Source of the DNA: a virus
IMG/VR virus record: IMGVR_UViG_3300037493_007233
Location: 9,647 to 73,646 of that record
DNA: 64,000 nt
Reading direction: 5' to 3' (one strand)
Shown: in pieces, positions 1 through 64,000 of the stretch
Layout of the letters: each line of letters opens with the position of its first letter
How positions within the stretch are numbered: position 1 is the first letter of the stretch
Translations under genes and position numbers: made by a program
The notes under the pieces: generated by a model
The model's input: the letters and a program-made list of their open reading frames with translations, nothing else
The model's database searches: none
What the model was told of the DNA's origin: nothing

Positions 1-680
1 ATTATCCCAACGTCTATACCTGATTTTTTTAGCAGCCTTATGTTGCTTAACGTCCTTTCCTTTTTCTCTAAAGAATTTGCCCAGGAACCTATCCAAAAAA
101 TTGATCTTTTTGGCTCAGGATTATATTTAATGAAGCACCAGCTGCCATCGTCAAAAATTTCTACTGGCTGTCCTTGACAAAAATCTCCAATGAAATCTCC
201 AACAAAACTGTAATCGTGTCCAGAAATTATACCACCATACTTGACCTTAGGCATCCAAGCTTTCATGTCTTCTCTAAAGAATTCTTCAGCATGGTCAGCA
301 TCAATATAAACACAGTCGAGATAATTGTCCTTAAACATTTCACTTGCATCTAGAGATTTTGATTTGATCTTAACTATGTTATCATAATTTTTCATCATCT
401 CATCAAACTCAGATTCTGCTTGCCTTATATTGTCGTCGTTGTATTCCCAAGAATATGGTGTCCAATAATCTACGCAATACAACTTCTTAGCATGTAAAGC
501 AAAAAGTTCCGAACTAATTCCTCTGAAAGAACCAACTTCACAAATGACAGATTCTGCAGAAATCTTATTTCTGATAAGATCTAGCAATCCCTTAAGATAA
601 TTACCGGGATGAGTGCTTTCATCATCCATTCTTCCCTGGCCAAGTAGTTCATTAATTCTTTGTTCTCTTATTCCGTTCAT
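1..680 (-). CDS. Class I SAM methyltransferase (Methyltransf_24-like) with extra C-terminal domain; runs off the window edge
   Basis: Not in ORF track; ATG at 678-680 gives MNGIREQRINELL...ICEVGSFRGISS...DCVYIDADH...KYGGIISGHDY, open to position 1. Confidence 0.8.
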   Translation of the reverse strand, partial: MNGIREQRINELLGQGRMDDESTHPGNYLKGLLDLIRNKISAESVICEVGSFRGISSELFALHAKKLYCVDYWTPYSWEYNDDNIRQAESEFDEMMKNYDNIVKIKSKSLDASEMFKDNYLDCVYIDADHAEEFFREDMKAWMPKVKYGGIISGHDYSFVGDFIGDFCQGQPVEIFDDGSWCFIKYNPEPKRSIFWIGSWANSLEKKERTLSNIRLLKKSGIDVGI

Positions 681-774
681 TTTTATTTTTGTGATTTTCT
701 TCGTTGGCTTACCGTGCGAATTATATAGGATTCATTTCTATTTATTTCAAAACAATACCTAAATAAATAAAGCA

Positions 775-1497
775 TTAGTCACGCTTCAACACACTACTCC
801 TACTATATTTTATAAAATTATTAACATCGATGTTTTCCCTATTAAAGGATTCGGAATAGTTCAGACCTAAAATATCTTTTGCAAGGTCTTCGCTATGCTG
901 GTGCTCGTGGATTGAAGGGTTTCTATCAGATCTAAAATATCTCCACCAGCTTTGAACAAGCCATCCGGGATTTTGATTGAATTCCTCATAAGAAGAATCC
1001 CGGACAAATCTTCCTATATTATATTTAGCGTAAATAAAGTTTTCGCAAGGAGAATTTAAATCAATAAAATTCTCTTTACCCCTGGATAATGATATACGGT
1101 CCAAAAGAAATTCGGGAACACCAAATATTAAATCGCATTCATGTTTTTTTCTAAATTCGTAACAAACGTCTATCCAGACCTGAAGCTCGTGGAAGCAAGT
1201 TGTTTGTAGATCTATTCTAATTGTTTTATTTTTGGCGTTATAAACTAATTCCTCAACTAAAACCATTCCTTCGCCTTCAAGAAAACAAAACCATTGGATC
1301 TTTGCATCACAGAAAAACGATCTATTAAAACAAAACCAATGATGTTTTTTAAGATTTTGAATACTCGAGTGAAACAAATATTCACCACTCTCAGAAATTT
1401 TTTCGCTAACGATACATGTAAATTCTTCGACATCAGAGAATTTTTCAGGGATGTCGATATTTTCGATGTAAAGGCCGTCGATGAATTTTGCTATCAT
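775..1497 (-). CDS. Aah/TibC-type heptosyltransferase N-terminal-like protein (degenerate); paralog of 14353..14988
   Basis: FIDG start and YNAKNKTIRIDL...EFRKKHECDLI segment resemble the strand-loop-strand O-heptosyltransferase N-domain; LGD motif absent. Confidence 0.45.
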   Translation of the reverse strand: MIAKFIDGLYIENIDIPEKFSDVEEFTCIVSEKISESGEYLFHSSIQNLKKHHWFCFNRSFFCDAKIQWFCFLEGEGMVLVEELVYNAKNKTIRIDLQTTCFHELQVWIDVCYEFRKKHECDLIFGVPEFLLDRISLSRGKENFIDLNSPCENFIYAKYNIGRFVRDSSYEEFNQNPGWLVQSWWRYFRSDRNPSIHEHQHSEDLAKDILGLNYSESFNRENIDVNNFIKYSRSSVLKRD

Positions 1498-3080
1498 TTT
1501 TTATAAAATATTTTTCCACCTATTATTAGAAAATCTATAGTTTCTTTTTCCAAGTGGAAAAATGCTTGATCTGGGGAATCTATAATAGGCTCTCCGTGGC
1601 CATTAAATGAGGTATTTAGTAAAAGAGGTATACCGGTAATTCTGTAATAAGATAAAATCAGATCATGCCATTCTGGAGATGTATTTTTATTTACAAATTG
1701 CGGTCTCCCTGTAAAATCAACCGAGTGGATACACGCTGGGATTCTTCGTCTCCAATTTTCTTTGACTGTATAACAATTCGTCATAAATTCAGCACTATAC
1801 GATGATTTTTCTGCATTCTCAAAAATTTCAGATGCTTTTTCTTTTAGTACCGCTGGGGCAAAGGGCATAACCTCATGTCTTTCCAATCTTGTATTTAAGA
1901 TATCATGGGTATTCTTATCGGTGGCTTGTACTATTATAGATCTAGCACCAAGTGATCTGGGACCAAATTCAAATCTGCCGTTAAAAAACCCACCTATCTT
2001 TCCTTCAGATAAAAGAAAAGCAGCTTTTAAAGATTCATAGGGTTCCGACTTTAAATCATATTTCAATGACTCTTCATCTATGAAATCATTACTATATTTC
2101 TTTCCCCAAAAAACATTTTCAAATCTCTTTGGTTTAGGCCAATCCCCAATTTTATGAGCAACACTTAAAGCGGCTCCAAGAGCAATCCCTTCATCTCCCA
2201 TTGGTGGGAGGATATAAATTTCTTCTATGAAATCTAATTCGTTTATCTTTTGATTTAATTTGACATTAGCAAAAAGACCCCCGGCAAAACATATTTTTGA
2301 TGAATGTTCAGGGAAGATACTATTCAGATCTCTTATGAATTCTAAAATTACTTCTTCAGTAATAAACTGTAAATTATAAGCAAAATCAAATCTTTTTTTT
2401 GTAGTTGAAAATTGTCCCAATTTTCTCAATGAATCGATTAAATGTATTGCTAATGCTGGGTTCCCTGGTGGTAAAAAATTCAGGCTTCCAATCCCACCGT
2501 AGCTAATAACCGATTTAAGCATTTTATTAAGATCAGGATCATATTGGCCGTTACCCGCCATTCCCATAATTTTTCCTTCGTCTTTATTTGGCTTCCATCC
2601 GAATCCATAACAAGATTGTGCCCAGAGCTGAGCAAGGCTAGCGCATTTTCCTATGTGCAAATTTTTTATCAATTGCATATTTCCATTTTCTGCAACCCAA
2701 ATACTGCCAAATGTTCCTGTGCCTCCACCATCATAAGTAAAAACTATGCATTTTCCTTCAAACCCGCTAGTTAGATAAGCAGCTTTAGCATGGCACTCGT
2801 GATGATCTATGAGCCTAATACCTATTTCGGGTAGACCTGCTTCACGGATAAATTTAAAACAAGCAGGAGAACCGGTAGCTATATAGTCAGCATCAACCAT
2901 ATTACATCCTGTTTCTTTTTCTACCTCAGCTTTGGCTAAAAAGGGGAAAGAAAATGGTTCGTCGCCAGATTTAATCCTGCTCAGCCTTTCCTCTTGAATG
3001 CCACTTAAAATTTCACCATCCTTTATAAAAAGTATTGATGCATCATGGGCTCCGGAGTAAAATCCATAAATCGAGGACAT
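1494..3080 (-). CDS. O-carbamoyltransferase (NodU/CmcH/TobZ family), copy 1
   Basis: GAHDAS, EERLSRIK, HHECH, DGGG, EGKIMG, GGLFANVKLN, GDEG, EFGPRSLG, PFAP, NTSFNGHGEPI. Confidence 0.93.
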   Translation of the reverse strand: MSSIYGFYSGAHDASILFIKDGEILSGIQEERLSRIKSGDEPFSFPFLAKAEVEKETGCNMVDADYIATGSPACFKFIREAGLPEIGIRLIDHHECHAKAAYLTSGFEGKCIVFTYDGGGTGTFGSIWVAENGNMQLIKNLHIGKCASLAQLWAQSCYGFGWKPNKDEGKIMGMAGNGQYDPDLNKMLKSVISYGGIGSLNFLPPGNPALAIHLIDSLRKLGQFSTTKKRFDFAYNLQFITEEVILEFIRDLNSIFPEHSSKICFAGGLFANVKLNQKINELDFIEEIYILPPMGDEGIALGAALSVAHKIGDWPKPKRFENVFWGKKYSNDFIDEESLKYDLKSEPYESLKAAFLLSEGKIGGFFNGRFEFGPRSLGARSIIVQATDKNTHDILNTRLERHEVMPFAPAVLKEKASEIFENAEKSSYSAEFMTNCYTVKENWRRRIPACIHSVDFTGRPQFVNKNTSPEWHDLILSYYRITGIPLLLNTSFNGHGEPIIDSPDQAFFHLEKETIDFLIIGGKIFYKK

Positions 3081-3098
3081 CTAGTGTAATATTTTAGA

Positions 3099-4070
3099 TC
3101 AGATTTTTATGAATGATGTGGTTTCAACCCAAAATTTTCTCTCGTTTTCATCGGATAAATCTATAGTACATAAAATATCTTCACCCAATTTCATAATAAG
3201 AATTCCAAATGTGTTTTCCTCATAAATTCTAAAATAACAATATGTTCCGACGTGGACGATATTTTCAGAGGTTCCACTCAAAGTGGTTATGTAAATTTTA
3301 ATGTCTTCTCTGGAAATGTTCTGAATAAAGATATTAACACCTTTATCGTAAAAGAGAGCCCATTCTGTCTTTTTAGATTTTTTGGGATTAACGTAAGAAC
3401 CTATCCTATAATCGTCGTGTTCGTAATGGATCAGGTCTTTTCTCAAATTTGATAATAAATAACTCTGCAGGTAAACAGAGTCATCATGTTGTAGCTTACT
3501 TATCCTTTCAGCTATTTCTATATCCTTAGTTAGAAGCTCGTGAACATTTATCTTATTTAAATTGATAGACCAGCTATCCCCGAGGATTCTTCCGTCCCTT
3601 GCATATCCAACAAAATCAATAAAATTGTGCTTTAATTTTCTTTCTCTTTCTTGAATGTCAAGAATTTCAAATTTTGAATCATATGTTAAAAAATGGGCAA
3701 ATGAATATCCAAATTTAAGTGCAGTAATTAATCCATTATAAACATTGTCAACGTGTGCCTGAGCATAGCATGGGTCTCCACCATGCATAAAAAAAGGAGA
3801 TTCTATTATAAATTCGTTTGTCTTGATATAAAATACACCCCGCTGGCTCAAATCCCTATTTTCAACAGGAACTAGTTTATTGTTTGGATCGTAAAGAAAA
3901 GCTCTCGATTCCGATACTATATGATCTGGTACTTTTGTGTGAGAGCTCAATATGTAATCATACCCAGACCTTTTAATCCAGGAACACAAGTTATGTAGCA
4001 AATCAATCTGCTCAAAATCCCTAATGTGACAAGCTAAAATAAAGACAGTGTCTTTTTTGAAAAAATTCAT
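3099..4070 (-). CDS. Hypothetical protein, possibly glycosyltransferase-associated
   Basis: 323 aa ORF; N-terminus resembles the C-terminal domain of 1..680. Confidence 0.6.
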   Translation of the reverse strand: MNFFKKDTVFILACHIRDFEQIDLLHNLCSWIKRSGYDYILSSHTKVPDHIVSESRAFLYDPNNKLVPVENRDLSQRGVFYIKTNEFIIESPFFMHGGDPCYAQAHVDNVYNGLITALKFGYSFAHFLTYDSKFEILDIQERERKLKHNFIDFVGYARDGRILGDSWSINLNKINVHELLTKDIEIAERISKLQHDDSVYLQSYLLSNLRKDLIHYEHDDYRIGSYVNPKKSKKTEWALFYDKGVNIFIQNISREDIKIYITTLSGTSENIVHVGTYCYFRIYEENTFGILIMKLGEDILCTIDLSDENERKFWVETTSFIKI

Positions 4071-4128
4071 ATCATATAATTAGACAGTCTTTATATGGTG
4101 CGGAGAACAAAAAGTTTTATCGGAACAC

Positions 4129-4162
4129 AAAAAATCCCCAGTCGATTAATGACTGGGGATTT
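4129..4162 (-). terminator. Intrinsic terminator
   Basis: 12-bp stem AAATCCCCAGTC/GACTGGGGATTT with U-tract on the minus strand. Confidence 0.85.
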
Positions 4163-4170
4163 AAGATTAA

Positions 4171-4402
4171 CAGGATCGGGATTCGTATTCTTCGCCTCGG
4201 CAGGTCTAACCCTTTTAACGTCTTTGGTTTAGCTTTCAAAGCAACACCTTCCGGTGTTCCCTTTACTCGTCGCCCTATTTGGGGTGGTTGACGCTTTGTT
4301 TTTTTAGGCTGGACTTAGAAACCAGTTTTTTCCCGAATTACCGAAGTAATTCTAAGGATTAGCATAGTTCATGTATAGATAAATTTTGCTGAATCGATCC
4401 TA
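4171..4402 (-). ncRNA. Candidate structured ncRNA (possibly Y-RNA-like) downstream of a Ro/TROVE-like gene
   Basis: Ends pair (AGGAUCGAUUC/GAAUCCCGAUCCU, 11 bp with CC bulge); internal C(UUCG)G and GGAA tetraloop hairpins; no ORF in the track; followed by a terminator. Confidence 0.65.
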
Positions 4403-4409
4403 AAGTTTT

Positions 4410-5843
4410 TTAAGCTATGATATTTATATACCTTTCTGATAAAATTGTTTCGTCCATAATTTGTTGAGGTGATACAATTTCTCCCTTCAACAAACTTTTC
4501 AAAATAGATGGTGAGAAACCAGAAACCAAAGCAGTTCCTGATTCATTGAAAGATACTGGGATGTTTTCTCCTCTAGATTGGATATTCCAATAAACAATCT
4601 CTGGCATTTTATAACCAGCATCACCAAACATTTTTTGGATCATTTGCTGTGCAGTTGGGCTCCATTGGGTGTTACTAGAAAAAACACTGCTGCTATGTAT
4701 TGCAGCATCAAACTCCATGTCAGAGAGAACCAATATCTTTGTTGGCATTTCGCTTTCTGGTACATTGTTTTTAACAGCTTGATCTAGAATAAGTGTAAAC
4801 ACTTTTTGCAAATCCGTGTTATACCCCCAATCTGCTCTTCTCAACTGAATAAATCTTTCGTTTAACGTTCCCTTCAAAATCTGCAATTGTGGTTCTGCAC
4901 TAAAAGTAATAAATGCATCCTTAAATGCTCCTTCATTTCTTTCGGAGATATAAAGTCCAAGAGAGATTGAAACGTCCATGCACGAAACATTTCCGTTACC
5001 CCCTGCTCCGGTCATCATAGACCCAGAAACGTCAACCACCGGAAGTACCCTTTCGGTAGATCCCTCCATGAAGTTAGGAAGGGCTTTCCATTGGGCATTC
5101 GCGACGTCTTTATTTCCACGCTCCAAAGATTTTGTGACGTCATAAGGATAAACTGCACCAGCGTTGATTTTCTCTTCGCCCTTAGTCAGTTTCTCAACAT
5201 AAAGTTTATATCTCTCACCGTCCCTTTTCCAAAAAGCTTTTTGGTATCTTGCAGATGCCAAAGATGGAAGTTTTCCGTACTCGATTGCTTCCCATTGATT
5301 AGCACACATTTTTGTCTCCACCACGTTAGTTAGGTAAACTAATGTTTTGCGGTATTGTTTTGGAGACATTTTCATAAATTCACGCAATCTCTGAGCAATT
5401 GTGCCTTTGCGAGGCATCCATTTAGCACATAGACCGTTGCCTGCTCCGATAGCAATTTGGATCTGTGAAAATGCTTCTTCTTCCAGCTTTGTTCCCGCCA
5501 GGACTAATAGATCATCCCAACGACCGTATTCTGAAATAAGACCGATGTTCTTCTTCAAAGTCTCGCTTTGGTTTTCAACAAGATACGCAAGGATGTCCTT
5601 AAATATTTGTCTTTCCCCGGCACCTTCTCTTACGTCTCTAGCCCAAAAAAGAATTTTCATGGCACGAGTAGGGTCTTCGTTGAAAGCCAAAGAAAAATTC
5701 CTGATCAATCTTTCCTTGTTCTGCCCTCTCATTGCACCAATTGTAAAGAATAGATCTACACAAAAGTTCAGTGAAGAAGAATTTGTCGCCATACCGTTCT
5801 CTGTTACAGCGTCTTGGGTTTGAAGTGCATCTACTAATTTCAT
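4410..5843 (-). CDS. DUF2828-type TROVE/Ro60-like protein with C-terminal vWA domain
   Basis: TENG, ARDVREGAGER, YGRWDDL, AKWMPR, MIDAS DVSGSM, TDLQKVF, LSDMEFD, VSGFSP. Confidence 0.85.
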   Translation of the reverse strand: MKLVDALQTQDAVTENGMATNSSSLNFCVDLFFTIGAMRGQNKERLIRNFSLAFNEDPTRAMKILFWARDVREGAGERQIFKDILAYLVENQSETLKKNIGLISEYGRWDDLLVLAGTKLEEEAFSQIQIAIGAGNGLCAKWMPRKGTIAQRLREFMKMSPKQYRKTLVYLTNVVETKMCANQWEAIEYGKLPSLASARYQKAFWKRDGERYKLYVEKLTKGEEKINAGAVYPYDVTKSLERGNKDVANAQWKALPNFMEGSTERVLPVVDVSGSMMTGAGGNGNVSCMDVSISLGLYISERNEGAFKDAFITFSAEPQLQILKGTLNERFIQLRRADWGYNTDLQKVFTLILDQAVKNNVPESEMPTKILVLSDMEFDAAIHSSSVFSSNTQWSPTAQQMIQKMFGDAGYKMPEIVYWNIQSRGENIPVSFNESGTALVSGFSPSILKSLLKGEIVSPQQIMDETILSERYINIIA

Positions 5844-5886
5844 AACTATCTTGGAACTTATCTATATGTTTACTTTTCTTATTGTT

Positions 5887-6978
5887 TCACAATTTTCTAA
5901 ACTCTGGCTTAATAATTCTCCAGATTGTGGGCCCGATGTCCTTGCCGTCCAGAAGACCGAATAACAGGGATGGATGCTTGAATCCAGCAGTAGCAAATTG
6001 TGCAAACAACTTTCTAGTTCCAAGTCTTTTTATGGATTCAAAATGGTCCTCGTACTCAGCCTTTAAAGCAGAGAATTCATTTAAAAGTTCAGTTTCGTAT
6101 TCTTTAATCTTATTGAAAAACTCATCAGGTACACCTTTCAGTAAATTGTCCATAGATTCACCGCTAGACAAAACTTCCCAGACTGATGTAGTCGATAAAT
6201 TAGTCATGATCTTATGAAGGGCAACGTAATCTTCGAATTTTATTTTCATCCGGAAGTTACCAGGAAAAAACCTTAAAACAAAACCTTCTTTGTTTTTTTC
6301 ATTCTTTTCCTTCAAGGACTTGTAAAGATCATCCGAAAAATTAAAGTGTTGTTCTGTCTTAACAATATCTGATTTCTTGATTCCATTTGCAGCAAAAATA
6401 GAACAAGCGGTTGTCCAATGTAGTTCAGTTTCATCCGTTGGTTTCCAACCTGCAAATCCTTCGTTTAGGACTGCTGACAAGAAGGTTATTTTCTCCTTTC
6501 CATAGTCCACAACGATACGATTTTCAGGATATATGATTTCTACAAGATAAGCGTACTCTTGTAGCCAAGCTCTATCAAATACCGGATACTTTCTTTTAAT
6601 GATTTCCATTCCTTTGATTGCCTGTTCAGACGTAAATGAACCCCGAGTAGCCATTATCCAGTCACCTTCGTAGCAGAACAGTATACCCAAAGAACCGTCC
6701 ATCTTTTCCTGGATGTAAACGTAATCACCCTTGGATGGAATAAACCCCTTACCAACAAGCTCTTCGTAGTTGAAGAATTTATTAAATGGGCGAACTAGGA
6801 TAGTTCCCGATTTATCCTCGGTAATCAAACCTCTACATTGAAGGGTCACATCGTCCCAAAGCCCATCATACTGAACTTTTTCAGTGTAATTCCAAATAGT
6901 TAAGGGAAGACTTGGGTGTGACTGCTTTGAAAGCAATCCGTTCTCAAAGTACGTATTTAGTGTAGCTATATCCATCAC
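5887..6978 (-). CDS. T4 Rnl1-like RNA ligase
   Basis: CRGLI, PFNKFFN, EKMDGSLG, ATRGSF, EGFVLR, RMKIKFEDY. Confidence 0.88.
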   Translation of the reverse strand: MMDIATLNTYFENGLLSKQSHPSLPLTIWNYTEKVQYDGLWDDVTLQCRGLITEDKSGTILVRPFNKFFNYEELVGKGFIPSKGDYVYIQEKMDGSLGILFCYEGDWIMATRGSFTSEQAIKGMEIIKRKYPVFDRAWLQEYAYLVEIIYPENRIVVDYGKEKITFLSAVLNEGFAGWKPTDETELHWTTACSIFAANGIKKSDIVKTEQHFNFSDDLYKSLKEKNEKNKEGFVLRFFPGNFRMKIKFEDYVALHKIMTNLSTTSVWEVLSSGESMDNLLKGVPDEFFNKIKEYETELLNEFSALKAEYEDHFESIKRLGTRKLFAQFATAGFKHPSLLFGLLDGKDIGPTIWRIIKPEFRKL

Positions 6979-6991
6979 AAGGAATTTACTA

Positions 6992-6999
6992 CAAATGTA
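6992..6999 (-). promoter_or_regulatory. Bacteroidetes-type -7 promoter element TAnnTTTG (TACATTTG)
   Basis: Just upstream of RNA ligase start; same motif at 9804 and 12731. Confidence 0.55.
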
Positions 7000-7027
7000 A
7001 AGGAATGTTTCGTACTAAAAAAATGTA

Positions 7028-8461
7028 CTAAAATCTTTTAATCACATAAAGCTTTTTACTTGCTCTTGTATAAGCAGTATACTTAATCCTATTCCTCTCT
7101 ATCACATCAAGATTCAAATCGATGTCATCTTCTGAAAGGAAAGTCACGGTGTATGTGCTACCCTGAGATTTGTGGGCTGTGATCGAATATGCGTAAGAGA
7201 CGTCCGCAAAAGTTCTTAGAAAATCATAATACTGGATCCACGATTTATCCTTGCCTTTTTTTGCAATTGCCTCAGCTTTCAAAAAGTTAGCAGCTTTTTG
7301 AAAATCAGCTTGGCTTGATTCGTGAAGAATGTCTATTACCTCTTTACACCTTTCCCCATTATCGTCTAAATAATAGACTTCAGTTTCGTAGTACTTGAGA
7401 TCAACAAGTTCGTGGTCAATCGAGACCTTCGAATTCTTGATCTTGTACTCATGAACAGTAAATTCGTCGTTGGTATTGAACAGGATCTCTGACTGCCAGA
7501 TGATTGGATTGTTTGCAATCAATTTTTCACCTACCAGTATTTTAGAAGTCAGTGCATCTTCTCCATAAATTACCTTTCTAACAATTCCATTCATTGTGGC
7601 AACTGTCTTATTTCTCCAAGCTATGACCTTACAATATTCAGAATTTTTCTCGAATTCCTCTGTTTTGAAATATCTGGCTAGTATATCAGAAAATGACCTC
7701 CGTACTTCTACGTTATTGATGTTTATGAATTCAATTCCTTCGCCTTTGGCATTTACCTTATTTTCGAGAGGAACCAAAGAAACAGATCTTCCGACATTTT
7801 CTCTTATGAGAACAGAGGAGGAGATAATTGGGTTATCCAGTTTTTGCCTCATGATGGTACTTAGCTGGAGTGTCTTGATACCATATTGTTCCAGGAGTTC
7901 ATCCATAAACGGAATGCAATCCGGTCTTCCTACTGGTGGGATTTGGGCAGGATCTCCCATACAGATAATTTTCGTCTTATCCCTTCTTTCAATTACTTTC
8001 TCAAATAGGTCATCGTTAAGCATAGAAACCTCATCGATGATAAGCAACTTGGTGGAATTTATGGCTGGTTTAAATCCTGTTTCTTGATCAGCAACAAATT
8101 CCTGCCTACCGTCCATTGTTATTCTTTCCTTTAATCCAAGTAATTTGTGGATAGTCTGAAAAGATAGTCTGGGGCTATATAAACCTGATGCCTGCTTGAT
8201 TACCCTGACTGATTTATTAGTCGGTCCCGTTACTGCAATTTTGTACCAGTCCTTGTTGGGATAAACCTCATCTAGGATGTAGTTGACAAGGAGACTGATG
8301 CAAAAAGTTTTTCCTGTTCCAGCCCAGCCTTTAAGAACAAAAATCCTGTGATCGTCTTTGTCCATAATATAGGTCAAAAGGCGTTCAAAAGCAATCCTCT
8401 GGTCCGTGTTCATCACGTCCAGGTTGATTTCAGGTTTCTTTATTTTTTTCTTAGTCTTCAA
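7028..8461 (-). CDS. dda: Dda/RecD-like SF1B DNA helicase
   Basis: GWAGTGKT, TIHKLLG, IIDEVSM, GDPAQIPPV, HKSQGST, YTAYTRA. Confidence 0.85.
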   Translation of the reverse strand: MKTKKKIKKPEINLDVMNTDQRIAFERLLTYIMDKDDHRIFVLKGWAGTGKTFCISLLVNYILDEVYPNKDWYKIAVTGPTNKSVRVIKQASGLYSPRLSFQTIHKLLGLKERITMDGRQEFVADQETGFKPAINSTKLLIIDEVSMLNDDLFEKVIERRDKTKIICMGDPAQIPPVGRPDCIPFMDELLEQYGIKTLQLSTIMRQKLDNPIISSSVLIRENVGRSVSLVPLENKVNAKGEGIEFININNVEVRRSFSDILARYFKTEEFEKNSEYCKVIAWRNKTVATMNGIVRKVIYGEDALTSKILVGEKLIANNPIIWQSEILFNTNDEFTVHEYKIKNSKVSIDHELVDLKYYETEVYYLDDNGERCKEVIDILHESSQADFQKAANFLKAEAIAKKGKDKSWIQYYDFLRTFADVSYAYSITAHKSQGSTYTVTFLSEDDIDLNLDVIERNRIKYTAYTRASKKLYVIKRF

Positions 8462-9057
8462 GATGGCATGTACAAAATAGTTGGGTTGTCCTTATGGACA
8501 TCAACCTCAGGATAAGATTTTCTAAATTTTGACAGATTAAATGGTCTTGTGATAATGTGGGTACCGTTCTTTGTAGGCAGGTATTTAACAATTGGTTCCT
8601 TCCCGGTTTGAGCCTGGAGTTCCTGAACAAGCAAAGCAAGATTTCCAATCTCTGCTTTATTTGGCCAATCTACCCAATCAATATCAATGATCCACTTTTT
8701 CTCGCTGTCTTTGCAATAAGCTCCACACACAGACTCATATGCTTTATGAACTGATCTAAAATCTTTGTTCATAATTTGGTCCGTTACCTTTTTAAGAGTG
8801 TGAAATGCCATAGACTCAAACGATCTTTTGTTCAGATTTATGCAAGCTCTGGCATTGTTAAAGTCACAAAGATTAATAATCTCTGGCATCTTACTTTCCA
8901 GATATTCCCAAGATCTTACGTAAAAGGTCTTGACAACATAAGAATTGGAACCAAGATCTGGATTTTCCTTTTTTCTCTTCAGAATTTGAAGGTGCAGGAA
9001 TTCATCACTAGATCCGAACTTTACCAAGTCTTTTATGATATCTAGATTGTTAATCAT
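8458..9057 (-). CDS. Hypothetical protein, possible AEP (primase-polymerase) fold
   Basis: IDID and TKNGTH motifs; likely start MINNLD at 9057, coupled to the upstream stop. Confidence 0.5.
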   Translation of the reverse strand: MINNLDIIKDLVKFGSSDEFLHLQILKRKKENPDLGSNSYVVKTFYVRSWEYLESKMPEIINLCDFNNARACINLNKRSFESMAFHTLKKVTDQIMNKDFRSVHKAYESVCGAYCKDSEKKWIIDIDWVDWPNKAEIGNLALLVQELQAQTGKEPIVKYLPTKNGTHIITRPFNLSKFRKSYPEVDVHKDNPTILYMPS

Positions 9058-9785
9058 TTTTTCTCCATTGTTGGTTTCAGCCAAAGAATACCGCTGAAGC
9101 AAAAATCGGCTAGTAGCGGGTATTTCATCAAAGTTTGCATAGTGAAGAAAGTATCAAACGAAAAACACTTAATCAGTTCTTCTCTAATTCTTTCCTGCGA
9201 AACAACCGCCATTTTGACTTCATAATCATAGTTAGAGATCACATTTTGCATTTCCTCTGGAATTGTAAATCTCTTAGTAATAGAAAATCTTATTGCTCTC
9301 AAAATTCTTAGCGGATCGTCATGAAAGGTAACCTCACACGGAAGTGGTGTAACCAAAACCCCAGCTTTTAAGTGTTCAATGCCGTCGAAGAAGTCTATGA
9401 TTTTTCCGTCATCGTCTTTTGCCAGTGCGTTCAAAGTGAAATCTCTTCTTTGCAAATCATCGAAAAGAGTTCCAGGTACTACAATAGGTGTTCTGGTAAA
9501 TGGAATATATCCTGTTTCTTTCCGAGCCATAACAAAATCTGCAACACCAGAATATTTGTGACTCAATGGAAATTTTGCTCGGATAGTGAAGCAGTCCCCA
9601 GTAACCAAAAAGATCTCAAATCCTTCCAGTCGAAGGAAGCTTTCTAGAATTCCAAATAAAGCGTGTGGTGAGCTTACATCTTTAAGTAAGCTATCATCAG
9701 CAACAGCAACATAATCGATGTCCTTAGATTTAAGACCTAAGATTTCGTCTCTAATACAACCACCTACTTCATAGAATTTGAACAT
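9054..9785 (-). CDS. tRNA nucleotidyltransferase / poly(A) polymerase (class II)
   Basis: VGGCIRD, KDIDY, DLQRRDFTLNA, DDPLRILRAIRF, ERIREEL. Confidence 0.9.
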   Translation of the reverse strand: MFKFYEVGGCIRDEILGLKSKDIDYVAVADDSLLKDVSSPHALFGILESFLRLEGFEIFLVTGDCFTIRAKFPLSHKYSGVADFVMARKETGYIPFTRTPIVVPGTLFDDLQRRDFTLNALAKDDDGKIIDFFDGIEHLKAGVLVTPLPCEVTFHDDPLRILRAIRFSITKRFTIPEEMQNVISNYDYEVKMAVVSQERIREELIKCFSFDTFFTMQTLMKYPLLADFCFSGILWLKPTMEKK

Positions 9786-9803
9786 ATATTTTTGTTTAAC
9801 TCA

Positions 9804-9811
9804 CAAAACTA
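9804..9811 (-). promoter_or_regulatory. Bacteroidetes-type -7 element (TAGTTTTG)
   Basis: Upstream of nucleotidyltransferase start. Confidence 0.55.
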
Positions 9812-9846
9812 ACTTTTACAAGCGTAATGAAAAATCGAATCTGGAT

Positions 9847-10935
9847 TTACTTCTCGTTTTTCAGCAAAAATTTATTGCTGATAGCTTTGAATGAAATGGA
9901 CATATCATAAGATCTTATAACTACGCCCTCTCTTTCCGTATTTGGATTTAGTCCTGACTTACCCTCTGCCCATTGAAGCATGCCCTCAACTGTATGTGGA
10001 AGCAGGAAATCCAATCCTAAAAATGGAACATAGTCAAATTCCAATTTTTCGATCATCTCGACAAATTCTCTCATGACCAATTTTTTGTTATTATCAATAT
10101 CGAAAGCATTGAAGAATTTTACGGTGTGACCCTTTATCTTATAAGGGTTTCCTTGGATGCCCTCTCCTATCAATTCACCCTGTAAGCAAATATTTACACC
10201 TAAAGCGCCAAGTTTTTCTTCAATCTGAAGCTCCCTGGCAACTTTCCAAAAAGTATTATCTGGGGTTTCAAGAAGTTCCAAATTTCTAGAACATACCCCG
10301 AACTGACCGTTTCTGAAGTAAAATGTTGCGGATGACCCGTCGAGTTTTTCAGTCACATAAAATTTGTGGTCGCTTCTGTAATTCAATTTTAAAAATTGTT
10401 CCTCTAGATTCTGCACTCTTTCCTCGTCGGTTTTTCGGAGGAATGAAGGAAATCCACCCTTAACCTTTCCCGAAAGCTCTGCTGGAATTGGCGGTTCATA
10501 TTTAAGGACATGCAGATAATCTGTGACGTCAGTTCCTTCTTCAATTAGAATAGCATCATCCCAAGGACCAAGTTGAAGCTGATCTCCCCAGGGCTGTTGG
10601 CTGATTCCAATTTTCATATCAGAATCGTTTTCTAAAATAGATAAGGGTAAGCAAAGACCCTGTGAAACTTGACCTTTTAATTTAATTGTTTTCAATCTGA
10701 ATCCCTCAAGATCGCCCATCTTTTTATATGATGATTTTCTTAGAAATTCAAAATCTTCTTCAATGGGTAAAAAAGAATCAATTTCGAAATAAACACATAG
10801 ATCACCAGGTTTAAACTCGCCTTTCTTTGTTACAACTTTCCATCCATCGACAACAGCCACCTCGATAGCATCTGCTCCTTCAATCGGGAGTAATTCTTTT
10901 ATTTTGCGTATAGACGCTAATTTTCTTTCTATCAT
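9847..10935 (-). CDS. RNA ligase, DRB0094 family, with N-terminal OB domain
   Basis: RKLASIRKI, IEGADAIE, YFEIDSFLP, KTDEERVQN, EKLDGSS, QGELIG, EGVVIR, FKAISNKFL. Confidence 0.9.
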   Translation of the reverse strand: MIERKLASIRKIKELLPIEGADAIEVAVVDGWKVVTKKGEFKPGDLCVYFEIDSFLPIEEDFEFLRKSSYKKMGDLEGFRLKTIKLKGQVSQGLCLPLSILENDSDMKIGISQQPWGDQLQLGPWDDAILIEEGTDVTDYLHVLKYEPPIPAELSGKVKGGFPSFLRKTDEERVQNLEEQFLKLNYRSDHKFYVTEKLDGSSATFYFRNGQFGVCSRNLELLETPDNTFWKVARELQIEEKLGALGVNICLQGELIGEGIQGNPYKIKGHTVKFFNAFDIDNNKKLVMREFVEMIEKLEFDYVPFLGLDFLLPHTVEGMLQWAEGKSGLNPNTEREGVVIRSYDMSISFKAISNKFLLKNEK

Positions 10936-10986
10936 TCTGCCTTGTAAATTTTTTCTAAATTGTTCAAATACTCATTTTTTTCTTAT

Positions 10987-11370
10987 TCATAGCTTAAATT
11001 CAAATCGGTTTTTCATTTGTTCTAGCTTATCGACCGGAACCCCGTGCACATTCTCACCTCCGTGGCGGTTTTCAACAATCAAGGAATACACCCTGTATCC
11101 TTTTTCTGCTGCCATTTGGAAATAGGGTTCCATTTCCCACTCCTGAGTAAATGTGTTGGAGACAACAATTTTTTGTATTCCCAAAAACATCCAATCCGAA
11201 ACTTGGGCTTTACACCATTCGTGGGCAGTCCTTATTTTGGTAGGGTCAAACTTGTATTCTCCGTTTACCATAAAATACTGGTCTGCTTCCACTTGTTCTC
11301 CACCTAAACTCTTGGCGAGAGTTGATTTACCTGATCCTGGTAATCCTCTTAGTAAAAATAGTTCTTTCAT
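10987..11370 (-). CDS. AAA_33 P-loop polynucleotide-kinase-like protein
   Basis: RGLPGSGKST, EADQYF, AHEWC, VVSNTF, HGVP. Confidence 0.85.
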   Translation of the reverse strand: MKELFLLRGLPGSGKSTLAKSLGGEQVEADQYFMVNGEYKFDPTKIRTAHEWCKAQVSDWMFLGIQKIVVSNTFTQEWEMEPYFQMAAEKGYRVYSLIVENRHGGENVHGVPVDKLEQMKNRFEFKL

Positions 11371-11856
11371 TTAGCTAAAATCTGTTGATGTTGAAACTCT
11401 AAGTCCGTCTACAACTTTATCGTAATATTTGGGACCGTGTGGGAGATAGCCAGGGGTTCCAATTTCCCTCTTTTTTTCGTATTCTGCATCAAATAAAATT
11501 CCATCCCATCCTAAAGCCATAGCGATGAATTCTTCAACCTCTAGCTCATCCCCATATTCATCAACTACCCTACCAGATCTAACAAAGTTAAAAAGTTCAT
11601 CCCGGTTAGAATAGTATTTGTTAGAATTGAAATTCCAACAAAATTTCCAGCCGGAAGATCTTTTCCCCAAATGGATATTTGTTCCATCTGTGAATTCTTC
11701 CCATGGATTCTCCCAAGAATTTTCCTCCCCTATGTACCGAAAATTTCTTTCTATGAGTTGTGGGGTCAACTTCAGACCAATAATCCGTGCCTGCAGTCGA
11801 TCTTTACGATCCTGCATTTCTTCTTCGGTCGGTATTCGGTAGAAATTGGTTCCCAT
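11371..11856 (-). CDS. Hypothetical phage protein
   Basis: 161 aa ORF packed between neighbours. Confidence 0.7.
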   Translation of the reverse strand: MGTNFYRIPTEEEMQDRKDRLQARIIGLKLTPQLIERNFRYIGEENSWENPWEEFTDGTNIHLGKRSSGWKFCWNFNSNKYYSNRDELFNFVRSGRVVDEYGDELEVEEFIAMALGWDGILFDAEYEKKREIGTPGYLPHGPKYYDKVVDGLRVSTSTDFS

Positions 11857-12518
11857 TACTTTTTGTTGCGAATAATCTCGTCTATGATTCCGTACTTAAC
11901 TGCTTCTTCGGCGTCCATCCAGAAATCTCGTGTTGCATCTTGCATTACAACTTCCGGATCTTTGGAACAATAAGATCCCAGAAGATCAAAGAGAATTTTA
12001 TTAACCTTCTCCCATTCTTGGAAATCGATCTTTGCATCTTGAATGTTCCCGCCAAATCCTCCTGATGATTGGTGAAGCATAACTTTAGAAAATCTCAAAC
12101 TGTATCTTTTGCCCTTGGTTCCAGCACCTAGTAGAATGGATCCCATTGAAGCTGCCATCCCAGTGTTTACTGTAACAATGTCAGATTTGATGTATTCCAT
12201 GACATCTACCATAGAAAGTCCAGATTTAACCGACCCTCCTGGTGAATCTATATGCATAGTGATGTCCCTGTTTTCCACCGAGTCAAGGAACATTAGCTGT
12301 GCCTGAACTACTGTGGACATTTGGTCATTTACCGGTCCTGCAACCCAAAGGATTCTATCCATCATCAATCTGGAGAAGATGTCCATTTGTGTTACCCTCA
12401 ATTCTCTTTCTTCAAGAATGTAAGGGGTTAAAGAAGACTCAACTTGCTTCTTGTAATAATCTAGTTTCAGTGAGCTTATTCCTTCGCTCATTGCAAATTT
12501 TTCAAATTCCTGTTTCAT
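11856..12518 (-). CDS. clpP: Clp protease proteolytic subunit (Bacteroidetes-like)
   Basis: TPYILEER, DIFSRLMMDRI, DSPGGSV, GMAASMG, MLHQ, RDFWM. Confidence 0.95.
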   Translation of the reverse strand: MKQEFEKFAMSEGISSLKLDYYKKQVESSLTPYILEERELRVTQMDIFSRLMMDRILWVAGPVNDQMSTVVQAQLMFLDSVENRDITMHIDSPGGSVKSGLSMVDVMEYIKSDIVTVNTGMAASMGSILLGAGTKGKRYSLRFSKVMLHQSSGGFGGNIQDAKIDFQEWEKVNKILFDLLGSYCSKDPEVVMQDATRDFWMDAEEAVKYGIIDEIIRNKK

Positions 12519-12708
12519 CTTCTACTTCTTGGTTAGTTGTGTTTTTAGACAGGAATTCACGAATTATTTCCTGTGTTTGTGTAATTTCCCTTAATACGTC
12601 GTGTATGTTAACACTCCGATTTTTGTTTATCGTAAGGTCTTCAAGATCTGCGATGGCTGAGCCCAGCTTATGGTCCGCCTCAAATAACAGGGTATTTGTT
12701 TTTGACAT
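12502..12708 (-). CDS. Small hypothetical protein
   Basis: 68 aa ORF behind TAnnTTTG motif. Confidence 0.55.
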   Translation of the reverse strand: MSKTNTLLFEADHKLGSAIADLEDLTINKNRSVNIHDVLREITQTQEIIREFLSKNTTNQEVEDETGI

Positions 12709-12730
12709 GATTCTATTTTTGATTTAACCA

Positions 12731-12738
12731 CAAAAATA
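12731..12738 (-). promoter_or_regulatory. Bacteroidetes-type -7 element (TATTTTTG)
   Basis: Upstream of the 12708 start. Confidence 0.5.
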
Positions 12739-12763
12739 GATTATTCAAACGCTAAAAAAAAAT

Positions 12764-14356
12764 TTAGGAGATCTTTCTTGAAATTATAAAATCTTCAGTG
12801 ACAATATGATCTACAACCCCATCAATTAGATGTCTAATTACTTGATGCGGGTAGTTGTTAATTGGCTCACCGTGTGCATTGAAGGACGTATTGAGCACAA
12901 CGGGTATTCCTGAGATTTTATAGTATTCAGAGATGATCGAATGGAAGTTGGGATTGTTTTCAGAATTAACAATCTGTGGTCTAGAAGATCTATCTAGAAG
13001 CTGGACTACAGCAGGGATGGTCTCCAGCCATTCAGTCCTTGTGTTGTAGCACAATGTCATAAATTCCGCCGAATATTTAGACTTATCACATTCGAAGATC
13101 GAATCAGCATATTCTTCCAACACCGATGGTGCAAAAGGCATAATCTCAGTTCTCTTTAGCTTTTGGTTAAGTTTGGAGTGTGTTTCTGGATCTGTTGGCT
13201 TTACTACTATACTTCGGTTTCCTAAAGCTCTTGGCCCATATTCAGTCCTACCGAAAAAGCATCCAATAACATCACCATCCTGAATAAGCTGTGCAACTTT
13301 TTGGTATGTCATTTCTTGACACACCACATGCTCAGCATTTTCAGATAAAGGGGTTTCCCACTTTTCCTTGCCGTGAGATTCACCAAGGAATGCATTCTTT
13401 AATCTTTTGGGTCTATTGTATTCACCAATCTCATTGGCACAGATTAGAGCAGCACCTAATGCAAGACCTCCGTCTCCCATAGAAGGGTGAATAAACATCT
13501 CATCGAAAATGTCAAGAGAATTTATATGCTGGTTTAGCTTCACATTAGCAAAAAGACCGCCAGAGAAACAAATCTTTCTGTAATCCGGATGTCTTTGTGA
13601 AAGATCAGTCAGGAAATTTTCCATAATCTCTTCAGAATATTTCTGAAGCGTAAAAGCAAAATCTTCTCTATTTCCTGGGTGATTCAAAAATCCATTATGT
13701 AAACAATATTGATCAAAAATGTAGTGGAAAATTGATTCCCAGTTGGCAGGTTGAAAACTTAAATTTCCATCGTAAGAAATACACATCTTAAGCCAATCAT
13801 AGATTTTCTGCGAAAACTTTCCATGAGCAGCAAGACCAACTACTTTACCCTCATCTTTAAGCATTGTCCAGCCTAAGAAATTTGTAGAAGCAGCCCATAT
13901 ACCAGCTAGTGATGCTGTCGTTGGAATGTGTTGAGAATGTATTTCCTCCATCTCTCCATTTTCACAAAGCAGAATTTTTCCTCTGCTTCTATATCCCTTA
14001 CCGTCGTGGCTTACTGAGATAACCTTACCTTCAAAGCCAGAGGTCAGGTAAGATCCCATTGTATGGCAGTGATGGTGTGAGTAAGTTCTAGATTTTTTCT
14101 GTTGATCTGAAGTAATATTCTTAATAAAATTTCTGTAATATGGTCTTGAAAGTGCTATGTAATCACAATTCTCCAAAGTTACTCCATATTCTCTATTAAT
14201 TACATCAAGTGAAAGGTCCGGAAATTGCCAGTTAGAGTGACAAGCCTTAACACCTGTCATTTTCTCCTCTTCCATTGCAAATAATATTTCGCCATCAACA
14301 ATCAAGGCGGTTGAAGTATCGTGTGCTCCGTAGTTTAATCCTATAATTTTACTCAT
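12764..14356 (-). CDS. O-carbamoyltransferase (NodU/CmcH/TobZ family), copy 2
   Basis: GAHDTS, HHHCH, DGKG, EGKVVG, GGLFANVKLN, GDGG, EYGPRALGNRS, PFAP, NTSFNAHGEPI. Confidence 0.93.
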   Translation of the reverse strand: MSKIIGLNYGAHDTSTALIVDGEILFAMEEEKMTGVKACHSNWQFPDLSLDVINREYGVTLENCDYIALSRPYYRNFIKNITSDQQKKSRTYSHHHCHTMGSYLTSGFEGKVISVSHDGKGYRSRGKILLCENGEMEEIHSQHIPTTASLAGIWAASTNFLGWTMLKDEGKVVGLAAHGKFSQKIYDWLKMCISYDGNLSFQPANWESIFHYIFDQYCLHNGFLNHPGNREDFAFTLQKYSEEIMENFLTDLSQRHPDYRKICFSGGLFANVKLNQHINSLDIFDEMFIHPSMGDGGLALGAALICANEIGEYNRPKRLKNAFLGESHGKEKWETPLSENAEHVVCQEMTYQKVAQLIQDGDVIGCFFGRTEYGPRALGNRSIVVKPTDPETHSKLNQKLKRTEIMPFAPSVLEEYADSIFECDKSKYSAEFMTLCYNTRTEWLETIPAVVQLLDRSSRPQIVNSENNPNFHSIISEYYKISGIPVVLNTSFNAHGEPINNYPHQVIRHLIDGVVDHIVTEDFIISRKIS

Positions 14357-14988
14357 ATTCCTAGAATGTGCTTAATGATCTCCTCATTTGGGATTGAAAC
14401 CCAATCAATTGGAATATCCCATGTTTTATAAGCTTTACCGTGATTCTCAAAAATCAAATCTGATTCCCACCAAGATTCTGATCTGGACTGTATGTCAAAC
14501 TTTTTAATTTCAAAACTTGCATAAAGATCATCTATTTGTGATTCTCCTGGATAAGCAAACTTGCAAATATTTTCTCCAAATTGTTGAATCAGCCTATCTT
14601 TAAATTTTGATTCAATGGTAAGATTGCACCCAGTTTTTTCACGGTAAAGAAAAGCACTCCTTACCCATTTAGACTGAACATCAAAGCTGTAATCAACGAA
14701 CTTTAGCAGAACGTTCTTCCCCTTCTCGTCGAAAACATGTTCAAATATTTTAACCGGTGTTTCGTTCTCCCAGCCCCACACGGCTACTTTCCAGTCGGTT
14801 CTAAACCTCCTAGCGTATTTGTAATAATGAAAGGGTCTAATGTCATGGCAGGTATTTACAAGTCCCCATGAATTACCTATTTTCTCGAAGATTTCAACTA
14901 AGTAGAATTCCGACTGACCATCTAAAACGTGAATACATGGTCCATCTATAAATTCAGCATAGCAATCTGCCTTTTTAATAATATCCAT
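14353..14988 (-). CDS. Aah/TibC N-domain-like protein (degenerate); paralog of 775..1497
   Basis: FIDGP start, FDEKGKNVLLKF...YREKTGCNLTI; C-terminal EEIIKHILGI parallels EDLAKDILGL. Confidence 0.45.
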   Translation of the reverse strand: MDIIKKADCYAEFIDGPCIHVLDGQSEFYLVEIFEKIGNSWGLVNTCHDIRPFHYYKYARRFRTDWKVAVWGWENETPVKIFEHVFDEKGKNVLLKFVDYSFDVQSKWVRSAFLYREKTGCNLTIESKFKDRLIQQFGENICKFAYPGESQIDDLYASFEIKKFDIQSRSESWWESDLIFENHGKAYKTWDIPIDWVSIPNEEIIKHILGI

Positions 14989-14998
14989 TAAAATTTTC

Positions 14999-15325
14999 TT
15001 AAATAAGAGATCTATTTACTGTCCTGTTAGCAACACCACCTATCCCTGGAAAGGCGCTAAATAAATTTTTAGCGTCCTTAATAGTTGTATCCCAAGGGGA
15101 ATGGCTATTTTCATTAAACCTCTTCATGGGCAAGAAAGAATTTATTCTGTAATCTTCCAACTCTTTTTTAACCCTACATCTAACCGGATATTTGCCAAGC
15201 TCCGGCTCGTCTAATTCAATATAAAAAACTCCTGAGCCATCAGGGTTCCATCTCACATCGGAAATAGTATAGGACTGCTTTCCGTTATCGATTAGGTATT
15301 CTTTAAGAGCAGACGTGAAATCCAT
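14999..15325 (-). CDS. Hypothetical protein
   Basis: 108 aa ORF. Confidence 0.6.
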   Translation of the reverse strand: MDFTSALKEYLIDNGKQSYTISDVRWNPDGSGVFYIELDEPELGKYPVRCRVKKELEDYRINSFLPMKRFNENSHSPWDTTIKDAKNLFSAFPGIGGVANRTVNRSLI

Positions 15326-15624
15326 TATTTCTTGTGTGAATCGATTATTTCTTGAAACTTTGATTCGTGTTGTGCACCCGAAATTCTCTCTATTTCTTCT
15401 TCTCCTTTAAAAATAACCACGGTGGGAATATTTCTAATCCCGAATTCAGTAGTTAAAGCACTAGATTCATCAACATTAACTTTGATTATCTTTAAATCTG
15501 GGTTATTTTTTTGCAGAGAATCTAAAATTGGATGCAAAACCTTACACGGACCGCACCAGGGTGCCCAAAAATCAACTATTGTTAAATCCCCATCCAGTTC
15601 TTTAACGAATTCTAAAATTTCCAT
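15325..15624 (-). CDS. trxA: Thioredoxin
   Basis: DFWAPWCGPCK, GIRNIPT. Confidence 0.95.
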   Translation of the reverse strand: MEILEFVKELDGDLTIVDFWAPWCGPCKVLHPILDSLQKNNPDLKIIKVNVDESSALTTEFGIRNIPTVVIFKGEEEIERISGAQHESKFQEIIDSHKK

Positions 15625-15673
15625 CAGTCTAAATACTTTCTATTTTATATTACCAGGGTCTAACATTATTTCA

Positions 15674-15994
15674 TCACATGGTGAAAGTTTGGGTCATATC
15701 TGGATTGGTCCTATAAATAAACTGTGGACCTGGTGACATAATTACAGAAATTCCATCAGAGAGTGTTTGCAAGCCCTGGATAAAGTTTTGGACGTCGTCT
15801 TTTTTCGCTGGTGGAAAATTAAAATGAACCATAACATCATTCACAATATCATCCAAAGATTTTTCAAATTCCCCAGTGTCGTGAAATGACATGTATTTCT
15901 CGTACTTCTTTACGAAATCTTTAATTTCAGCTTGCTCTACCTCAGATAAAGATAGGTTTGAAACAAAGTCATCAAATTCTAAAATTCTTCTCAT
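15674..15994 (-). CDS. Hypothetical protein, putative virion-internal
   Basis: N-terminal RILEFDDF motif. Confidence 0.6.
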   Translation of the reverse strand: MRRILEFDDFVSNLSLSEVEQAEIKDFVKKYEKYMSFHDTGEFEKSLDDIVNDVMVHFNFPPAKKDDVQNFIQGLQTLSDGISVIMSPGPQFIYRTNPDMTQTFTM

Positions 15995-16015
15995 GAAACC
16001 ATTTCTAATATTTTA

Positions 16016-16023
16016 GATATATA
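16016..16023. promoter_or_regulatory. Putative late promoter GATATATA between divergent genes
   Basis: Motif recurs upstream of at least 13 starts. Confidence 0.6.
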
Positions 16024-16049
16024 TTTAATCAATTTATAAACTTACTACA

Positions 16050-16373
16050 ATGACAGAAGAAAACATCGACCCGGATCAGGAATTTTCAATTCAAGACAGC
16101 ACAGAAGAATTTGAAACTGGTGAAGAATCATCTAACGATTACCAACCAGCTGAGACAGATTTCGATCAAGATTCTGCAGTAGCCGATCAAGACTACGATC
16201 AAGTAACCGAACCAGCAGACCAGCAATCATTTTCTGACACCTCTGATATTTCACAGCCAGCTCAGAGTATTGAAGCATCTACACAAATTTCGGAACCCGA
16301 ACAAAAAACCCCATCACCACAAAGTTTTAGGGTAATGAGGTTTGAGGATTTCGTTAGCCAGCCGAACGATTAA
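16050..16373 (+). CDS. Highly acidic hypothetical protein
   Basis: D/E/Q/S-rich; C-terminal VMRFEDF motif; GATATATA upstream. Confidence 0.7.
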   Translation: MTEENIDPDQEFSIQDSTEEFETGEESSNDYQPAETDFDQDSAVADQDYDQVTEPADQQSFSDTSDISQPAQSIEASTQISEPEQKTPSPQSFRVMRFEDFVSQPND

Positions 16374-16552
16374 TCTTCGGAAGAAGTACTTCTACCAAGA
16401 TCTCTTCTGATAAGCTTTCTCACGTAATGTGAAACTGAAACTGGAGGCTCACCTTTAGTTAAAGCCTGCTTTGAGATCTTTTTTCCAAGCTCTTCTAAAT
16501 CTTCTGTAGAAAGAAGTACTTGTATTTTTTCGGTTTTTTCTTCTCTTGCCAT
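16370..16552 (-). CDS. Ribbon-helix-helix-like DNA-binding protein
   Basis: KIQVLLS..DLEEL...SVSHYVRKLIRRDL. Confidence 0.55.
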   Translation of the reverse strand: MAREEKTEKIQVLLSTEDLEELGKKISKQALTKGEPPVSVSHYVRKLIRRDLGRSTSSED

Positions 16553-16586
16553 TTTTATTGGTGGTTTTAATTTTAATTGCTATCTG

Positions 16587-18047
16587 TTACTCGAATTTTA
16601 TTCCGGTATGTGGTTTACCATTAGACTTGTATTGATTGTAGTCTTTATCGAAATTTTCTGTTGCTATAAACTTAGTATCTGGATTTACCATGACACCCAT
16701 AGCTTTCATCGTATTTCTATTTATTAGGAGGGGAGTACTTTTATGGGTTCTATCTAATATAGCAACTTTCATCGTGTAGGGATTGCCTAAGAATTTTATT
16801 TCCATTTCTACCGTTGGATACTTAATAACTCCTTTACTGTGGATGCCCCCTGAGATATCAGTTTGCCCAATTATCTTCTTTTTAAATTTCTTTTTTCCTA
16901 TTTCGAAATATAGGGTTTTTCCTTTTTCTTCGACCTTATCTCCGTGAAGTACACAGCAAAGAGTCCCATTCCCTGTATCAAATTTCCCTATCACTTTTCC
17001 TAGTCCTTCAACCTCAACAGTTTCCATATATCCAACCTCGATGCTGGGAAGAATCCAGTTATTTTGATCCATTAAGAAATCAATCACGTCATTTACAATA
17101 GGCTTTCCAAGAGCTTCAGAAATTCCCTCCGTTCCAGGCGAAGAATTTACTTCTAACACATAAGGCTTGTTGGTCTTCTGATCGATCATGATATCAACTC
17201 CACTCCAATTACACCCAGTTTCCCTGGCTGCTTTGAAAGCAATTTCCTCAATTTCTTTAGTTAATTTTACTTTTTCAACAGTTCCACCCAGAGAATAGTT
17301 AGTTCTAAAGTCTTTACCTACGGAATTTCTTCTCATTGCTCCTATAATTCTATAGTTTCCAGGATGATCTAAATCTCTTATATCGATGTTTTTTATTAGA
17401 ACGTGAATTCTAAGATCATATTTAGAGTCTATTTTTTCCTGCAACAGAACTTCGCCGGTCTCATCCAGTTTCTTAATAGTCTGGAAAACAGATTTTAATG
17501 AATTAAAAGAATCTACTATTGAAACTCCGATTCCTTTCGATCCTGTTAATAACTTCATAACAACAGGAAATTTTCCTCCTATAGTCTTTACTGCTTCCTC
17601 CATTTTTTCTTCTGAAGAAAGGATTGCATATCTGGGAACAGGAACCCCAACATTTTTTAAAATTTGACACGTGGAAAATTTATTCTCACAAATTTCCATA
17701 GGAAGAAGTCTGTTGACTATAAAATATCTTCCGGCTTCAAGTGTTCTTAATATCTCTTTATTGTGAGTGCTTTTAAGAACCCCAGATCTTGCTACTATTA
17801 TAGTAGAATCGGGGTAAGCACTAGCTTCTTGTTTTCCGTCGCTAATTAAATATCCTCCATCGATTTTTTTTAACTCAGTTAAATCTATGTCTAGGACATT
17901 AATCTTAATTTTCTTCTTTTTACATTCTTTTTCGAGGGACCGGGAAAATTCATTTGTTCCACCTCCAATAAGAACAACCATATTGGGTTTTACTGACCTA
18001 GCTTCGTTCAGAAATGTTTCGAAGTCTACTATCCTATTAAAGGTCAT
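16587..18047 (-). CDS. rimK: RimK-family ATP-grasp ligase fused to C-terminal RimB-like aspartic protease
   Basis: ENKF, GSKGIGV, LLQE, DFRTNYSLGG, GVDI, LEVNSSPG; C-domain GKFDTGN and LLINRN. Confidence 0.85.
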   Translation of the reverse strand: MTFNRIVDFETFLNEARSVKPNMVVLIGGGTNEFSRSLEKECKKKKIKINVLDIDLTELKKIDGGYLISDGKQEASAYPDSTIIVARSGVLKSTHNKEILRTLEAGRYFIVNRLLPMEICENKFSTCQILKNVGVPVPRYAILSSEEKMEEAVKTIGGKFPVVMKLLTGSKGIGVSIVDSFNSLKSVFQTIKKLDETGEVLLQEKIDSKYDLRIHVLIKNIDIRDLDHPGNYRIIGAMRRNSVGKDFRTNYSLGGTVEKVKLTKEIEEIAFKAARETGCNWSGVDIMIDQKTNKPYVLEVNSSPGTEGISEALGKPIVNDVIDFLMDQNNWILPSIEVGYMETVEVEGLGKVIGKFDTGNGTLCCVLHGDKVEEKGKTLYFEIGKKKFKKKIIGQTDISGGIHSKGVIKYPTVEMEIKFLGNPYTMKVAILDRTHKSTPLLINRNTMKAMGVMVNPDTKFIATENFDKDYNQYKSNGKPHTGIKFE

Positions 18048-18068
18048 TATAAATAATTATTTTTAGAC

Positions 18069-18076
18069 TATATATC
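18069..18076 (-). promoter_or_regulatory. Putative late promoter GATATATA
   Basis: About 20 nt upstream of rimK start. Confidence 0.6.
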
Positions 18077-18090
18077 TTCCCAGATAGGAT

Positions 18091-18360
18091 TTAAAAGGGA
18101 ATTTCCTCGAGTAATAACTGGACATCTATTGCTTGTTTTATTTTACCTATCTCATGGCATTTTTCATATTCCTCTTCTAATAAGAAGAAGTCAAGCAACT
18201 CCTGCAGTCTTTCACACTTGAAAGCTGAGGTAAACCATTTGTCTGTAATAAATCCTAGCTTATTCTCAATTAGCATGCAATAGTTTTCATACATGAAATC
18301 TCTATACTCCTCGAATCCATCAGGATCTATTCCCTCAAAAATGTGATCGTTGGTTATCAT
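18091..18360 (-). CDS. Hypothetical protein with UVR-like motif
   Basis: EEEYEKCHEI. Confidence 0.55.
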   Translation of the reverse strand: MITNDHIFEGIDPDGFEEYRDFMYENYCMLIENKLGFITDKWFTSAFKCERLQELLDFFLLEEEYEKCHEIGKIKQAIDVQLLLEEIPF

Positions 18361-18535
18361 TTTTTTCTTTTACTAAACTTTCTACCCCTTTTACATAGTC
18401 CATGGAATCAGCTGATCCAATAACCGTGTCTGGCCTGTATAAATACATGTTTAAAAATTCCTCATCGGAATTCATCTTTTCTCTGATCTCCCTGAGCTTA
18501 TCAAGTTCTGGTAGATATCTTTTATTAAATCCCAT
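18335..18535 (-). CDS. Hypothetical protein
   Basis: 66 aa ORF coupled to upstream stop. Confidence 0.6.
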   Translation of the reverse strand: MGFNKRYLPELDKLREIREKMNSDEEFLNMYLYRPDTVIGSADSMDYVKGVESLVKEKNDNQRSHF

Positions 18536-19674
18536 TAGAAGAGTGTGTTAATCATAAACAGATTTGGACTGATTGGATTGTGGCCCATAACTTCGATGAA
18601 TCTATTGATTGGATCCAGAATTGTTTTTGTGAACTGCTCATCATAATCTATAGGAGGAGCAAATTCATAAGGATAAGCACCTTGGGCATAAGCAAATACG
18701 TTATTGTCCATAGATGATTTCGTTTTCACAAAGTAAAATCTAACCTTGTCTCCGCTTCTAAGTAGTGGGTATTTGTCTTTGTACTTTGAATTGTTGAGCA
18801 GGTAATTGTGGTATCCAGAAGCTCTTACGTGGATTGGGCAACCTTTTGCAACTTCTAATCCAGTGCTGTCATTCAATATGAATTTCTCCATGTTATTAAC
18901 AGAAATACCAGCAGAGATGTTTTCCGGCTGTTGAGCTTTGAAATCTTTTTTGATTGCCTTTAACTCGGTAACGAATTCTCTTAGATTGAAACTTCTTCCC
19001 TTTGAAAAAATGAATTTTGTTAGGAATAGAAGCTTTTCTCTTACAAAAGAAGGCGTACCTCCTTTAATCATCTCCACCCCAGTTGTTTTGATGGCGGATA
19101 AAGGTTCAGAGTGTACTCCGTCAGAGTAAACTATGTTTGTAACGTATTTCTTCTTACCTAGGAAAATTCCATTGATCGATAAGGTTTCAAGCTCAAAATC
19201 TTGGTAATTATCGGTACCCCATTTGGTTGAATACAGATCAAAACACTTCTTGAGATATCCTGTCAATCTATATTCGTTGATCTTGAGAATAAGATCCTTA
19301 TCCTCTCCCTTCCAATCACATGAAGCTACTACTTCCTGGAAAGTAACATAATTTGAATCCGTGTCTCCGTACACAACCATCGGGCGGTGTATTTTCTTGA
19401 CTTCAGTAAGACCCAATTTCTCGTGCAATTCTGCATCGAGATGCCAATACTCATGGAAATATTTGTGAAGAATCTTTTCAGAGTGCTTGATCAAATCCTG
19501 GCCCTGCAGGGTAACTGCTTCAGCTACCTCAGGATTAAAGCAAGCAAACCAGTTATTACCAATCGCACCGTAGATTGAGTTCATGGTAAGCTTTACCGCT
19601 TGCTCCTCGTTTTTGAGCTCGTTTTTTAAAGCAGTCAGCTCCTCAATTTTCTTTTTTAATTCCTCTTTTTCCAT
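18535..19674 (-). CDS. Family B DNA polymerase, C-terminal subunit
   Basis: Motif B KLTMNSIYG, motif C YGDTDS, KKKY, TGVE. Confidence 0.92.
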   Translation of the reverse strand: MEKEELKKKIEELTALKNELKNEEQAVKLTMNSIYGAIGNNWFACFNPEVAEAVTLQGQDLIKHSEKILHKYFHEYWHLDAELHEKLGLTEVKKIHRPMVVYGDTDSNYVTFQEVVASCDWKGEDKDLILKINEYRLTGYLKKCFDLYSTKWGTDNYQDFELETLSINGIFLGKKKYVTNIVYSDGVHSEPLSAIKTTGVEMIKGGTPSFVREKLLFLTKFIFSKGRSFNLREFVTELKAIKKDFKAQQPENISAGISVNNMEKFILNDSTGLEVAKGCPIHVRASGYHNYLLNNSKYKDKYPLLRSGDKVRFYFVKTKSSMDNNVFAYAQGAYPYEFAPPIDYDEQFTKTILDPINRFIEVMGHNPISPNLFMINTLF

Positions 19675-19677
19675 ATT

Positions 19678-20439
19678 TTATTTTTCAATCACACCAACCG
19701 CAGTCGAAGTATCGGTTTGGTCTGAAAAGAATACGATCCTGTTTTCGTGGATGTAGCAAAAACAAGATTCGGTATCCACGTAATTCAAGTGTGATTTGTA
19801 AATAGATGAATCTGCAGACTCATCCGAAGTAATGTCCGATTTTCCAATATTTAATTTGTAATCAAACGAATCTCCAGTTACTTTTACCGAATCACTAGTC
19901 ACTCGGAAAACCAAAAGCTCCTCAGAGTTTGACTCCATTCCGCAAAGTGAAATTAGAGAAGAGAAATCGGAGTTGTAGATTTTAAAGTTGCTAAGTGCAT
20001 CTTCTTTTGAATGTACAATTCCTAAGATCTTGTCTTCAACATACGATAGGAGAGAAAGATCAGCACATCTTAATTTGATTTTCAAGGAAGCTGAAACTAC
20101 CTGTAGTTCAGTTGCTACACACTCACCTTCAACGGTAGAGGTCGAGATATCGATAAAAATATCCTCTTCCGTTCTAAAGTGCTTAAAGCAGTCCATCAAC
20201 CTTGTAACATCCATCAACCCAATTTTGATCCTATCACATTTAAGAGATGCAAAGTCTGTGAGTGCGTCGAAAATCTGGTCGTTGCTGATGCCCGCATATT
20301 TCATTACAGATTTATCGGGGGTGTGAACTTTTGAGAAAAGCTTGTCTTCGGTCAATTCCAGTAAAACACTCTTGTCTACTACTTTAAGTTTCTTCAGGAA
20401 AGAAATTAGATTACTGGTACTTGTTACTCTTATCTTCAT
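19678..20439 (-). CDS. Putative sliding clamp (gp45/PCNA-like)
   Basis: 253 aa, two-domain alpha/beta pattern, directly upstream of polB C-subunit. Confidence 0.55.
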   Translation of the reverse strand: MKIRVTSTSNLISFLKKLKVVDKSVLLELTEDKLFSKVHTPDKSVMKYAGISNDQIFDALTDFASLKCDRIKIGLMDVTRLMDCFKHFRTEEDIFIDISTSTVEGECVATELQVVSASLKIKLRCADLSLLSYVEDKILGIVHSKEDALSNFKIYNSDFSSLISLCGMESNSEELLVFRVTSDSVKVTGDSFDYKLNIGKSDITSDESADSSIYKSHLNYVDTESCFCYIHENRIVFFSDQTDTSTAVGVIEK

Positions 20440-20455
20440 TATTTTATTTTTGTTT

Positions 20456-20482
20456 TTATATGTCGTTAATGTTTAAAATTTC
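20456..20482 (-). promoter_or_regulatory. Putative middle promoter GAAA-N18-TATAA
   Basis: Representative of a bipartite motif seen upstream of about 9 genes. Confidence 0.55.
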
Positions 20483-20495
20483 GATCTTTTACCTA

Positions 20496-21866
20496 TTATT
20501 CAGAATCTCCATCAACCTCTTCGGGTGTAAAAATTTCAATGTCTGTGTTAATTCTCAGTGGCTCAGATCCTACAGGGATCAAAGATGTTGATTTACCCTT
20601 TAATTTAATTGGGCCCAAACTTTTAACAACAGCTTCTTGCTTTTTGATCAACGCCTGGGTTTCCTTGATCAACTGCTTGATCCTTTTGATTTCTGCTTCT
20701 GTTTCTACAATATGATCAGAGGATAGCTTTACAATTTGAATGTGAGAAAGCTTTGCGGAAATCCAGGAAACAAACTGGGAGAGAAATGTAGTTATCTCCT
20801 CGTTAGTTCTTTTCTTTTGACTCATAAAAATCAAGAATTTAAGTTTTGCTTCTAGAAATTCTAGGTCAAACTTTAAATTTTCAAAATCTTTAGCAAGTCT
20901 TCGTAGCTTAACTGTTTCTAGATGAATCTTGAAAGCATCAAGATATTCTTTTACGGAGTTAAACTGAGCCACCCCTCCGTCTTTAATTAGCACAACATCC
21001 TCCTTCACTATGATCTGTGTTAACTTCTTTACCAGTTCAACTACAGATTGAAATTCCTTTGGCTGTATCTTTGAGAACCAAATGGTTACATCACACTTAC
21101 TCTGTGAGTTGTTATTCAATTTAAACTCGTGCCCATAAGAGGAAAGCTTATTGATAAGCTTCTCCATAAAAGAATCATATCTCATTACAGGTGGAAGATC
21201 GAAAATCCTGATTGTTCTTTTTGTGGCGTTGCTTTCAAATCCACTTTCAAGCAACCAAACATTTTCCTCGTTTTCGAACTTATAGATTTTTCCGGTAAAA
21301 TCCCTGAAATAAGGTTTAAGTATCTTGTTCTTACCCTCTAGATATTCAATTATATCTTCCATTTTACGGGGAAGGATGTTGCTTCTATATCCAACAGCAA
21401 TACCGATTATATGGGTAAGCAAACCAACAGGCACTTCTACATGTAGCCAGTCGTGTCCGCCCTCCTCGTTTTTCTCATTGAGATCTGAGTGGCGGTTTAC
21501 AATATTCTTAACCTCTGGGTTAATCCTTACCGAAGTATATCGGGCAGCTGATGGGCTGGGATTTACTGGGGATCCAAAAAATCCATCTCCTTCGAGAACC
21601 TGATACGAGCATCCAAAAGGCCTGGCCAATTTTGAAATAGCCCCAGATAATGATGAATCACCATGGTGATACAAGCCGGTTCTGATTACTTCTCCGACTA
21701 GACCAATTGTCTTGTTGTAATGTGATGGGCTGTTTTCCAGAATGATTCTCTGAACCGGAGTCAACGAATCATAAAAATTAGGAATACCTCTTGATTGCAA
21801 AACGTACAAAGCATATTCTCTGTACTTATGATTAATCTGATCTGAAATACTTAGTGTCGAACTCAA
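20496..21866 (-). CDS. Type IIA topoisomerase, GyrA/gp52-like subunit
   Basis: DSLTPVQR, YHHGDSSL, GFFGS, AARYT catalytic Tyr, GIAVG. Confidence 0.9.
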   Translation of the reverse strand: MSSTLSISDQINHKYREYALYVLQSRGIPNFYDSLTPVQRIILENSPSHYNKTIGLVGEVIRTGLYHHGDSSLSGAISKLARPFGCSYQVLEGDGFFGSPVNPSPSAARYTSVRINPEVKNIVNRHSDLNEKNEEGGHDWLHVEVPVGLLTHIIGIAVGYRSNILPRKMEDIIEYLEGKNKILKPYFRDFTGKIYKFENEENVWLLESGFESNATKRTIRIFDLPPVMRYDSFMEKLINKLSSYGHEFKLNNNSQSKCDVTIWFSKIQPKEFQSVVELVKKLTQIIVKEDVVLIKDGGVAQFNSVKEYLDAFKIHLETVKLRRLAKDFENLKFDLEFLEAKLKFLIFMSQKKRTNEEITTFLSQFVSWISAKLSHIQIVKLSSDHIVETEAEIKRIKQLIKETQALIKKQEAVVKSLGPIKLKGKSTSLIPVGSEPLRINTDIEIFTPEEVDGDSE

Positions 21867-21917
21867 AACCTTATTCTTTCAGTATTGTATGAAAGGTAGG
21901 TTTAGATGTTTCTAATA

Positions 21918-23066
21918 TTATGCAGTCTTCTTAGATTGATCCTTTTCTTTTGTCTGTACTAAAGAAGCAGATGCTAAAACTTTAGGTGAGATATCGTCGA
22001 TCTGAACCAGAGCAAAATCTATTTCCTGCTGATTTTTGGCTTTCATGTCGGCAAGGATCTCACGAAGGTCTGCAGAGTTTTTCAAAACTATACATCCTGC
22101 CGAATGTGAATCCACGGTTGGGGTAGATCCTGATCTTAATCCTCTGTGAATATTTATACCACCCTGACCATTTTCTTCCTTTCCAGGAGAATATGTGGTA
22201 AAGGTAGCTTTAGAGGGATCGTCTACTGGTTCATATCTCTGTATTTTAATACTTTCAGCTTGAACAAGTGCTTCGTATTGACCTCTATGTTTGCCTATCT
22301 TATATCTATAAACCCCGGGTTGCATGATAGCTGGTCCATTAGGATTAACAACATCTTTTGCTCCAGTTGCAACATAGTAATTACGGAAAGATTTAACCAA
22401 AAAGAAAGGTCCAGGAACTGTAGTTGCAGGAAAGAATTCAACATTCTTTTCTTTCTGTGGGCTCATGAGGAAAACCACATCAGTAAATCTGTTAGGATAA
22501 TTCTTTTTGGTTGAAATTTTATTTCTGAGACCAACAAGATTGTACTGATCGAAATTCATTTCCTTAGAGAGTCCTTCAGAATCTAAAATTGCCTTTAAAC
22601 CATCCCAAGTTATAACATTAACATCATCAAATTCATAGTCTGAACTCTGTGGTAGTAATTTATAATCTGGCTTCTGGGTTTTATTTCCAGCAGCATTAAG
22701 ATTCTTAATGTTTTCGTCTGCAGCTTTTTTATTAGCGGAGTCTTTAGAAAGATCTGCTTCGACCTCTTCAGCGGTTGCCGGTGAATCCGATGGTATTATT
22801 TTAGCTTCTTCCCATGCTGCTTTAAGGTTAGGATCAGCATCGACAGCAGCAAGTAAATCCCCACCAAATTTGGTTGCGAAGAAAAGGTCACGAATAAATG
22901 TTTTACTAACATTTTCTTTTTTACCAGCTTCCTTACTAGAACCTTTTAAAGCTCCCTTAACTTCTGCTCCTTGGGCTAGTGCTTTTTGAATTATTGTTGG
23001 CTGGGCAAGGGAAGCCTCGTTTATTTCACCAAATTCGCTAAATGATAAGATTCTTTTGGGCATCAA
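21918..23066 (-). CDS. Putative virion protein with C-terminal YkuD/L,D-transpeptidase-like domain
   Basis: ATTVPG, PGVY, GINIHRG...SAGCIVL; N-terminal ILSFSEF..INE. Confidence 0.6.
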   Translation of the reverse strand: MMPKRILSFSEFGEINEASLAQPTIIQKALAQGAEVKGALKGSSKEAGKKENVSKTFIRDLFFATKFGGDLLAAVDADPNLKAAWEEAKIIPSDSPATAEEVEADLSKDSANKKAADENIKNLNAAGNKTQKPDYKLLPQSSDYEFDDVNVITWDGLKAILDSEGLSKEMNFDQYNLVGLRNKISTKKNYPNRFTDVVFLMSPQKEKNVEFFPATTVPGPFFLVKSFRNYYVATGAKDVVNPNGPAIMQPGVYRYKIGKHRGQYEALVQAESIKIQRYEPVDDPSKATFTTYSPGKEENGQGGINIHRGLRSGSTPTVDSHSAGCIVLKNSADLREILADMKAKNQQEIDFALVQIDDISPKVLASASLVQTKEKDQSKKTA

Positions 23067-23078
23067 ATGTTATTATTT

Positions 23079-23435
23079 TTAGATCTCTCCATCTCTATTT
23101 ATCTTCGAAGAAAAAGAGTTTAATAAGAACACTATAAAAGAATTGATTATAACACTTATACCACTATTCAAGAATCCCCAGGTCAGAATTGTTAATGGCA
23201 GATATAATATTGAACCAGGATTTAAAAGATCGCAAAAGGGATTTACAATATGGTCTAGAACCGAAAGAATTCCTAATCCTATACCAACCCAAAATCCTGA
23301 GCATTGCATACAGGTAAGAAGCTTAGAAAACATCTGATTCTTTACCATCAAATAAATTCTTATCCCGTCGAAAATGGATCCATTAACAATGATGTTGGTA
23401 ATAGACCACCCTATAATAATTAATAATAAAAGCAT
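23079..23435 (-). CDS. DUF1360-like membrane protein
   Basis: Hydrophobic helices; LLTCMQCSGFWVG. Confidence 0.65.
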   Translation of the reverse strand: MLLLLIIIGWSITNIIVNGSIFDGIRIYLMVKNQMFSKLLTCMQCSGFWVGIGLGILSVLDHIVNPFCDLLNPGSILYLPLTILTWGFLNSGISVIINSFIVFLLNSFSSKINRDGEI

Positions 23436-23437
23436 GT

Positions 23438-24487
23438 TTAAAAAGATTTTTTATATGTATTTAGAAATTCAGTCTGTTCCTGAGTTAAATTTTTTGGTAC
23501 CTTCAGGGAAATCCTAACCAGAATGTCGCCACAGAAATCATTATTGAATTCAGGTACACCTTTACCTGCTAATCTGAATATTTTTCCTGGATCAGTACCT
23601 GCTGGAACTGCAATTTTGTAATCTCCGCCAGTAGAAATATTTGGTATCTTAATTTCGGTACCAAGGCATGCCTCAGGAAAAGTAATTTCCTTTTCACATA
23701 TTAGGTTTATACCATCCCTTTTATAAAACTCGTGTGGTAAATCCTCGACGGTAATTATTAAATCCCCTGGATCCGATGGCATTTTTTCAAAATCTCCTTT
23801 TCCCTCCATCTTAAAAGATATCCCAGTAACTGAACCCTTAGGTATGTTTAGTTCAACTTGATCTATATTTCTTTGGGTTCCGGCACCGCCGCAATAGGTA
23901 CAGATTGCCTTAGGAACCTGTCCATGACCAGAGCAGGCATAGCAACTTTCGTCCAGAGCCATCTGTCCGAAATTTGTATTTACTACCTTTCTTTTAACGC
24001 CCAAACCAGCACAGGCAACACAAGTATCTACGTCGCCATTTTTAGCACCTGTTCCTTTACACGGATCACAGATTAGCCTTCTGTAAACATTAACCTTTCT
24101 GTTTGAACCTTTAAGTACATCCTCGAGATTAATCTGGATTCTAGCATTGATATTTTTTCCTTTGCCAACCGGATCTCTCGGTGCCTGCCTTCCGCCAAAA
24201 CCACCAGAAAAGATGTCTTGGAATGGATTGCCGCCAGCGAATGGACTATTAAATCCACCAAAACCCCCATGTCCTCCAAAAGGATTTGGATTATCATATT
24301 TGGATTTTTTTGCGGGATCGGATAAGTTTTCGTAAGCTTCTGCTATTTCCTGGAATCTCTGCGATGCCTCCGGGCTACCCGGATTTTTGTCTGGATGATA
24401 TTTAAGTGCTAACTTTCTGTAGCTCTTTTTAATTTCTTCGGGGCTTGCATTTCTCCCCACCCCTAAAATTTGATAATAATCTTTCAT
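23438..24487 (-). CDS. dnaJ: DnaJ chaperone
   Basis: J domain HPD, G/F region, four CxxCxGxG repeats, C-terminal domain. Confidence 0.96.
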
Positions 24488-24498
24488 CTAGTTTATCG

Positions 24499-24846
24499 TC
24501 AAAATGAAGATTTAAGCCATTCCCTAATTACAGTCTCTTGACCTTTCTTATTCTTGGGAATACCTCTCCACTTTGACTTTAGTTCCTTAGCTAGAACTAA
24601 AATTTCTGCACAAAGTTCGTAATTCTCTTCTACCTCCCAGTATTTAATCATGCGGGAAGCAAAATCATCGATCTTTTGTTCGCAATCAAAGATATAAATA
24701 AATTCCTCGCCTTGGGTTCGGAGAGCAACTAGGAAAAGATCCTGAACTGCTCTATCGATATGATTTTTCAACACAGAAAACTGGGGATGATCCTCAAAGG
24801 ATGATCGCCAATCGTTATATGGGAAGTTTTCTGAGTTGTTAGACAT
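24499..24846 (-). CDS. Hypothetical protein with UVR-like motif
   Basis: EENYELCAEI. Confidence 0.55.
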   Translation of the reverse strand: MSNNSENFPYNDWRSSFEDHPQFSVLKNHIDRAVQDLFLVALRTQGEEFIYIFDCEQKIDDFASRMIKYWEVEENYELCAEILVLAKELKSKWRGIPKNKKGQETVIREWLKSSF

Positions 24847-25102
24847 TCTTTTTGTTCTCGGCCAGAAAATTATATATCTCTATGTAAGTGGATTGATCTG
24901 CTAAATCTAAAAAAGTAAGGCTTAGTTTATTTAGAAGATCGTTGGTTTGTTCCTCACCAAAGTTTTCAAATAATACCTCTTTTTTGATTCTGGCTTCAAT
25001 TTCACTATCACGTTGATATTTTACTCTTTCGTCCTTCAAAGATAAAATTTTATTTTCAAATTCTTTGAACGCTTCTAGTTCTTTTTTTCCAATTTCTTTC
25101 AT
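24839..25102 (-). CDS. Hypothetical protein
   Basis: 87 aa ORF, coupled to neighbours. Confidence 0.6.
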   Translation of the reverse strand: MKEIGKKELEAFKEFENKILSLKDERVKYQRDSEIEARIKKEVLFENFGEEQTNDLLNKLSLTFLDLADQSTYIEIYNFLAENKKNV

Positions 25103-26037
25103 AGAAGTATTTTTTCGATTTTTTGGTGATAATCAAGGAGGGCTTTATCCTTCATTTTTACCTCTAATTCTATATCGAAAAAATGCCCATATGTTTCAAT
25201 TTCTGTGTTTATCCAATCCGAATGCGCAAGCTCCTTAGCCGAAGAATCCTCAAACAATTTTCTAGATTCTGAATAATGTGTAAGAGGAGTAATACAGACT
25301 GGCCAACTAGAAAGGCAAATCTTAAGGGATTCCTCCTCGCTTAATTCTTCGGGTGGATTACATTTATTATGAAGATAATCAAAAGTAATTGGTATACCAA
25401 TTTTTTTGTGTACCATTTCATAGAGATCAACAGAAGTGTATTGTGATCTTTTATCATCGACCTCTACGACTAATCTAGCTTTAACTCCTTCAGGGAGCAG
25501 AAAAAAATTATTGCAAAATCTCTCCGCTGCTTCTTCTTTGGTCGGCTGGGTTGTATTGACGTGTATGTTAATAGGATATAAATGTGTCCTATCTAAATTC
25601 ATCAAATCCATAATTTCAGCGTGTTGAGATAACTCTTTAATCGCTTTCTTAACGACATCTTCCCTAAGTGAAGCTAAAACTGAATATGGTGAAGGGTGAA
25701 ATGTTAATCTTTGACTGAGCCCAACTGCAATTCTACCTGCTAATTCCAATTTCTGCTTGATGTATTCGAAATCAGGTAGATCTTTTATTTCATACTCAGA
25801 GCACCACGGAAACATGTCAGAACTCATTCTGTACATCTTTATGCCCATTTGGTTATTCCATTCAATTATGGTACAAAGATCAGTAACATTTTGTTTTGCA
25901 AGTTCAGAAGCATAAGAAATTCCCCTTTCGAGAAATGTCTTTTTAGTCATGGATCTGTTAGTGGTAACGCGATCTGATTTTTTACCCTCTTGCAAAGTCA
26001 TGTTTATGCAACAGTATCCATATCTTCTTTTCATCAT
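25099..26037 (-). CDS. uvsE: UV damage endonuclease (UVDE)
   Basis: GYCCIN, YRMSSDMFP, LTFHP, NIHV, RLVVEVDD, FDYLH, HYSES, AHSD, EVKMKD. Confidence 0.92.
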   Translation of the reverse strand: MMKRRYGYCCINMTLQEGKKSDRVTTNRSMTKKTFLERGISYASELAKQNVTDLCTIIEWNNQMGIKMYRMSSDMFPWCSEYEIKDLPDFEYIKQKLELAGRIAVGLSQRLTFHPSPYSVLASLREDVVKKAIKELSQHAEIMDLMNLDRTHLYPINIHVNTTQPTKEEAAERFCNNFFLLPEGVKARLVVEVDDKRSQYTSVDLYEMVHKKIGIPITFDYLHNKCNPPEELSEEESLKICLSSWPVCITPLTHYSESRKLFEDSSAKELAHSDWINTEIETYGHFFDIELEVKMKDKALLDYHQKIEKILL

Positions 26038-26081
26038 TTCGTAAAGTTAGGCGGAATAAACGTGATAAAAAAATACCTTAG

Positions 26082-27866
26082 TTAAGAAAAACTGGAGAGC
26101 CAGATTTTCCTAGCGTCAGCTGACTTACCAAAAGCCATATCTAGGAAGTGTGCAGACTTTTTATCCTTGATGATATTGATAATCCTTTTGTTTTTCATTA
26201 CATGATCCCAGTCTTCCAGTGACAATGAACCCAATCCTTTAAGATATCTAACGTTGGTGAATTTTTTCTTAGCAGATGCCTCCTTGAATTCACCTAGTGA
26301 ATAAAAATATAACTTGGATTTATCTCCAGCAGATACAAGAGGAGTTTCTAGAAAATGCAGCATCTTCTTTTCGATAATCCACGGGAACCAATTAAAGATC
26401 AGACTAATCAAAAGGGAAGTAATGTGTGCCCCGTCTGGATCCTGATCCGTAGAAATTACAATCTTTTCATAAGGACATTGCAAAGAAGGGTTCTCTGGAT
26501 CTAGATTTAAAATCTGCATCAATTCGAGAATTTCCCTGTTATCAGCTAGATCTGAAAGATTTCTGGCATTTTTAATTTTCCCCTTTAACGCATAAACTCC
26601 GTCTCTTGCAGGGTTTCTTTTTTGTAGAATAGATCCCATAGCTGAAAGCCCTTCCACTATAAAAAGATTCTCTGCAATTCTAGAAGTTGGAGGAAAGTAT
26701 TTGTGAGAGAATTTTATGTTAACGTTTTTCTTTTCTTTTCGGATTTTCTTAAGATCCGATTCCTTCTTCCTTCTTTCAACTAGCTCCTTGATCTTTTTGA
26801 AAAGTGGAGTGGAAAAAAACCTTTTAAGTGGACCTTCAAAAGCATCAAGTATAATCTTTTCAACGTCTTCACGTCTGGAAACAAATTTGGTTTTGTTCTG
26901 GTCTCCAAATTTTACAAGTGCTGGTGGAAGATTCAGAATAAGACAAAAATCGTAGAAGTGGTGTGCAAGTGAATCGTCCAGCACACCGTTAATTTGGTCC
27001 ATTATAATCTTTTGTTGAATCCCGGTACAGATTGCACTATTGACAAAAGAAACTGAACCTGAGTCTTCAGTTTTTTCCCATACTAGAATTTCTCCTATCG
27101 ATGTTTTATATGACAACTGTTTGAGCACATCCGTTTTTACCTCAGTCTCCTTTCCATCCCAAACGAATTTGATCTTTATGGTTTTTGTGTTTGACTCAGT
27201 TTCTAATACTCTTTTTTTGAGAATTAGCATAGAGAAAAGGATGTCCTTACTCCATTTGCAATTGTCAAAGATATCAGGCAAAGGAGAAAATGTAACTGCA
27301 GTTCCTAACTTATTCTTTGATTTTTTGGTAATAACTGGTTTTGATCCTTTGAAGTTATTCCACTCCTGAAAATAGCTTTCTTTAGAATTGGTAGATTCTA
27401 TAGAAAAATAACTAGACATTGCATTAACCAAACTGACTCCCATCCCGTTGGTGCCAATAAGGGTTTCCGAGATCTGCTCATTATCAAAGTTGGACCCAGC
27501 TCTCAACATGGAAACTGCTGTCTCGATATTTGGTAAGCCGCTTTTCTCGTTTATTTTAGAACCGTCCATAAACCCTTCACCGGTATCAGCAATCTTTATT
27601 CTGTTTGTTTTAGAATCAACCTCAATTATAATTGAGTCCATGGGTTTTTTCATCCTTTTAGCTTCGTCTACGCAGTTGGAAAAAACCTCATCGAATAACT
27701 TGTACATTCCAACAGAAATTTGATAAGGGACCGAGCATATTCGGTCTTCTTTTACTATCGGAAGCATTTCCTCACTCAGTTTTACAGAGCCTACGTAAAT
27801 GGTGGGCCTTTTGAGTATATGCTCAAAATCTGAAAGGACCTGAATTTTTTTATTAGCTGATGTCAT
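26082..27866 (-). CDS. Type IIA topoisomerase, GyrB/gp39+60-like subunit
   Basis: EHILKRP, DEVFSNCVDE, GSNFD, GTNGMG, IVEGLSA, LKGKIKN, DQDPDG, YLKGLGS. Confidence 0.93.
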   Translation of the reverse strand: MTSANKKIQVLSDFEHILKRPTIYVGSVKLSEEMLPIVKEDRICSVPYQISVGMYKLFDEVFSNCVDEAKRMKKPMDSIIIEVDSKTNRIKIADTGEGFMDGSKINEKSGLPNIETAVSMLRAGSNFDNEQISETLIGTNGMGVSLVNAMSSYFSIESTNSKESYFQEWNNFKGSKPVITKKSKNKLGTAVTFSPLPDIFDNCKWSKDILFSMLILKKRVLETESNTKTIKIKFVWDGKETEVKTDVLKQLSYKTSIGEILVWEKTEDSGSVSFVNSAICTGIQQKIIMDQINGVLDDSLAHHFYDFCLILNLPPALVKFGDQNKTKFVSRREDVEKIILDAFEGPLKRFFSTPLFKKIKELVERRKKESDLKKIRKEKKNVNIKFSHKYFPPTSRIAENLFIVEGLSAMGSILQKRNPARDGVYALKGKIKNARNLSDLADNREILELMQILNLDPENPSLQCPYEKIVISTDQDPDGAHITSLLISLIFNWFPWIIEKKMLHFLETPLVSAGDKSKLYFYSLGEFKEASAKKKFTNVRYLKGLGSLSLEDWDHVMKNKRIINIIKDKKSAHFLDMAFGKSADARKIWLSSFS

Positions 27867-27870
27867 TGTT

Positions 27871-28545
27871 TTATTTGGGTGTTACAAAATAGAGCATGGT
27901 TTGGCTTCCCCCACCATAGTCCCAGAAAAATTCGTGTCTAATTTTTCCAGGTAATTGAAAATGAGGGATTTGCTCTGGGTAATGTGTTTCTATAGCTATT
28001 CTATCAATCTTAGAAAGAGTATTTTCGCTTAAATTCATGAAAAAATCCCATTCACCTCCTTCTATGTCACACTTTATAAAATCAATTTTTTCCAATTCAT
28101 AGATTTCCATGAATTTCTCAAGTGTAATTCTTAGCTTATTTCCTTTAAAAGACCATAGATGGGATTGCTCTTGAGTTTCGGAAAGCATCGATGTATTTAG
28201 TGTAACCACATTTGATAGATCCTTGCAATTTTCAACTAAACAAGAATATGCTTCGGGTGATCCGTCTATAGAATAAACGCAACTAGCTTTTTCTGCTGCA
28301 TGGCAAGTGAAAAAGCCAACGTTCGAACCAATGTCAATTACAACGTCTCCAGGTTTAAGAAAACAATCCCACATTTCATAGATACATTCTTTTTCGGAGA
28401 AAGGCCAAATTAAGTTCTCACAGTAAAGAAAATCATAACCATGTACTCCTCCCTCATAGGATCCTTGATTTAAATGATCAAAAGTTACATATTCGTAAAT
28501 ATTAGTTTTGTCATGGAATATTTTCCATTGCTTATTTGGTACCAT
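27871..28545 (-). CDS. FkbM-family methyltransferase
   Basis: VIDIGSNVG, IDFIKCDIEGGE, IAIETH. Confidence 0.88.
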   Translation of the reverse strand: MVPNKQWKIFHDKTNIYEYVTFDHLNQGSYEGGVHGYDFLYCENLIWPFSEKECIYEMWDCFLKPGDVVIDIGSNVGFFTCHAAEKASCVYSIDGSPEAYSCLVENCKDLSNVVTLNTSMLSETQEQSHLWSFKGNKLRITLEKFMEIYELEKIDFIKCDIEGGEWDFFMNLSENTLSKIDRIAIETHYPEQIPHFQLPGKIRHEFFWDYGGGSQTMLYFVTPK

Positions 28546-28593
28546 AAATCAATATATTGATTTTTATAGATTAAAGCCTTAGTTAAATTTCAC

Positions 28594-28627
28594 AAAAAAA
28601 AGGACTGGGGTTGTTCCAGTCCTTTTT
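28594..28627 (-). terminator. Intrinsic terminator
   Basis: AAAAAGGACTGG/CCAGTCCTTTTT stem. Confidence 0.8.
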
Positions 28628-28643
28628 ACTAAATATCTTAAAA

Positions 28644-29177
28644 TTACTTCTTTGGTGTAAAATAGATCTCTTCAATCTTGATAGGAGCTATTTTTGCTTC
28701 ATATCCTTTATCTTTAAGAGAAACTGGAATACCAATTACAAATTCCTTACCGTCAATCATCTCTACTCTATCAACCATGAATTCAGAATCGAAGTAAATT
28801 GTGCGTTGATTTCCAAATCTATCAACATCAAAATCAAAATCTCCTTCTCTATCATCATCGATATCAATACCTCTTTGAGCTTTCATCTTACGGGCAATTC
28901 TTTCTCTTTCCTGAGCAATAATATCTTTAACGTAATCTGGTGCTCCCTTTCCTTGTGTAGGAACTTCCGCAATCACAACAATTTCTTCAATCTCACCCAT
29001 TTCTTTTTTCTTAAGAAGATCCTTAAGTGTAGCAGCAACCTCTGAATATTTAACATTCATTTCTGGCTTGGTGTTGATGTTCTTTCTGAATTCCAATTCA
29101 TTAAAAACGGGAATCGCAGAATATGTTGATTCACTTACTTCTGCTGAATAGTCTTCAAAAATTTTAACGTATTTCAT
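28644..29177 (-). CDS. Hypothetical protein, putative virion-internal
   Basis: MKYVKIFEDY..VSES; GATATATA at 29197-29204. Confidence 0.65.
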   Translation of the reverse strand: MKYVKIFEDYSAEVSESTYSAIPVFNELEFRKNINTKPEMNVKYSEVAATLKDLLKKKEMGEIEEIVVIAEVPTQGKGAPDYVKDIIAQERERIARKMKAQRGIDIDDDREGDFDFDVDRFGNQRTIYFDSEFMVDRVEMIDGKEFVIGIPVSLKDKGYEAKIAPIKIEEIYFTPKK

Positions 29178-29195
29178 CTAGTAATTTTTCTTTTT

Positions 29196-29480
29196 TTATA
29201 TATCTTCATAGGGAAGCAATTTGGTAACCTTGATTTTAAGCTGCCCGTTGCCTTTGATTAATCTGTGCCATACCCCGGCTGGTACAAATATTTCTCCAGA
29301 GAAAGGAATTGGTAACTGGTTATCAAATTGGAATTTCCAGTCTGTATTTTCTACTACTTGGATTATCCTATCCTCTAGATCGATGTGCCATTTCAGTTCA
29401 TTCGTCTCGAGTTGGGGATCAAACAAACGGAGAAATATATTTTCCCCGAGACCTTTTTCTTCGAATGGGAGATTTACCAA
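29196..29480 (-). CDS. Small cupin-fold protein
   Basis: WHIDLEDR...IFVPAGVWHRLIKG. Confidence 0.65.
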   Translation of the reverse strand: MVNLPFEEKGLGENIFLRLFDPQLETNELKWHIDLEDRIIQVVENTDWKFQFDNQLPIPFSGEIFVPAGVWHRLIKGNGQLKIKVTKLLPYEDI

Positions 29481-30040
29481 GGGTTTTTAGATTTAATGCC
29501 TAATAATTTTCCATATCTTGCAACGTTACAAGACCAATATCTAGCTTTCCATTTAGGTCCTGGCTCTGAGCATCTGTGTCTTGCTCTGAAAGATCTAGAC
29601 CTAGCAGGATCGTCGTTTCTAATCCTCATTCCAGGTTGCCCAAATCTTACCATTACAACCTTTCCCTTATCATTTTTTGTATAGACAGCGAATTTTCTTG
29701 GAGCATTTGGAGTTCTGAAAGGTTTGTTTAAATCTACTTTTCTTCCCTGATATTCAGCTTCGAAAATATCATCATATTCAAATGGGATATCTAAAAGTAC
29801 TTCTCTACCTTCAAAAGTAGCTTTTTGACCTGCATCGGTGCTTATCAAAAAAACATCATCAAAATCTAGATCGATCTTGTTTTCTGCCCAAAGCTGTCTG
29901 GATTCATTGATAAGATCTAACCACGCATCAGATTCGATTCGATAAACGCTCTCCAATAGGGAAATATTTTCCTCTAAGTGGTAAGCTAATCCCTCGCTTA
30001 TTTGTGAGGTGCTGAACGAATTGAAGTCATGTATTCTCAT
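29474..30040 (-). CDS. DUF6321-like phage protein
   Basis: VRFGQPG...SFRARHRC...ARYWSC; likely start MRIHDF at 30040. Confidence 0.6.
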   Translation of the reverse strand: MRIHDFNSFSTSQISEGLAYHLEENISLLESVYRIESDAWLDLINESRQLWAENKIDLDFDDVFLISTDAGQKATFEGREVLLDIPFEYDDIFEAEYQGRKVDLNKPFRTPNAPRKFAVYTKNDKGKVVMVRFGQPGMRIRNDDPARSRSFRARHRCSEPGPKWKARYWSCNVARYGKLLGIKSKNPW

Positions 30041-30051
30041 ACAATTATATA

Positions 30052-30471
30052 TCAATCGTTACTTTGGGTAACCTCTGAAGATAAAAGTCTTTGAATCCTA
30101 TTTTTTGCTCTTTCTTGGAGTGGAATTGGATTACCCTCCTCGTCTATACAGACAAATTTGATATTAGTTTTAAGAATTATAGTTTGATTCCCGGTATAAA
30201 CGTTGTGCGCTCTAGCCTCCATGTAAAGTGTTATGGAGGTAGTTCCTAATTTTGAGGGTGACCCGTAAATTTTAATAAGCTGTCCTTCTTTAGCAGGCTT
30301 TTCAAAAAAACATTTGTCGATAGAAACCGTAACCATTCTGGGGGTATCACAAAGCTGCATAGAATATCCTGCAGCCGCAGCGTCGATCCAAGCCAAAAGC
30401 TTGCCGCCAAAAAGATTACCATGAAATCCCAAATCCGATTTTTTAATCGGATGTGTGTTTAGTAACTCCAT
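30052..30471 (-). CDS. Hotdog-fold acyl-CoA thioesterase (YciA-like)
   Basis: HGNLFGGKLLAWID, VTVSID, GTTSI, FVCIDEEGNP. Confidence 0.88.
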   Translation of the reverse strand: MELLNTHPIKKSDLGFHGNLFGGKLLAWIDAAAAGYSMQLCDTPRMVTVSIDKCFFEKPAKEGQLIKIYGSPSKLGTTSITLYMEARAHNVYTGNQTIILKTNIKFVCIDEEGNPIPLQERAKNRIQRLLSSEVTQSND

Positions 30472-31745
30472 TATGCTGGTTGTACTGGTTGCTTTTGAGC
30501 TTGTTGTTGTCTTAGTTTTTGAGCAGCAGCACCCCTAAATTGTTCAACATTCTTTGCAATCCTTTGCTGCTCTTGCTGGCCCATTTGCGGGAAGAAAGGC
30601 ATTTCCATAACTGCTTTCATTTTCTCGTATGCAATTTCTGGGTTTCCTGTATGGAATGCACATAAAGAGAATTCATCCAAAAGTCTCCATTGCCAAATTT
30701 CGGGTTCAACAAAAAGAATATCTGAAGTTCCCGGATTTTTCAAAGCCATACTTCCGTAGGTGAAAGCTAATACCCATCTTCCTTGCTCTCTCAATTTTCT
30801 CATGCAATGGAAAGCTGCCTCCAATCTTTCTGGTCTAAATTCCCAAGCTTTTGAATAAGCTTGAACAACTTCATCCGGATGTCTTCCGAGTCTTTCCTTA
30901 ATTCTTGCAATCATATAAAGAGCGTAGTAAACCTCTTCTGGCCATCCCCCAACATCTACCCTTCTTTGGTAAGCTTCAAGGGCCTTAAGGTTTTGACTAG
31001 AATCCCTGTAACTTTGTGCCAGATAAAACATGTATCGGGAATTGCTTGGATCCTTTTCTAGAGCTTTTTCAAGTATCTCAGCATCTTTGGAATATTTCTC
31101 CTCCAAGCTGTCTGCCCTTTTCAAAGGACTAATGTTTGCATTTACCTTACACTTATCTCCTGGGATCTGTGATTGAATAACAGGATCCTTTCCCTGGAGA
31201 TCCAAATACTCGTGCAAAACTCCTTTATAAGTCCAATCCTGATCAGATCTAACAATTTGAGCCCTGTGATATTGTAAAGAATTCAATCTATACATGATTT
31301 GGAAGCAATCAACTCCCTGAGGAAGTTCTGCAAAAGGATTAATTCCTGGGGTTTCTACTTCAAAAAGATCATCGGCATCAATAATCCAGCGGTAATCGCA
31401 GATTCCTTTTGATAGCTCCAAACTCTCTGTACGGTTAACCTCAAAATCAACCCAAGGTCTTTCGTGGATCTCACCAGGAATGTTAAGTTCTTCCATGGTT
31501 GACCTAATTTCATCTATGGTGTTATCTTTTGAACCGGTATCACAGATAACATAATATGAAATAAAAGGTGCTACCCTAGTTAAACATTTTCTAATTGTGT
31601 CGCCCTCATCTTTAACGATCATAACAAGACAAAAAGAAAAAGTTTGTCTTGGATCTTTGGGCGTAAATTTAGAATTTGTTTTAGGAGTTGGCTTTTTAGA
31701 AGCTTGTTTTGGTTTACTTGGATTATTTCTTTTAGAAGAGGCCAT
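30471..31745 (-). CDS. GT2-family glycosyltransferase with TPR repeats
   Basis: MIVKDE, DTGSKD, IDAD, GVLHE, RYMFYLAQSY. Confidence 0.88.
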   Translation of the reverse strand: MASSKRNNPSKPKQASKKPTPKTNSKFTPKDPRQTFSFCLVMIVKDEGDTIRKCLTRVAPFISYYVICDTGSKDNTIDEIRSTMEELNIPGEIHERPWVDFEVNRTESLELSKGICDYRWIIDADDLFEVETPGINPFAELPQGVDCFQIMYRLNSLQYHRAQIVRSDQDWTYKGVLHEYLDLQGKDPVIQSQIPGDKCKVNANISPLKRADSLEEKYSKDAEILEKALEKDPSNSRYMFYLAQSYRDSSQNLKALEAYQRRVDVGGWPEEVYYALYMIARIKERLGRHPDEVVQAYSKAWEFRPERLEAAFHCMRKLREQGRWVLAFTYGSMALKNPGTSDILFVEPEIWQWRLLDEFSLCAFHTGNPEIAYEKMKAVMEMPFFPQMGQQEQQRIAKNVEQFRGAAAQKLRQQQAQKQPVQPA

Positions 31746-31794
31746 AAGAGTTTATCTTTCTCTTTATACCTCAAAACTTAGAAATATTTCATCC

Positions 31795-32484
31795 TTAACC
31801 CCGGACTATTTCGGTTATTCTTTCTAAAATAAGTCCTTCACTAAGAGATAAAGAAAAATCACCCTTTATCTTAAGAGGTGACTTAGAACTATCCGATACC
31901 AATTCTATGTTAAAAAATCCTTCCTCCGTTGGCATCTCTTCTTCGAGATTAACATCACTTGAAACAAAAGTAGACTTAGACATTGATCTGCCATTCCAAA
32001 CAACCAATGTCAAATTATCCAATTTAGCGTCTAGAGTTCTGATGACTTGATTTTCTCTGAGTGACTCAAGCTTAATTCCTATTCTGTAATCAGATCCACG
32101 GGAAACAAAAGAAATCATGGAATGACCTCTCCCTTCTACTAATCCGGGTATAGTGTTATTCTTTAAAGAAAACAAAGGGTAAGATCCGTTGAATTTATGC
32201 TTTCTAAAAGCAATTGAAGATGACTTAAAGTATTCACAAACCCAGTTGATCAAGGTATCGTCTGAAACTTTCTTCTTAAAATCAAAATAGGCAACAGGGT
32301 GATTACCACCTACCACTTTAACCGGCTTAATTTCTAAGGACATTTCTGAAAGATAATTCTGAAATGATTCTGCTATCTTTGCTAACTGGTTATGCTCTGA
32401 AATGTGGATTTTTCCTTTGAGATCGATCTCCTTCTCAAAATTTTCTATAAAAGTTGATAGCAAGCTATCCTTAGCGCTCTTCAT
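31795..32484 (-). CDS. Hypothetical protein
   Basis: 229 aa ORF. Confidence 0.65.
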   Translation of the reverse strand: MKSAKDSLLSTFIENFEKEIDLKGKIHISEHNQLAKIAESFQNYLSEMSLEIKPVKVVGGNHPVAYFDFKKKVSDDTLINWVCEYFKSSSIAFRKHKFNGSYPLFSLKNNTIPGLVEGRGHSMISFVSRGSDYRIGIKLESLRENQVIRTLDAKLDNLTLVVWNGRSMSKSTFVSSDVNLEEEMPTEEGFFNIELVSDSSKSPLKIKGDFSLSLSEGLILERITEIVRG

Positions 32485-32488
32485 TTTA

Positions 32489-32920
32489 TTATCGATTAGA
32501 TTTATTTATCCTCCTCCACGAAAAATCAGTATCCAGTTTGAAGTGTCCAAGAAATTGATATTTCCCGTTCCATTCTTCAGGTGAAATTAAGCTACAGAAT
32601 TTTTCACCATCATCTTTAATATAAACATAAATTTCAGAACCAACGTTTGGTTCAAACGAAAGTTTGGAGTCCCAAATCATTTCGTTATCTGAAAATTCTT
32701 GAAACAAGGACTCAATTTGTTCCTTGATTTCTTCAGCCCTTTTTGAAAACTTGTGATTAGCCTTTGCTAAACTATTCGCCTTAAACAATGCTACATCAGG
32801 GAGATCAATCTTAGGCCCAGATATATTTGTCGAATAAGTTTTTAGAAAAGAATCATATAGGTTTTTCTGAGGATCAAAGACTACTGCATCAGGCAGATTT
32901 TTCTTCTTTCTTCTTTCCAT
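32489..32920 (-). CDS. DUF2452-like protein
   Basis: Y..N..GPKI, FEPNVG..YVY, SLISPEEW. Confidence 0.65.
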   Translation of the reverse strand: MERRKKKNLPDAVVFDPQKNLYDSFLKTYSTNISGPKIDLPDVALFKANSLAKANHKFSKRAEEIKEQIESLFQEFSDNEMIWDSKLSFEPNVGSEIYVYIKDDGEKFCSLISPEEWNGKYQFLGHFKLDTDFSWRRINKSNR

Positions 32921-33539
32921 CTTTGGTCTTTAATCCTAACGCTTTTGTAACTGCTTTGTATACTTCTTCGCTCCCTTGTGAAGCGTCGAATTTTTTTAAT
33001 CTTCTACTCTTCTTATAAAGGTCGATTAAAGGAGAAGTTTTTTCCTCGTATGTTCTAAATCTCTTACCTACCACCTCAGGGTCTTTATCGTCTTCCCTGT
33101 TTTCTTTCTCTGCTCTTTTTAGAATTCTCTTTTTGGCTGTTTCCTCATCTAAATCTAAATAGATCGCATGATTTAGACCTACCCCAAGTTTTCCTAAGAG
33201 TGAATCAAGCATCCCTGCTTGTTTGATTGTTCTTGGGAATCCATCCAGAATAATTCCTTTAGAAAGATCTACTTTGCCAAGTTCTTTTCTCAGCATTTTG
33301 ACCATAGTTTTATCATCAGCATATTCGCCTTTAGCAATTTTTGCTTTAAGCTCTTTATCGTCAGAATTTCTGATCAAATCTCCGGTTGAAATGTGGGTGA
33401 ATCCGTTTCTCTCCGCCAATTTGGTCGAAAATGTTCCTTTACCCGAACCAGGAGGTCCCATGATAATTAGGATTTTTCCTTGAACATCGGGTAATTCCCT
33501 TTCGTTCAAAAACTCTGCAAAATTTTTAACGGTTTCCAT
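32889..33539 (-). CDS. adk: Adenylate kinase (short LID)
   Basis: GPPGSGKGT, HISTGDLIR, LDGFPRT..QA, REDD. Confidence 0.93.
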   Translation of the reverse strand: METVKNFAEFLNERELPDVQGKILIIMGPPGSGKGTFSTKLAERNGFTHISTGDLIRNSDDKELKAKIAKGEYADDKTMVKMLRKELGKVDLSKGIILDGFPRTIKQAGMLDSLLGKLGVGLNHAIYLDLDEETAKKRILKRAEKENREDDKDPEVVGKRFRTYEEKTSPLIDLYKKSRRLKKFDASQGSEEVYKAVTKALGLKTKDGKKKEEKSA

Positions 33540-33543
33540 GCTG

Positions 33544-33551
33544 TATTTATC
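33544..33551 (-). promoter_or_regulatory. Putative late promoter GATAAATA
   Basis: 4 nt upstream of adk ATG. Confidence 0.55.
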
Positions 33552-33557
33552 CTAATT

Positions 33558-33974
33558 TTATTCTGGAAAAATCTCTACTATTTTTTCCACTCGGACTAGG
33601 TCATCCCATACCCCATTATATCTGGTAGCTCTAACGGTATGATTATCAATCCAGTGGTAATTACCACCTCTGGGCTTGTTTAATAGGAGATTATGATATT
33701 TGAATCCATGCTTTTCCAACCATTCTTTTGTAACAAGTTCATGCTCGTCTGTTCTAGAGGTAAAGAATGTAATTATATGGCCTTGAGCATACCAGGTGTT
33801 AATAATATTTACTGCTCCTTCATATGGAAGACAAGTAGACATTCTTTCTGGCTCTTCGTTAGGTACATCTTCAGTAATAGTCCCGTCGATGTCTATTAGA
33901 TAATTCTTGGTTTCCTTAGAAAGAACTGGGGAAATTGCTCTCCCCAGTTCATCTCTTTCCGTATTTAATTTCAT
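33558..33974 (-). CDS. HAD-superfamily phosphatase (LNS2/polynucleotide-phosphatase-like)
   Basis: IDIDGT, FTSR, T..WL, KPR, WIDN. Confidence 0.8.
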   Translation of the reverse strand: MKLNTERDELGRAISPVLSKETKNYLIDIDGTITEDVPNEEPERMSTCLPYEGAVNIINTWYAQGHIITFFTSRTDEHELVTKEWLEKHGFKYHNLLLNKPRGGNYHWIDNHTVRATRYNGVWDDLVRVEKIVEIFPE

Positions 33975-33986
33975 CTTAAATAAAAT

Positions 33987-36455
33987 TTATGATCCGCAAG
34001 CTAAACAATCTTCGGGATTATCTAGACTACAGGTAAGATCAGACATAGTTTGGCTTGCAAGTGCTGCAAGTTCTGCGTTTGGTGCTTCCTGAACTGGCTT
34101 TGCTTCTACAACAGGTGCTACTGTTTCTTTAGGAGCTTGATATTTAGAAACATCCATACCAAGTCCAGCCAAAGCATCAACTGCAGCCTTCGTTCTTAAG
34201 TAGTACATGCCCGTTTTCAATCCCAATTTCCAAGAATGGAAATGAGCTGCAGTGAGTTTAGCTGCATTAACGTTTTCGATGAAAAGGTTTAAAGACTGTG
34301 ATTGACAGATAAATCTACCTCTATCAGCAGACATCTCGATCAAATCCTTCTGCTTAATCTCCCAAACAGTTTTATAAACATCCTTAAGGTCTTGAGGTAT
34401 CCCTGGGACATTTTGAACTGATCCTTTATTGATGATAATAAGATTTTTAATATCCTCCGTCCAAAGACCCAAAGAGATCAAATCTTTTACCAAGTGCTTA
34501 TTGACAACGATGAATTCTCCACTTAGAGTACGACGAGTGTAAATGTTAGAAGTAAAAGGTTCGAAAGCCTCGTTGTTACCCATGATTTGAGCTGTAGAAG
34601 CGGTAGGCATAGGTGCAAGAAGCAAAGAATTTCTTGCTCCGTGCTTCATTACGTCTTTTCTAAGTTTAGCCCAATCCCAACGACCTGAAAGCTCATCGTC
34701 TTGAACTCCCCATAGGTTGAACTGTAACTTACCTTGGCTCAAAGGAGAACCGGGGAAGGTTTCATAGTGGCCGTTTTTCTTGGCCAAATCCATTGAAGCA
34801 GTCATTGAAGCAAAATAGATAGTTTCAAAAAGTTCAGAATTTATCTTACGTGCTTCTTCTGATGAGAATGGCAATCCCATAATTGCATAAAGATCCGCCA
34901 ATCCCTGAATACCGATTCCAATTGGGCGGTGTCTCATGTTAGACTTTAATGTCTCTGGAGTAGGGTAATAGTTAACATCGATTACTTTGTTCAGATTTAG
35001 TGTTGTCTGATAGGTAACGTTGTAAAGAAGCTCGTGATCAATTTCACACTTGCCTCTCATTAACTTAGATGTTCTATTGTCAGTTGATCTTAAAAATTTG
35101 TTAACTGGAATTGAAGCCAAGTTACAAACTGCTGTCTCATCTTTGTCGGTATATTCTATGATTTCCGTACAAAGGTTAGACGATTTAATAGTGCCTAAGT
35201 TCTGCTGGTTTGATTTCCTATTAGCAGCATCTTTATAAAGAATATAAGGGGTGCCAGTCTCAATTTGTGACTCTATGATTTTTGCCCAAAGATCTCTAGC
35301 TTTCAGGGTCCTTCTTGCCTTGCCAGCTGCTTCAGCTGCTAGGAAAACCTCATTGAACTCCTGTCCATAAATTTCATGAAGACCAGGAACTTCTGAAGGT
35401 GAGAATAGTGGCCATTCACCATCTGCTTCTACTCTTTCCATAAACAAATCCGGGATCCAAAGTGCCAAGAATAAATCTCTAGCTCTTCTTTCTTCTTTAC
35501 CCGTATTCTTTCTTAATTCTAAGAAGTCCTCCACGTCGGCGTGCCATGGCTCCAAATAGATTGCAAATGATCCCTTTCTCTTTCCACCTCCTTGATCTAC
35601 GTATCTTGCAGTCTCATTAAACACCTTAAGCATCGGAACGATACCGTTTGACTTACCGTTTGTTCCTCTGATATAAGAACCGGTAGCTCTTACGTTGTGG
35701 ATAGAAAGACCAATACCTCCAGCGTTCTGAGAAATAAGAGCAACATCAGAAAGTGTCTTATAAATTCCAGGAATAGAGTCATCACTCATGCTCAGCAAAA
35801 AGCAAGATGAAAGCTGTGGCTTTTTGGTTCCTGCGTTGAAAAGAGTAGGGGTTGCATGAGTCATCATGTGTGTAGAAAGAAGCTCATAAGTTTTAATCGC
35901 ATTCTTAATATCTTCGCCCCAAATACCAACTGCAACTCTCATATACATATGTTGGGGGGTTTCAGCTGGCTTACCAAACATTTTCAGAAGATAGCTTTTC
36001 TCTAGAGTTTTAAAACCAAAGTATTCAAAATTAAAATCTCTATCGTGAATAACTGCAGAATCCAGTTTATCACGATTATTCATAACAACCTCATAGGTTT
36101 CATCAGAGATAAGAGCTGCTTCCTTTCCAGTTTCTGGATCGATGTATGAGTAAAGATCTTGGATGGTTTCAGAGAATTTTTTCTTTGTTGTTTTATGAAG
36201 TCTCGAAACCGCAATACGGGATGCTAAGATGGAATAATCTGGATGTTTTGGGATCAACGAAGCTGCTGTCTCTGCTGCTAAGTTATCTAATTCCCAAGTT
36301 GAAATTCCATCAAAAATACCACCGATTACTTTTTGAGAGATCTCAATAGCATCAACAAAATCTTGGTTTAATCCGTAAGTTACCTTTCTAACACGATTAG
36401 AGATCTTATCGAATCTAACCGCTTCTCTTGAACCGTCTCTTTTTACTACAAACAT
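33987..36455 (-). CDS. nrdA: Ribonucleotide reductase class Ia alpha subunit with ATP cone
   Basis: VVKRDG, ATPTLFN, SSCFL, SNLCTEI, AVCNL, PTASTAQ, KTGMYY, C-terminal CLACGS. Confidence 0.97.
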
Positions 36456-36475
36456 TTTTCTTTATAATTATTTTT

Positions 36476-37459
36476 TTAGAATTCCACGTCCATATCGAAC
36501 GCATTTTCGGAGGAATTTAGCACCCCAGCTTTTTGATATTCACCGACTCTCTTTTCAAAGAAATTTGTTTTTCCCTGCAGAGAAATGTTTTGCATGAAAT
36601 CAAAAGGATTTTCGACACCATAAACTTTAGAGCATCCAAGATCAACAAGCAATCTGTCTGCAACAAATTCTAGGTATTGCTTCATCAAATCAGAATTCAT
36701 ACCAATCAAACGGACGGGCAAAGATTCTGTGATAAATTCTTTTTCAATCTCCAGAGCACCAGTAATAATTTCTTTAATACGTGCCTCTGAAACTTTGTTT
36801 GCTAAATATTTGTTATGGAGAAGAACTGCAAAATCAGTGTGCATTCCCTCGTCTCTTGAAATCAATTCGTTAGAGAAAGATAGTCCTGGCATCAAACCTC
36901 TTTTCTTCAACCAGAAGATCGAGCAGAAAGATCCAGAAAAGAAGATGCCCTCAACAGCTGCAAATGCAATCAATCTTTCTTGGAAATGAGGAGATCCAAT
37001 CCACTTTAAAGCCCATTCAGCTTTCTTTTGTACAGCTGCGATTGTATCAATAGCATGGAAAAGCTTATGCTTTTCTGCTGGATCTGTGATGTAAGTATCA
37101 ATCAGCAAAGAGTATGTCTCTGAATGGACATTCTCCATCATGATCTGAAATCCATAGAAGAATTTTGCCTCAGTGTATTGTACTTCCTTCACAAAATTTT
37201 CTGCAAGGTTTTCGTTTACGATTCCATCAGAAGCAGCGAAGAACGCAAGAACGTTTTTAACGAAGTATTTTTCATCCTCGCTTAAGACGTTTCTCCAATC
37301 ATCCAAGTCAGCCGAAAGGTCAATTTCCTCCGCAGTCCAAATGCACGCCTGTTGTTTTTTATATTCTTCCCATAGCTCCTGGTGCTGAATGGGGAAAATA
37401 ACGAATCTGTCAGGATTTTCTTTTAAAATCGGTTCCGGTAGCGAATATTCTTCCATCAT
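36476..37459 (-). CDS. nrdB: Ribonucleotide reductase class Ia beta subunit
   Basis: [44 protein letters not shown]. Confidence 0.97.
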
Positions 37460-37494
37460 TGTTTTTATTTTTTTCTCTTAATTTTTAGTTATTT

Positions 37495-37962
37495 TTAGTA
37501 ATTGTTAGCTTGACGCCTTCTGTTCTCCTCGTTTTTCGACATGTACATATTGTACATTTCTTGAGAAGTCATTCCAATTGATGCAGCATAATTCATGAAA
37601 AAATGAAGCATATCGATTATTTCAAATTTGCACTCAACCTGATCAGATTCAGACAAATCTGAAAATTTCTTGTCAGAAAATGAGCTATAAGCTTTCTTCC
37701 ATCTCTTCCAAATTGCATTTCCATCGCCGTCTTTAATACCTCCGAGAGCATCTGTTGCCTCGTGGATTTCGTCAATCAAAGCGTGATTGTTCATGTGCCA
37801 GAATTCCATTAATTCTCTTAGCGACATGTTGGAAAAATCGTATCCGTAGACTGTTTCCTGAGTCGAAGCTTGTAAATTTAAAATGTCACCTAAGGTGTCT
37901 TGAGAAAGAGAATAGAGATCTTTGATCTCGAGGTCTGAACATGTATTATCTGTATTAGCCAT
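37495..37962 (-). CDS. T4 gp56-like dCTPase/dUTPase (all-alpha)
   Basis: IDEIHE, WKRWK, KFEIIDMLHF, KNEENRRRQ..NY. Confidence 0.8.
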   Translation of the reverse strand: MANTDNTCSDLEIKDLYSLSQDTLGDILNLQASTQETVYGYDFSNMSLRELMEFWHMNNHALIDEIHEATDALGGIKDGDGNAIWKRWKKAYSSFSDKKFSDLSESDQVECKFEIIDMLHFFMNYAASIGMTSQEMYNMYMSKNEENRRRQANNY

Positions 37963-38049
37963 ATTTTATTTTTTCTTCCTTCCCCCTGGTAACATTGGGT
38001 TTTTTATATATCAAGTTGACTTTGAAACCAGAGGAAAGTTGTGAGGGTT

Positions 38050-39453
38050 TTACGTTAATTTTTTTAATTGTTTCCCCAACTGGTCAATTTCTATTTCAAG
38101 TTTCAGCATTCGGTCTTTGGTAGCCCTTCTTTTGGCGTAAAGATCCTTAATTATCGTCTTCAGTATTGGGCTTTCATTGTCACCTCCGAAGATAGCACCA
38201 GAGGAAGTTTTAATCCATCCTTCTTTTAGGTCAAGGAGATTTTTTCCTTTATAAACTTCGGGAGAGATCCCCCATTGAACGATGGTGTTAGGGTACAGTG
38301 AAGCAAAGTCATAACAAGCTACCCATTCGTGCAATCCTACGATGGGCTCCTTCACGTATCCACCTATAAATTTGACGTGTGACTCTTCTTTTCTTTCGTT
38401 CACGAACACCTGTTTTCTTTCCAGGAATTTCCTAAGCATCATAACCTCGGTAGACCAAACAGGGGAAAGAGCTCTGTTGATTTCCACCCCGTTGAGATTT
38501 GCTATCTTAAAGAAAGTTAGGAGTGTTCCTAGCTTTTTATCGATGTAATGAACAAGCGCACAGTCAATTGCGTTATAGAAAATGAATTTGACAAAATCAG
38601 ATTGATAAAGATCCCTTAGAGACCCGTCATAGTGAATCTTTTTAAGGCCAGTTGCTTTTTCAGCAACGTAGTCCAAACGATTTGATTCTTTAATCTTAAT
38701 TACTCTATCCCACTTCTTGTAGATCTCAAGGTAATCGACCATTAGCAAGTGGACTGGTAATTGGTTTTGCCCGATAAGATATCCGCCCGGAGAAATAATC
38801 TTTGGATCGATGCCCAATCTTTTTGCACGATTGAGCAAATACGGCCAGTCATATCCAAACCAGTTCCATCCTGTGATCAAAGCCATTTTAGGCGCAAGAT
38901 CTTTGAAGAAGGTATACATCATGTCGTATTCCGACTCAAACTGCATATACTTAAAAGACCATTCGTCTCCCATCTTAGAAAGGTACTCGTTAGTCTGCTT
39001 ATAGATATCTGCTTGCTGTTCCGGTGTGAGCGGATCCAGACCAAGGACTATGAGTTTACATTTATCTGTTGCAATACCAATTGAAAGAACTTTATTTTTT
39101 GCGTTGACAGTATCGAGAGAATCCGCCATTTCATCAGTCATCTCAACCTCAATATCGACGAAGTATTTCTTAGGGGTTTGGAAATCCCAAAAAGGCTGAG
39201 TTAAATCCTTGTCCGCTTGTTCCAAAAGCTGCACTATCCGATACTTATCGTATTTTTGACTTTTAGATTTCTTAACTGCGGATCCGTCCCAGTTTTTCCA
39301 ATCCTGATCTCTTAGTCTGTCACTTGCTGAGCATTTTTCCCAGACGAATCTTTCTGTCTCTGGGATTGGCACTTCGATAAACACCATATCACCTTCAGGA
39401 GAGAAGGTAGACACTTTCAAATGGGTCCCTTTATTTTCTATATCTACAATCAT
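38050..39453 (-). CDS. Family B DNA polymerase, N-terminal subunit (3'-5' exonuclease plus motif A)
   Basis: ExoI DIE, ExoII GWNWFGYD, ExoIII YNAID, GGYVKEP, motif A DFASLYP. Confidence 0.92.
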   Translation of the reverse strand: MIVDIENKGTHLKVSTFSPEGDMVFIEVPIPETERFVWEKCSASDRLRDQDWKNWDGSAVKKSKSQKYDKYRIVQLLEQADKDLTQPFWDFQTPKKYFVDIEVEMTDEMADSLDTVNAKNKVLSIGIATDKCKLIVLGLDPLTPEQQADIYKQTNEYLSKMGDEWSFKYMQFESEYDMMYTFFKDLAPKMALITGWNWFGYDWPYLLNRAKRLGIDPKIISPGGYLIGQNQLPVHLLMVDYLEIYKKWDRVIKIKESNRLDYVAEKATGLKKIHYDGSLRDLYQSDFVKFIFYNAIDCALVHYIDKKLGTLLTFFKIANLNGVEINRALSPVWSTEVMMLRKFLERKQVFVNERKEESHVKFIGGYVKEPIVGLHEWVACYDFASLYPNTIVQWGISPEVYKGKNLLDLKEGWIKTSSGAIFGGDNESPILKTIIKDLYAKRRATKDRMLKLEIEIDQLGKQLKKLT

Positions 39454-39508
39454 TCTATTCTTTATTTAGTTCAAAATCCTGAGGGGTTTGGATTGATATA
39501 TAAACCAT

Positions 39509-39826
39509 ATGTCTAGCAGGGTTAAAAGTTTCGAAAATTATATTCAAGAAAGCTTCCCACCAGGAGTGGTAGAGGTTCCTGGCCAGTGGTACAAGGATAA
39601 TGTCAATTCAAGAAACTACAGGCCAGCTCACACGCAGATGCCAAGTGTTGTTGACGATCTTTACAACAGGACAGATCTTTATACTTATTTAGACCAATTG
39701 GCTGAGGAGGAAGAGTTTCAGAAAATGCTATCTTCGAATGATAAAGATTCGAAGAAAATTGTGAATTACGTTAAAAAAAGAATTCACGAGGAGCTTTCAC
39801 ATTCTGCAAAGGTAGATTCTAAATAA
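39509..39826 (+). CDS. Hypothetical protein, putative virion-internal
   Basis: VKSFENYIQES; GATATATA at 39495-39502. Confidence 0.65.
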   Translation: MSSRVKSFENYIQESFPPGVVEVPGQWYKDNVNSRNYRPAHTQMPSVVDDLYNRTDLYTYLDQLAEEEEFQKMLSSNDKDSKKIVNYVKKRIHEELSHSAKVDSK

Positions 39827-39840
39827 AACTTGAATGCGCT

Positions 39841-40671
39841 TTGAACCCCATTATCCAGCATCTGGACGAAAACTCTTATTACAGCGAACCTCATCCCAAA
39901 GACGCTATATTTCTACATCACACAGAGGGGTATTACAGGCCGGATTGGGTCATCTCATCCTGGGACAGGAATAAAACAAATTCAACCAACAAGATAAGAA
40001 CTGCAGCTTGTTTGGTAATAGGAGGTAAGGACCCTAAAGGATTGGACAACTCCTATGATGGAGTGGTAATGCAAGCATTTCCGCCAAATGCCTGGGCACA
40101 CAATCTTTCGATTAAATCTAAGAACAATACATTTCTTAATCAGAAGAGTATTTCAATTGAGCTTTGCAACTTTGGCCAGCTGATAGAATCTTTAGACGGA
40201 GGATTCTACACAAAAACTCATGTCAGAATACCAGAGGATCAAATCTGTGAACTAACCCAGCCGTTTAGGGGTTACACTTATTTCCATCTTTACAGCGATA
40301 AGCAGCTTGAATCTCTTAGAAAGATGCTACTAGATCTTTCAGAAAAATTTGAGATAGATCTTTCCCGCGGAATTAAAAAGGAGATATTAAAATCAGAATC
40401 ACCCTTACCAGAGGGCATAAGCGGGCTGAAACTTCAAAAGTGGCTTAATAAAAACGGATTTACTGATGCCTGGGGAATGAAGATCCATGAAACAGGGGAA
40501 ATGGATCAAAAAACAAGAGAAGCTTTGGAATCTGTTGGTAAAAATCCATTTTCTTTAAACCCTATAGCAGTAAATGGCGGGCCCGGACTTTGGTCACATT
40601 CCAATGTGAGAATGGATCTACTGGACGTTACTCCCCAACCCAAGTTAATAGAGTTAATTAAATCTCTCTAA
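39841..40671 (+). CDS. N-acetylmuramoyl-L-alanine amidase (Amidase_2) with PG-binding-like insertion
   Basis: IFLHHT, AWAH, SISIELCN, YSDKQ, LQKWLN..G, WSHSNVR...D..PQP. Confidence 0.8.
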   Translation: MNPIIQHLDENSYYSEPHPKDAIFLHHTEGYYRPDWVISSWDRNKTNSTNKIRTAACLVIGGKDPKGLDNSYDGVVMQAFPPNAWAHNLSIKSKNNTFLNQKSISIELCNFGQLIESLDGGFYTKTHVRIPEDQICELTQPFRGYTYFHLYSDKQLESLRKMLLDLSEKFEIDLSRGIKKEILKSESPLPEGISGLKLQKWLNKNGFTDAWGMKIHETGEMDQKTREALESVGKNPFSLNPIAVNGGPGLWSHSNVRMDLLDVTPQPKLIELIKSL

Positions 40672-41046
40672 ATAAAGGAGGAGCTTCTTATCTGTAGGAT
40701 TTACATTCAGATTATTGTTGATGAATATCTCCCAGGAATCGGAAGCATATTTGCCCACCCCAGGCAGCTCTAGCACAGATTCAAACCCCTGAATCCATTT
40801 CCGACTTAATCCTTGTATTCTTTCAGACTTGACTCGAGAAAAACCAGTTGATCTTATTATTTCCTGTATAATTTCCGGGTTTATCGAACAGGCCAATTCT
40901 GGATTCGGTATGACTTCAAATAGAGGTGATAAGACTTTTCTAACTTGTTGATTTGTAGTTTGATTAAGTAGTATACAACATACCATCATTTTCCATGGAT
41001 CATCCAAATAGTCTTCCTGTATTAATCTCTCTATATTTTGTACCAT
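40654..41046 (-). CDS. MBD4-like HhH-GPD DNA glycosylase
   Basis: DPWKMMVCCILLNQT, LPGVGKYASDSWEIF, DKKL. Confidence 0.8.
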   Translation of the reverse strand: MVQNIERLIQEDYLDDPWKMMVCCILLNQTTNQQVRKVLSPLFEVIPNPELACSINPEIIQEIIRSTGFSRVKSERIQGLSRKWIQGFESVLELPGVGKYASDSWEIFINNNLNVNPTDKKLLLYLERFN

Positions 41047-41050
41047 ATCG

Positions 41051-41087
41051 AAAATAAGCCTGGCAAGAATATTTCCCTGCCAGGCTT
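41051..41087 (-). terminator. Hairpin/terminator after hsp20
   Basis: AAGCCTGGCA/TGCCAGGCTT stem. Confidence 0.65.
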
Positions 41088-41118
41088 TAAGGTGCTAAAT
41101 TAATTAAAAGTTTCGAGA

Positions 41119-41475
41119 TTAAAGAATTTCAATCCTTTTTGAAATGGATTCTTTTCTTTTTGGCACTCTAAGTTTAAGAATACCATTTTCCATTTTAGCC
41201 TCTAACTTTTTCCCGTCCGTTGAATCTGGTAATCTGAACTTCTTTGAGAAATCAGAAGTCCATCCGGATTTATTGTCCTTTCCCTCAATGTGAAGTACGT
41301 TTTCACTCACCTCGATTGTAATGTCATCCTGGGTAAATCCTGGGACCAAAAATTCTGCAACATAAGCATCGTCTTTTTCTTTAATTTCATAGCTAATTGT
41401 TTCTGATGAGCTTAGTCTGTTTGATAGAATTCTTTCCATCATTTCGAGTGGGTGGTAAACTTTGTATTTTTCCAT
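41119..41475 (-). CDS. Small heat-shock protein (Hsp20)
   Basis: VPGF...I.IEV, FSKKFRLP, AKMENGILKLRVPK; likely start MEKY at 41475. Confidence 0.9.
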   Translation of the reverse strand: MEKYKVYHPLEMMERILSNRLSSSETISYEIKEKDDAYVAEFLVPGFTQDDITIEVSENVLHIEGKDNKSGWTSDFSKKFRLPDSTDGKKLEAKMENGILKLRVPKRKESISKRIEIL

Positions 41476-41533
41476 ATTGTTGATATTTTTTTGATATAGA
41501 ATATACAATTTGTGTTCCACCCGTGGAATAAAC

Positions 41534-41561
41534 AAAAAACCCGACAAAGTGTCGGGTTTTT
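41534..41561 (-). terminator. Intrinsic terminator
   Basis: AAAAACCCGAC/GTCGGGTTTTT stem. Confidence 0.8.
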
Positions 41562-41599
41562 AACTTATTAATCAAAAAAACTATGACAAAATGCCGGTT

Positions 41600-42067
41600 T
41601 TACTTTTCTTGAAGCATTTTCATTGCTTTAGAAAAATCCATAAAAGTCTGAATCGTTCTTTTCTTTTTCTTCTTTTTATTGTCATTCTGAGCAGCAGGTG
41701 TACCTACTGTTAAACTATCAAACTTATCACCAGATCCTTGTTTAGCGACATCATAAAAGTTTGCATTAGTACCTGGACCCTGTGGAGGAGTAACAGGTCC
41801 CATACCAGGAGTGGTATTAAGTGTAGCCATTGCTCCACCTCCACCCATATCGTTTTCATCTAACTCGTATTCTGGGTATCCACATTCCCACACCATTTTC
41901 TCTACCTGCCAAGCTTCAGTGCAATATTTGTTTTCGTTCATCCACCTAGACAATTTTTCGATTATATCTCGAGGTGTGCAAGAAGATTCAATAACTGGAG
42001 TATCATCACAGCAGCAAAGACAAACTACGGTGTGTCCATTAGTGGTTGATCCAGTTGGGAAGTACAT
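41600..42067 (-). CDS. Hypothetical protein (Gly/Pro-rich, basic C-terminus)
   Basis: Likely start MYFPTG at 42067; C-terminal IQTFMDF. Confidence 0.6.
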   Translation of the reverse strand: MYFPTGSTTNGHTVVCLCCCDDTPVIESSCTPRDIIEKLSRWMNENKYCTEAWQVEKMVWECGYPEYELDENDMGGGGAMATLNTTPGMGPVTPPQGPGTNANFYDVAKQGSGDKFDSLTVGTPAAQNDNKKKKKKRTIQTFMDFSKAMKMLQEK

Positions 42068-42068
42068 A

Positions 42069-42314
42069 TTATCCATTTTGTTTTTCAATTATTTGTGCAA
42101 CATTTCTGGCAAATATCCTGATGGTTTGTCCAGATTCATTTAGTGTTATATAACCAATAATATCGCCATAAACATCTCTAATAGCATCGGTTACAAGTAA
42201 TTTATTGCCATTAGAATCAATGATGTTTTTGCCAGACAACCTATCAGTCTCCTTAGACCTATTTATTCTTTGGCCTATTTGATCTACGGTTCTTTTGCTA
42301 CAGGTATTACACAT
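42069..42314 (-). CDS. Hypothetical protein
   Basis: 81 aa; GATAAATA at 42322-42329. Confidence 0.6.
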   Translation of the reverse strand: MCNTCSKRTVDQIGQRINRSKETDRLSGKNIIDSNGNKLLVTDAIRDVYGDIIGYITLNESGQTIRIFARNVAQIIEKQNG

Positions 42315-42324
42315 AACTTAGTAT

Positions 42325-42738
42325 TTATCTATAGTCTCCTCTGAGTTCTTTTCTTCTTAAATAATTAAAAAGATATCTAAGAGCCTTAGAATATTCTTTG
42401 GCAGTTTTAAAAGGCTTTGGGAATCTTCTAATGTCATTACCATTACCCTGTGGAATCTCATCAGAAATAACCGGGTTGTACCTTCTCACTATTCCTGTTG
42501 GGTGAATAGTGTAGAATACATCCCCGTGACCTTTTTCTTTTTCCTTATGCTTAGTTCTGGTAAATTTCAAAGTATTATTAAGATCCTGTTGATGAGAATG
42601 AACCTCTTTAAACCCAAGATCTATGATACTTCTGTATTCTTTGCTTTTTCTAACCTTCTCTATATCCAAATCTCTCCTATCCTCAGTTTTGTATTCTTTT
42701 CTGGGGTCGTATTTAGAATATTCTAGAAGGTTATTCAT
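42325..42738 (-). CDS. Hypothetical basic protein
   Basis: 137 aa ORF. Confidence 0.65.
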   Translation of the reverse strand: MNNLLEYSKYDPRKEYKTEDRRDLDIEKVRKSKEYRSIIDLGFKEVHSHQQDLNNTLKFTRTKHKEKEKGHGDVFYTIHPTGIVRRYNPVISDEIPQGNGNDIRRFPKPFKTAKEYSKALRYLFNYLRRKELRGDYR

Positions 42739-43196
42739 TACTTCTTGCTCTTGTTTATAAACTCTCTGTAATCGGCTAGATTTTGCATCTTTCTACCTTT
42801 CTTAGGAGCTTTAACATCCGGATTAAGAACTGGAGTGATTGGTGCAATTCCACCTCCAGGAGAAAGTCCAGGAGTGTAGGAAGGAATACCTTTGCTTGCT
42901 ATAATAGGAGAAGTTGCTCCCGCAACAGCAATTCCTTTTTCGTCCAATTCTTCCATTTCCTCAGATTCTTTCATTGGCTTGTCTTTATAGGGCTTGCCAG
43001 CTTCAACGTAATGAGGAAGTTTCTTTGATTTGGTAGATGCAAACTTATCCAGTTCCTTATCTGTCATATCGCCATCCGCAATTGACTTAATTTCTTTCCT
43101 GTATTTTGGGTCAATGTCTTTAAGCTTAAGAAGTCCTTTTCTTAAACCCCATGCTTGTCCCATAACTGCTTGCTGTGCTTTTGATACTGAAGGCAT
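42738..43196 (-). CDS. DUF3008-like protein
   Basis: MPSVSKAQQ..MG, MTDKELDKFAST..KKLP. Confidence 0.6.
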   Translation of the reverse strand: MPSVSKAQQAVMGQAWGLRKGLLKLKDIDPKYRKEIKSIADGDMTDKELDKFASTKSKKLPHYVEAGKPYKDKPMKESEEMEELDEKGIAVAGATSPIIASKGIPSYTPGLSPGGGIAPITPVLNPDVKAPKKGRKMQNLADYREFINKSKK

Positions 43197-43236
43197 AGTT
43201 ATTTAGATTCTATTTTTTAAAGTTTGATGTAGTAAT

Positions 43237-43641
43237 TTAGATAAATCTAGATTCATCTTCCAATCTACCATCAGGATTTTTTATACTTTCGAATTCCTCC
43301 TTTAAATAAAGGTGTTTCATCTTCTTCTGGATTTCCTTTGCTGTCATAGGTTTAGCATTGAGTCCCCAGTTTGTATTCGGATTAATTATCTTAGAAGGTT
43401 TTTTCTTCCATTCTGGAAAAGTCCATAACCACTTGTTATAAGCCTTTCCTACAATTTCGAATCCCTTATCACCAGGTTGGATTGCAATTGGTGATTGTGG
43501 CGGAATGTAACTAGAAGTTTCTGCCTCGTTTTCCTGTTTGAATGCTTTGTCAACTATAGCAAATCCCTTGTCTCCCTTTGGAATTTTTTTAGCAGATTTT
43601 GGTGCTTTGTAGCTTGATGTTAGAGATGGATCTTTTGCCAT
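43237..43641 (-). CDS. Hypothetical protein with internal repeat
   Basis: GDKGFAIVDKAF / GDKGFEIVGKAY. Confidence 0.65.
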   Translation of the reverse strand: MAKDPSLTSSYKAPKSAKKIPKGDKGFAIVDKAFKQENEAETSSYIPPQSPIAIQPGDKGFEIVGKAYNKWLWTFPEWKKKPSKIINPNTNWGLNAKPMTAKEIQKKMKHLYLKEEFESIKNPDGRLEDESRFI

Positions 43642-43655
43642 AGTTATTTGTTAAT

Positions 43656-43862
43656 TTAGTCTATTACTGCTTCAATCTTGGACTTTGTAATTTGAACTGT
43701 TTCAAATGCACCAGCAGTTCCTTCCAGGTATTCTGCTAATTTCTTTTCAACTTCTAAAACAGTTTCTGCCGGAACTAAAAATTGACCAGCGTGAATTACT
43801 GGATCCCCGTTTCTTTTTGCTTCTCCGGTTTCGAAGTTTACTTTAGCGATGTAAAATGCCAT
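43656..43862 (-). CDS. DUF4494-like small protein
   Basis: YIAKV...FLV.AETV.E.E...ITKSKI..V. Confidence 0.6.
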   Translation of the reverse strand: MAFYIAKVNFETGEAKRNGDPVIHAGQFLVPAETVLEVEKKLAEYLEGTAGAFETVQITKSKIEAVID

Positions 43863-43908
43863 ATTTAAATTTTTTAGAGTGTTAGTTTTTTATATATCCA
43901 CGGAAAAC

Positions 43909-43936
43909 AAAAAAGGCAACCATATAGGCTGCCTTT
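43909..43936 (-). terminator. Intrinsic terminator
   Basis: AAAGGCAGCC/GGTTGCCTTT stem plus U-tract. Confidence 0.75.
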
Positions 43937-43954
43937 CATGTTCTAAAATGGGTA

Positions 43955-44131
43955 TTAACCTTGATTCTTAGAGTCTTGTACCTCAACTCGTACTTGCTGA
44001 GCAAGCTTCTTAAGCTCTTGCATAGCTTGTCTAACACGAGTTCCTGCAGCTTTATTTCCCTTTTCAGCGAATTTAACTACATCAGCTTCAGCAGCTGCTA
44101 CGAGGTTTTTGATTTCTTCAAATGTTTGCAT
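43955..44131 (-). CDS. Histone H1-like protein (Hc1 family), 58 aa, missed by ORF track
   Basis: MQTFEEIKNLVAAAEADVVKFAEKGNKAAGTRVRQAMQELKKLAQQVRVEVQDSKNQG; GNKAAGTR.R signature. Confidence 0.9.
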   Translation of the reverse strand: MQTFEEIKNLVAAAEADVVKFAEKGNKAAGTRVRQAMQELKKLAQQVRVEVQDSKNQG

Positions 44132-44197
44132 GATTCGAATTTTTTTTAAGTTATAGTGAGAATTTTGTAAAAAGTTCCATTTTGGTGCTTTTTTGAG

Positions 44198-44731
44198 TTA
44201 TCTACTTAAAATGTAGATTCCTCTGTGAGATCCTTCTTGCATAGCCCACTCTGGACCTAGAGCAGAAATAAGCATCGATTTTGCGAATTCTTCATAGTTT
44301 TCTATGTCCAAGTTATCGTGCATTTCATCAACCATTCTAACTACTTTAGGATTTTTTTCCAGGTAGTTGTTTATACATCTGTTAACTTGCTCAAAGAATC
44401 TAGAAAGATCATTTCCTTCAAGTTTGAATTTTTCGTCGTTAATCTGGGGAAGTGTAGCTTTATTGATAGCAATGTCCTCAATTACTTCAGATCCTATTTC
44501 GTTAACGTTTAATACAGCATGAGAATTTTTAGGTCCCTCTAAAGTTTCGTATTCTGAGTATTTGCCGATGAACATAACGTACCCATTTTGTCCACCCTCT
44601 TCCATATCTAATTGAAAGAAATAATAGAACATATCGCCATCTCTTCTAAACAAAAATGGTTCGGTACCAAACCCATCTGCTTCTTTTAGATGATCTAAAA
44701 ATTGACCGTAGCTTTTAATCCTTTTTTCCAC
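44198..44731 (-). CDS. Hypothetical protein, putative virion-internal
   Basis: IKSYGQF...LKEA; GATATATA at 44749-44756. Confidence 0.65.
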   Translation of the reverse strand: MEKRIKSYGQFLDHLKEADGFGTEPFLFRRDGDMFYYFFQLDMEEGGQNGYVMFIGKYSEYETLEGPKNSHAVLNVNEIGSEVIEDIAINKATLPQINDEKFKLEGNDLSRFFEQVNRCINNYLEKNPKVVRMVDEMHDNLDIENYEEFAKSMLISALGPEWAMQEGSHRGIYILSR

Positions 44732-44757
44732 TGTAGTTTGTATTTTTTTATATATCT

Positions 44758-46674
44758 TTACTTTGGCATCTCAGCAGAGAGCAGGGTGTAAAGATTTAGA
44801 ACAGATTTCGGTAGAAGCTTCTTAAGTGAAGCAAAATCTTCACTTTTTAATTTGTCTCGTACCTCTGTTGCAGAAGTAAATCTAGGGGTAACTTCCAGCC
44901 CAAAATCCTTCGGTAAATTGTCTATTAGATCTGATCTCTTGATATACTCGATCTGCTTCTCGTAGTAATCTTTACGGTCGTCCCCAGCTGCAATTAAATG
45001 TGGTTCTAGACCCATCATTACAAGCTTGTTTATGATAGAACCTACTAAACCCCTATCGACTATCATATAATCTACGAGATCCTCTGGATTATCCTTAACC
45101 ACGGCTTCCATATACTGCTTAATGATCCTTTCATCAAAAGGAGATTTACCAGATTTGATATGCCCAGGATATACAACAACCACAAAACTTGGGAGGTTGT
45201 TTTTCTCCTTTAATTTCTTAGCCATTTTTAAATGTCCAGAATGAAATGGCTGGAATCTGCCAATAAGGACGTTAACAGCTTTTGGATCCTCTGGTGCTTT
45301 TTCTACAAGTTGATCCTTATCGTCCTTTGTCTGGTTATCGATAGTTTCCAATTTGCTAATAAACTCATCGTAAGAAAAGAAAGGATTTTCTGATCTTTCA
45401 GATTCCTCATTTTCCTCCTGGATGTAATCTACGTTTGGTATAAACTCCTTTTTAAAATCAGAGAAAGAAACAAACTCAGATTCATTAACGGGGGATTTCT
45501 CTTTTTTAATGTAATCCTTGATATCCTGAATTAACAGATTCAGCTGCTCAACCATACCTGAGGTCACAATACCTGTCGCTCTGGTTTTAATTTTGCGGAA
45601 TGAATTTAGGATAAGTTTGAAAAGAGATTCAAAAGATTCATCCTCTTCAACATACTTAAGAACTTTTCTGTCAGTAATCAGATTCTTATTAAGTCGAAAA
45701 TCTTCTTTTTTCAAATAGCTAGGCTCTTCAAAATCGGTCCCCTTGTATTTCTCCTTGTTTTCATCCAAAAACTTAGCGAACACATCTGATATAAACGAAA
45801 TGTATCTTTCATCTTCTGTATCACCTTCTACTTCGAAATTCTTTAATCCTTTCTCGAGAATAAAGTTCATCACATCCAAAAGAGTAATACCCAAAAAGTC
45901 GCTAGGCTTCTTTTCTCTTTGTTCTGAACTCTTCTGCTTTGCTATCTCGGTAAAAATTGGATCTACCATTTTAGCAAGAACAGTTTCATTTTCTTTATTG
46001 GGATCACCAAATCTAAAAACAATTCCTTCAACCTCTTTATCTAGATCTTCATTCAATGCGCTTTTAGAAAGTTCAGGATTCAAAGTAGAAATGATGTATC
46101 TCACAAAACTCTGGGTAGAGAATCTTTCCACTAATTTTTTGAACGGGGTATTTAGAAATTCTAGAAGTTTTGACTTCTGATCCTCATCGAGTTTACCTTG
46201 AAATATAATAGGAGAATGCTCAACGCCTAATAGATCAGCCCATTCATCTAAAGATGATTTTTTCTGTATAGTCTTAACTATTTTTCCAGCATCGTCTAAT
46301 TGGTGAACGTATGATAGAATCAAATGATTCTTGGGTAATCTATCATAAACAATCTCAACCGGATTTGTGTTGGCAAAGTATTCTAGTCCAAATCTCCACC
46401 CTCTTGGTATTTTTTGAATCACATGGGGTGGGAGAGATTCGATATACTGGATTGGCTTTTCGTAGTACTTCATCAGAGTCCTATCGACCAAGGTAATAGG
46501 ATTTCTTTGGTCCCTTCTGTAAAATTTGAATTTTCCTGTGTCCTTATCTCTTTCGAAACTAAAGGCAGATCCATCCATCTTTTCGTTGATGGTAACATAT
46601 TGATTAAAAAGCTGATTTACGAAATCAGCTCCTTTTTTATTGTAAAGGTCGTATAGGTGATTAATTCCAGCCAT
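44758..46674 (-). CDS. Fusion of ATP-dependent ligase-like domain and HIGH-class (NadM/cytidylyltransferase-like) domain
   Basis: EKMDGS, GLEY, EGIVFRF, AKMV; C-terminal GRFQPFHSGH, AGDDR, SATEVR. Confidence 0.75.
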   Translation of the reverse strand: MAGINHLYDLYNKKGADFVNQLFNQYVTINEKMDGSAFSFERDKDTGKFKFYRRDQRNPITLVDRTLMKYYEKPIQYIESLPPHVIQKIPRGWRFGLEYFANTNPVEIVYDRLPKNHLILSYVHQLDDAGKIVKTIQKKSSLDEWADLLGVEHSPIIFQGKLDEDQKSKLLEFLNTPFKKLVERFSTQSFVRYIISTLNPELSKSALNEDLDKEVEGIVFRFGDPNKENETVLAKMVDPIFTEIAKQKSSEQREKKPSDFLGITLLDVMNFILEKGLKNFEVEGDTEDERYISFISDVFAKFLDENKEKYKGTDFEEPSYLKKEDFRLNKNLITDRKVLKYVEEDESFESLFKLILNSFRKIKTRATGIVTSGMVEQLNLLIQDIKDYIKKEKSPVNESEFVSFSDFKKEFIPNVDYIQEENEESERSENPFFSYDEFISKLETIDNQTKDDKDQLVEKAPEDPKAVNVLIGRFQPFHSGHLKMAKKLKEKNNLPSFVVVVYPGHIKSGKSPFDERIIKQYMEAVVKDNPEDLVDYMIVDRGLVGSIINKLVMMGLEPHLIAAGDDRKDYYEKQIEYIKRSDLIDNLPKDFGLEVTPRFTSATEVRDKLKSEDFASLKKLLPKSVLNLYTLLSAEMPK

Positions 46675-46676
46675 TA

Positions 46677-47126
46677 TTATTCAAAAAGAAAATTTTCTAT
46701 TTCACTACTAAAACTCCTTGTAAAAGAAAGGGGTCCAAATTTTTTGTTAAAATCCACACTAATTATTCCAGAGATTACCATTTGTGATATTCCTTTTAGT
46801 AAACTTCCCACTAGGATTTTCGATTTTGGCTGTAAATTCTTATGATATAAGTTGATTAATAGCGGGGTAAATATTTCCAATGGTGGTATTTTAGATTGAT
46901 AGTTTAGAATTCTATATACTTCTTTTTCGATAAAATAAACAGATTTGCCTCCAACTATAACCTCCATATTTCCATCTTCTGCCTTTAGAACTACTCCTTT
47001 ATGCCCATTATCAGTCCTAAATAAAATTAGATCTTTATCCCTTAATACAAGGTTTACACCGTCTCCATCCAGTATAATATCAAGAGCACTGTAGATTAGA
47101 TCTGTATGTTTAAGTGTAAATTCCAT
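46677..47126 (-). CDS. Hypothetical protein
   Basis: 149 aa ORF in operon. Confidence 0.6.
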   Translation of the reverse strand: MEFTLKHTDLIYSALDIILDGDGVNLVLRDKDLILFRTDNGHKGVVLKAEDGNMEVIVGGKSVYFIEKEVYRILNYQSKIPPLEIFTPLLINLYHKNLQPKSKILVGSLLKGISQMVISGIISVDFNKKFGPLSFTRSFSSEIENFLFE

Positions 47127-48031
47127 TAAGCTACTTCTGTTGGGATAACGTATCCAGCATTATTTAAATACCTGATCAAATCCTGTCTTATTTCTTCTAC
47201 TCTATCGCTATATTTAAAATTAGGAGAGGTTACTATATTCCAAACCTCTTCAAAGGTTTTAACGTTGTCTGGTTTTACTCCACCGCCAAACATGAGATCT
47301 AATAATTCCTGTGGATCCCTTGTTACAAAAACAGATTGACCTTTTACTGTATCAGGTCTTTTAAGTCTCTTAGTTGCCCCCTGGAATGTTTTCTTATTCT
47401 TGTAGATCCCATCATTTAGCCTTAGAGCATAGGTGTCGAAATCTACAATATCTCCATTCTCGTCTCTCTTGGTTACATTCTTTAGGGCAGACAATATAGC
47501 CTGGAAAAGCCAGTTCCTGTGTGCAGATTTATACTTAGATTCATTCTTTCTATAATCCGGTGAATAGAATATGAATTTTGCCCAATCCATATTTGAGATC
47601 GGAATTAGATCCAGCTGAACTGTTCCGTTTTCTGTATCGCCTTCGATTGGCCAAGCTATGCTAAGAACGTTTATTCCCTTCATTAGCTTCATGTCTGGCT
47701 CATAGCCAAGTATTGCTGGAAGCTCAGACGAAAGCTTGTCGTATAGAAACTGAAGTGATTGATCTGCAGAAATACCAAATTTTTGGGCTAAGAATTCCTG
47801 AGCTATACCAAGATCAATATCACCAGAAGTATCCGAAGGACTTTTCTTTTTTCCTATGCTACCAATCAGAAGATAATCCTTATCAAATTCGCCGTCTCCA
47901 ATCAAGGGGAATAGAACTTCCCTCATGTGTTGAATTGTCTTTTCAACCTCTGACTCTTTTATTGGTCTAGATGATTTGATAGCAGCACCTCCCTCGAAGA
48001 GCTTAGAAAAAGAAGAAAAACTCTGGATCAT
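47126..48031 (-). CDS. Pol-beta superfamily nucleotidyltransferase
   Basis: LIGSIGKK...SGDIDL, VQLDL, SKYKSAHRN. Confidence 0.7.
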   Translation of the reverse strand: MIQSFSSFSKLFEGGAAIKSSRPIKESEVEKTIQHMREVLFPLIGDGEFDKDYLLIGSIGKKKSPSDTSGDIDLGIAQEFLAQKFGISADQSLQFLYDKLSSELPAILGYEPDMKLMKGINVLSIAWPIEGDTENGTVQLDLIPISNMDWAKFIFYSPDYRKNESKYKSAHRNWLFQAILSALKNVTKRDENGDIVDFDTYALRLNDGIYKNKKTFQGATKRLKRPDTVKGQSVFVTRDPQELLDLMFGGGVKPDNVKTFEEVWNIVTSPNFKYSDRVEEIRQDLIRYLNNAGYVIPTEVA

Positions 48032-48552
48032 TTTAATTTGTAATATTTGCCAGCAGAATTTACATAATCAACATAGATCTCTTCTTCCTCAGTTTTGGGA
48101 TTATTTATGTCAAAATCCTTACCAAAACTCTTCTTTCCGTTTTCTATTGATTTTTTATAAAAAACCTCGTGATCTTTTTCTTCGTTCCTACCGGTCTTCT
48201 TAATATCTTCTCCCCACTTTTGAAGAACCTCTTGCTTTTTACCTTTTAATGTTTTAGAATCGTATTTTTCTAAATCAGATCTTTTACCAAATAGATTAGC
48301 AACTCCTCTTCCAAGGCCTAGAAGTCCAGAGGCAGCCCCCGATACTAATCTTTGTAATGCCTGGCCAGGTCTTTCTGCCATGGCATCGAACCAATCCTTT
48401 CCTCCTTCGTAACCTGCTACCTCAGCTTCTGGGTTTTCAGCTTTAACTCTAGCCTGCATTTTGCCGAGCTTCCTCGCCACAATATTCTTATCCCCGGTTA
48501 CTGAGTATTTTGATTCGTTTAAAAATCCTTGAAAATTTAAGATTTTGGTCAT
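48028..48552 (-). CDS. Hypothetical protein, putative virion-internal
   Basis: ILNFQGFLNES; GATATATA at 48572-48579. Confidence 0.65.
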   Translation of the reverse strand: MTKILNFQGFLNESKYSVTGDKNIVARKLGKMQARVKAENPEAEVAGYEGGKDWFDAMAERPGQALQRLVSGAASGLLGLGRGVANLFGKRSDLEKYDSKTLKGKKQEVLQKWGEDIKKTGRNEEKDHEVFYKKSIENGKKSFGKDFDINNPKTEEEEIYVDYVNSAGKYYKLK

Positions 48553-48589
48553 ATAGAACTTTTCTTTAGTCTATATATCCCTTTTTTTA

Positions 48590-50113
48590 TTAAAGCTTGA
48601 CCTTAAAAATTTTGTACTGGAAATGTTCGTTTTTGTAAATCTGAATTCTAGCATCTCCGTGCTTCATTAGGTAGTTAACATACTTGGATGAACTAAAATC
48701 GTCTACAAAGTCAATAATGTTAACTTTCTCTTTTCCCTCCATCTTACGCATTCCTCTACCAAGACTTTGCTTTATCAAAACCTCACTTTTGTATGATTCT
48801 ACCAAAAAGATATTGTGAAGATTGTTAATAGAAATACCAGTCGCAAAAGTACCGAATGTTGCTACCAGGACTTTATTTTCTCCCGTAGCCATTCTAGTTT
48901 TATACTCTTCCCTCAGATTTTCATCTGTATCTCCATCTACATAGAAAGCCTCTTTATTATAAGTAACCTCCCTCAACCTATTCCAAATTTGCTTACCGTA
49001 TTCATCCTTTACGGATTGGAACAAAACAAGAGAATTCTTAGAAGTCTTAGAAATAAAATCTACAACGTAGTTTAATCTCTTCTCGCTTTCTATGACAAGC
49101 TTTCTTTCGATATTGTAAATCTCGTTTCCCTCTAGATTAGCACCGCTGTGCTTGAGATTTGCAAGCTTTTCTTTAATCGATTCGTCCAGCCAGTCCAAAA
49201 TTACGACCTTGATAGAAACCGGGGTTGCGTGTTTATGTCTGAATAAAAAATCTGGTGAGATTTCTACAATAACAGGTCCTAAAAATTGCTGGATAGTCAA
49301 GTGATCTGCAGAACCTCTTTTTGTAAGTGTACCAGTAAGTCCAAATCTCCAGCCAGTGTGCATACACTTAGCCATGATTTTCTTAATGGACATAGAATTG
49401 GTATGGTGTGCTTCATCAACAAAGACTGCATCGATTTCTTCGAAAAAATCTTCTTCCTTTTTAACTAAAGATTGGAAAGTACCGATAATAATATCACATC
49501 CTTCCCTGAGTTTACTACCACCCCCGATTTGCTGGATCTTAATTCCAAGCTCATCTATACCGTAATCAACAAAGTCATCATGGCCTTGAAAAACAAGGTT
49601 TGAGCTAGGAACGATCATGAGAAATTTTCTAATCCACCCTTTATGCTTAAGGAAAGCAAGGATCATAAAAGCAATCAGGGTTTTTCCAGAAGACGTGGCA
49701 ATCTCCGAAACCGAGTATCGGTATTTTACTATCTTCCAGGCAGCTTCTACCTGGTAATCTCTTGGGGTTATGTCTTTGTCCGAAAAGAATTCATCAACCC
49801 ACGATTGAAATTCCTCAAGAGTTAATCCTGCGAGAATAAGTTCGTCGAGTCCTTCTATTTCAATTTCTATATTAAACTCTTTGCCAATTTCAAAGACCTC
49901 TCTCCAGAGACCTATCGGAACCCTCCAAAATGGGCCTTTCTTTTCAATGAAACAAATATTGCCGTCCCATAGCTTCTTCTTTACTAAAGGATGGAAATAA
50001 AAATTGTGAATTTTCTTAGTAAGTGAAATCTCAATTTGCTTCTTCTCAACATCGTTCGGAAATTGGGTTAATACTAGCCACTGCTTGTCATCTGATATAA
50101 TAAACTTCAGCAT
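48590..50113 (-). CDS. uvsW: UvsW-like SF2 helicase
   Basis: PRDYQ, ATSSGKT, VDEAH, GLTGT, TFATGISI, QSLGRGMR. Confidence 0.9.
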   Translation of the reverse strand: MLKFIISDDKQWLVLTQFPNDVEKKQIEISLTKKIHNFYFHPLVKKKLWDGNICFIEKKGPFWRVPIGLWREVFEIGKEFNIEIEIEGLDELILAGLTLEEFQSWVDEFFSDKDITPRDYQVEAAWKIVKYRYSVSEIATSSGKTLIAFMILAFLKHKGWIRKFLMIVPSSNLVFQGHDDFVDYGIDELGIKIQQIGGGSKLREGCDIIIGTFQSLVKKEEDFFEEIDAVFVDEAHHTNSMSIKKIMAKCMHTGWRFGLTGTLTKRGSADHLTIQQFLGPVIVEISPDFLFRHKHATPVSIKVVILDWLDESIKEKLANLKHSGANLEGNEIYNIERKLVIESEKRLNYVVDFISKTSKNSLVLFQSVKDEYGKQIWNRLREVTYNKEAFYVDGDTDENLREEYKTRMATGENKVLVATFGTFATGISINNLHNIFLVESYKSEVLIKQSLGRGMRKMEGKEKVNIIDFVDDFSSSKYVNYLMKHGDARIQIYKNEHFQYKIFKVKL

Positions 50114-50122
50114 TAGATCTTT

Positions 50123-50560
50123 TTATTTTATCGTACTTCCCCTCAAATATTCTTCTAAAGCAATTCTTGATTTGATTCCGTAAAGCATGTGGTCCACAGT
50201 TTGAATCGTCTGGTCTAAAAACTTTCTGTGTCCCTCAACAAGTTCAATTTTCTGGGTTATCTCGGAAAGATCTGCCTCTATCATAGTTTTGGTCTCGTTA
50301 GCACCATATCTAACGTCTTTGCTTTCCTGATACTCTCTTAGCTTTCTAGCTCTTTCCTGTCTTTCTTTAGTTCCAAGCTTAGAAATAATACTAGCTAACT
50401 TGTAGCTATATTCAAGTAGTATTTGTCTTGTTGAAAAAAGCTCAATCTGTGCTTCTGCAACGGTTTTAATGCTTTTAAGGTTTAGTGAAATAACCTGGAT
50501 TTTCTCCCTCCACTCTGCTCTTTCTGCTTCGAATAACTTCGCGTAATCTGTTTCTGCCAT
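50123..50560 (-). CDS. uvsY: UvsY-like recombination mediator
   Basis: Coiled coil next to uvsW; IEAD, YGIKSRI...YLRG ending. Confidence 0.6.
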   Translation of the reverse strand: MAETDYAKLFEAERAEWREKIQVISLNLKSIKTVAEAQIELFSTRQILLEYSYKLASIISKLGTKERQERARKLREYQESKDVRYGANETKTMIEADLSEITQKIELVEGHRKFLDQTIQTVDHMLYGIKSRIALEEYLRGSTIK

Positions 50561-50561
50561 A

Positions 50562-50798
50562 TTAAAATAGTTTTCCCTTGGAGGGTTTATTGTTCTTATT
50601 CTTACTTATATCTACTGTGGTAGTTCTTGTCGGTTTCAATTTTGGTGCGACGTATGTAACAGATTCGCTAATCTCACCCAAATTTTCCAGAACAGAAACC
50701 TCGTGGATAGAAATAGGGAATTTTAGCTTCCCGTCATTCTCCTTCTCAAATGAGTTTTCCCAAGATTCTGTTTCGTCAACGTAGAACATATCAAACAT
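50562..50798 (-). CDS. Hypothetical protein
   Basis: 78 aa ORF. Confidence 0.55.
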   Translation of the reverse strand: MFDMFYVDETESWENSFEKENDGKLKFPISIHEVSVLENLGEISESVTYVAPKLKPTRTTTVDISKNKNNKPSKGKLF

Positions 50799-51855
50799 CC
50801 ATGAAATATGTTAGGTCTAAAACTTCGTGGGTAAAATAGTTTTCAAACCTTTTAACCTTAATTTTCTTTGCTCTCAAATAGTTTACAAGATCGTTTAAAT
50901 CCCACTTTTTATTTATCGGCAAAGCGTGATCATCTAGAAATCTTTTCCAATTAAAGACCATATGTCCTTTTGAAAGTAGTTCTGAAGTCTTTTCTTTACC
51001 TGCTTTATCCCAGTCGTACCAATATTGAACATTATCAAACTCAAAAGGGAATTTGTTTTCTATCGAGCAGAGTCCAACAGAATTACTCCAAAGCCAAGAA
51101 TCCATTGGACCTTCAAAGATTGTTATCTTTTGATCAAAAGAGATAAATCCAATATTGAACACATGAGATACTGGATCTATTTTAGTACACTCGTCTAGAA
51201 ATTCTGGGTCTTTTACACCCAGCAATTTTTCCCATATTCCGCTGAGTTTATAGGTGTAGTATTTTGCGCCATGGAAAGTGGAAGACATGTTTCTTACCTG
51301 CAATCCAAGAATATCATCTTCTCTGGTTAAATTCAGGAGATAAAGCTTTTGACCTTTGTGATCCCAAGCAAATCTTTTATCTGGAAGTTGATTTCTCCTT
51401 AAAACGTAAGTTTCTATGCTAGAACCCTTAACATCCTCCAATCCCATCATTTCCATAAATTTAGATCTGGGGATGACCACTTTTTTGAAATCTGCATCAA
51501 AGAACAAGGAAATATCGACGTCACCGTAAACGGTCCTTCTTTTATCCCTTCCCTCCTTAATTACTTCTAGTATTTCAGTTCTTTCTGATTGATTTAGTTC
51601 GGAATTAACCCCAAAATCACGGAATAAAGTATATCCGTCTTTAAACATACCACAACCACCATTGTAGCATTTAAAACTTAATGTGTTGAGGTAAAAATTT
51701 CCTCTTTTCTTTTTTGAATTATTGCTATCTCCGCAATATGGGCAGGAAAAATTCATTCGATTTCCTGCTAAATAAATCTTCTGCTTCGTAAAGTCAGAAG
51801 GAAAAGCTTTTTTTAAAACTCCACTTAATAAATCCTCAATTCTCTTAATTTCCAT
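50791..51855 (-). CDS. T4 gp61-like DNA primase
   Basis: CPYCGDS..KKRG, KCYNGGC, TOPRIM EGPMDS, DWD, DLND. Confidence 0.88.
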   Translation of the reverse strand: MEIKRIEDLLSGVLKKAFPSDFTKQKIYLAGNRMNFSCPYCGDSNNSKKKRGNFYLNTLSFKCYNGGCGMFKDGYTLFRDFGVNSELNQSERTEILEVIKEGRDKRRTVYGDVDISLFFDADFKKVVIPRSKFMEMMGLEDVKGSSIETYVLRRNQLPDKRFAWDHKGQKLYLLNLTREDDILGLQVRNMSSTFHGAKYYTYKLSGIWEKLLGVKDPEFLDECTKIDPVSHVFNIGFISFDQKITIFEGPMDSWLWSNSVGLCSIENKFPFEFDNVQYWYDWDKAGKEKTSELLSKGHMVFNWKRFLDDHALPINKKWDLNDLVNYLRAKKIKVKRFENYFTHEVLDLTYFMDV

Positions 51856-51872
51856 AATTTCCCTTAGATACT

Positions 51873-51906
51873 AAAAAAAGGAGGGATCCCAAGTAAGGAT
51901 CCCTCC
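51873..51906 (-). terminator. Intrinsic terminator after ssb
   Basis: GGAGGGATCC/GGATCCCTCC stem plus U-tract. Confidence 0.85.
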
Positions 51907-51921
51907 ATAATTTGTTTTTTA

Positions 51922-52905
51922 TTAAAGATCTGCGTAAAGATCGTCTAATGAAGACGCAGTTGTTGGAGCAGCAGGCCTGTTAATACCAGTATTTGCTGCC
52001 GGTGCTGGATCAGATCCTACCTTAGTCGAAGATGCTTCTTCGTACAAACTATTGCTTGATGACTGAGGTGCAGATACTGGTGCAGAATAAGACTGTGCGG
52101 GAGCAGAAGAAGATGTATTGACACCTGCCATGATCTCGTTAACCAATCTTCCGTCAGGAACAGTGTTACGGATAACTCCCATTACCTTTTCGGTTAAAGC
52201 ATCATCCCAATCTTTATATTCGAATGATCCCAAATTCTTAGGTCCAGTCTTTAGATATTCCATAATGGTGCCCATATCAGCCTGGTTCTTTTCCATTCTT
52301 CTTCCTTCGATTTCGATTGAACCTTTTTCTCCAACGAAAGAGCAAAGATCGTAGTTGTTCCACTCACCTACTTTTCTTGAGTGAATAGAAAATAGTTTAC
52401 CTTCGAAAAGATCAAATGGATTGCATGGTGATCCATACTCAGGCTTAAGCTGTGCTTCCAACATATCGTTCAATTTCTTACCGAATTTGAAGATCATGAC
52501 TTTTCCTTCAAGCTCAGGATTATTCTTGTCTTGTACGATTTGTACTAAAGCATAATAATCTTCTTTTCTGCTGAAGCTTTTAGCAAGTTCTTGGTCAGCT
52601 GCAGAGTGTGAATTCTTAAGCTTCCAAAAGATATCCTTAAGTACAGATTTTTTACCTACCGTTGAAGGACAATCTACTGAAAAACTGTCACCGCTTACGG
52701 GATCATTTAGGTAAACGTAATACTTGTGGATTTTTGATTTCGTTGGATCTACGTGATTAGGTACGAATCTAACCAAAGATTTGTAGACGCCATCCTTACC
52801 GCTTTCTGGGTAGGGCTTGTAAAATTCAAGATCGGTTGATCCTTCTTTTTTTGCTTTTGTTACAAAGCTTTCAACGTCTAGATTGAAGATGTCTAAATTA
52901 CTCAT
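51922..52905 (-). CDS. T4 gp32-like single-stranded DNA-binding protein
   Basis: VRFVP, CPSTVG, PELEGKVMIFKFGKK, NPFDLFEG, NYD, acidic tail LDDLYADL. Confidence 0.88.
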   Translation of the reverse strand: MSNLDIFNLDVESFVTKAKKEGSTDLEFYKPYPESGKDGVYKSLVRFVPNHVDPTKSKIHKYYVYLNDPVSGDSFSVDCPSTVGKKSVLKDIFWKLKNSHSAADQELAKSFSRKEDYYALVQIVQDKNNPELEGKVMIFKFGKKLNDMLEAQLKPEYGSPCNPFDLFEGKLFSIHSRKVGEWNNYDLCSFVGEKGSIEIEGRRMEKNQADMGTIMEYLKTGPKNLGSFEYKDWDDALTEKVMGVIRNTVPDGRLVNEIMAGVNTSSSAPAQSYSAPVSAPQSSSNSLYEEASSTKVGSDPAPAANTGINRPAAPTTASSLDDLYADL

Positions 52906-52985
52906 GTTTCCTTTAATTTATTTTTAAAATTCCTTTATTTAATTCCTAAGTTCATCAAAAGTTTCCCCTAGGTTTTATATATCCT

Positions 52986-53729
52986 TCATATTTTTTTGAA
53001 GTTTTCCTGAACTATCTCGTGTTCCCAAACATTATTGGAACGCAACGAAATCCTTATATCTGGTCTTTCCACGCCAAACTCAGAATTAAAGAGGTGGTGT
53101 TTTAGTAAAGTTTCAGCATGGAAAAAAACACTATCATAAATTATATAGGATTCCAAAAAATCGAACATATTGCAATAGTGTACCATAGCATCTCTACCAC
53201 CATAAGCAAAAATATCATTTACTCCTTTTTTCCAATCGTAACCAGGTGGGATAGAAATTACATTCGGATCTTCTTGGATAATTAATGGGTCGTGAATGTT
53301 TATGTCGAATCTTCCCTTAATTACCAGGTCGTATCTTTCTCCAACCAATTCTTCGTAATCCTGCATAAGCTTAGAGGCGGATTGGATTTTATACCACATA
53401 CAAAAAATTGATACTGGATTTGTTTCTCCGGTCATCGGACCATAAACATCCAGATTCCAAGCCCTATTCTTTATACTGTCAGCATAGGGTGAATTAAAAT
53501 CCTCTGATTTAATAAATTTAGGTTTGAGGATTTCTATAATATCATCTATGGTTGCTGTGTCCTTTAATTTTTGAGTGTATGCGTTGATCGAATTAGAAAA
53601 ATCAGCTCCTGGGTTCCAGCAGGATATAAAAATATCCGGATTGTATACATCTATAATTTGTTCCTTCAGTGAGGGATAGCAATAAAGTATTTCTCTAAAA
53701 TGCCCGGATAATAATAAAGCTGTTTTCAT
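52986..53729 (-). CDS. Putative glycosyltransferase-like protein
   Basis: ALLLSGHFR, DIFISCW, MWYKI, YDLVIKGRFD, VNDIFAYG, HAETLL; likely start MKTALL at 53729. Confidence 0.6.
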   Translation of the reverse strand: MKTALLLSGHFREILYCYPSLKEQIIDVYNPDIFISCWNPGADFSNSINAYTQKLKDTATIDDIIEILKPKFIKSEDFNSPYADSIKNRAWNLDVYGPMTGETNPVSIFCMWYKIQSASKLMQDYEELVGERYDLVIKGRFDINIHDPLIIQEDPNVISIPPGYDWKKGVNDIFAYGGRDAMVHYCNMFDFLESYIIYDSVFFHAETLLKHHLFNSEFGVERPDIRISLRSNNVWEHEIVQENFKKI

Positions 53730-54160
53730 TTTACATAGTGTGAAATGTAATCGGAGCAAATTCCTAAACAAGAAGAAACCTCTTCACCATATAACTCAGG
53801 TAGCACAGCAATTGAATTGGCGATAGGCTGGTGACCCGGATAAATCCATAAATACCCATTGCTTGTGATTGTAGCATGATCCTCCTGGTGCCAAAAATAA
53901 TGAAGACCTGTTTCATACAAATTAGAAAGTGCGTCCAAATTCTTTGCGTGAATCCACAAAGAATTTTTTCTTTCCTCTAGCCACTCTAAAGAAATCTCAT
54001 GCTGTCCACCGTCGTGTCCTAAAACCCATTTGTTTTTTATAAACCAAATGTCAATCTCAACATTGAATCCCTCGGATATTGCCTCATTAATATAATCTGG
54101 GTGATTTTCCCTGTAAGGCTGTCTGCCGTTTAAATTTCCTCTATGAGATATTAAAATCAT
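53726..54160 (-). CDS. Short GDPD/PLC-like phosphodiesterase
   Basis: ISHRGN, EN, VEIDIW, LGHD, WIHAKN, GICSD. Confidence 0.75.
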   Translation of the reverse strand: MILISHRGNLNGRQPYRENHPDYINEAISEGFNVEIDIWFIKNKWVLGHDGGQHEISLEWLEERKNSLWIHAKNLDALSNLYETGLHYFWHQEDHATITSNGYLWIYPGHQPIANSIAVLPELYGEEVSSCLGICSDYISHYVK

Positions 54161-54163
54161 GCT

Positions 54164-55399
54164 CTAAAAAATCCTATAAGCTAAATCATCAGGCAAGCTT
54201 TTTCTTCCCCATTTCTCAATCGCAGCCTTGTATTCTGGTTGTTCAAATTCTCTATCGATGGCCTGTCGCATTGCCAACCCACCAGCTCTTGTTCCTTCTG
54301 GATGCCCGTGCAATGCACCTCCAACGTTAGCCATCCAATCAACACTATTTAAATACTGATTGATGAATTCGACCAAACCTGGATGCATTCCACAGCTAAG
54401 TGCTGGGACGATGTTGTAGTTCCAAAGGACCTTTAAGCAATCATTTAATTCATCATCATCTTGATTCATATACCCACCTATCATACCGGCGTGAATGGAA
54501 TCAGAACCAGACCATCCTGCTATTTTACAGATCACAGGCCAATAGATATGGAATGGTGCTCTTTTGTCAGTAAAAAATTTATCTCCGCTCTTTTGGAAAT
54601 GAATCCAAAGATTTGGGTTTTCTTTACGGATTGCTCTATAGACTCCCAATCCACTCCAAACGTTTATATGAATTCCGTTTCCACCGTTTTCTGAAACAAA
54701 CCTAGCTCTTTCTAGAGCATATGGACTGTCCCCGTTGATACAAAAGCAGTAGATAACATCCTGAGCATTTTCCTTCAGCCACTTGGTAATAAGAGGAACT
54801 CTTTCTTCCAGTGGGCAATGATCAGGATTGGCTAAAAGTTCATCCTCCTTGATAAAATTTACTCCTCCGTAAACCATCTCTTTCACAGCTTCAAGAAGTA
54901 CCTCCGGACTCATTCCAACCTTAGGCTTTATAATACCTCCAAGGAATGGCTTGTCGTGAACCCCGTTAAAATCCCTCCAGCCGGTTATTCCATAGGCAGG
55001 ACTAAGAGAAAAACTTTTTTCAACGTCATCTGGTAGCTGGATATCCAGCACATGACATTTTTGGACTTCCAAAATGTCAACTTGACCTCCTGCAACGTGA
55101 CAAAGAATTTGAGAAATTCCATCCTCCTCTAGATTAATATTAGAAAGAGGGAATGCTATTTTTACAATGCCTTCTTTCTTAGTCTTTAATTCTTCCTCAT
55201 CAGCAAGGATAAAGCAACTATGGTTAAGAAACATTTCTTCGGTTTCCCAGACGCTCCTGTTATTAGGATTTCCAATGCTCTGTCCTATTGCTAGATTCCA
55301 TGCTGCTTCACGGAGTGAATTTTTGGACTCTAAAAAGTAAGTTACCAAGAAATATTCTTGGCTATTGAACTCACTTTCTTTTCTAAATATTTTTACCAT
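54164..55399 (-). CDS. RuBisCO-like protein (form IV-like, probably non-carboxylating)
   Basis: GGIIKPKVG, GGVNFIKEDE, DSIHAG, LSCGMHPG, NVGGALHGHPEG, A...WG; loop-6 Lys absent. Confidence 0.92.
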   Translation of the reverse strand: MVKIFRKESEFNSQEYFLVTYFLESKNSLREAAWNLAIGQSIGNPNNRSVWETEEMFLNHSCFILADEEELKTKKEGIVKIAFPLSNINLEEDGISQILCHVAGGQVDILEVQKCHVLDIQLPDDVEKSFSLSPAYGITGWRDFNGVHDKPFLGGIIKPKVGMSPEVLLEAVKEMVYGGVNFIKEDELLANPDHCPLEERVPLITKWLKENAQDVIYCFCINGDSPYALERARFVSENGGNGIHINVWSGLGVYRAIRKENPNLWIHFQKSGDKFFTDKRAPFHIYWPVICKIAGWSGSDSIHAGMIGGYMNQDDDELNDCLKVLWNYNIVPALSCGMHPGLVEFINQYLNSVDWMANVGGALHGHPEGTRAGGLAMRQAIDREFEQPEYKAAIEKWGRKSLPDDLAYRIF

Positions 55400-55722
55400 T
55401 AATCAATAATGAACTTATCCCCTTTAACGCTTGGTGTTTTTACTATGAAAACCTCACAATCTTCTAAAAATACAGGATCTGCAATTTCGTTTCTTCTGAG
55501 AATGAAAATGTCTCCAGCAGCCAATTCCTTTCCTTGTATTATCATTCTACCGGATCTTAAGAAGTTTATTTCGTCAGCCTCTTTGTGGTAATGTTTAGGC
55601 CACTCCTCACCTGCAAAGTGCTTTTTGTAGCAGACCTCAAAATCCTTGGTTGGAAAGCATGATGGGTAGAAGTCTCCGACGTACCAACCCCCTTTATAAT
55701 CTTCAATCTTGTAAATATCCAT
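55399..55722 (-). CDS. Cupin-fold protein
   Basis: GWYVGDF.P, HYHKEADEIN, VKTPS..GDK. Confidence 0.75.
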   Translation of the reverse strand: MDIYKIEDYKGGWYVGDFYPSCFPTKDFEVCYKKHFAGEEWPKHYHKEADEINFLRSGRMIIQGKELAAGDIFILRRNEIADPVFLEDCEVFIVKTPSVKGDKFIID

Positions 55723-56455
55723 TTTTAAAAGTCTCTTGATATTTTAGTAAATCCTCAGGCGTTCCTATTGGATAGTGTAGGTTATAGAAGAAAGGAAGTA
55801 TTTTCTTTCCATTCTTTACAAGATAATTGTAAGAAGGAGCAATGTAAAACTCGTTATTATAGGTTTCGTTAGCTTCTATCATTTTTTCTGCAGATTCTAC
55901 AAAATCTGATCCCTTCATCCAAAAATGAATACCGTTGGTAGCAATGTGGCTTATTACAACCTTTTCTTTTACGTCCAGGATTTTTCCTTCGATGTCCAAT
56001 TTAACATAGCTGTTTTTTGGAGAATTTGAAAGAAAGCATCCAAGCACACCGTCTGCATTATTAGCCAAAGAGAATCCATACAATTTTTGGAAATCGAAAT
56101 CATGTACCATCTGATCGCAATTTGCAATTATAAGTGGGGTGTCATTAAGGATTGAATCGGATGCAAGAAGAGCAGAACAAGCAGGTCCATCAGTAACCTC
56201 TTTTACTGTAATAAGGGTAAACATTTCAAGCAAGGTTCCAATGTGATAGTGAAAATCTATAGCAGAAACCTGTTTCTCGTTAATAATAAAGATAAAATGA
56301 GCACCTTCAAAATTTAGGTTTTTGATGACCGATCTTATCATGGAGTCATCAAAAACTTCAATAAACGGTTTCGGTTTTGTGAAACCTGCCGAAGAAAATC
56401 TGCTTCCTAATCCACTCATAGGGATTAGAATATTGCATTTATTACTTCTTGGCAT
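55703..56455 (-). CDS. Sugar-phosphate nucleotidyltransferase (GT-A fold, RmlA/GlmU-like)
   Basis: IPMSGLGSRF...PKPFI, TDGPA, IANCDQ, KEK, NNEFYIAP, IGTPEDL. Confidence 0.85.
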   Translation of the reverse strand: MPRSNKCNILIPMSGLGSRFSSAGFTKPKPFIEVFDDSMIRSVIKNLNFEGAHFIFIINEKQVSAIDFHYHIGTLLEMFTLITVKEVTDGPACSALLASDSILNDTPLIIANCDQMVHDFDFQKLYGFSLANNADGVLGCFLSNSPKNSYVKLDIEGKILDVKEKVVISHIATNGIHFWMKGSDFVESAEKMIEANETYNNEFYIAPSYNYLVKNGKKILPFFYNLHYPIGTPEDLLKYQETFKNGYLQD

Positions 56456-57110
56456 CTTTTAAATTCTCAATCAAGTAAAGACAGATCCAAGAAGCATCAA
56501 TGATATCATCCATTGGTTTGTTTACAGATCCTGAACCAGTAATCCAATTCCCTTTGTGTGTATCCAATATTTTTGTTAGGTGCGAAAAATTTGTTTCTGG
56601 TACCTGTTTATCAATGATAGCGTGATAAAGTTCATCTTTCTTGGCATTTCCCTTCTTGGCAAATTTCTTAATTGATGTTGGTGAATACACAAAGAAATTC
56701 TCGGAGCCAATGGTATCTACTATTTTCTTTCTAATAAGAGCAGTTGCCATAGAAATGTCAATCAAAGCGTTACCATTAGAGGAAAAACTTAATCCTTCCA
56801 TAGCGATACTGATACTTTGTCCATCGATAAGAGGTTCAACATGTGTCCAGAAAACGTCCACAAGATCTTGAAAATAATCAATCTTTACCCGTTCTCTTGC
56901 TGAATATTCCTCCGGCATTTCTTTTTTGGTTAAGAAGAAAAGGTCTATATTCTGATCTTTTTCCAAAATAGAATATGGCTTATCCTTACTTTTTCTAAGA
57001 GATTCGGGTGTTCTATCAGACCTCGTCAAACTGCCCCATTTAAAATTTTCGCCATTAAAAACACAAAAAGCAGGAGAATTCAGGGAGAAATCTATACCAA
57101 CATAAATCAT
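56442..57110 (-). CDS. RuvC-like Holliday junction resolvase
   Basis: GIDFSLNSPA, MEGLSF, PTSIKKFA..GNAKKDE, DDIIDA. Confidence 0.75.
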   Translation of the reverse strand: MIYVGIDFSLNSPAFCVFNGENFKWGSLTRSDRTPESLRKSKDKPYSILEKDQNIDLFFLTKKEMPEEYSARERVKIDYFQDLVDVFWTHVEPLIDGQSISIAMEGLSFSSNGNALIDISMATALIRKKIVDTIGSENFFVYSPTSIKKFAKKGNAKKDELYHAIIDKQVPETNFSHLTKILDTHKGNWITGSGSVNKPMDDIIDASWICLYLIENLKDAKK

Positions 57111-57148
57111 AAATAATTATACTAAGTTTTTTAAATAAGTTCTATAAC

Positions 57149-58567
57149 TTAGATCCCCTCATATGATCCGTTGAACTGAAGCCTGTCAGTAGGTCTCCAA
57201 CCGAATGGATTATTGACATCAACTGCAACAGCGGGAACTGAAGTAGTAATAATCGAAGAAGAACCTACAGCACCAGAATAACTTCCAGTTACTATCCCTG
57301 CGTACCAAATAAAACTAAACTGATCTACCATAGAACATGGGAATTGAATTCCATCAGCATCTACTGCGTTAACGGGTAAGCTAAAACTCCAAGCCCCCGT
57401 TCCGTATGATGTAGTTGACCCAGCAGTCATCTCAACTCTTACAAAAACCGTTTTTCCTGCCGTGGTATAAGACCCTCTTAATATTCCGTTACCTATAACT
57501 GGTTGAGGGCTAGAAGCACTTGACCAAATAACAGAATAAGATAGCCAAGAAGAATTACTAATTCCCGCTCCTGAGGTTCCTGATGAACCAGAAGTACCTG
57601 ATGAACCAGAAGTACCTGAGGTTCCTGAAGATCCACTTGTTCCAGAGGTTCCCGATGTACCTGATGTTCCAGAAGTTCCATTGGCACCGGATGTTCCAGA
57701 AGAACCAGATGTCCCAGAGGTACCCGAGGTACCCGAGGTACCTGAAGTTCCATTAGTACCGGATGTTCCAGAGGTTCCAGAAGTTCCATTGGCACCGGAT
57801 GTTCCAGAAGTTCCATTAGAACCGGATGTTCCAGAAGTTCCTCGTGTTCCAGAAGATCCACTTGTTCCGGAAGTACCAGCAGATCCTGACCCGCTTGTTC
57901 CGGAAGACCCAGAAGTTCCAGAGGTACCAGCAGATCCTGAGGACCCACTTGTTCCGCTAGATCCTGAGGTACCACGTGTTCCTGAGGTTCCAGCAGATCC
58001 TGAAGAACCACTTGTCCCTGACGTTCCAGCAGAACCTGACGTTCCAGCAGATCCCGAAGAACCACTCGTTCCTGACGTTCCTGACGTTCCTGTAGATCCT
58101 GATGATCCAGTTATTCCAGAAGTTCCTGACGAACCGCTCGTTCCCGATGTTCCTCTTGTACCTGAGGTACCAGCCGATCCTGAAGAGCCACTTGTCCCGC
58201 TAGTCCCAGCAGAGCCCGAGCCTGTTCCTCCGCCCGTTGAATTACCATTCATATTCGAGAATGTAACGGAAACAGAGGGGTCAAAAGAAAAATCAATAGT
58301 TGCTAGGGTTCTTTCCGGATTGGTAACTAATCCTTGTATTGAAGAAATTACCTCGCTGAAAAGTTGATAGCCATATTCTGTTTTTGAAAAATATACTATA
58401 GTTCCATAATAAAACCTGCTAGAGGTTAAACTTGATCCAGTAAAAACGCTTGTAAAATATAGATAGCATCCGTCCTGGACCGCTTGAATCTCAGACAGGG
58501 AATCAAGTGTGAAAGAAGTGTAGAGCGTGCTTCCTCCTGAATAATATTTTATCTGGATATTTTTCAC
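57149..58567 (-). CDS. Virion fibre-like protein with long G-[T/S]-[S/A/N/R] tripeptide repeat and beta-rich C-terminal domain
   Basis: About 220 aa of GTSGTSGSSG-type repeats. Confidence 0.75.
   Translation of the reverse strand: MKNIQIKYYSGGSTLYTSFTLDSLSEIQAVQDGCYLYFTSVFTGSSLTSSRFYYGTIVYFSKTEYGYQLFSEVISSIQGLVTNPERTLATIDFSFDPSVSVTFSNMNGNSTGGGTGSGSAGTSGTSGSSGSAGTSGTRGTSGTSGSSGTSGITGSSGSTGTSGTSGTSGSSGSAGTSGSAGTSGTSGSSGSAGTSGTRGTSGSSGTSGSSGSAGTSGTSGSSGTSGSGSAGTSGTSGSSGTRGTSGTSGSNGTSGTSGANGTSGTSGTSGTNGTSGTSGTSGTSGTSGSSGTSGANGTSGTSGTSGTSGTSGSSGTSGTSGSSGTSGSSGTSGAGISNSSWLSYSVIWSSASSPQPVIGNGILRGSYTTAGKTVFVRVEMTAGSTTSYGTGAWSFSLPVNAVDADGIQFPCSMVDQFSFIWYAGIVTGSYSGAVGSSSIITTSVPAVAVDVNNPFGWRPTDRLQFNGSYEGI
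57570..58235 (-). repeat. Degenerate 9-bp coding tandem repeat (Gly-Xaa-Ser)
   Basis: Units such as GTTCCAGAA/GTACCTGAG repeated throughout. Confidence 0.9.
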
Positions 58568-58569
58568 TT

Positions 58570-58899
58570 TTATGCACTAACTATTGTTTGAGTAAAAATG
58601 AATCCAGGTGATTGGAAATCAAGGGTTACTATCTGTGGAAATGTTTCTAATTGTGCTATAGCATCTATCCAAGATGTTTTCATAAAGGAAACATCGGAAC
58701 CTGTAGTTCCGTAAAAAGCCAGCTTCGTAGAAAAGTTATTGAGGCTTGGTAATACTGTAGTTGTATTTACCGAATCAAGAGAAATAAAAAAACCAGTGGC
58801 CCCAGCAAAAGTTGAACCAACAGAAGAAGGATTTACTGCAAGACTTAAAATATTTCCATTACTATCCTTGCCGTACTTTATTTGTATCAGTCCCGACAT
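58570..58899 (-). CDS. Hypothetical protein, likely structural
   Basis: 109 aa; resembles N-terminus of 57149..58567 (IQIKY...LDF). Confidence 0.6.
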   Translation of the reverse strand: MSGLIQIKYGKDSNGNILSLAVNPSSVGSTFAGATGFFISLDSVNTTTVLPSLNNFSTKLAFYGTTGSDVSFMKTSWIDAIAQLETFPQIVTLDFQSPGFIFTQTIVSA

Positions 58900-58913
58900 C
58901 AGTTGTTATGGGA

Positions 58914-59159
58914 TTAAAGCTTAGGCTCAACAGGTTGGCCAACTTCTCCAGTGTAATTGTAAACCTTTACAAGTTTATCGTAGCACTTTTTCATTTGATC
59001 GTCTGAAAGACAATCTACTAGGTCATTTAAGACTCTCTGATCGTTGCCCGAAGCAGCAACCAAAAGATTCTTCATGTGTACTTTGAAGTCGTTTTCACCA
59101 TACATGGGCTGGCCGTACTTCATTTCGTTTATTTTAGCTAAATCTGAAAATTTCTTCAT
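58914..59159 (-). CDS. Hypothetical protein, putative virion-internal
   Basis: MKKFSDLAKINE; GATATATA at 59182-59189. Confidence 0.6.
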   Translation of the reverse strand: MKKFSDLAKINEMKYGQPMYGENDFKVHMKNLLVAASGNDQRVLNDLVDCLSDDQMKKCYDKLVKVYNYTGEVGQPVEPKL

Positions 59160-59189
59160 ACCGGGTGTTTTATTTCTAACCTATATATC

Positions 59190-59747
59190 TTAATTCGTTT
59201 TTTGAACTTCTAGATCTATCTCTAGGAAGTTACATTTAAAGCCAACACTAAAAGTGTAAACCTGTGGAGCATTCTGTGTGTAATTTAAGTTCAATTGGGA
59301 AACGGATGTTATATTGACTTCCTTAAAAATTACAGAGGTAACAACACTACCCTCATTGTCTAATATTCTCAGGGGCAGGACTGGAACGAATAAGCTATCA
59401 TTTTGGAAAGCAAGCTTATCTAAAACTGTTTCCAGCATAATAAAATAGTTCACGAATCCTTCTCCTATTCTAAATGTGACTTCAAAATCCCTAGTGAACA
59501 AATCCTGAACTGGGGTTGCGCTCTGGAAGTTAATTTGCTTTCCTAAGTTCTTTGTCTGTGACACCAAATCTATGCTCATTCCAGGGAACCCCACCGACTG
59601 AATAGTGCTATTCATGAAGGATGTTAATGTGTCATAAGGAGTAGGTTGTTTTTTCAGATAGCCTAACCACTTAGATTCAACAGACCCAGGAAAAAATCCT
59701 TTGGGAAAATTGAAGTAAAAGCTATTTGCCCTTGCATTTAAAATCAT
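59190..59747 (-). CDS. Tail-tube/tube-terminator-like protein (gp19/gp3 fold)
   Basis: IQSVGFPG.S, FEVTF...EGFVNY, L.LNY, FSVGF pattern. Confidence 0.5.
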   Translation of the reverse strand: MILNARANSFYFNFPKGFFPGSVESKWLGYLKKQPTPYDTLTSFMNSTIQSVGFPGMSIDLVSQTKNLGKQINFQSATPVQDLFTRDFEVTFRIGEGFVNYFIMLETVLDKLAFQNDSLFVPVLPLRILDNEGSVVTSVIFKEVNITSVSQLNLNYTQNAPQVYTFSVGFKCNFLEIDLEVQKTN

Positions 59748-59757
59748 GATCTATATC

Positions 59758-62211
59758 TTATCTTGGAAAATTTGGACTTCCGTTATCGGATCCACTTTGA
59801 TTTGTAGTGCTTCCTTTCGAAGATGCAGGGCCACCGTTGGTTCTTCCACCTCTTGTGTTGCCATAAGATTGTAGAAGTGCAAGATCATCAGTAGAGAAAA
59901 TACCAGTAACTGCATCTGTAAATATTTGCTTAGTGATACCAGAATAAATTTTGAATCCTGCTGCGGTTGGGTTAAGGAAATAGTTAATGATCTGTTCCGT
60001 GTCCCATCCGTTTGCAATTTTACCCTGTACATCTGAAGCAATCGCTGATTTAAATGCCGCAATACCTAATGTGTTAAGTGCTTGTGCTGCAAATCCAGTT
60101 CCTGAAACTACAGGGTTGAATACTGTTCCTGATGTACCTGATGTTGATTCAGTAGCAGTTCCAACTTGTTGCCATGAACTTTGACTTGGTGTTATTCCTG
60201 AACTTCCCGAACTTGTTACAAAAACTGCATTCGCCAGGCTGTTAGAAAGACCTGCTGTTCCGGCAGTTCCAAAACTAAATGCTGGTCTAGCTTCAGTATC
60301 TTTAATCCATGTGCCATAATACAACACAGAAGAAGAACTTGCAGAAATCCTTGTTGTAGCAAGGTTTGCTTCCGTGGTAGCGGTTGCTCTTGCAGCAAGC
60401 TGAACATCCTTAATTGTATCCTTCAGAGAAAGTGCTCTTGAAGCAAGTTCCTGTTTTACACTAGATACCTTTGAAACTGCATTATTCCCTGTTAGGTTAT
60501 TTGTAGCAGTCTGAATAGGCTGATTTGAAATGTAAAATCTTCTGTTTGTGAAAGTAAGGATTTGAGAGGATAAACTCTGATCTACCTTAAATGCAAGTTC
60601 TCCTCGAGCAGAATTTGCCAGATTCTTGTCTGCTATAGAAGGAGCGTATAGTTTATTGTTAGAGTTATCAATAAAAGCCATCTGGAAAGTTCCAGAGGAG
60701 GTTAGATCGATAAGATCTGTAGTTCCGTCAGAATTTCTTTTATAGAATGTGAATTTGTAAAAGTTGTCAAATGGAGAAATGGTAATATATGCTTGTCCCA
60801 TTCCGAATGATACTGTATCCGTCGCTCCAGCATCAGCTTGTGTAATTGTATTTCCTTTTACAACCAGATTTGACATTGTTGTATTCACCTGATTTCTCTC
60901 GACAAATACGTTTGCATATTTTACAATTTCCTTTGGTGCTACAGAATTATTTGGAACCGTAATGTTTGTAGGTGAAGCTATCTTATTATAGATCTTTTGA
61001 ACCTGTGGCAAAACTGAAAGTTGTAGAGGAGCTATATAAGGACCATACCTAGAAACATTAGTTGATGTATAGGAAGCGGTTCTTACTAGTCTTGATTGAT
61101 CCTTACTGTTTACCAATGTCATGGTATATCTCAGTGTGAAACTTGCAGCAACAGCTGGATATCTTACTATTGGTCTATACAAAAGAGGGATATCATAAGC
61201 AGTTGTTTGGATCGTAGAGAAGTTCATGGTGGGGATAAGTGCTGCCCCAATCTGTTCAATAGTTTCTACCTTGTGATCTATGTAATATTGATTACCTATT
61301 GAATTCTGGAAAAGAATAAAATTTTCTATAAACCCGCCGTTGTCGGTTCCAAAATACTCGAAGAAATCACCAGTATCTGCTGGTGCGATGAATGCACCAA
61401 TATTAGTAAAAGGATCTTCGGATTCTAATGAAAGCGTTGCTATTAGATTTACTCCATACTGGTTGTAACCATTAACCTGGGTAATGTCTCCAATCTCCCA
61501 GCAGCTAATTCTAATAGGAGAACCTGTTACGTAACCCTGACCACTTTTACTTGTTTTTCCAGCAAGTGTGTTTGGTTTATTTGGAGATGTAGCCGCAGCA
61601 TACTGATTATTCATATCAAGTAAGCTTGGGATATCAATCTCAAAATACTTATCAAAGATATTTGAACCAATAGTAAGTGGATTTGGATTCAGAGTATAAT
61701 CTTGGGCTGTGCCACTACTGATTTGTATCTGAGAGAATACAACATAACTTCCATCAACATCCAAATAGCTAATGCTAAGGATTAGTCCATCTATATTTCC
61801 TAAATTGTACCCTTGAAGTATGTGATATCTTACGCTGTCATAAACTACCGAAATGTTGCTTGGAAAAACAATAGGTAGATTAGCAGTTGGTGTAAGGTTT
61901 GGGTTAAAGTCGTTGTAGGGAACTATTAGGTTTGGATTAAGCGGAATGAAAGCATTTTCAGATACTCTAACTACGTTATTTACAGCAGTATTTTGTGTAA
62001 TTGAATAGTTTGCATCCTGGTTAAAGATCTGAACATCGTTAAGGGGTGAACCTTTGTATTCTATGATTCCGTTAATCAACTTATTAAATCCAACAGTTGG
62101 ATTACCCACATTAACGAAATATGTCTGTGGATTGGGTTGATCCGCATACATGTACTCCATAACCAAATATGGAGTGAGCTGTACGTATTTCGAAGTGGTG
62201 CTATAAGCCAT
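59758..62211 (-). CDS. Large structural protein
   Basis: 817 aa, N/T/S-rich, in structural gene block. Confidence 0.6.
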   Translation of the reverse strand: MAYSTTSKYVQLTPYLVMEYMYADQPNPQTYFVNVGNPTVGFNKLINGIIEYKGSPLNDVQIFNQDANYSITQNTAVNNVVRVSENAFIPLNPNLIVPYNDFNPNLTPTANLPIVFPSNISVVYDSVRYHILQGYNLGNIDGLILSISYLDVDGSYVVFSQIQISSGTAQDYTLNPNPLTIGSNIFDKYFEIDIPSLLDMNNQYAAATSPNKPNTLAGKTSKSGQGYVTGSPIRISCWEIGDITQVNGYNQYGVNLIATLSLESEDPFTNIGAFIAPADTGDFFEYFGTDNGGFIENFILFQNSIGNQYYIDHKVETIEQIGAALIPTMNFSTIQTTAYDIPLLYRPIVRYPAVAASFTLRYTMTLVNSKDQSRLVRTASYTSTNVSRYGPYIAPLQLSVLPQVQKIYNKIASPTNITVPNNSVAPKEIVKYANVFVERNQVNTTMSNLVVKGNTITQADAGATDTVSFGMGQAYITISPFDNFYKFTFYKRNSDGTTDLIDLTSSGTFQMAFIDNSNNKLYAPSIADKNLANSARGELAFKVDQSLSSQILTFTNRRFYISNQPIQTATNNLTGNNAVSKVSSVKQELASRALSLKDTIKDVQLAARATATTEANLATTRISASSSSVLYYGTWIKDTEARPAFSFGTAGTAGLSNSLANAVFVTSSGSSGITPSQSSWQQVGTATESTSGTSGTVFNPVVSGTGFAAQALNTLGIAAFKSAIASDVQGKIANGWDTEQIINYFLNPTAAGFKIYSGITKQIFTDAVTGIFSTDDLALLQSYGNTRGGRTNGGPASSKGSTTNQSGSDNGSPNFPR

Positions 62212-62225
62212 TTTTTATCAATTTT

Positions 62226-63062
62226 TTACTTTCCAAACTGTAACCATTTAGGTGAATATGTAAGTCCAAGTCCTACTGAAGGTCCTGCGATATACCCATC
62301 CTTGCCAACTGTTAATCCATATCCGATTGAGAATCCTATCCCGAAGGGTTTTCTTGCCTGCTTCAAAGCTTTTTTAGTTGCTGGATCATCGACCATATCT
62401 AAAGCTTGCATTTCAGAGAAGGTAATTCCAGGGAATGACGTCGAGGCTCTAACAAAGAGTCTTCCAGTCTTAGGATCTGTATAAAGTCCAGTAACTAAAT
62501 CAATCTTTTGTTCCATCGAAAGTTTAGCAGTTCCGGGTATAACTGTGGAAACGAATTTAAATTTACTTTTATCTGAGGGATCCCATATCGTATCAGTATC
62601 TACGGTATATGGAAGTTGTCCTGCTATTAAGAGCTTATTAGTTCCAGGTAAAGTAGGATTGTGTGTGAATTTTAGATAAGTATTATCACCTTCTTGAGTC
62701 GCTGCTACAGGTACCATAATAGAAGTATCCTTGTAAACAACCTCAGTTTGAATAACAACTGATGGCTTTCTTTTCCCAGAAAGTTCTAATCTATCTATAA
62801 GTTCTTCCTGTTCTTCTGTAAGCTCATTATACTTAAGTTGAAAAGCAGCTCTTTCAACAAGCATGTTTCCATTTTTAGATTCAAGAACTCTTACGCTGTC
62901 TCTTTCAGCTAGTAGATTGTTAAAATTTCTTTCTGCCTCTTTTTTTGCATCAGCCGTTGCATTACACTGTTTAAGTAACAGCATTACAAGTACTGCAATT
63001 CCGATGAGATAAATTGCTCTGCTATTAACAATACTCAAATATGATTTAAATTTATTCAGCAT
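62226..63062 (-). CDS. Membrane-anchored coiled-coil protein (spanin/lipoprotein-like)
   Basis: N-terminal TM ending LLKQC, coiled coil, C-terminal glycine-rich beta hairpin. Confidence 0.5.
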   Translation of the reverse strand: MLNKFKSYLSIVNSRAIYLIGIAVLVMLLLKQCNATADAKKEAERNFNNLLAERDSVRVLESKNGNMLVERAAFQLKYNELTEEQEELIDRLELSGKRKPSVVIQTEVVYKDTSIMVPVAATQEGDNTYLKFTHNPTLPGTNKLLIAGQLPYTVDTDTIWDPSDKSKFKFVSTVIPGTAKLSMEQKIDLVTGLYTDPKTGRLFVRASTSFPGITFSEMQALDMVDDPATKKALKQARKPFGIGFSIGYGLTVGKDGYIAGPSVGLGLTYSPKWLQFGK

Positions 63063-63291
63063 GGTAAATTAAGTTTATTGGGTCTAGTTTTCCTTGTCCG
63101 TATTTTTTTTCTAGGCTTATTCTAAGTTCAGCTTCCTGGTCTCTTAAAAGTTCTAGCCTACGAACAAGTGTTCCAGCTTCTTTGTCAAGATCAAGCATTT
63201 TTGCCTCGACTATTTGAAGTTCTTCCCTAACTATTGAAAATTTCAATTTCAGGTCGTTAGCTATTTCTTTTTCTGTTTTGGTAAGTTCCAT
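63052..63291 (-). CDS. Small coiled-coil protein
   Basis: LEKKYGQGKLD ending; GATAAATA at 63297-63304 favours the second Met. Confidence 0.55.
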   Translation of the reverse strand: MELTKTEKEIANDLKLKFSIVREELQIVEAKMLDLDKEAGTLVRRLELLRDQEAELRISLEKKYGQGKLDPINLIYHAE

Positions 63292-63326
63292 TTCCATATT
63301 TATCTCAAGTTAAAAAATGTAAATTA

Positions 63327-64000
63327 TTAAGCCCCTAATGTTGGGGTAAGTCCTCCTCCGCCGCTAACAGTTGAACTGGTTACGATAAATCCGCACCTAG
63401 AAGGGCTGGAAAGTTTAGGGGTCGAAGCTGAATAAAATATTGTTGACGAATTCAGTGTTTGTAATCTTATATGTCTACATCCACCGGTTGCTGAATTACT
63501 AAAATCACCAATCTGATCAGAATCAGATCCACCAGCAAAAACCGACCTTATTCCGCCAAAACACAGGGTCGAGTCGTTCATGAACACATCGAAAATCCTT
63601 CCTTGCTGTGTAGATTCATCATAGGTTCCGGTAAATCCGCTTATTTGTAAATAAACCCTATTTGATTTTCCATCGGAACTAGGTGTTCCACCGTAAAGAG
63701 GCGTTAAGTAGATAACATCCGAAGATGCGGATGTAAGGGTAACAGGAACTACATTATTTGTAAAGCCACTTCTGACAAATGTAGAAGAAGCACTGGGGGT
63801 TAGTCCCTGTGCAGCTTTTACGAATTTACCGGAGGCAGATCCAGAAGGACCGGATTCACCGATTACGTTAAAGTTATTACCCCTGGTTTCAAAAATATTA
63901 TATCCGGAGGAATTTACAAAACTTACTATGGCAGGACCAGTAGCTGAAGATCCGGATATTTCCACAAAAACACCGCTTGATGTATTCGAAACTGATGCAA
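63327..64000 (-). CDS. C-terminal part of a Ser/Gly/Thr-rich structural protein, start outside window
   Basis: Frame stays open from 63965 to the window end. Confidence 0.7.
   Translation of the reverse strand, partial: ASVSNTSSGVFVEISGSSATGPAIVSFVNSSGYNIFETRGNNFNVIGESGPSGSASGKFVKAAQGLTPSASSTFVRSGFTNNVVPVTLTSASSDVIYLTPLYGGTPSSDGKSNRVYLQISGFTGTYDESTQQGRIFDVFMNDSTLCFGGIRSVFAGGSDSDQIGDFSNSATGGCRHIRLQTLNSSTIFYSASTPKLSSPSRCGFIVTSSTVSGGGGLTPTLGA

Follow-up and report, generated by a model that had tools for sequence, protein, structure and literature searches.

In bacteriophage T4, the prohead protease gp21 cuts after the consensus L/I-x-E. The capsid targeting sequence (CTS) of T4 is MKTYQEFIAE; as set out in PMC8442874, it is removed by cleavage and also loads foreign proteins, and PMC3012670 describes the internal proteins of the T-even phages as diverse, with the CTS alone conserved. 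Another arrangement is found in the phiKZ-like giant phages phiKZ, 201phi2-1 and SPN3US. There an S77-type protease cuts many head-internal proteins after Glu, and prohead targeting is ascribed to their propeptides; according to PMC5694885, these long propeptides, which occur on head and ejection proteins, mostly exceed 100 residues and have A/S/G-x-E and no common short sequence.

Here we describe a short N-terminal peptide, the tag, in 64,000 nucleotides of viral DNA (the window; positions 9,647 to 73,646 of IMG/VR record IMGVR_UViG_3300037493_007233). The window comes from an uncultured jumbo phage whose head genes, as seen in its relatives, are distantly T4-like. The nearest named relatives are the Lak megaphages and the Tenacibaculum jumbo phages, and no cultured relative closer than ~30-57% protein identity was found. 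We judge it reasonably probable that the tag is a T4-like capsid-targeting propeptide that has been greatly expanded. Its match to the T4 head-loading signal suggests that the proteins bearing it are probably packed into the virus particle.

The N-terminal tag and its enrichment

The pattern h-x-x-[FY]-x-x-[FY], where h is hydrophobic, stands at the N-terminus of 12 window proteins and is followed a few residues on by [LIVF]-x-E in ten of them. The strings listed in the original prediction, 12 N-terminal and three C-terminal, are all present where it had placed them; its count of about 15 proteins comes down to 12 with an N-terminal tag, ten of them strict. Two tags are imperfect: that at 42738 has no hydrophobic-x-E, and that at 59159 has hydrophobic-x-Glu but Leu as its second anchor. 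The 12 window tags lie at the extreme N-terminus and measure 12-18 residues from Met to Glu. Among 282 distinct tags, the first aromatic falls at residue 4-9 in most, and 116 have the Glu at offset +6 or +8, within a range of 5-10; the conserved part is located 6-10 residues upstream of the Glu.

On the whole 73.6-kb contig (99 ORFs of at least 50 aa), the strict pattern [ILV]xx[FY]xx[FY].{0,6}[LIVF]xE, with its onset in residues 1-9, occurs in 10 ORFs where 0.08 were expected; at internal positions it gave 2 matches in 22,111. The pattern [RK][ILV]xx[FY]xx[FY] gave seven N-terminal matches (0.20 expected) and five internal ones. These patterns were defined after the first list of tags had been seen, and the relatives G002 and G005, together with T4, served as separate test sets. 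When residues 2-24 of each N-terminus were shuffled (92 ORFs of at least 60 aa), the mean count was 0.31 and the maximum 3, so that none of 2000 shuffles reached the observed 10 and the enrichment over shuffled termini was borne out. As the shuffles keep composition, N-terminal composition bias is not the cause. Conserved tag positions are also encoded by differing synonymous codons (ATT/ATA/ATC, TTT/TTC, TAT/TAC, GAA/GAG), which places the signal at the level of protein, not DNA.

The tagged proteins were rightly called unrelated: among the 12 mature parts (residue 23 onward), BLAST paired none at an E-value below 0.05, and clustering assigns them to separate families. Enzymes such as a RimK-type protein, an adenylate kinase and a Pol-beta-fold nucleotidyltransferase are among them. 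The mature parts have pI values of 4.6-9.9, with six of the 12 below 7.

Tagged proteins in the window

All tags below lie on the minus strand except the one at 39509..39550. The tag MRRILEFDDFVSNLSLSE (15941..15994) opens a 106-aa protein with no family match (gene 15674-15994; promoter motif at 16018), whose G002 orthologue retains ILEFDDFVSNL. A 486-aa RimK-type ATP-grasp protein (gene 16587-18047; promoter motif at 18069) begins with MTFNRIVDFETFLNE (18003..18047); its Pfam RimK domain (2.1e-33) starts at residue 121, and the tag is kept with changed letters in the L006, G002 and G005 orthologues. The 381-aa product of gene 21918-23063, which carries MPKRILSFSEFGEINE (23016..23063) once the start is corrected from TTG 23066 to ATG 23063, matches phrog_3000 (1.3e-20) and, weakly, the endolysin family phrog_33083 (9.2e-6). 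Its G002 orthologue begins with MKSSKVLNFQDFLG, and no promoter motif was found within 50 nt of the gene.

Two neighbouring proteins, of 177 and 188 aa, bear MKYVKIFEDYSAEVSE (29130..29177; gene 28644-29177, no family match, promoter motif at 29197) and MRIHDFNSFSTSQISE (29993..30040; gene 29474-30040, phrog_7595 of unknown function). For the latter, ATG 30040, the start chosen in the original prediction, replaces a longer ORF from TTG 30055; the promoter motif at 30046 lies 5 nt ahead of this ATG, and the G002 orthologue begins with MKILNFGEFRDQISE.

The 216-aa adenylate kinase (gene 32889-33539) carries METVKNFAEFLNE (33501..33539), the top profile match in its own contig. Its Pfam ADK domain (2.1e-36) begins at residue 26, and its orthologues in G002 and G005 have both tag and promoter motif. 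The homologue in pT24, an AT-rich control phage genome, aligns from its own residue 2 and thus has no N-terminal extension.

On the plus strand, gene 39509-39826 (promoter motif at 39495) encodes a 105-aa protein with MSSRVKSFENYIQE (39509..39550), and 13 of its 18 family members are tagged. The weaker tag MNNLLEYSKYDPRKE (42694..42738), which has no hydrophobic-x-E, begins a 137-aa protein (gene 42325-42738); in its family, hxx[FY]xx[FY] occurs in 31 of 40 members and a following hxE in 0 of 40. The tag EKRIKSYGQFLDHLKE (44681..44731), read from a GTG start, belongs to a 177-aa protein (gene 44198-44731; promoter motif at 44749) with 51 of 60 family members tagged and the boundary NE|(A/S)DGFGT conserved.

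The 301-aa nucleotidyltransferase (gene 47126-48031), tagged with MIQSFSSFSKLFE (47993..48031), has a GS...GDLDLG motif invariant across 40 sequences and a Foldseek match to Pol beta/lambda (E 9e-4); the tag is present in 73 of its 96 family members. Its AF2 model has a pLDDT of 90.3, but values drop to 57-65 over residues 1-20 and to less than 50 at residues 10-14, the minimum falling at the predicted cut. The gene upstream, 48028-48552 (promoter motif at 48572), runs into the nucleotidyltransferase gene at its start, 48031, and encodes a 174-aa protein with no family match and the tag MTKILNFQGFLNE (48514..48552), likewise found in 73 of 96 members of its own family. Finally, an 81-aa protein bearing MKKFSDLAKINE (59124..59159; gene 58914-59159, promoter motif at 59182) is encoded by the first gene of an operon that also includes a collagen-like tail fibre gene (57149-58567); it shares 80% identity with its G002 orthologue. 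In these proteins the tag is an added element, as seen in the onset of the ADK domain at residue 26, the untagged pT24 kinase and the unstructured N-terminus of the nucleotidyltransferase in AF2.

Conservation in related phages

In orthologues from ~125 related contigs, the tag is retained while its letters drift. The strict pattern in related loci stands at 229 N-terminal and 92 internal positions, with 3.5 expected at N-termini, orthologues being counted redundantly in these figures. Of the 101 families with at least three members, some 14 real ones bear the tag, and in the clade it is carried by roughly 7-9% of ORFs. In G002, the strict pattern was observed 10 times against 0.72 in shuffles (0/2000 reaching the observed value); in G005, 23 times against 2.8, with a maximum of 11 in 1000 shuffles. 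The pT24 genome gave zero strict N-terminal matches. High conservation starts directly after the Glu, as in ...LFE|GGAAIKTSRRIREDE and ...NE|SDGFGT.

A promoter motif ahead of tagged genes

The motif (A/G)GATATATA, scored as [AG]A then TATATA within 50 nt of the start, shows about eight-fold enrichment at tagged genes. Eight of the 12 window genes have it within that distance and four do not, in keeping with the earlier claim that most tagged genes have the upstream motif. The odds ratios for the link between tag and motif are 8.75 in the own contig (p = 0.0014), 8.3 in G002 (p = 7.6e-7) and 6.9 in G005 (p = 5.7e-8). In G002, the motif also precedes the protease gene and genes matching head-closure, tape-measure-like and tail-fibre proteins. 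(A/G)GATATATA is probably the late promoter, which a gp55-like sigma factor would recognize.

Head machinery in relatives

The contig is a fragment in which no protease, capsid or scaffold gene was found, and the head machinery was therefore read from relatives, whose marker proteins are 69-79% identical. Of 5 long relatives, 4 encode both Peptidase_S77, the gp21-type prohead protease, and Gp23, the gp23-type capsid protein; in the other (88% complete) neither was found. G002 has a head maturation protease (phrog_207, 1.1e-37), a portal match and, as the one relative examined for a sigma factor, a gp55-like late sigma factor (phrog_234, 1.4e-14). Its head module contains at least six tagged proteins, whose genes adjoin those for protease and capsid. 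In 4/4 relatives the gene that follows the capsid gene bears a tag, and the capsid protein boundary ...HSLNE|SAGAY is conserved in 4/4.

In relatives, the protease ORF includes a scaffold part that contains 13-15 sites with a tag-like skeleton. A profile built from its YSEYLAE repeats placed N-terminal tags at 2 of 45 top matches (~2 expected), and the tag profile places these repeats 34th or lower. A direct relation between tag and repeat is therefore unsupported beyond the shared skeleton [FY]xx[FY][LIV]xE.

Comparison with T4 and phiKZ-like phages

The T4 CTS, as printed in PMC8442874, scores 15.5 bits on the tag profile, a value reached at 4 of 71,149 positions in G002 and 0 of 69,935 in pT24. 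Run over the T4 proteome (51,438 positions), the clade profile, which included the window's own tags, ranked gp61.1, IPIII, IPII and IPI first to fourth. The proposed likeness to the T4 CTS thus stands. Like the CTS, the tag lies at the extreme N-terminus, spans 10-18 residues with the skeleton M-K-x-[FY]-x-[ED]-F-[IL]-x-E, and is borne by otherwise unrelated proteins. The phage lineage, judged by relatives' genes, also has in common with T4 an S77 protease and a gp23-type capsid protein and, judged by G002, a gp55-type sigma factor.

There are also differences. T4 has a handful of such tags, whereas we found ~12 in 64 kb and ~25-30 per genome, and the spacing from aromatic pair to Glu is variable here (offset 5-10). 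The T4 cargo is made up of small basic proteins; that of the present phages includes mixed-charge enzymes of 216-486 aa. The protease of this clade carries a fused scaffold-like domain built of 14-residue repeats, and the host lineage is very distant from that of T4. The long-propeptide class of phiKZ and SPN3US was considered and set aside: in contrast to those propeptides, mostly of more than 100 residues and with A/S/G-x-E, we see a short common tag of 12-18 residues in which a hydrophobic residue stands two places ahead of the Glu.

C-terminal copies

The prediction had also proposed that the tag may work at either end of a protein. The copies in question are RVMRFEDF (16329..16352, plus strand) in a 107-aa acidic protein (16050-16373; G002 counterpart ILSFKDFIKK), IQTFMDF (41633..41653, minus) in a 162-aa protein (41600-42088), whose family retains it in 38 of 39 members, and LADYREF (42759..42779, minus) in a 152-aa DUF3008 protein (42738-43196; G002 counterpart LVDYRDYIKS). 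A further look-alike, VKRFENYF (50833..50856, minus), absent from the earlier list, stands in the C-terminal part of a primase-like protein (50791-51855; phrog_47 DNA primase, 4.5e-17) and is kept in 63 of 118 family members. The C-terminal copies are therefore present and conserved in orthologues. With a profile from relatives, 4 of 31 top matches were C-terminal where ~2.2 were expected, and of 101 families only 2 real ones retain a C-terminal motif; because the copies are within chance, action of the tag at the C-terminus is not supported.

Proposed pathway and alternative explanations

As a capsid-targeting propeptide, the 12-18-residue tag would form a short amphipathic helix whose hydrophobic face lies at -3, 0, +3 and +4. 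Through it, a newly made protein would dock on the prohead scaffolding core; the gp21-type prohead protease would then remove the tag after the Glu of [LIVF]-x-E, and the mature protein would stay in the head and enter the host with the DNA. Their own promoter may let tagged genes, even those amid replication genes, be made at the time of head assembly. The cargo would comprise small internal proteins together with the RimK-type ligase, the adenylate kinase, the nucleotidyltransferase and the lysin-like protein. Two points weigh against this reading: housekeeping-type enzymes (adenylate kinase, ATP-grasp) encoded in replication and nucleotide blocks would be unusual head cargo, and the mature parts, unlike the T4 internal proteins, are not uniformly basic.

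The T4 polymerase, gp33 and gp55 attach to the sliding clamp by terminal hydrophobic-acidic tails, and the tag could be an uncut docking motif, at either end, for a replication or transcription hub such as the clamp. Enzymes would in that case be tethered to the replisome or to the complex for late transcription. Many tagged genes do lie amid replication and nucleotide-metabolism genes, the window encodes a clamp-like protein (19678-20439; a weak Hus1 match, 0.0033), and C-terminal look-alikes, one of them in the primase-like protein, are conserved in 63/118 and 38/39 members. We nevertheless hold clamp docking to be distinctly unlikely: the C-terminal copies do not exceed chance, the clade profile ranks T4 internal proteins second to fourth while genes 43, 33 and 55 are absent from its top 25 T4 matches, the tagged proteins of G002 cluster beside the protease and capsid genes, and a Glu boundary with a conserved mature sequence directly behind it resembles a cleavage site. 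Alternatively, the tag could serve solely as a pro-sequence or cleavage substrate of a phage protease, S77 or ClpP-like, controlling activity or turnover of late proteins in the cytoplasm and loading no head. The hydrophobic-x-Glu ending of the tags fits such a role, as do the 13-15 sites of the same skeleton in the scaffold portion of the protease ORF in relatives and a window ClpP-family protein (11856-12518; Pfam 6.7e-58) that itself starts with MKQEFEKFAMSE ahead of a 43-residue extension. However, the ClpP-like protein has no match in G002 (Blastp, E 1e-5; G002 85% complete), which keeps its tags; the conserved part of the tag, 6-10 residues before the Glu, goes beyond the needs of a cleavage site; and in T4, according to the published work, the same peptide suffices for loading. 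Control by proteolysis alone thus appears unlikely.

That the tags share no function at all, and result from AT-rich codon bias at N-termini or mark an element of RNA or of translation initiation, might be suggested by the genome G+C of 35-39% and by N-termini rich in K, N, I and F. This was tested and failed: composition-keeping shuffles never reach the observed numbers, synonymous codons vary, AT-rich pT24 shows no tags, and the profile retrieves T4 internal proteins. We regard it as scarcely credible.

The encapsulation peptides of bacterial microcompartments and the cargo-loading peptides of encapsulins are comparable in design, with a short terminal amphipathic helix and a flexible linker that bring unrelated enzymes into a protein shell. 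They differ in that the shells are non-viral and the peptides uncleaved, those of encapsulins being C-terminal. Within the window, one further, weak candidate tag, absent from the earlier list, is MKEIGKKELEAFKEFENK... (25028..25102, minus strand) in an 87-aa protein (gene 24839-25102; promoter motif at 24871); it has a profile score of 6.5, and the G002 orthologue carries LQKFQEFEQE.

An N-terminal tag shared by unrelated proteins

Ten of the 99 ORFs on the whole contig carry at their N-terminus a strict pattern, [ILV]xx[FY]xx[FY] starting within the first nine residues and followed within six residues by [LIVF]xE, as compared with 2 of 22,111 internal positions. The original prediction was that unrelated proteins share a T4-like capsid-targeting and cleavage motif, and every string given there was found in the sequence. 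The motif is enriched over shuffled termini (residues 2-24; 2000 trials with a mean of 0.31 and a maximum of 3). The mature parts of the 12 tagged proteins of the window have no BLAST relationship, and the proteins fall into separate families in clustering. The conserved tag positions use mixtures of synonymous codons. We interpret these tags as a predicted capsid-targeting propeptide system of the T4 type, much expanded and including enzymes, in an uncultured jumbo-phage clade, and we infer from sequence that the tagged proteins are packaged, cleaved and injected. No description of such tags in uncultured giant phages was found among the papers listed in the literature searches.

The source contig and its relatives

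The window covers 64 kb of a single virus contig of 73.6 kb, has a G+C content of 35-39% and carries nearly all of its genes on the minus strand. It contains genes for replication and nucleotide metabolism and, at its right-hand end, a short run of genes of the tail type; ribonucleotide reductase, a primase-like protein, a ClpP-family protein and a collagen-like tail fibre are among the products, and there are also matches to the genes annotated in the Tenacibaculum jumbo phage pT24 as DNA polymerase, topoisomerase II and DNA helicase. Near-identical DNA was absent from the phage collection searched. The closest cultured phage is pT24, which was dropped as an annotated guide because it has only 16 of 99 ORFs in common with the contig (E 1e-4) and lacks tags; it served solely as a negative control. 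To the left of the window (G000:C1:1-6300), ORF shadows resemble a tRNA cluster, interrupted by two paralogous ORFs of 210 and 229 aa.

Relatives in IMG/VR were recovered around the helicase (79 loci, 42-84% identity) and around an 817-aa protein (48 loci, 46-90% identity), on contigs reaching 434 kb. For the capsid protein of one of them, G002, the most similar counterparts are in an uncultured 462-kb phage and in the Lak megaphages (43-44%). A 2025 paper (PMC12619734) places the aquatic 'moraphages' as a sister group of the Lak phages and reports that they have T4-like core genes and DnaJ/DnaK, with Flavobacteriia as their predicted hosts; the window phage may be a member of this group.

Conservation of the tag within the clade

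Among 2,728 ORFs of related loci, with orthologues counted redundantly, the strict pattern was found 229 times at the N-terminus (3.5 expected) and 92 times internally. Clustering of these ORFs gave 306 families, of which 101 had three or more members, and in about 14 real families of the 101 the tag is kept in at least half of the members. Several of the tagged families are unrepresented in the window, such as that of a 447-aa protein ending in peptidoglycan-binding-like sequence. Within families the letters of the tag drift while the pattern persists, and strong conservation begins directly after the Glu; a RimK orthologue that is 43% identical starts MFERIKSLSSYLNE. The consensus of 282 distinct tags is [KR]-[ILMV]-[KL]-x-F-x-[DE]-F-[LI]-x-E; the usual place of the Glu, counted from the first aromatic residue, is +6 or +8.

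At the level of single genomes, 23 N-termini fit the strict form in the related contig G005 (354 ORFs, 99% complete), vs 2.8 in shuffles, and a loose scan of G002 (288 ORFs) gave 28 N-termini, spurious ORFs among them. At the right end of G005 (G005:262348-270568; L179/L180) about nine small tagged genes are packed closely together, an arrangement reminiscent of the variable loci for internal proteins in T-even phages. In G002 (147039-149936; L153/L154), three tandem paralogues of 367, 260 and 327 aa are almost identical over their first 24 residues (MKHLQSFSLFEARKTS...), and each has its own copy of the upstream motif GATATATA.

Likeness to the T4 capsid targeting sequence

The T4 capsid targeting sequence (CTS), MKTYQEFIAE, is removed by cleavage, and any protein fused to it is reported to stay in the head (PMC8442874); the T-even internal proteins are described as diverse, with the CTS as their sole conserved part (PMC3012670). 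The proposed likeness to this signal held up when scored with a profile built from the clade tags. The CTS 10-mer reached 15.5 bits, a score that 4 of the 71,149 G002 positions and 0 of the 69,935 pT24 positions attain. When a clade profile was run over the whole T4 genome, using ORF calls made here (288 ORFs, 51,438 positions), the internal proteins IPIII, IPII and IPI took ranks 2-4. Rank 1 went to gp61.1 (L162:18966-19130), a 54-aa hypothetical protein that begins MKTFKEFIKE and may be an unrecognised CTS-bearing protein.

T4 genes 43, 33 and 55 were absent from the top 25 clade-profile matches, which argues against a clamp-tail motif. The original prediction also had the tag possibly working at the C-terminus, and C-terminal copies are real and conserved, but their frequency is not above chance: C-terminal matches make up 4 of the top 31 profile matches on the contig (about 2.2 expected) and 5 of the top 70 for G002 (about 4.6 expected), and only 2 real families of the 101 keep the motif there. 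A further reading took the tag as a copy of one scaffold repeat. In the relatives the prohead protease ORF is a fusion: behind the S77 domain come 13-15 tandem repeats of 14 residues, YSEYLAENxDxxIx, and every repeat ends in an L-A-E site of the gp21 type (L134-L139, and L159:6464-8494 in G002, where the protein has 676 aa). LR756500 has a degenerate form of the repeats and pT24 has none. Repeats, tags and the T4 CTS have the skeleton [FY]xx[FY][LIV]xE in common. A profile made from the 15 YSEYLAE repeats of G002 showed no enrichment for tags (2 of the top 45), though its best single match was a tag, and the tag profile in turn ranks the repeats low. The single-repeat reading was dropped, the skeleton alone being shared.

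We treat the likeness of repeat and tag as an unexplained resemblance and do not put it forward as marking a docking partner. The scaffold-repeat region of the protease ORF, co-folded without controls with the first 40 residues of the tagged nucleotidyltransferase, gave a score of 0.00, which has no bearing either way. Scaffold coiled coil, cleavage array and docking site are all candidates for the role of the repeats.

Head machinery and the upstream motif

A capsid-targeting propeptide is the reading we retain, and most of the long relatives carry T4-type head genes. Peptidase_S77 was found in four of five long relatives and Gp23 likewise in four of five; neither was found in the fifth, which is 88% complete. 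The G002 gene for the protease (phrog_207, 1.1e-37) lies immediately before the capsid gene, and upstream of these are two adjacent portal paralogues (35507-37111 and 37117-38742; L149; both phrog_213, about 5e-59) and the gene of a late sigma factor resembling gp55 (phrog_234, 1.4e-14). The head module of G002 contains at least six tagged ORFs. In 4/4 relatives the gene after the capsid gene bears a tag, and the capsid protein conserves ...HSLNE|SAGAY.

The upstream motif GATATATA noted in the original prediction is real, with the consensus (A/G)-G-A-TATATA. Most of 61 sites lie 11-31 nt upstream of the start codon, and the motif is about twice as common as base composition predicts (47 vs 20.5 in G002). 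Of the 12 tagged genes in the window, 8 have it upstream, and it is associated with the tag on the contig itself (odds ratio 8.75, p = 0.0014), in G002 (8.3, p = 7.6e-7) and in G005 (6.9, p = 5.7e-8). In G002 it is also upstream of the protease gene and of genes whose products match head-closure, tape-measure-like and tail-fibre proteins. Because it precedes tagged, protease and head/tail genes, and a gp55-like factor is present in G002, the motif is likely a late promoter. Both paralogous ORFs left of the window, which we take to resemble GIY-YIG homing endonucleases, also have it upstream.

Tagged enzymes

In two known enzymes, the RimK ATP-grasp protein and adenylate kinase, the Pfam domain starts after the tag. 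The product of 47126-48031 is a Pol-beta-superfamily nucleotidyltransferase, as judged from an invariant GS...GDLDLG motif, an AF2 model (pLDDT 90.3) and Foldseek matches to Pol beta and Pol lambda (about 1e-3). The model is poorly ordered at residues 1-20, with its minimum at 10-14, the predicted cut. A fourth tagged window protein has a weak endolysin-family match. Search of a protein atlas returned virus-only unnamed clusters, with NTP_transf_2 (33% of one cluster) as the single lead; a Tlde1 match at 0.75 was discounted as chance. The ClpP-family protein (11856-12518, minus strand; Pfam 6.7e-58) has a tag-like N-terminal extension of 43 residues, starting MKQEFEKFAMSE. A link between ClpP and the tags was set aside, as this protein has no blastp match among the G002 ORFs.

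Implications for injected proteomes

It is possible, if not quite probable, that the whole uncultured clade of jumbo phages (about 220-430 kb, likely Bacteroidota hosts) shares the T4 address code and loads into the head a cargo predictable from sequence, with about 25-30 proteins for each genome. The adenylate kinase, the lysin-like protein, the RimK-type ligase and the Pol-beta-type nucleotidyltransferase would belong to this cargo, and a separate late promoter would re-time each of them. If so, the CTS code would be ancient and common to T4-type heads from Enterobacteria phages to megaphage relatives, injected proteomes could be read directly from metagenomes, and the YSEYLAE repeat array fused to the protease may be the docking or decoy partner.

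If the tag acts as in T4, sequence alone would suffice to predict which proteins, first-strike enzymes and probable counter-defence proteins among them, are carried into the cell by a large group of giant phages that is uncultured and widespread in the environment. The targeting code would then be conserved across a very large evolutionary distance, known cargo would widen beyond small basic inhibitors to take in enzymes of metabolism and of nucleic acids, and natural tag variants would be available for protein packaging in T4-type capsids.

Among the capsid-gene neighbours of LR756500 and the phage Lak-B1, clear FxxF tags were not seen. Several neighbours in Lak-B1 begin with K-L-Y-x-S-[LI]-[IM]-E-like strings. 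Two Lak-B1 genes (L161, table 15; 8464-9702, plus strand, and 38131-39195, minus strand) have a different common leader, MNKLIKKL[VM]E[SG]LFDD, which may be a Lak-specific address tag.

What the first reader, a model, noticed from the sequence alone, without database searches (positions are those of the whole stretch)
52986..56455. Phage-encoded RuBisCO-like protein in a five-gene nucleotide-sugar operon
Seen: five overlapping genes, in transcription order sugar nucleotidyltransferase > cupin > RLP > GDPD-like phosphodiesterase > GT-like protein. By eye alignment to form I, the RLP keeps K175/K177 (IKPKVG), the carbamate/Mg motif K201-x-D203-E204 (KEDE), H327 and the P1 phosphate loop (SCG, GG..GHP), but lacks E60, H294/R295 (HFQK) and loop-6 K334 (HAGMIGGY). 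Known: form IV RLPs do enolase, isomerase, decarboxylase or transcarboxylase chemistry on sugar phosphates (methionine salvage, apionate and hamamelose catabolism). Inference: not CO2 fixation; the RLP probably makes an unusual, perhaps branched, sugar that is NDP-activated and transferred to a phage substrate. No methionine-salvage genes are in the window. I know of no described biosynthetic RLP pathway in a virus.
Basis: partly seen in the sequence, partly recalled or inferred. Interest (0 to 1): 0.92.

Follow-up and report, generated by a model that had tools for sequence, protein, structure and literature searches.

The report
Phage RuBisCO-like sugar-activation gene cassette
A large freshwater phage carries a RuBisCO relative that cannot fix CO2 and that travels with, and elsewhere is fused to, a sugar-activating enzyme and a small metal enzyme, so it probably helps build an unusual activated sugar unit, a job never tested for this enzyme family.

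Summary
Five co-directional, overlapping or abutting minus-strand genes at 52986-56455 encode a nucleotidyltransferase, a 107-aa cupin, a 411-aa RuBisCO-like protein (RLP), a 144-aa miniature GDPD-like phosphodiesterase and a GT-A-fold transferase.

The RLP is not a carboxylase. In all 87 dereplicated clade members the counterparts of E60, N123, H294, R295 and K334 are replaced by one fixed set of residues. The Mg/carbamate core is kept. The RLP reaches no NCBIfam cut-off for form III, MtnW or OiaX.

Linkage is strong. Among the 53 dereplicated viral loci, an NTase lies within 5 kb in 51, a cupin in 50 and a GDPD in 42. Among the 34 cellular loci (SAR11, DPANN, Legionella), an NTase does so in 31. 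Six bona fide RuBisCO loci have none of these neighbours. Natural NTase-cupin and RLP-NTase-cupin fusions exist.

The neighbours are glycan genes. The best reading is an enolising isomerase or epimerase that feeds an NDP-activated sugar or sugar-phosphate unit; the substrate is unknown.

Phage RLPs were already reported by Jaffe et al. 2018, function unknown. Eight literature searches found no description of this cassette. This scan has found the same cassette before on other DNA, with the same reading.

The parts
55703..56455 (-). Sugar-phosphate nucleotidyltransferase (250 aa), first gene of the cassette
   Evidence: It matches PF00483 at 8.3e-11, 42.4 bits against a cut-off of 21.2, and phrog_3980 at 1.6e-57. 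The closest solved chain is 4evw, an 'NDP-sugar pyrophosphorylase', at 6.9e-14, followed by RmlA at about 2e-4. A homolog lies within 5 kb of the RLP in 51 of 53 viral and 31 of 34 cellular dereplicated loci.
55399..55722 (-). Small metal-type cupin (107 aa)
   Evidence: It matches phrog_24762 at 4.5e-31. H44, H46 and E51 (an HxH..E motif), W13, E29 and D102-K103 are invariant in 31 homologs. The family profile hits the cupins 2h0v/1y3t at about 1e-6, the small cupins 7zvm/7zvy at 1e-4 and KdgF at 0.03. It is fused to the C-terminus of the NTase in 16 ORFs of the 80 viral loci.
54164..55399 (-). RuBisCO-like protein (411 aa) of the 'form IV-like', NTase-linked clade
   Evidence: It matches PF00016 at 6.7e-33 and PF02788 at 3e-5. 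Every NCBIfam equivalog score is far below its cut-off. In the tree it lies in a clade of 87 rows, separated from 6 bona fide RuBisCOs by a branch with SH-aLRT support of 100. The active-site substitutions are fixed across the clade.
53726..54160 (-). Miniature GDPD-like phosphodiesterase (144 aa)
   Evidence: It matches phrog_34507 at 2.8e-29. H6, R7, G8, E35, D37, H49, H71, K73 and H91 are invariant in 44 homologs. The family profile hits the solved GDPD 7e0v at 2.2e-4. The AF2 model has pLDDT 97.4, and 6 of its 10 best Foldseek hits are GDPDs. In DPANN and other cellular loci a full-length PF03009 GDPD takes its place.
52986..53729 (-). GT-A-fold transferase-like protein (247 aa from the ATG at 53729; the ORF is open from a TTG at 53771)
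   Evidence: It matches phrog_13607 at 1e-17. Relatives match DUF7796 weakly, below the cut-off. The AF2 model has pLDDT 90.2, and Foldseek matches GT6 BoGT6a at 2.5e-7 and glycogenin GT8 at about 1e-5. The ATGA overlap with the preceding gene was read directly. It is the least conserved part: 29 of 53 viral and 6 of 34 cellular loci have a homolog.

Best explanation
The five genes are one copy of a mobile cassette that makes an activated (NDP- or CDP-linked) unusual sugar or sugar-phosphate unit and passes it on to a glycan.

Proposed roles:
- The RLP uses the retained carbamylated-lysine/Mg2+ site to enolise a ketose phosphate and re-protonate it. That makes it an isomerase or epimerase, not a carboxylase.
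- The cupin carries out a second, metal-dependent isomerisation. The NTase-cupin fusions mirror the architecture of bifunctional mannose-6-phosphate isomerase / GDP-mannose pyrophosphorylases (recalled).
- The nucleotidyltransferase activates the product.
- The miniature GDPD makes, trims or recycles a phosphodiester.
- The GT-A-like protein transfers the unit.

What is shown: gene content, the retained and replaced active-site residues, conserved linkage, fusions, and a glycan-gene context. What is inferred: the type of chemistry, the order of steps, the substrate, the nucleotide and the acceptor.
For: 1. The enolisation core is kept and the carboxylation residues are lost, identically in 87 of 87 dereplicated clade members from phages, SAR11, DPANN and Legionellaceae. 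This argues for one conserved chemistry that is not carboxylation.
2. Linkage within 5 kb of the RLP, using HMMs built here. In the viral loci (n=53): NTase 51, cupin 50, any GDPD 42, GT-A-like 29. In the cellular loci (n=34): NTase 31, any GDPD 23, cupin 9, GT-A-like 6. In six bona fide RuBisCO loci from the same scan: none of the four.
3. Only 14 of the 80 viral loci share this phage's replication-gene backbone, so the cassette moves between genomes.
4. Fusions. There are 16 NTase-cupin ORFs, 13 HAD_2-NTase ORFs and 1 GDPD-like-GT-A-like ORF. Two metagenomic proteins of 813 and 817 aa carry RLP and NTase domains. P0121 carries RLP, then NTase (E 2e-25), then cupin (E 2e-28). In P0122 the cupin part rests on a weak Cupin_2 hit (8.7e-4).
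5. Recurrent neighbours are sugar-tailoring genes. They include an SDR epimerase/dehydratase (29 viral loci), CmcI-, TylF- and FkbM-type methyltransferases, a DegT aminotransferase, a transaldolase-like protein and a UDP-GlcNAc 2-epimerase. In cellular loci the commonest are GT2 (13 of 144 ORFs), methyltransferases (9), full-length GDPD (8), SDR (7), WavE, Bac_transf and RmlC.
6. The window itself carries further glycan genes: two NodU-like carbamoyltransferases, a glycosyltransferase and a cytidylyltransferase-domain protein.
Against: There is no biochemical evidence for any step.
- The core holds no kinase or mutase, so the route from a central metabolite to an NTase substrate is unresolved.
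- The cupin was detected in only 9 of 34 cellular loci, so it is not essential to the RLP-NTase pair.
- In 4 of 4 Legionellaceae loci the neighbour is a LicD-family phosphotransferase. Together with the GDPD, this points to transfer of a phospho-unit and not to glycosyl transfer.
- The GT-A-like gene is the least conserved part.
- In this phage the cassette lies among replication genes (RuvC-like, gp32, primase), so DNA could be the acceptor.
- No characterised form IV enzyme was included in my tree.
Confidence: 0.6

Rival explanations
1. The cassette makes the sugar donor for hypermodifying the phage's own DNA. The model is the Ru5P-to-UDP-arabinofuranose pathway that RB69-type T4-like phages use to arabinosylate 5-hydroxycytosine. 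On this reading the GT-A-like protein glycosylates DNA, not a surface glycan.
For: The cassette lies between a RuvC-like resolvase and gp32, beside the primase and helicase, in a T4-like replication module that also holds topoisomerase II, RNR and a DNA polymerase. T4-like phages are known to encode isomerase + kinase-NTase + HAD-phosphatase pathways from Ru5P to NDP-arabinose for DNA glycosylation (PMC13326640, passages read). HAD-NTase fusions occur in this cassette's relatives.
Against: The same cassette sits in chromosomes of SAR11, DPANN, Verrucomicrobiae and Legionella next to GT2, WavE and Bac_transf genes, and in giant-virus MAG contigs. Phage-type DNA glycosylation is not expected there. 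No thymidylate-synthase-like gene (PF00303) is present in the 73.6-kb record, but the record is only about 26% complete, so this is weak evidence. Only 14 of the 80 viral loci place the cassette in this replication backbone.
Confidence: 0.12
2. The product is a CDP-activated phospho-unit (a ketose or pentose phosphate) that is attached through a phosphodiester, in the way phosphocholine or ribitol phosphate is, and not as a glycoside. The GDPD-type enzyme handles that phosphodiester. This is a sharper variant of the best explanation, not a contradiction of it.
For: A LicD-family protein (PF04991, 6.3e-44) lies divergently next to RLP-NTase in 4 of 4 Legionellaceae loci. A GDPD-type phosphodiesterase, mini or full-length, lies within 5 kb in 65 of 87 clade loci. 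In DPANN loci the full-length form matches PF03009 at 1.2e-21. No kinase or mutase is in the core, as would fit direct activation of a primary phosphate monoester.
Against: An HMM of the four Legionellaceae LicD proteins found LicD in none of the other 127 stored loci. The phage's transferase has a GT-A fold that resembles retaining glycosyltransferases. The NTase's nearest solved relatives are sugar-1-phosphate enzymes (4evw, RmlA).
Confidence: 0.2
3. The RLP is a salvage or catabolic enzyme like the characterised form IV proteins. The candidates are methionine/MTA salvage (MtnW), the MTRu-1-P isomerase that works with a cupin methylsulfurylase in Rhodospirillum, or apionate catabolism. On this reading its neighbours are coincidental.
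For: Every characterised RLP is catabolic or salvage (passage in PMC6389311). An RLP-plus-cupin pair is reminiscent of the R. rubrum MTA-isoprenoid shunt (recalled, not tested). The best NCBIfam rows include MtnW at 2.4e-38.
Against: The scores are far below the equivalog cut-offs: MtnW 131.7 against 409 and 108.8 against 513.6, and OiaX 121.6 against 700. No mtn-type kinase, phosphorylase or isomerase appeared among recurrent neighbours. The linkage to the NTase, including fusions, is too consistent to be chance.
Confidence: 0.05
4. The RLP is a working RuBisCO, either fixing CO2 or acting in the form III AMP/nucleotide-salvage pathway.
For: The best NCBIfam row is type III RuBisCO (3.5e-47) and the best solved relative is the form III enzyme 2cwx (9.9e-37).
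Against: It scores 161 bits against a cut-off of 497. The counterparts of E60, N123, H294, R295, H298 and K334 are G, G, Q, K, D and Y in 87 of 87 clade members, except that D273 (at H298) is kept in 81 of 87. All six bona fide RuBisCOs in the same alignment keep the canonical residues.
Confidence: 0.01

Closest known systems
'Form IV-like' RuBisCO-related proteins of phages and Beckwithbacteria (Jaffe, Castelle, Dupont & Banfield, Mol Biol Evol 2018/2019, PMC6389311)
   Same: It is the same kind of protein: a divergent RLP on Myoviridae-type and large phage contigs from many environments, grouping with Beckwithbacteria sequences. In my tree a Beckwithbacteria sequence (L091) nests inside the virus-rich subclade that holds the window's RLP.
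   Different: In the passages I read, that paper leaves the function 'unclear' and does not mention the NTase, cupin and GDPD neighbours or the fusions.
Characterised form IV RLPs: MtnW DK-MTP-1-P enolase, R. rubrum MTRu-1-P isomerase, OiaX decarboxylase
   Same: They share the RuBisCO large-subunit fold, a retained Lys-carbamate/Mg2+ site and lost carboxylation residues. The chemistry is expected to begin with enolisation of a keto-sugar phosphate.
   Different: The window's RLP scores far below each equivalog cut-off. It has a different fixed residue set (G-Q, G-Q-x-D, Q-K-S-G-D, Y, S-C-G). Its context is anabolic and glycan-related, with no salvage or catabolic genes nearby.
Bifunctional type II phosphomannose isomerase / GDP-mannose pyrophosphorylase (NTP_transferase + cupin), recalled
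   Same: The N-terminal PF00483 nucleotidyltransferase followed by a C-terminal metal cupin matches the architecture of the 16 NTase-cupin fusions among the cassette's relatives.
   Different: The cupin here is only about 107 aa and matches no PMI family at Pfam thresholds. The resemblance is one of architecture. Homology of the cupin to PMI was not shown.
Phage Ru5P-to-UDP-arabinofuranose pathway for DNA arabinosylation (RB69, DLP3, HY126 AfhE/AfhF; PMC13326640)
   Same: It is a T4-like-phage-encoded short pathway that diverts a pentose-phosphate-pathway ketose phosphate through an isomerase, a HAD phosphatase and an NTase into an NDP-pentose. The logic is the one I propose here.
   Different: That pathway uses a SIS-type arabinose-5-phosphate isomerase and a kinase-NTase. 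It has no RLP, cupin or GDPD: a search of that paper's text found 0 occurrences each of 'RuBisCO', 'cupin' and 'phosphodiesterase'.
LicC/LicD-type CDP-alcohol activation and phospho-transfer (recalled; LicD Pfam hit)
   Same: An NTase sits next to a LicD-family transferase in the four Legionellaceae loci, and phosphodiester chemistry is implied by the GDPD.
   Different: The window has no LicD, and the phage carries a GT-A-like protein in its place. The NTase showed no match to solved LicC at E <= 0.01.

Membership tests
RuBisCO large-subunit superfamily | N-terminal domain plus C-terminal TIM-barrel domain, over the Pfam gathering scores | tested here: met
   PF00016 scores 114.7 bits (cut-off 30.1) and PF02788 scores 24.6 bits (cut-off 20.7). 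99 solved chains match, the best being 2cwx at 9.9e-37.
Bona fide RuBisCO (forms I-III) | A complete catalytic set including E60, N123, H294, K334 and R295 (spinach numbering, recalled), and the curated family score | tested here: not met
   G39, G105, Q269, Y310 and K270 occupy those columns, whereas six bona fide RuBisCOs have E, N, H, K and R there. rubisco_III scores 161.2 against 497.45, NF003252 145.3 against 438 and NF010002 102.3 against 489.
Bona fide RuBisCO (forms I-III) | Carbamylatable lysine and Mg2+ ligands (K201, D203, E204) plus K175 and K177 | tested here: met
   K184, D186, E187, K158 and K160 are invariant in 87 of 87 clade members and match the bona fide enzymes.
MtnW (2,3-diketo-5-methylthiopentyl-1-phosphate enolase) | Reaches the NCBIfam equivalog cut-off | tested here: not met
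   NF007095 scores 131.7 against 409 and TIGR03332 scores 108.8 against 513.6. Enzyme activity cannot be tested here.
OiaX (3-oxo-isoapionate-4-phosphate decarboxylase) | Reaches the NCBIfam equivalog cut-off | tested here: not met
   NF042437 scores 121.6 against 700.
Phage/Beckwithbacteria 'form IV-like' RLP clade (Jaffe et al. 2018) | Groups with phage and Beckwithbacteria sequences, apart from other forms | tested here: inconclusive
   The window's RLP lies in a 66-row subclade (53 viral rows) that contains a Beckwithbacteria sequence, inside an 87-row clade with SH-aLRT support of 100 against forms III and II/III. The paper's own sequences and the other form IV groups were not in my tree.
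NTP_transferase (sugar-phosphate nucleotidyltransferases, PF00483) | Pfam gathering score and the N-terminal G-x-G-(S/T)-R loop | tested here: met
   It scores 42.4 bits against 21.2. The 'PMSGLGSRF' loop aligns with 'PMAGMSSRF' of 4evw. No equivalog cut-off (RmlA, GalU, GlmU) is reached, so the substrate is unassigned.
Glycerophosphodiester phosphodiesterase (GDPD, PF03009) | A full (beta/alpha)8 barrel of about 240 aa over the Pfam cut-off | tested here: not met
   The 144-aa protein has no Pfam hit at E <= 0.01. Only residues 2-52 of the family profile match solved GDPDs. Foldseek TM-scores normalised to the query are 0.4-0.56 with E > 1e-3.
Glycerophosphodiester phosphodiesterase (GDPD, PF03009) | The catalytic H-R ... 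E-x-D ... H motif | tested here: met
   H6, R7, E35, D37 and H49 are invariant in 44 homologs and align with the same motif of 7e0v. HMMs of the mini form and of the neighbouring full-length PF03009 proteins cross-hit 74 ORFs.
Cupin superfamily | A beta-barrel with metal motif 1, HxH(x)3-4E | tested here: met
   H44, H46 and E51 are invariant. The family profile hits solved cupins at 1.4e-6 to 1.5e-4. The Pfam Cupin_7 score is below its cut-off (17 against 27).
GT-A glycosyltransferases | A GT-A Rossmann-like fold | tested here: met
   Foldseek gives 219 matches at E <= 1e-3. The best are GT6 (2.5e-7) and GT8 glycogenin, at probability 1.00 and TM-score about 0.45.
GT-A glycosyltransferases | A DxD metal/nucleotide-sugar motif and demonstrated transfer | tested here: inconclusive
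   The invariant residues are G8, D31, Y132, R139 and D141. No canonical DxD motif was identified, and activity cannot be tested here.

The most novel reading that the evidence does not exclude
The NTase-linked RLP clade would be the first anabolic use of the RuBisCO fold. On this reading it provides a kinase-free route in which an enolising RLP, with or without a cupin isomerase, reshapes a pentose-phosphate-pathway ketose phosphate into a unit that a dedicated nucleotidyltransferase activates directly. The result would be an undescribed NDP- or CDP-linked pentose, pentulose or phospho-sugar. Phages, giant viruses, SAR11, DPANN archaea and Legionella would use it to decorate surface glycans, or, in T4-like phages, possibly DNA. 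The mini-GDPD would act on the resulting phosphodiester.
Probability: 0.25. Interest if true: 0.85.

Novelty: new variant of a known kind. Interest (0 to 1): 0.62.

Why it matters
RuBisCO-superfamily enzymes are known from CO2 fixation, nucleotide salvage and a few catabolic or salvage pathways. This clade is tied by linkage and by fusion to a nucleotidyltransferase inside glycan gene clusters. If confirmed, that would add a biosynthetic role and probably a new activated sugar.

The clade is widespread. The first protein search gave 2775 hits at E <= 0.001. The IMG/VR scan confirmed 121 viral relatives, including giant-virus MAG contigs. It also occurs in SAR11, one of the most abundant marine bacteria, and in cultured Legionella and Azospirillum strains where it could be tested. 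The product could therefore matter for phage-host recognition and for the cell-surface chemistry of abundant uncultured microbes.

The natural triple fusion P0121 offers a single-polypeptide handle for reconstitution.

Tried and rejected
Searches that found nothing:
- The INPHARED phage collection gave no match to the RLP protein or to 12 kb of DNA.
- PHROGs has no family for the RLP, and the four partner families are all labelled 'unknown function'.
- The ESM Atlas returned only the proteins' own, mostly viral, clusters and generic Cupin_2 or NTP_transferase clusters for the cupin and the NTase. Neither protein has a structure model there.
- An HMM of the Legionellaceae LicD proteins found no LicD in any viral locus or any other cellular locus.
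- PF00303 (thymidylate-synthase-like) is absent from the 73.6-kb record. The record is about 26% complete, so this is uninformative.
- ARAGORN found no tRNA genes.
- The promoter scan found fewer sigma-70-like sites than in shuffled sequence (12 against a mean of 18.6), so no promoter is claimed.

Sequencing runs: no RNA holder is listed. Near-identical DNA stands in sediment, lake and estuary metagenome runs. Five runs from five studies hold at least half of the sampled words, not counting the possible source run. No reads were laid.

Ideas considered and set aside:
- A CO2-fixing or form III role, because of the residue replacements and family scores.
- An MtnW or OiaX role, because of the scores and the gene context.
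- A branched-sugar product, which no tool here can address.
- A RuBP or xylulose-bisphosphate substrate. It is attractive because RuBisCO misfires to xylulose-1,5-bisphosphate (recalled), but the carriers are heterotrophs and no phosphoribulokinase or ribose-1,5-bisphosphate isomerase is nearby.

Not done:
- A phylogeny with characterised form IV references, because no tool supplied those sequences.
- Complex prediction, because no binding claim is made.
- The search of protein representatives and the metagenome-contig scan.

The supplementary files of Jaffe et al. 2018 (fig. S1, gene maps) and of PMC13326640 were closed. They may show gene context that bears on the claim that the cassette is undescribed.

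Full report
OBSERVATION.
- NTase, 55703-56455 (250 aa)
- cupin, 55399-55722 (107 aa)
- RLP, 54164-55399 (411 aa)
- GDPD-like protein, 53726-54160 (144 aa)
- last ORF, 52986-53771

The genes overlap or abut. NTase and cupin overlap by 20 nt, cupin and RLP by 1 nt, and RLP and GDPD-like are 3 nt apart. The last gene most likely starts at the ATG at 53729, which forms an ATGA overlap with the preceding stop codon. The NTase start also overlaps the end of a RuvC-like gene (56442-57110; phrog_159 at 3.2e-15). The only convincing terminator-like hairpin lies after gp32 at 51906-51880. So the five genes are a tight block inside a longer co-directional unit. The window is a T4-like replication region: it holds gp32 (PF08804), topoisomerase II, RNR and a DNA polymerase. 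It comes from a 73.6-kb virus record judged about 26% complete.

WHAT THE FIVE PROTEINS ARE.
- NTase. It matches PF00483 at 8.3e-11. The nearest solved chain is 4evw, an 'NDP-sugar pyrophosphorylase', at 6.9e-14, followed by RmlA at about 2e-4. No equivalog cut-off is reached, so its substrate is unassigned.
- Cupin. The Pfam match is only sub-threshold. Its 31-member family has invariant H44, H46 and E51 (an HxH..E metal motif), and W13, E29 and D102-K103 are also invariant. The family profile hits solved cupins at 1e-6 to 1e-4.
- RLP. It matches PF00016 at 6.7e-33 and PF02788 at 3e-5.
- Mini-GDPD. It has no Pfam hit. Its 44-member family keeps H6, R7, G8, E35, D37, H49, H71, K73 and H91, and the profile aligns with the HRG..ExD..H motif of a solved GDPD at 2.2e-4. 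The AF2 model is confident (pLDDT 97.4). Six of its ten best Foldseek hits are GDPDs (the others are the phage K gp155 C-terminal domain, a beta-1,3(4)-glucanase and second chains of one GDPD entry), at probability 0.90-0.99 but E 6.6e-3 or weaker. It is a cut-down GDPD.
- Last protein. The AF2 model (pLDDT 90.2) has a GT-A fold. The best matches are GT6 (2.5e-7) and glycogenin.

THE RLP IS NOT A CARBOXYLASE AND NOT A KNOWN RLP TYPE. The NCBIfam scores are far below every curated cut-off:
- form III: 161 against 497
- NF003252: 145 against 438
- MtnW: 132 against 409, and 109 against 514
- OiaX: 122 against 700

I aligned 93 dereplicated homologs. Six of them are RuBisCO-type anchors: L126 and L127 pass the form III equivalog cut-off, L128 and L129 pass the NF010002 cut-off, L124 passes the NF003252 subfamily cut-off, and L130 passes none but scores highest for form III at 373 against 497. 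In all 87 other sequences the columns that read E, N, H, R and K in the six anchors (spinach E60, N123, H294, R295, K334; numbering recalled) read G39, G105, Q269, K270 and Y310. The column at spinach H298 reads D273 in 81 of the 87. The neighbouring residues Q40, N44-P45, Q106, D108, H244, N246, S271, M306 and C336 are fixed as well (G308 in 86 of 87). K158 and K160 (K175, K177), K184, D186 and E187 (K201, D203, E204), H303 (H327), S335 and G337 are kept in all 87, and G360-G361 are kept (G361 in 85 of 87).

Inference from established RuBisCO mechanism (recalled): the metal/carbamate site that enolises a 2-keto-3-hydroxy phosphate is preserved. The residues for CO2 addition, hydration and C-C cleavage are gone. 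One distal phosphate site has been remodelled (R to K, H to D). The identical signature in phage, SAR11, DPANN and Legionella sequences argues for one shared, selected chemistry.

PHYLOGENY. The tree was built with IQ-TREE 'quick'. Of 127 RLP ORFs, 125 were at least 370 aa long, and dereplication at 90% identity left 93 rows. The 87 sequences form one clade, separated from the six bona fide enzymes by a branch of length 3.28 with SH-aLRT support of 100. The clade has three parts:
- a Legionellaceae, Francisellaceae, Elusimicrobia and alphaproteobacterial group (5 rows)
- a SAR11, DPANN and Verrucomicrobia group (16 rows)
- a virus-rich group (66 rows: 53 viral and 13 from MAGs or genomes, including Beckwithbacteria)

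The window's protein sits in a 21-row clade (support 100) made of 20 viral rows plus L081. L081 is a contig binned with a Saprospirales MAG, yet it carries this phage's own backbone genes. It is therefore either a mis-binned phage contig or a weak hint at the host. One limit applies: no characterised form IV sequence was available to me, so the relation to MtnW, DeepYkr and similar groups rests on the NCBIfam scores and on Jaffe et al.

LINKAGE. A tblastn search with the window's proteins against the 80 IMG/VR loci found the NTase in 77, the cupin in 76, the mini-GDPD in 63 and the GT-A-like gene in 34. This phage's RuvC, gp32, primase and helicase backbone appears in only 14 of them.

| Loci | n | NTase | cupin | any GDPD | GT-A-like |
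|---|---|---|---|---|---|
| Viral | 53 | 51 | 50 | 42 | 29 |
| Cellular-labelled | 34 | 31 | 9 | 23 | 6 |
| Bona fide RuBisCO | 6 | 0 | 0 | 0 | 0 |

Some of the misses are on short contigs (for example L098 at 3.1 kb and L083 at 4.1 kb).

Where the mini-GDPD is missing in DPANN and other cellular loci, a full-length PF03009 GDPD is present (1.2e-21; 8 of 144 neighbour ORFs). The two HMMs cross-hit 74 ORFs, so the two forms are homologous.

Fusions tie the parts together:
- 16 NTase-cupin ORFs
- 13 HAD_2-NTase ORFs (HAD_2 at 6.6e-30)
- one NTase-NTase ORF
- one GDPD-like-GT-A-like ORF
- two metagenomic proteins, P0121 (813 aa) and P0122 (817 aa), with RLP and NTase domains. P0121 aligns with the window's NTase at 2e-25 and with its cupin at 2e-28; in P0122 the cupin part rests on a weak Cupin_2 hit (8.7e-4).

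CONTEXT. Recurrent companions in viral loci are:
- an SDR epimerase/dehydratase (29 loci)
- CmcI/RMNT-type (21 loci), TylF-type and FkbM-type methyltransferases
- a DegT aminotransferase
- a transaldolase-like protein
- a small HAD protein
- a UDP-GlcNAc 2-epimerase

The cassette also occurs in cellular chromosomes. These include a complete Pelagibacter genome, a Verrucomicrobiae chromosome, DPANN MAGs, Azospirillum oleiclasticum and three Legionella type strains. There the commonest neighbour families are GT2 (13 of 144 ORFs), methyltransferases (9), GDPD (8), SDR (7), WavE, Bac_transf and RmlC. No kinase and no AMP-pathway genes stood out. In SAR11 locus L100 the order is GT17-like, mini-GDPD, an NTase-like protein, RLP, NTase, followed by GT61 and RmlD-like genes. 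In all four Legionellaceae loci a LicD-family phosphotransferase (6.3e-44) lies divergently beside RLP-NTase. LicD was found nowhere else.

HOW IT MOST LIKELY WORKS.
- Shown: an RLP with an intact enolisation core and a fixed non-carboxylase residue set; obligatory association, and in places fusion, with a nucleotidyltransferase; frequent association with a metal cupin and a GDPD-type phosphodiesterase; a glycan-biosynthesis setting.
- Inferred (confidence about 0.6): the cassette turns a common ketose phosphate into an unusual sugar or sugar-phosphate unit, activates it as an NDP or CDP derivative, and hands it to a transferase.
- More speculative: the NTase-cupin fusions copy the architecture of bifunctional PMI/GDP-mannose pyrophosphorylases (recalled), which suggests the cupin is an aldose-ketose isomerase. 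The HAD-NTase fusions and the absence of any kinase recall the heptose pathway and the phage UDP-arabinose pathway, in which a HAD phosphatase precedes the NTase (PMC13326640). The GDPD and the Legionella LicD suggest that, in at least some lineages, the unit ends up in a phosphodiester. The substrate, the nucleotide and the acceptor are not determined.

RIVALS.
- DNA hypermodification (0.12). It fits the cassette's place among replication genes and the RB69 precedent. It does not fit the cellular and giant-virus carriers.
- Salvage or catabolic RLP (0.05). The scores and the gene context argue against it.
- Working RuBisCO (0.01). The residues exclude it.
- Phospho-unit transfer (0.2). This is a sharper version of the main reading and not an opponent of it.

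WHAT IS KNOWN. Jaffe et al. 2018 (PMC6389311; passages read) reported about 80 non-redundant form IV-related sequences on putative phage contigs. Some were from Myoviridae, and they grouped with Beckwithbacteria. The authors called the function unclear. So 'an RLP in a phage' is not new.

Eight full-text searches found no paper that links RLPs with nucleotidyltransferases, cupins, GDPDs or nucleotide sugars in viruses or in SAR11. The library omits most subscription journals, and supplements were closed.

This scan has met the same cassette many times on other DNA, with the same reading. Those notes gave me the leads to look in SAR11 and Legionella and to search for fusions, and I re-tested both here.
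- the negative control of six bona fide RuBisCO loci
- the table of active-site residues fixed across the 87 clade members
- the substitution of the mini-GDPD by a full-length GDPD
- the LicD neighbour in all four Legionellaceae loci

VERDICT. The window's gene is a new member of a reported phage RLP clade. The cassette-level reading, a biosynthetic sugar-activating role for the RuBisCO fold, is a new variant of a known kind. It is untested and could be tested directly. Interest 0.62.

Noticed in passing
window 57149-58567 (-): A 472-aa protein has a long collagen-like Gly-X-Y repeat (Pfam Collagen, 1.9e-30, 4 stretches) and a non-repetitive C-terminal domain. It is probably a fibre or decoration protein and lies just upstream of the RuvC-like gene.
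   Followed up: no
window 1494-3080 (-) and 12764-14356 (-): There are two paralogous NodU/'Nol-like' carbamoyltransferases (phrog_1601, about 2e-87 each). This suggests O-carbamoylated sugars and adds to the glycan-modifying load of this phage.
   Followed up: no
window 30471-31745 (-), 44758-46674 (-), 16587-18047 (-): Three further genes have sugar- or AMG-like annotations: a beta-1,4-glycosyltransferase-like protein (phrog_13126, 3.1e-21), a 638-aa protein with a C-terminal cytidylyltransferase domain (phrog_395, 5.7e-10) and an RimK/ATP-grasp-like protein (phrog_2599, 1.8e-18).
   Followed up: no
L081 (contig of a MAG labelled uncultured Saprospirales), whole locus: This contig carries the same RuvC, cassette, gp32, primase and helicase order as the window (RLP 79%, helicase 83% identity). 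It is either a phage contig mis-binned into a Bacteroidota MAG or a hint at the host.
   Followed up: partly
L118, L120, L121, L123 (Legionellaceae), about 3.5-10 kb of each locus: A conserved island holds LicD, RLP and NTase together with a 113-aa protein, a 148-aa secreted-looking protein and two membrane proteins of about 330 aa that have no Pfam family. It may be a lineage-specific phospho-decoration system.
   Followed up: partly
L078:8001-9176: The RLP match on this giant-virus MAG contig contains one in-frame stop codon. It may be a pseudogene, a sequencing error or recoding. I left it out of the alignment.
   Followed up: no
L100:7243-7983 and the equivalent ORFs in L103 and L099 (SAR11): SAR11 loci have a second, divergent NTase-like ORF directly upstream of the RLP, in addition to the NTase downstream. 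It has no Pfam hit at 1e-3 but clusters with the NTase family.
   Followed up: partly
window, whole: All 21 ORFs of at least 330 aa lie on the minus strand, GC skew is negative almost throughout, and no tRNA genes were found.
   Followed up: no
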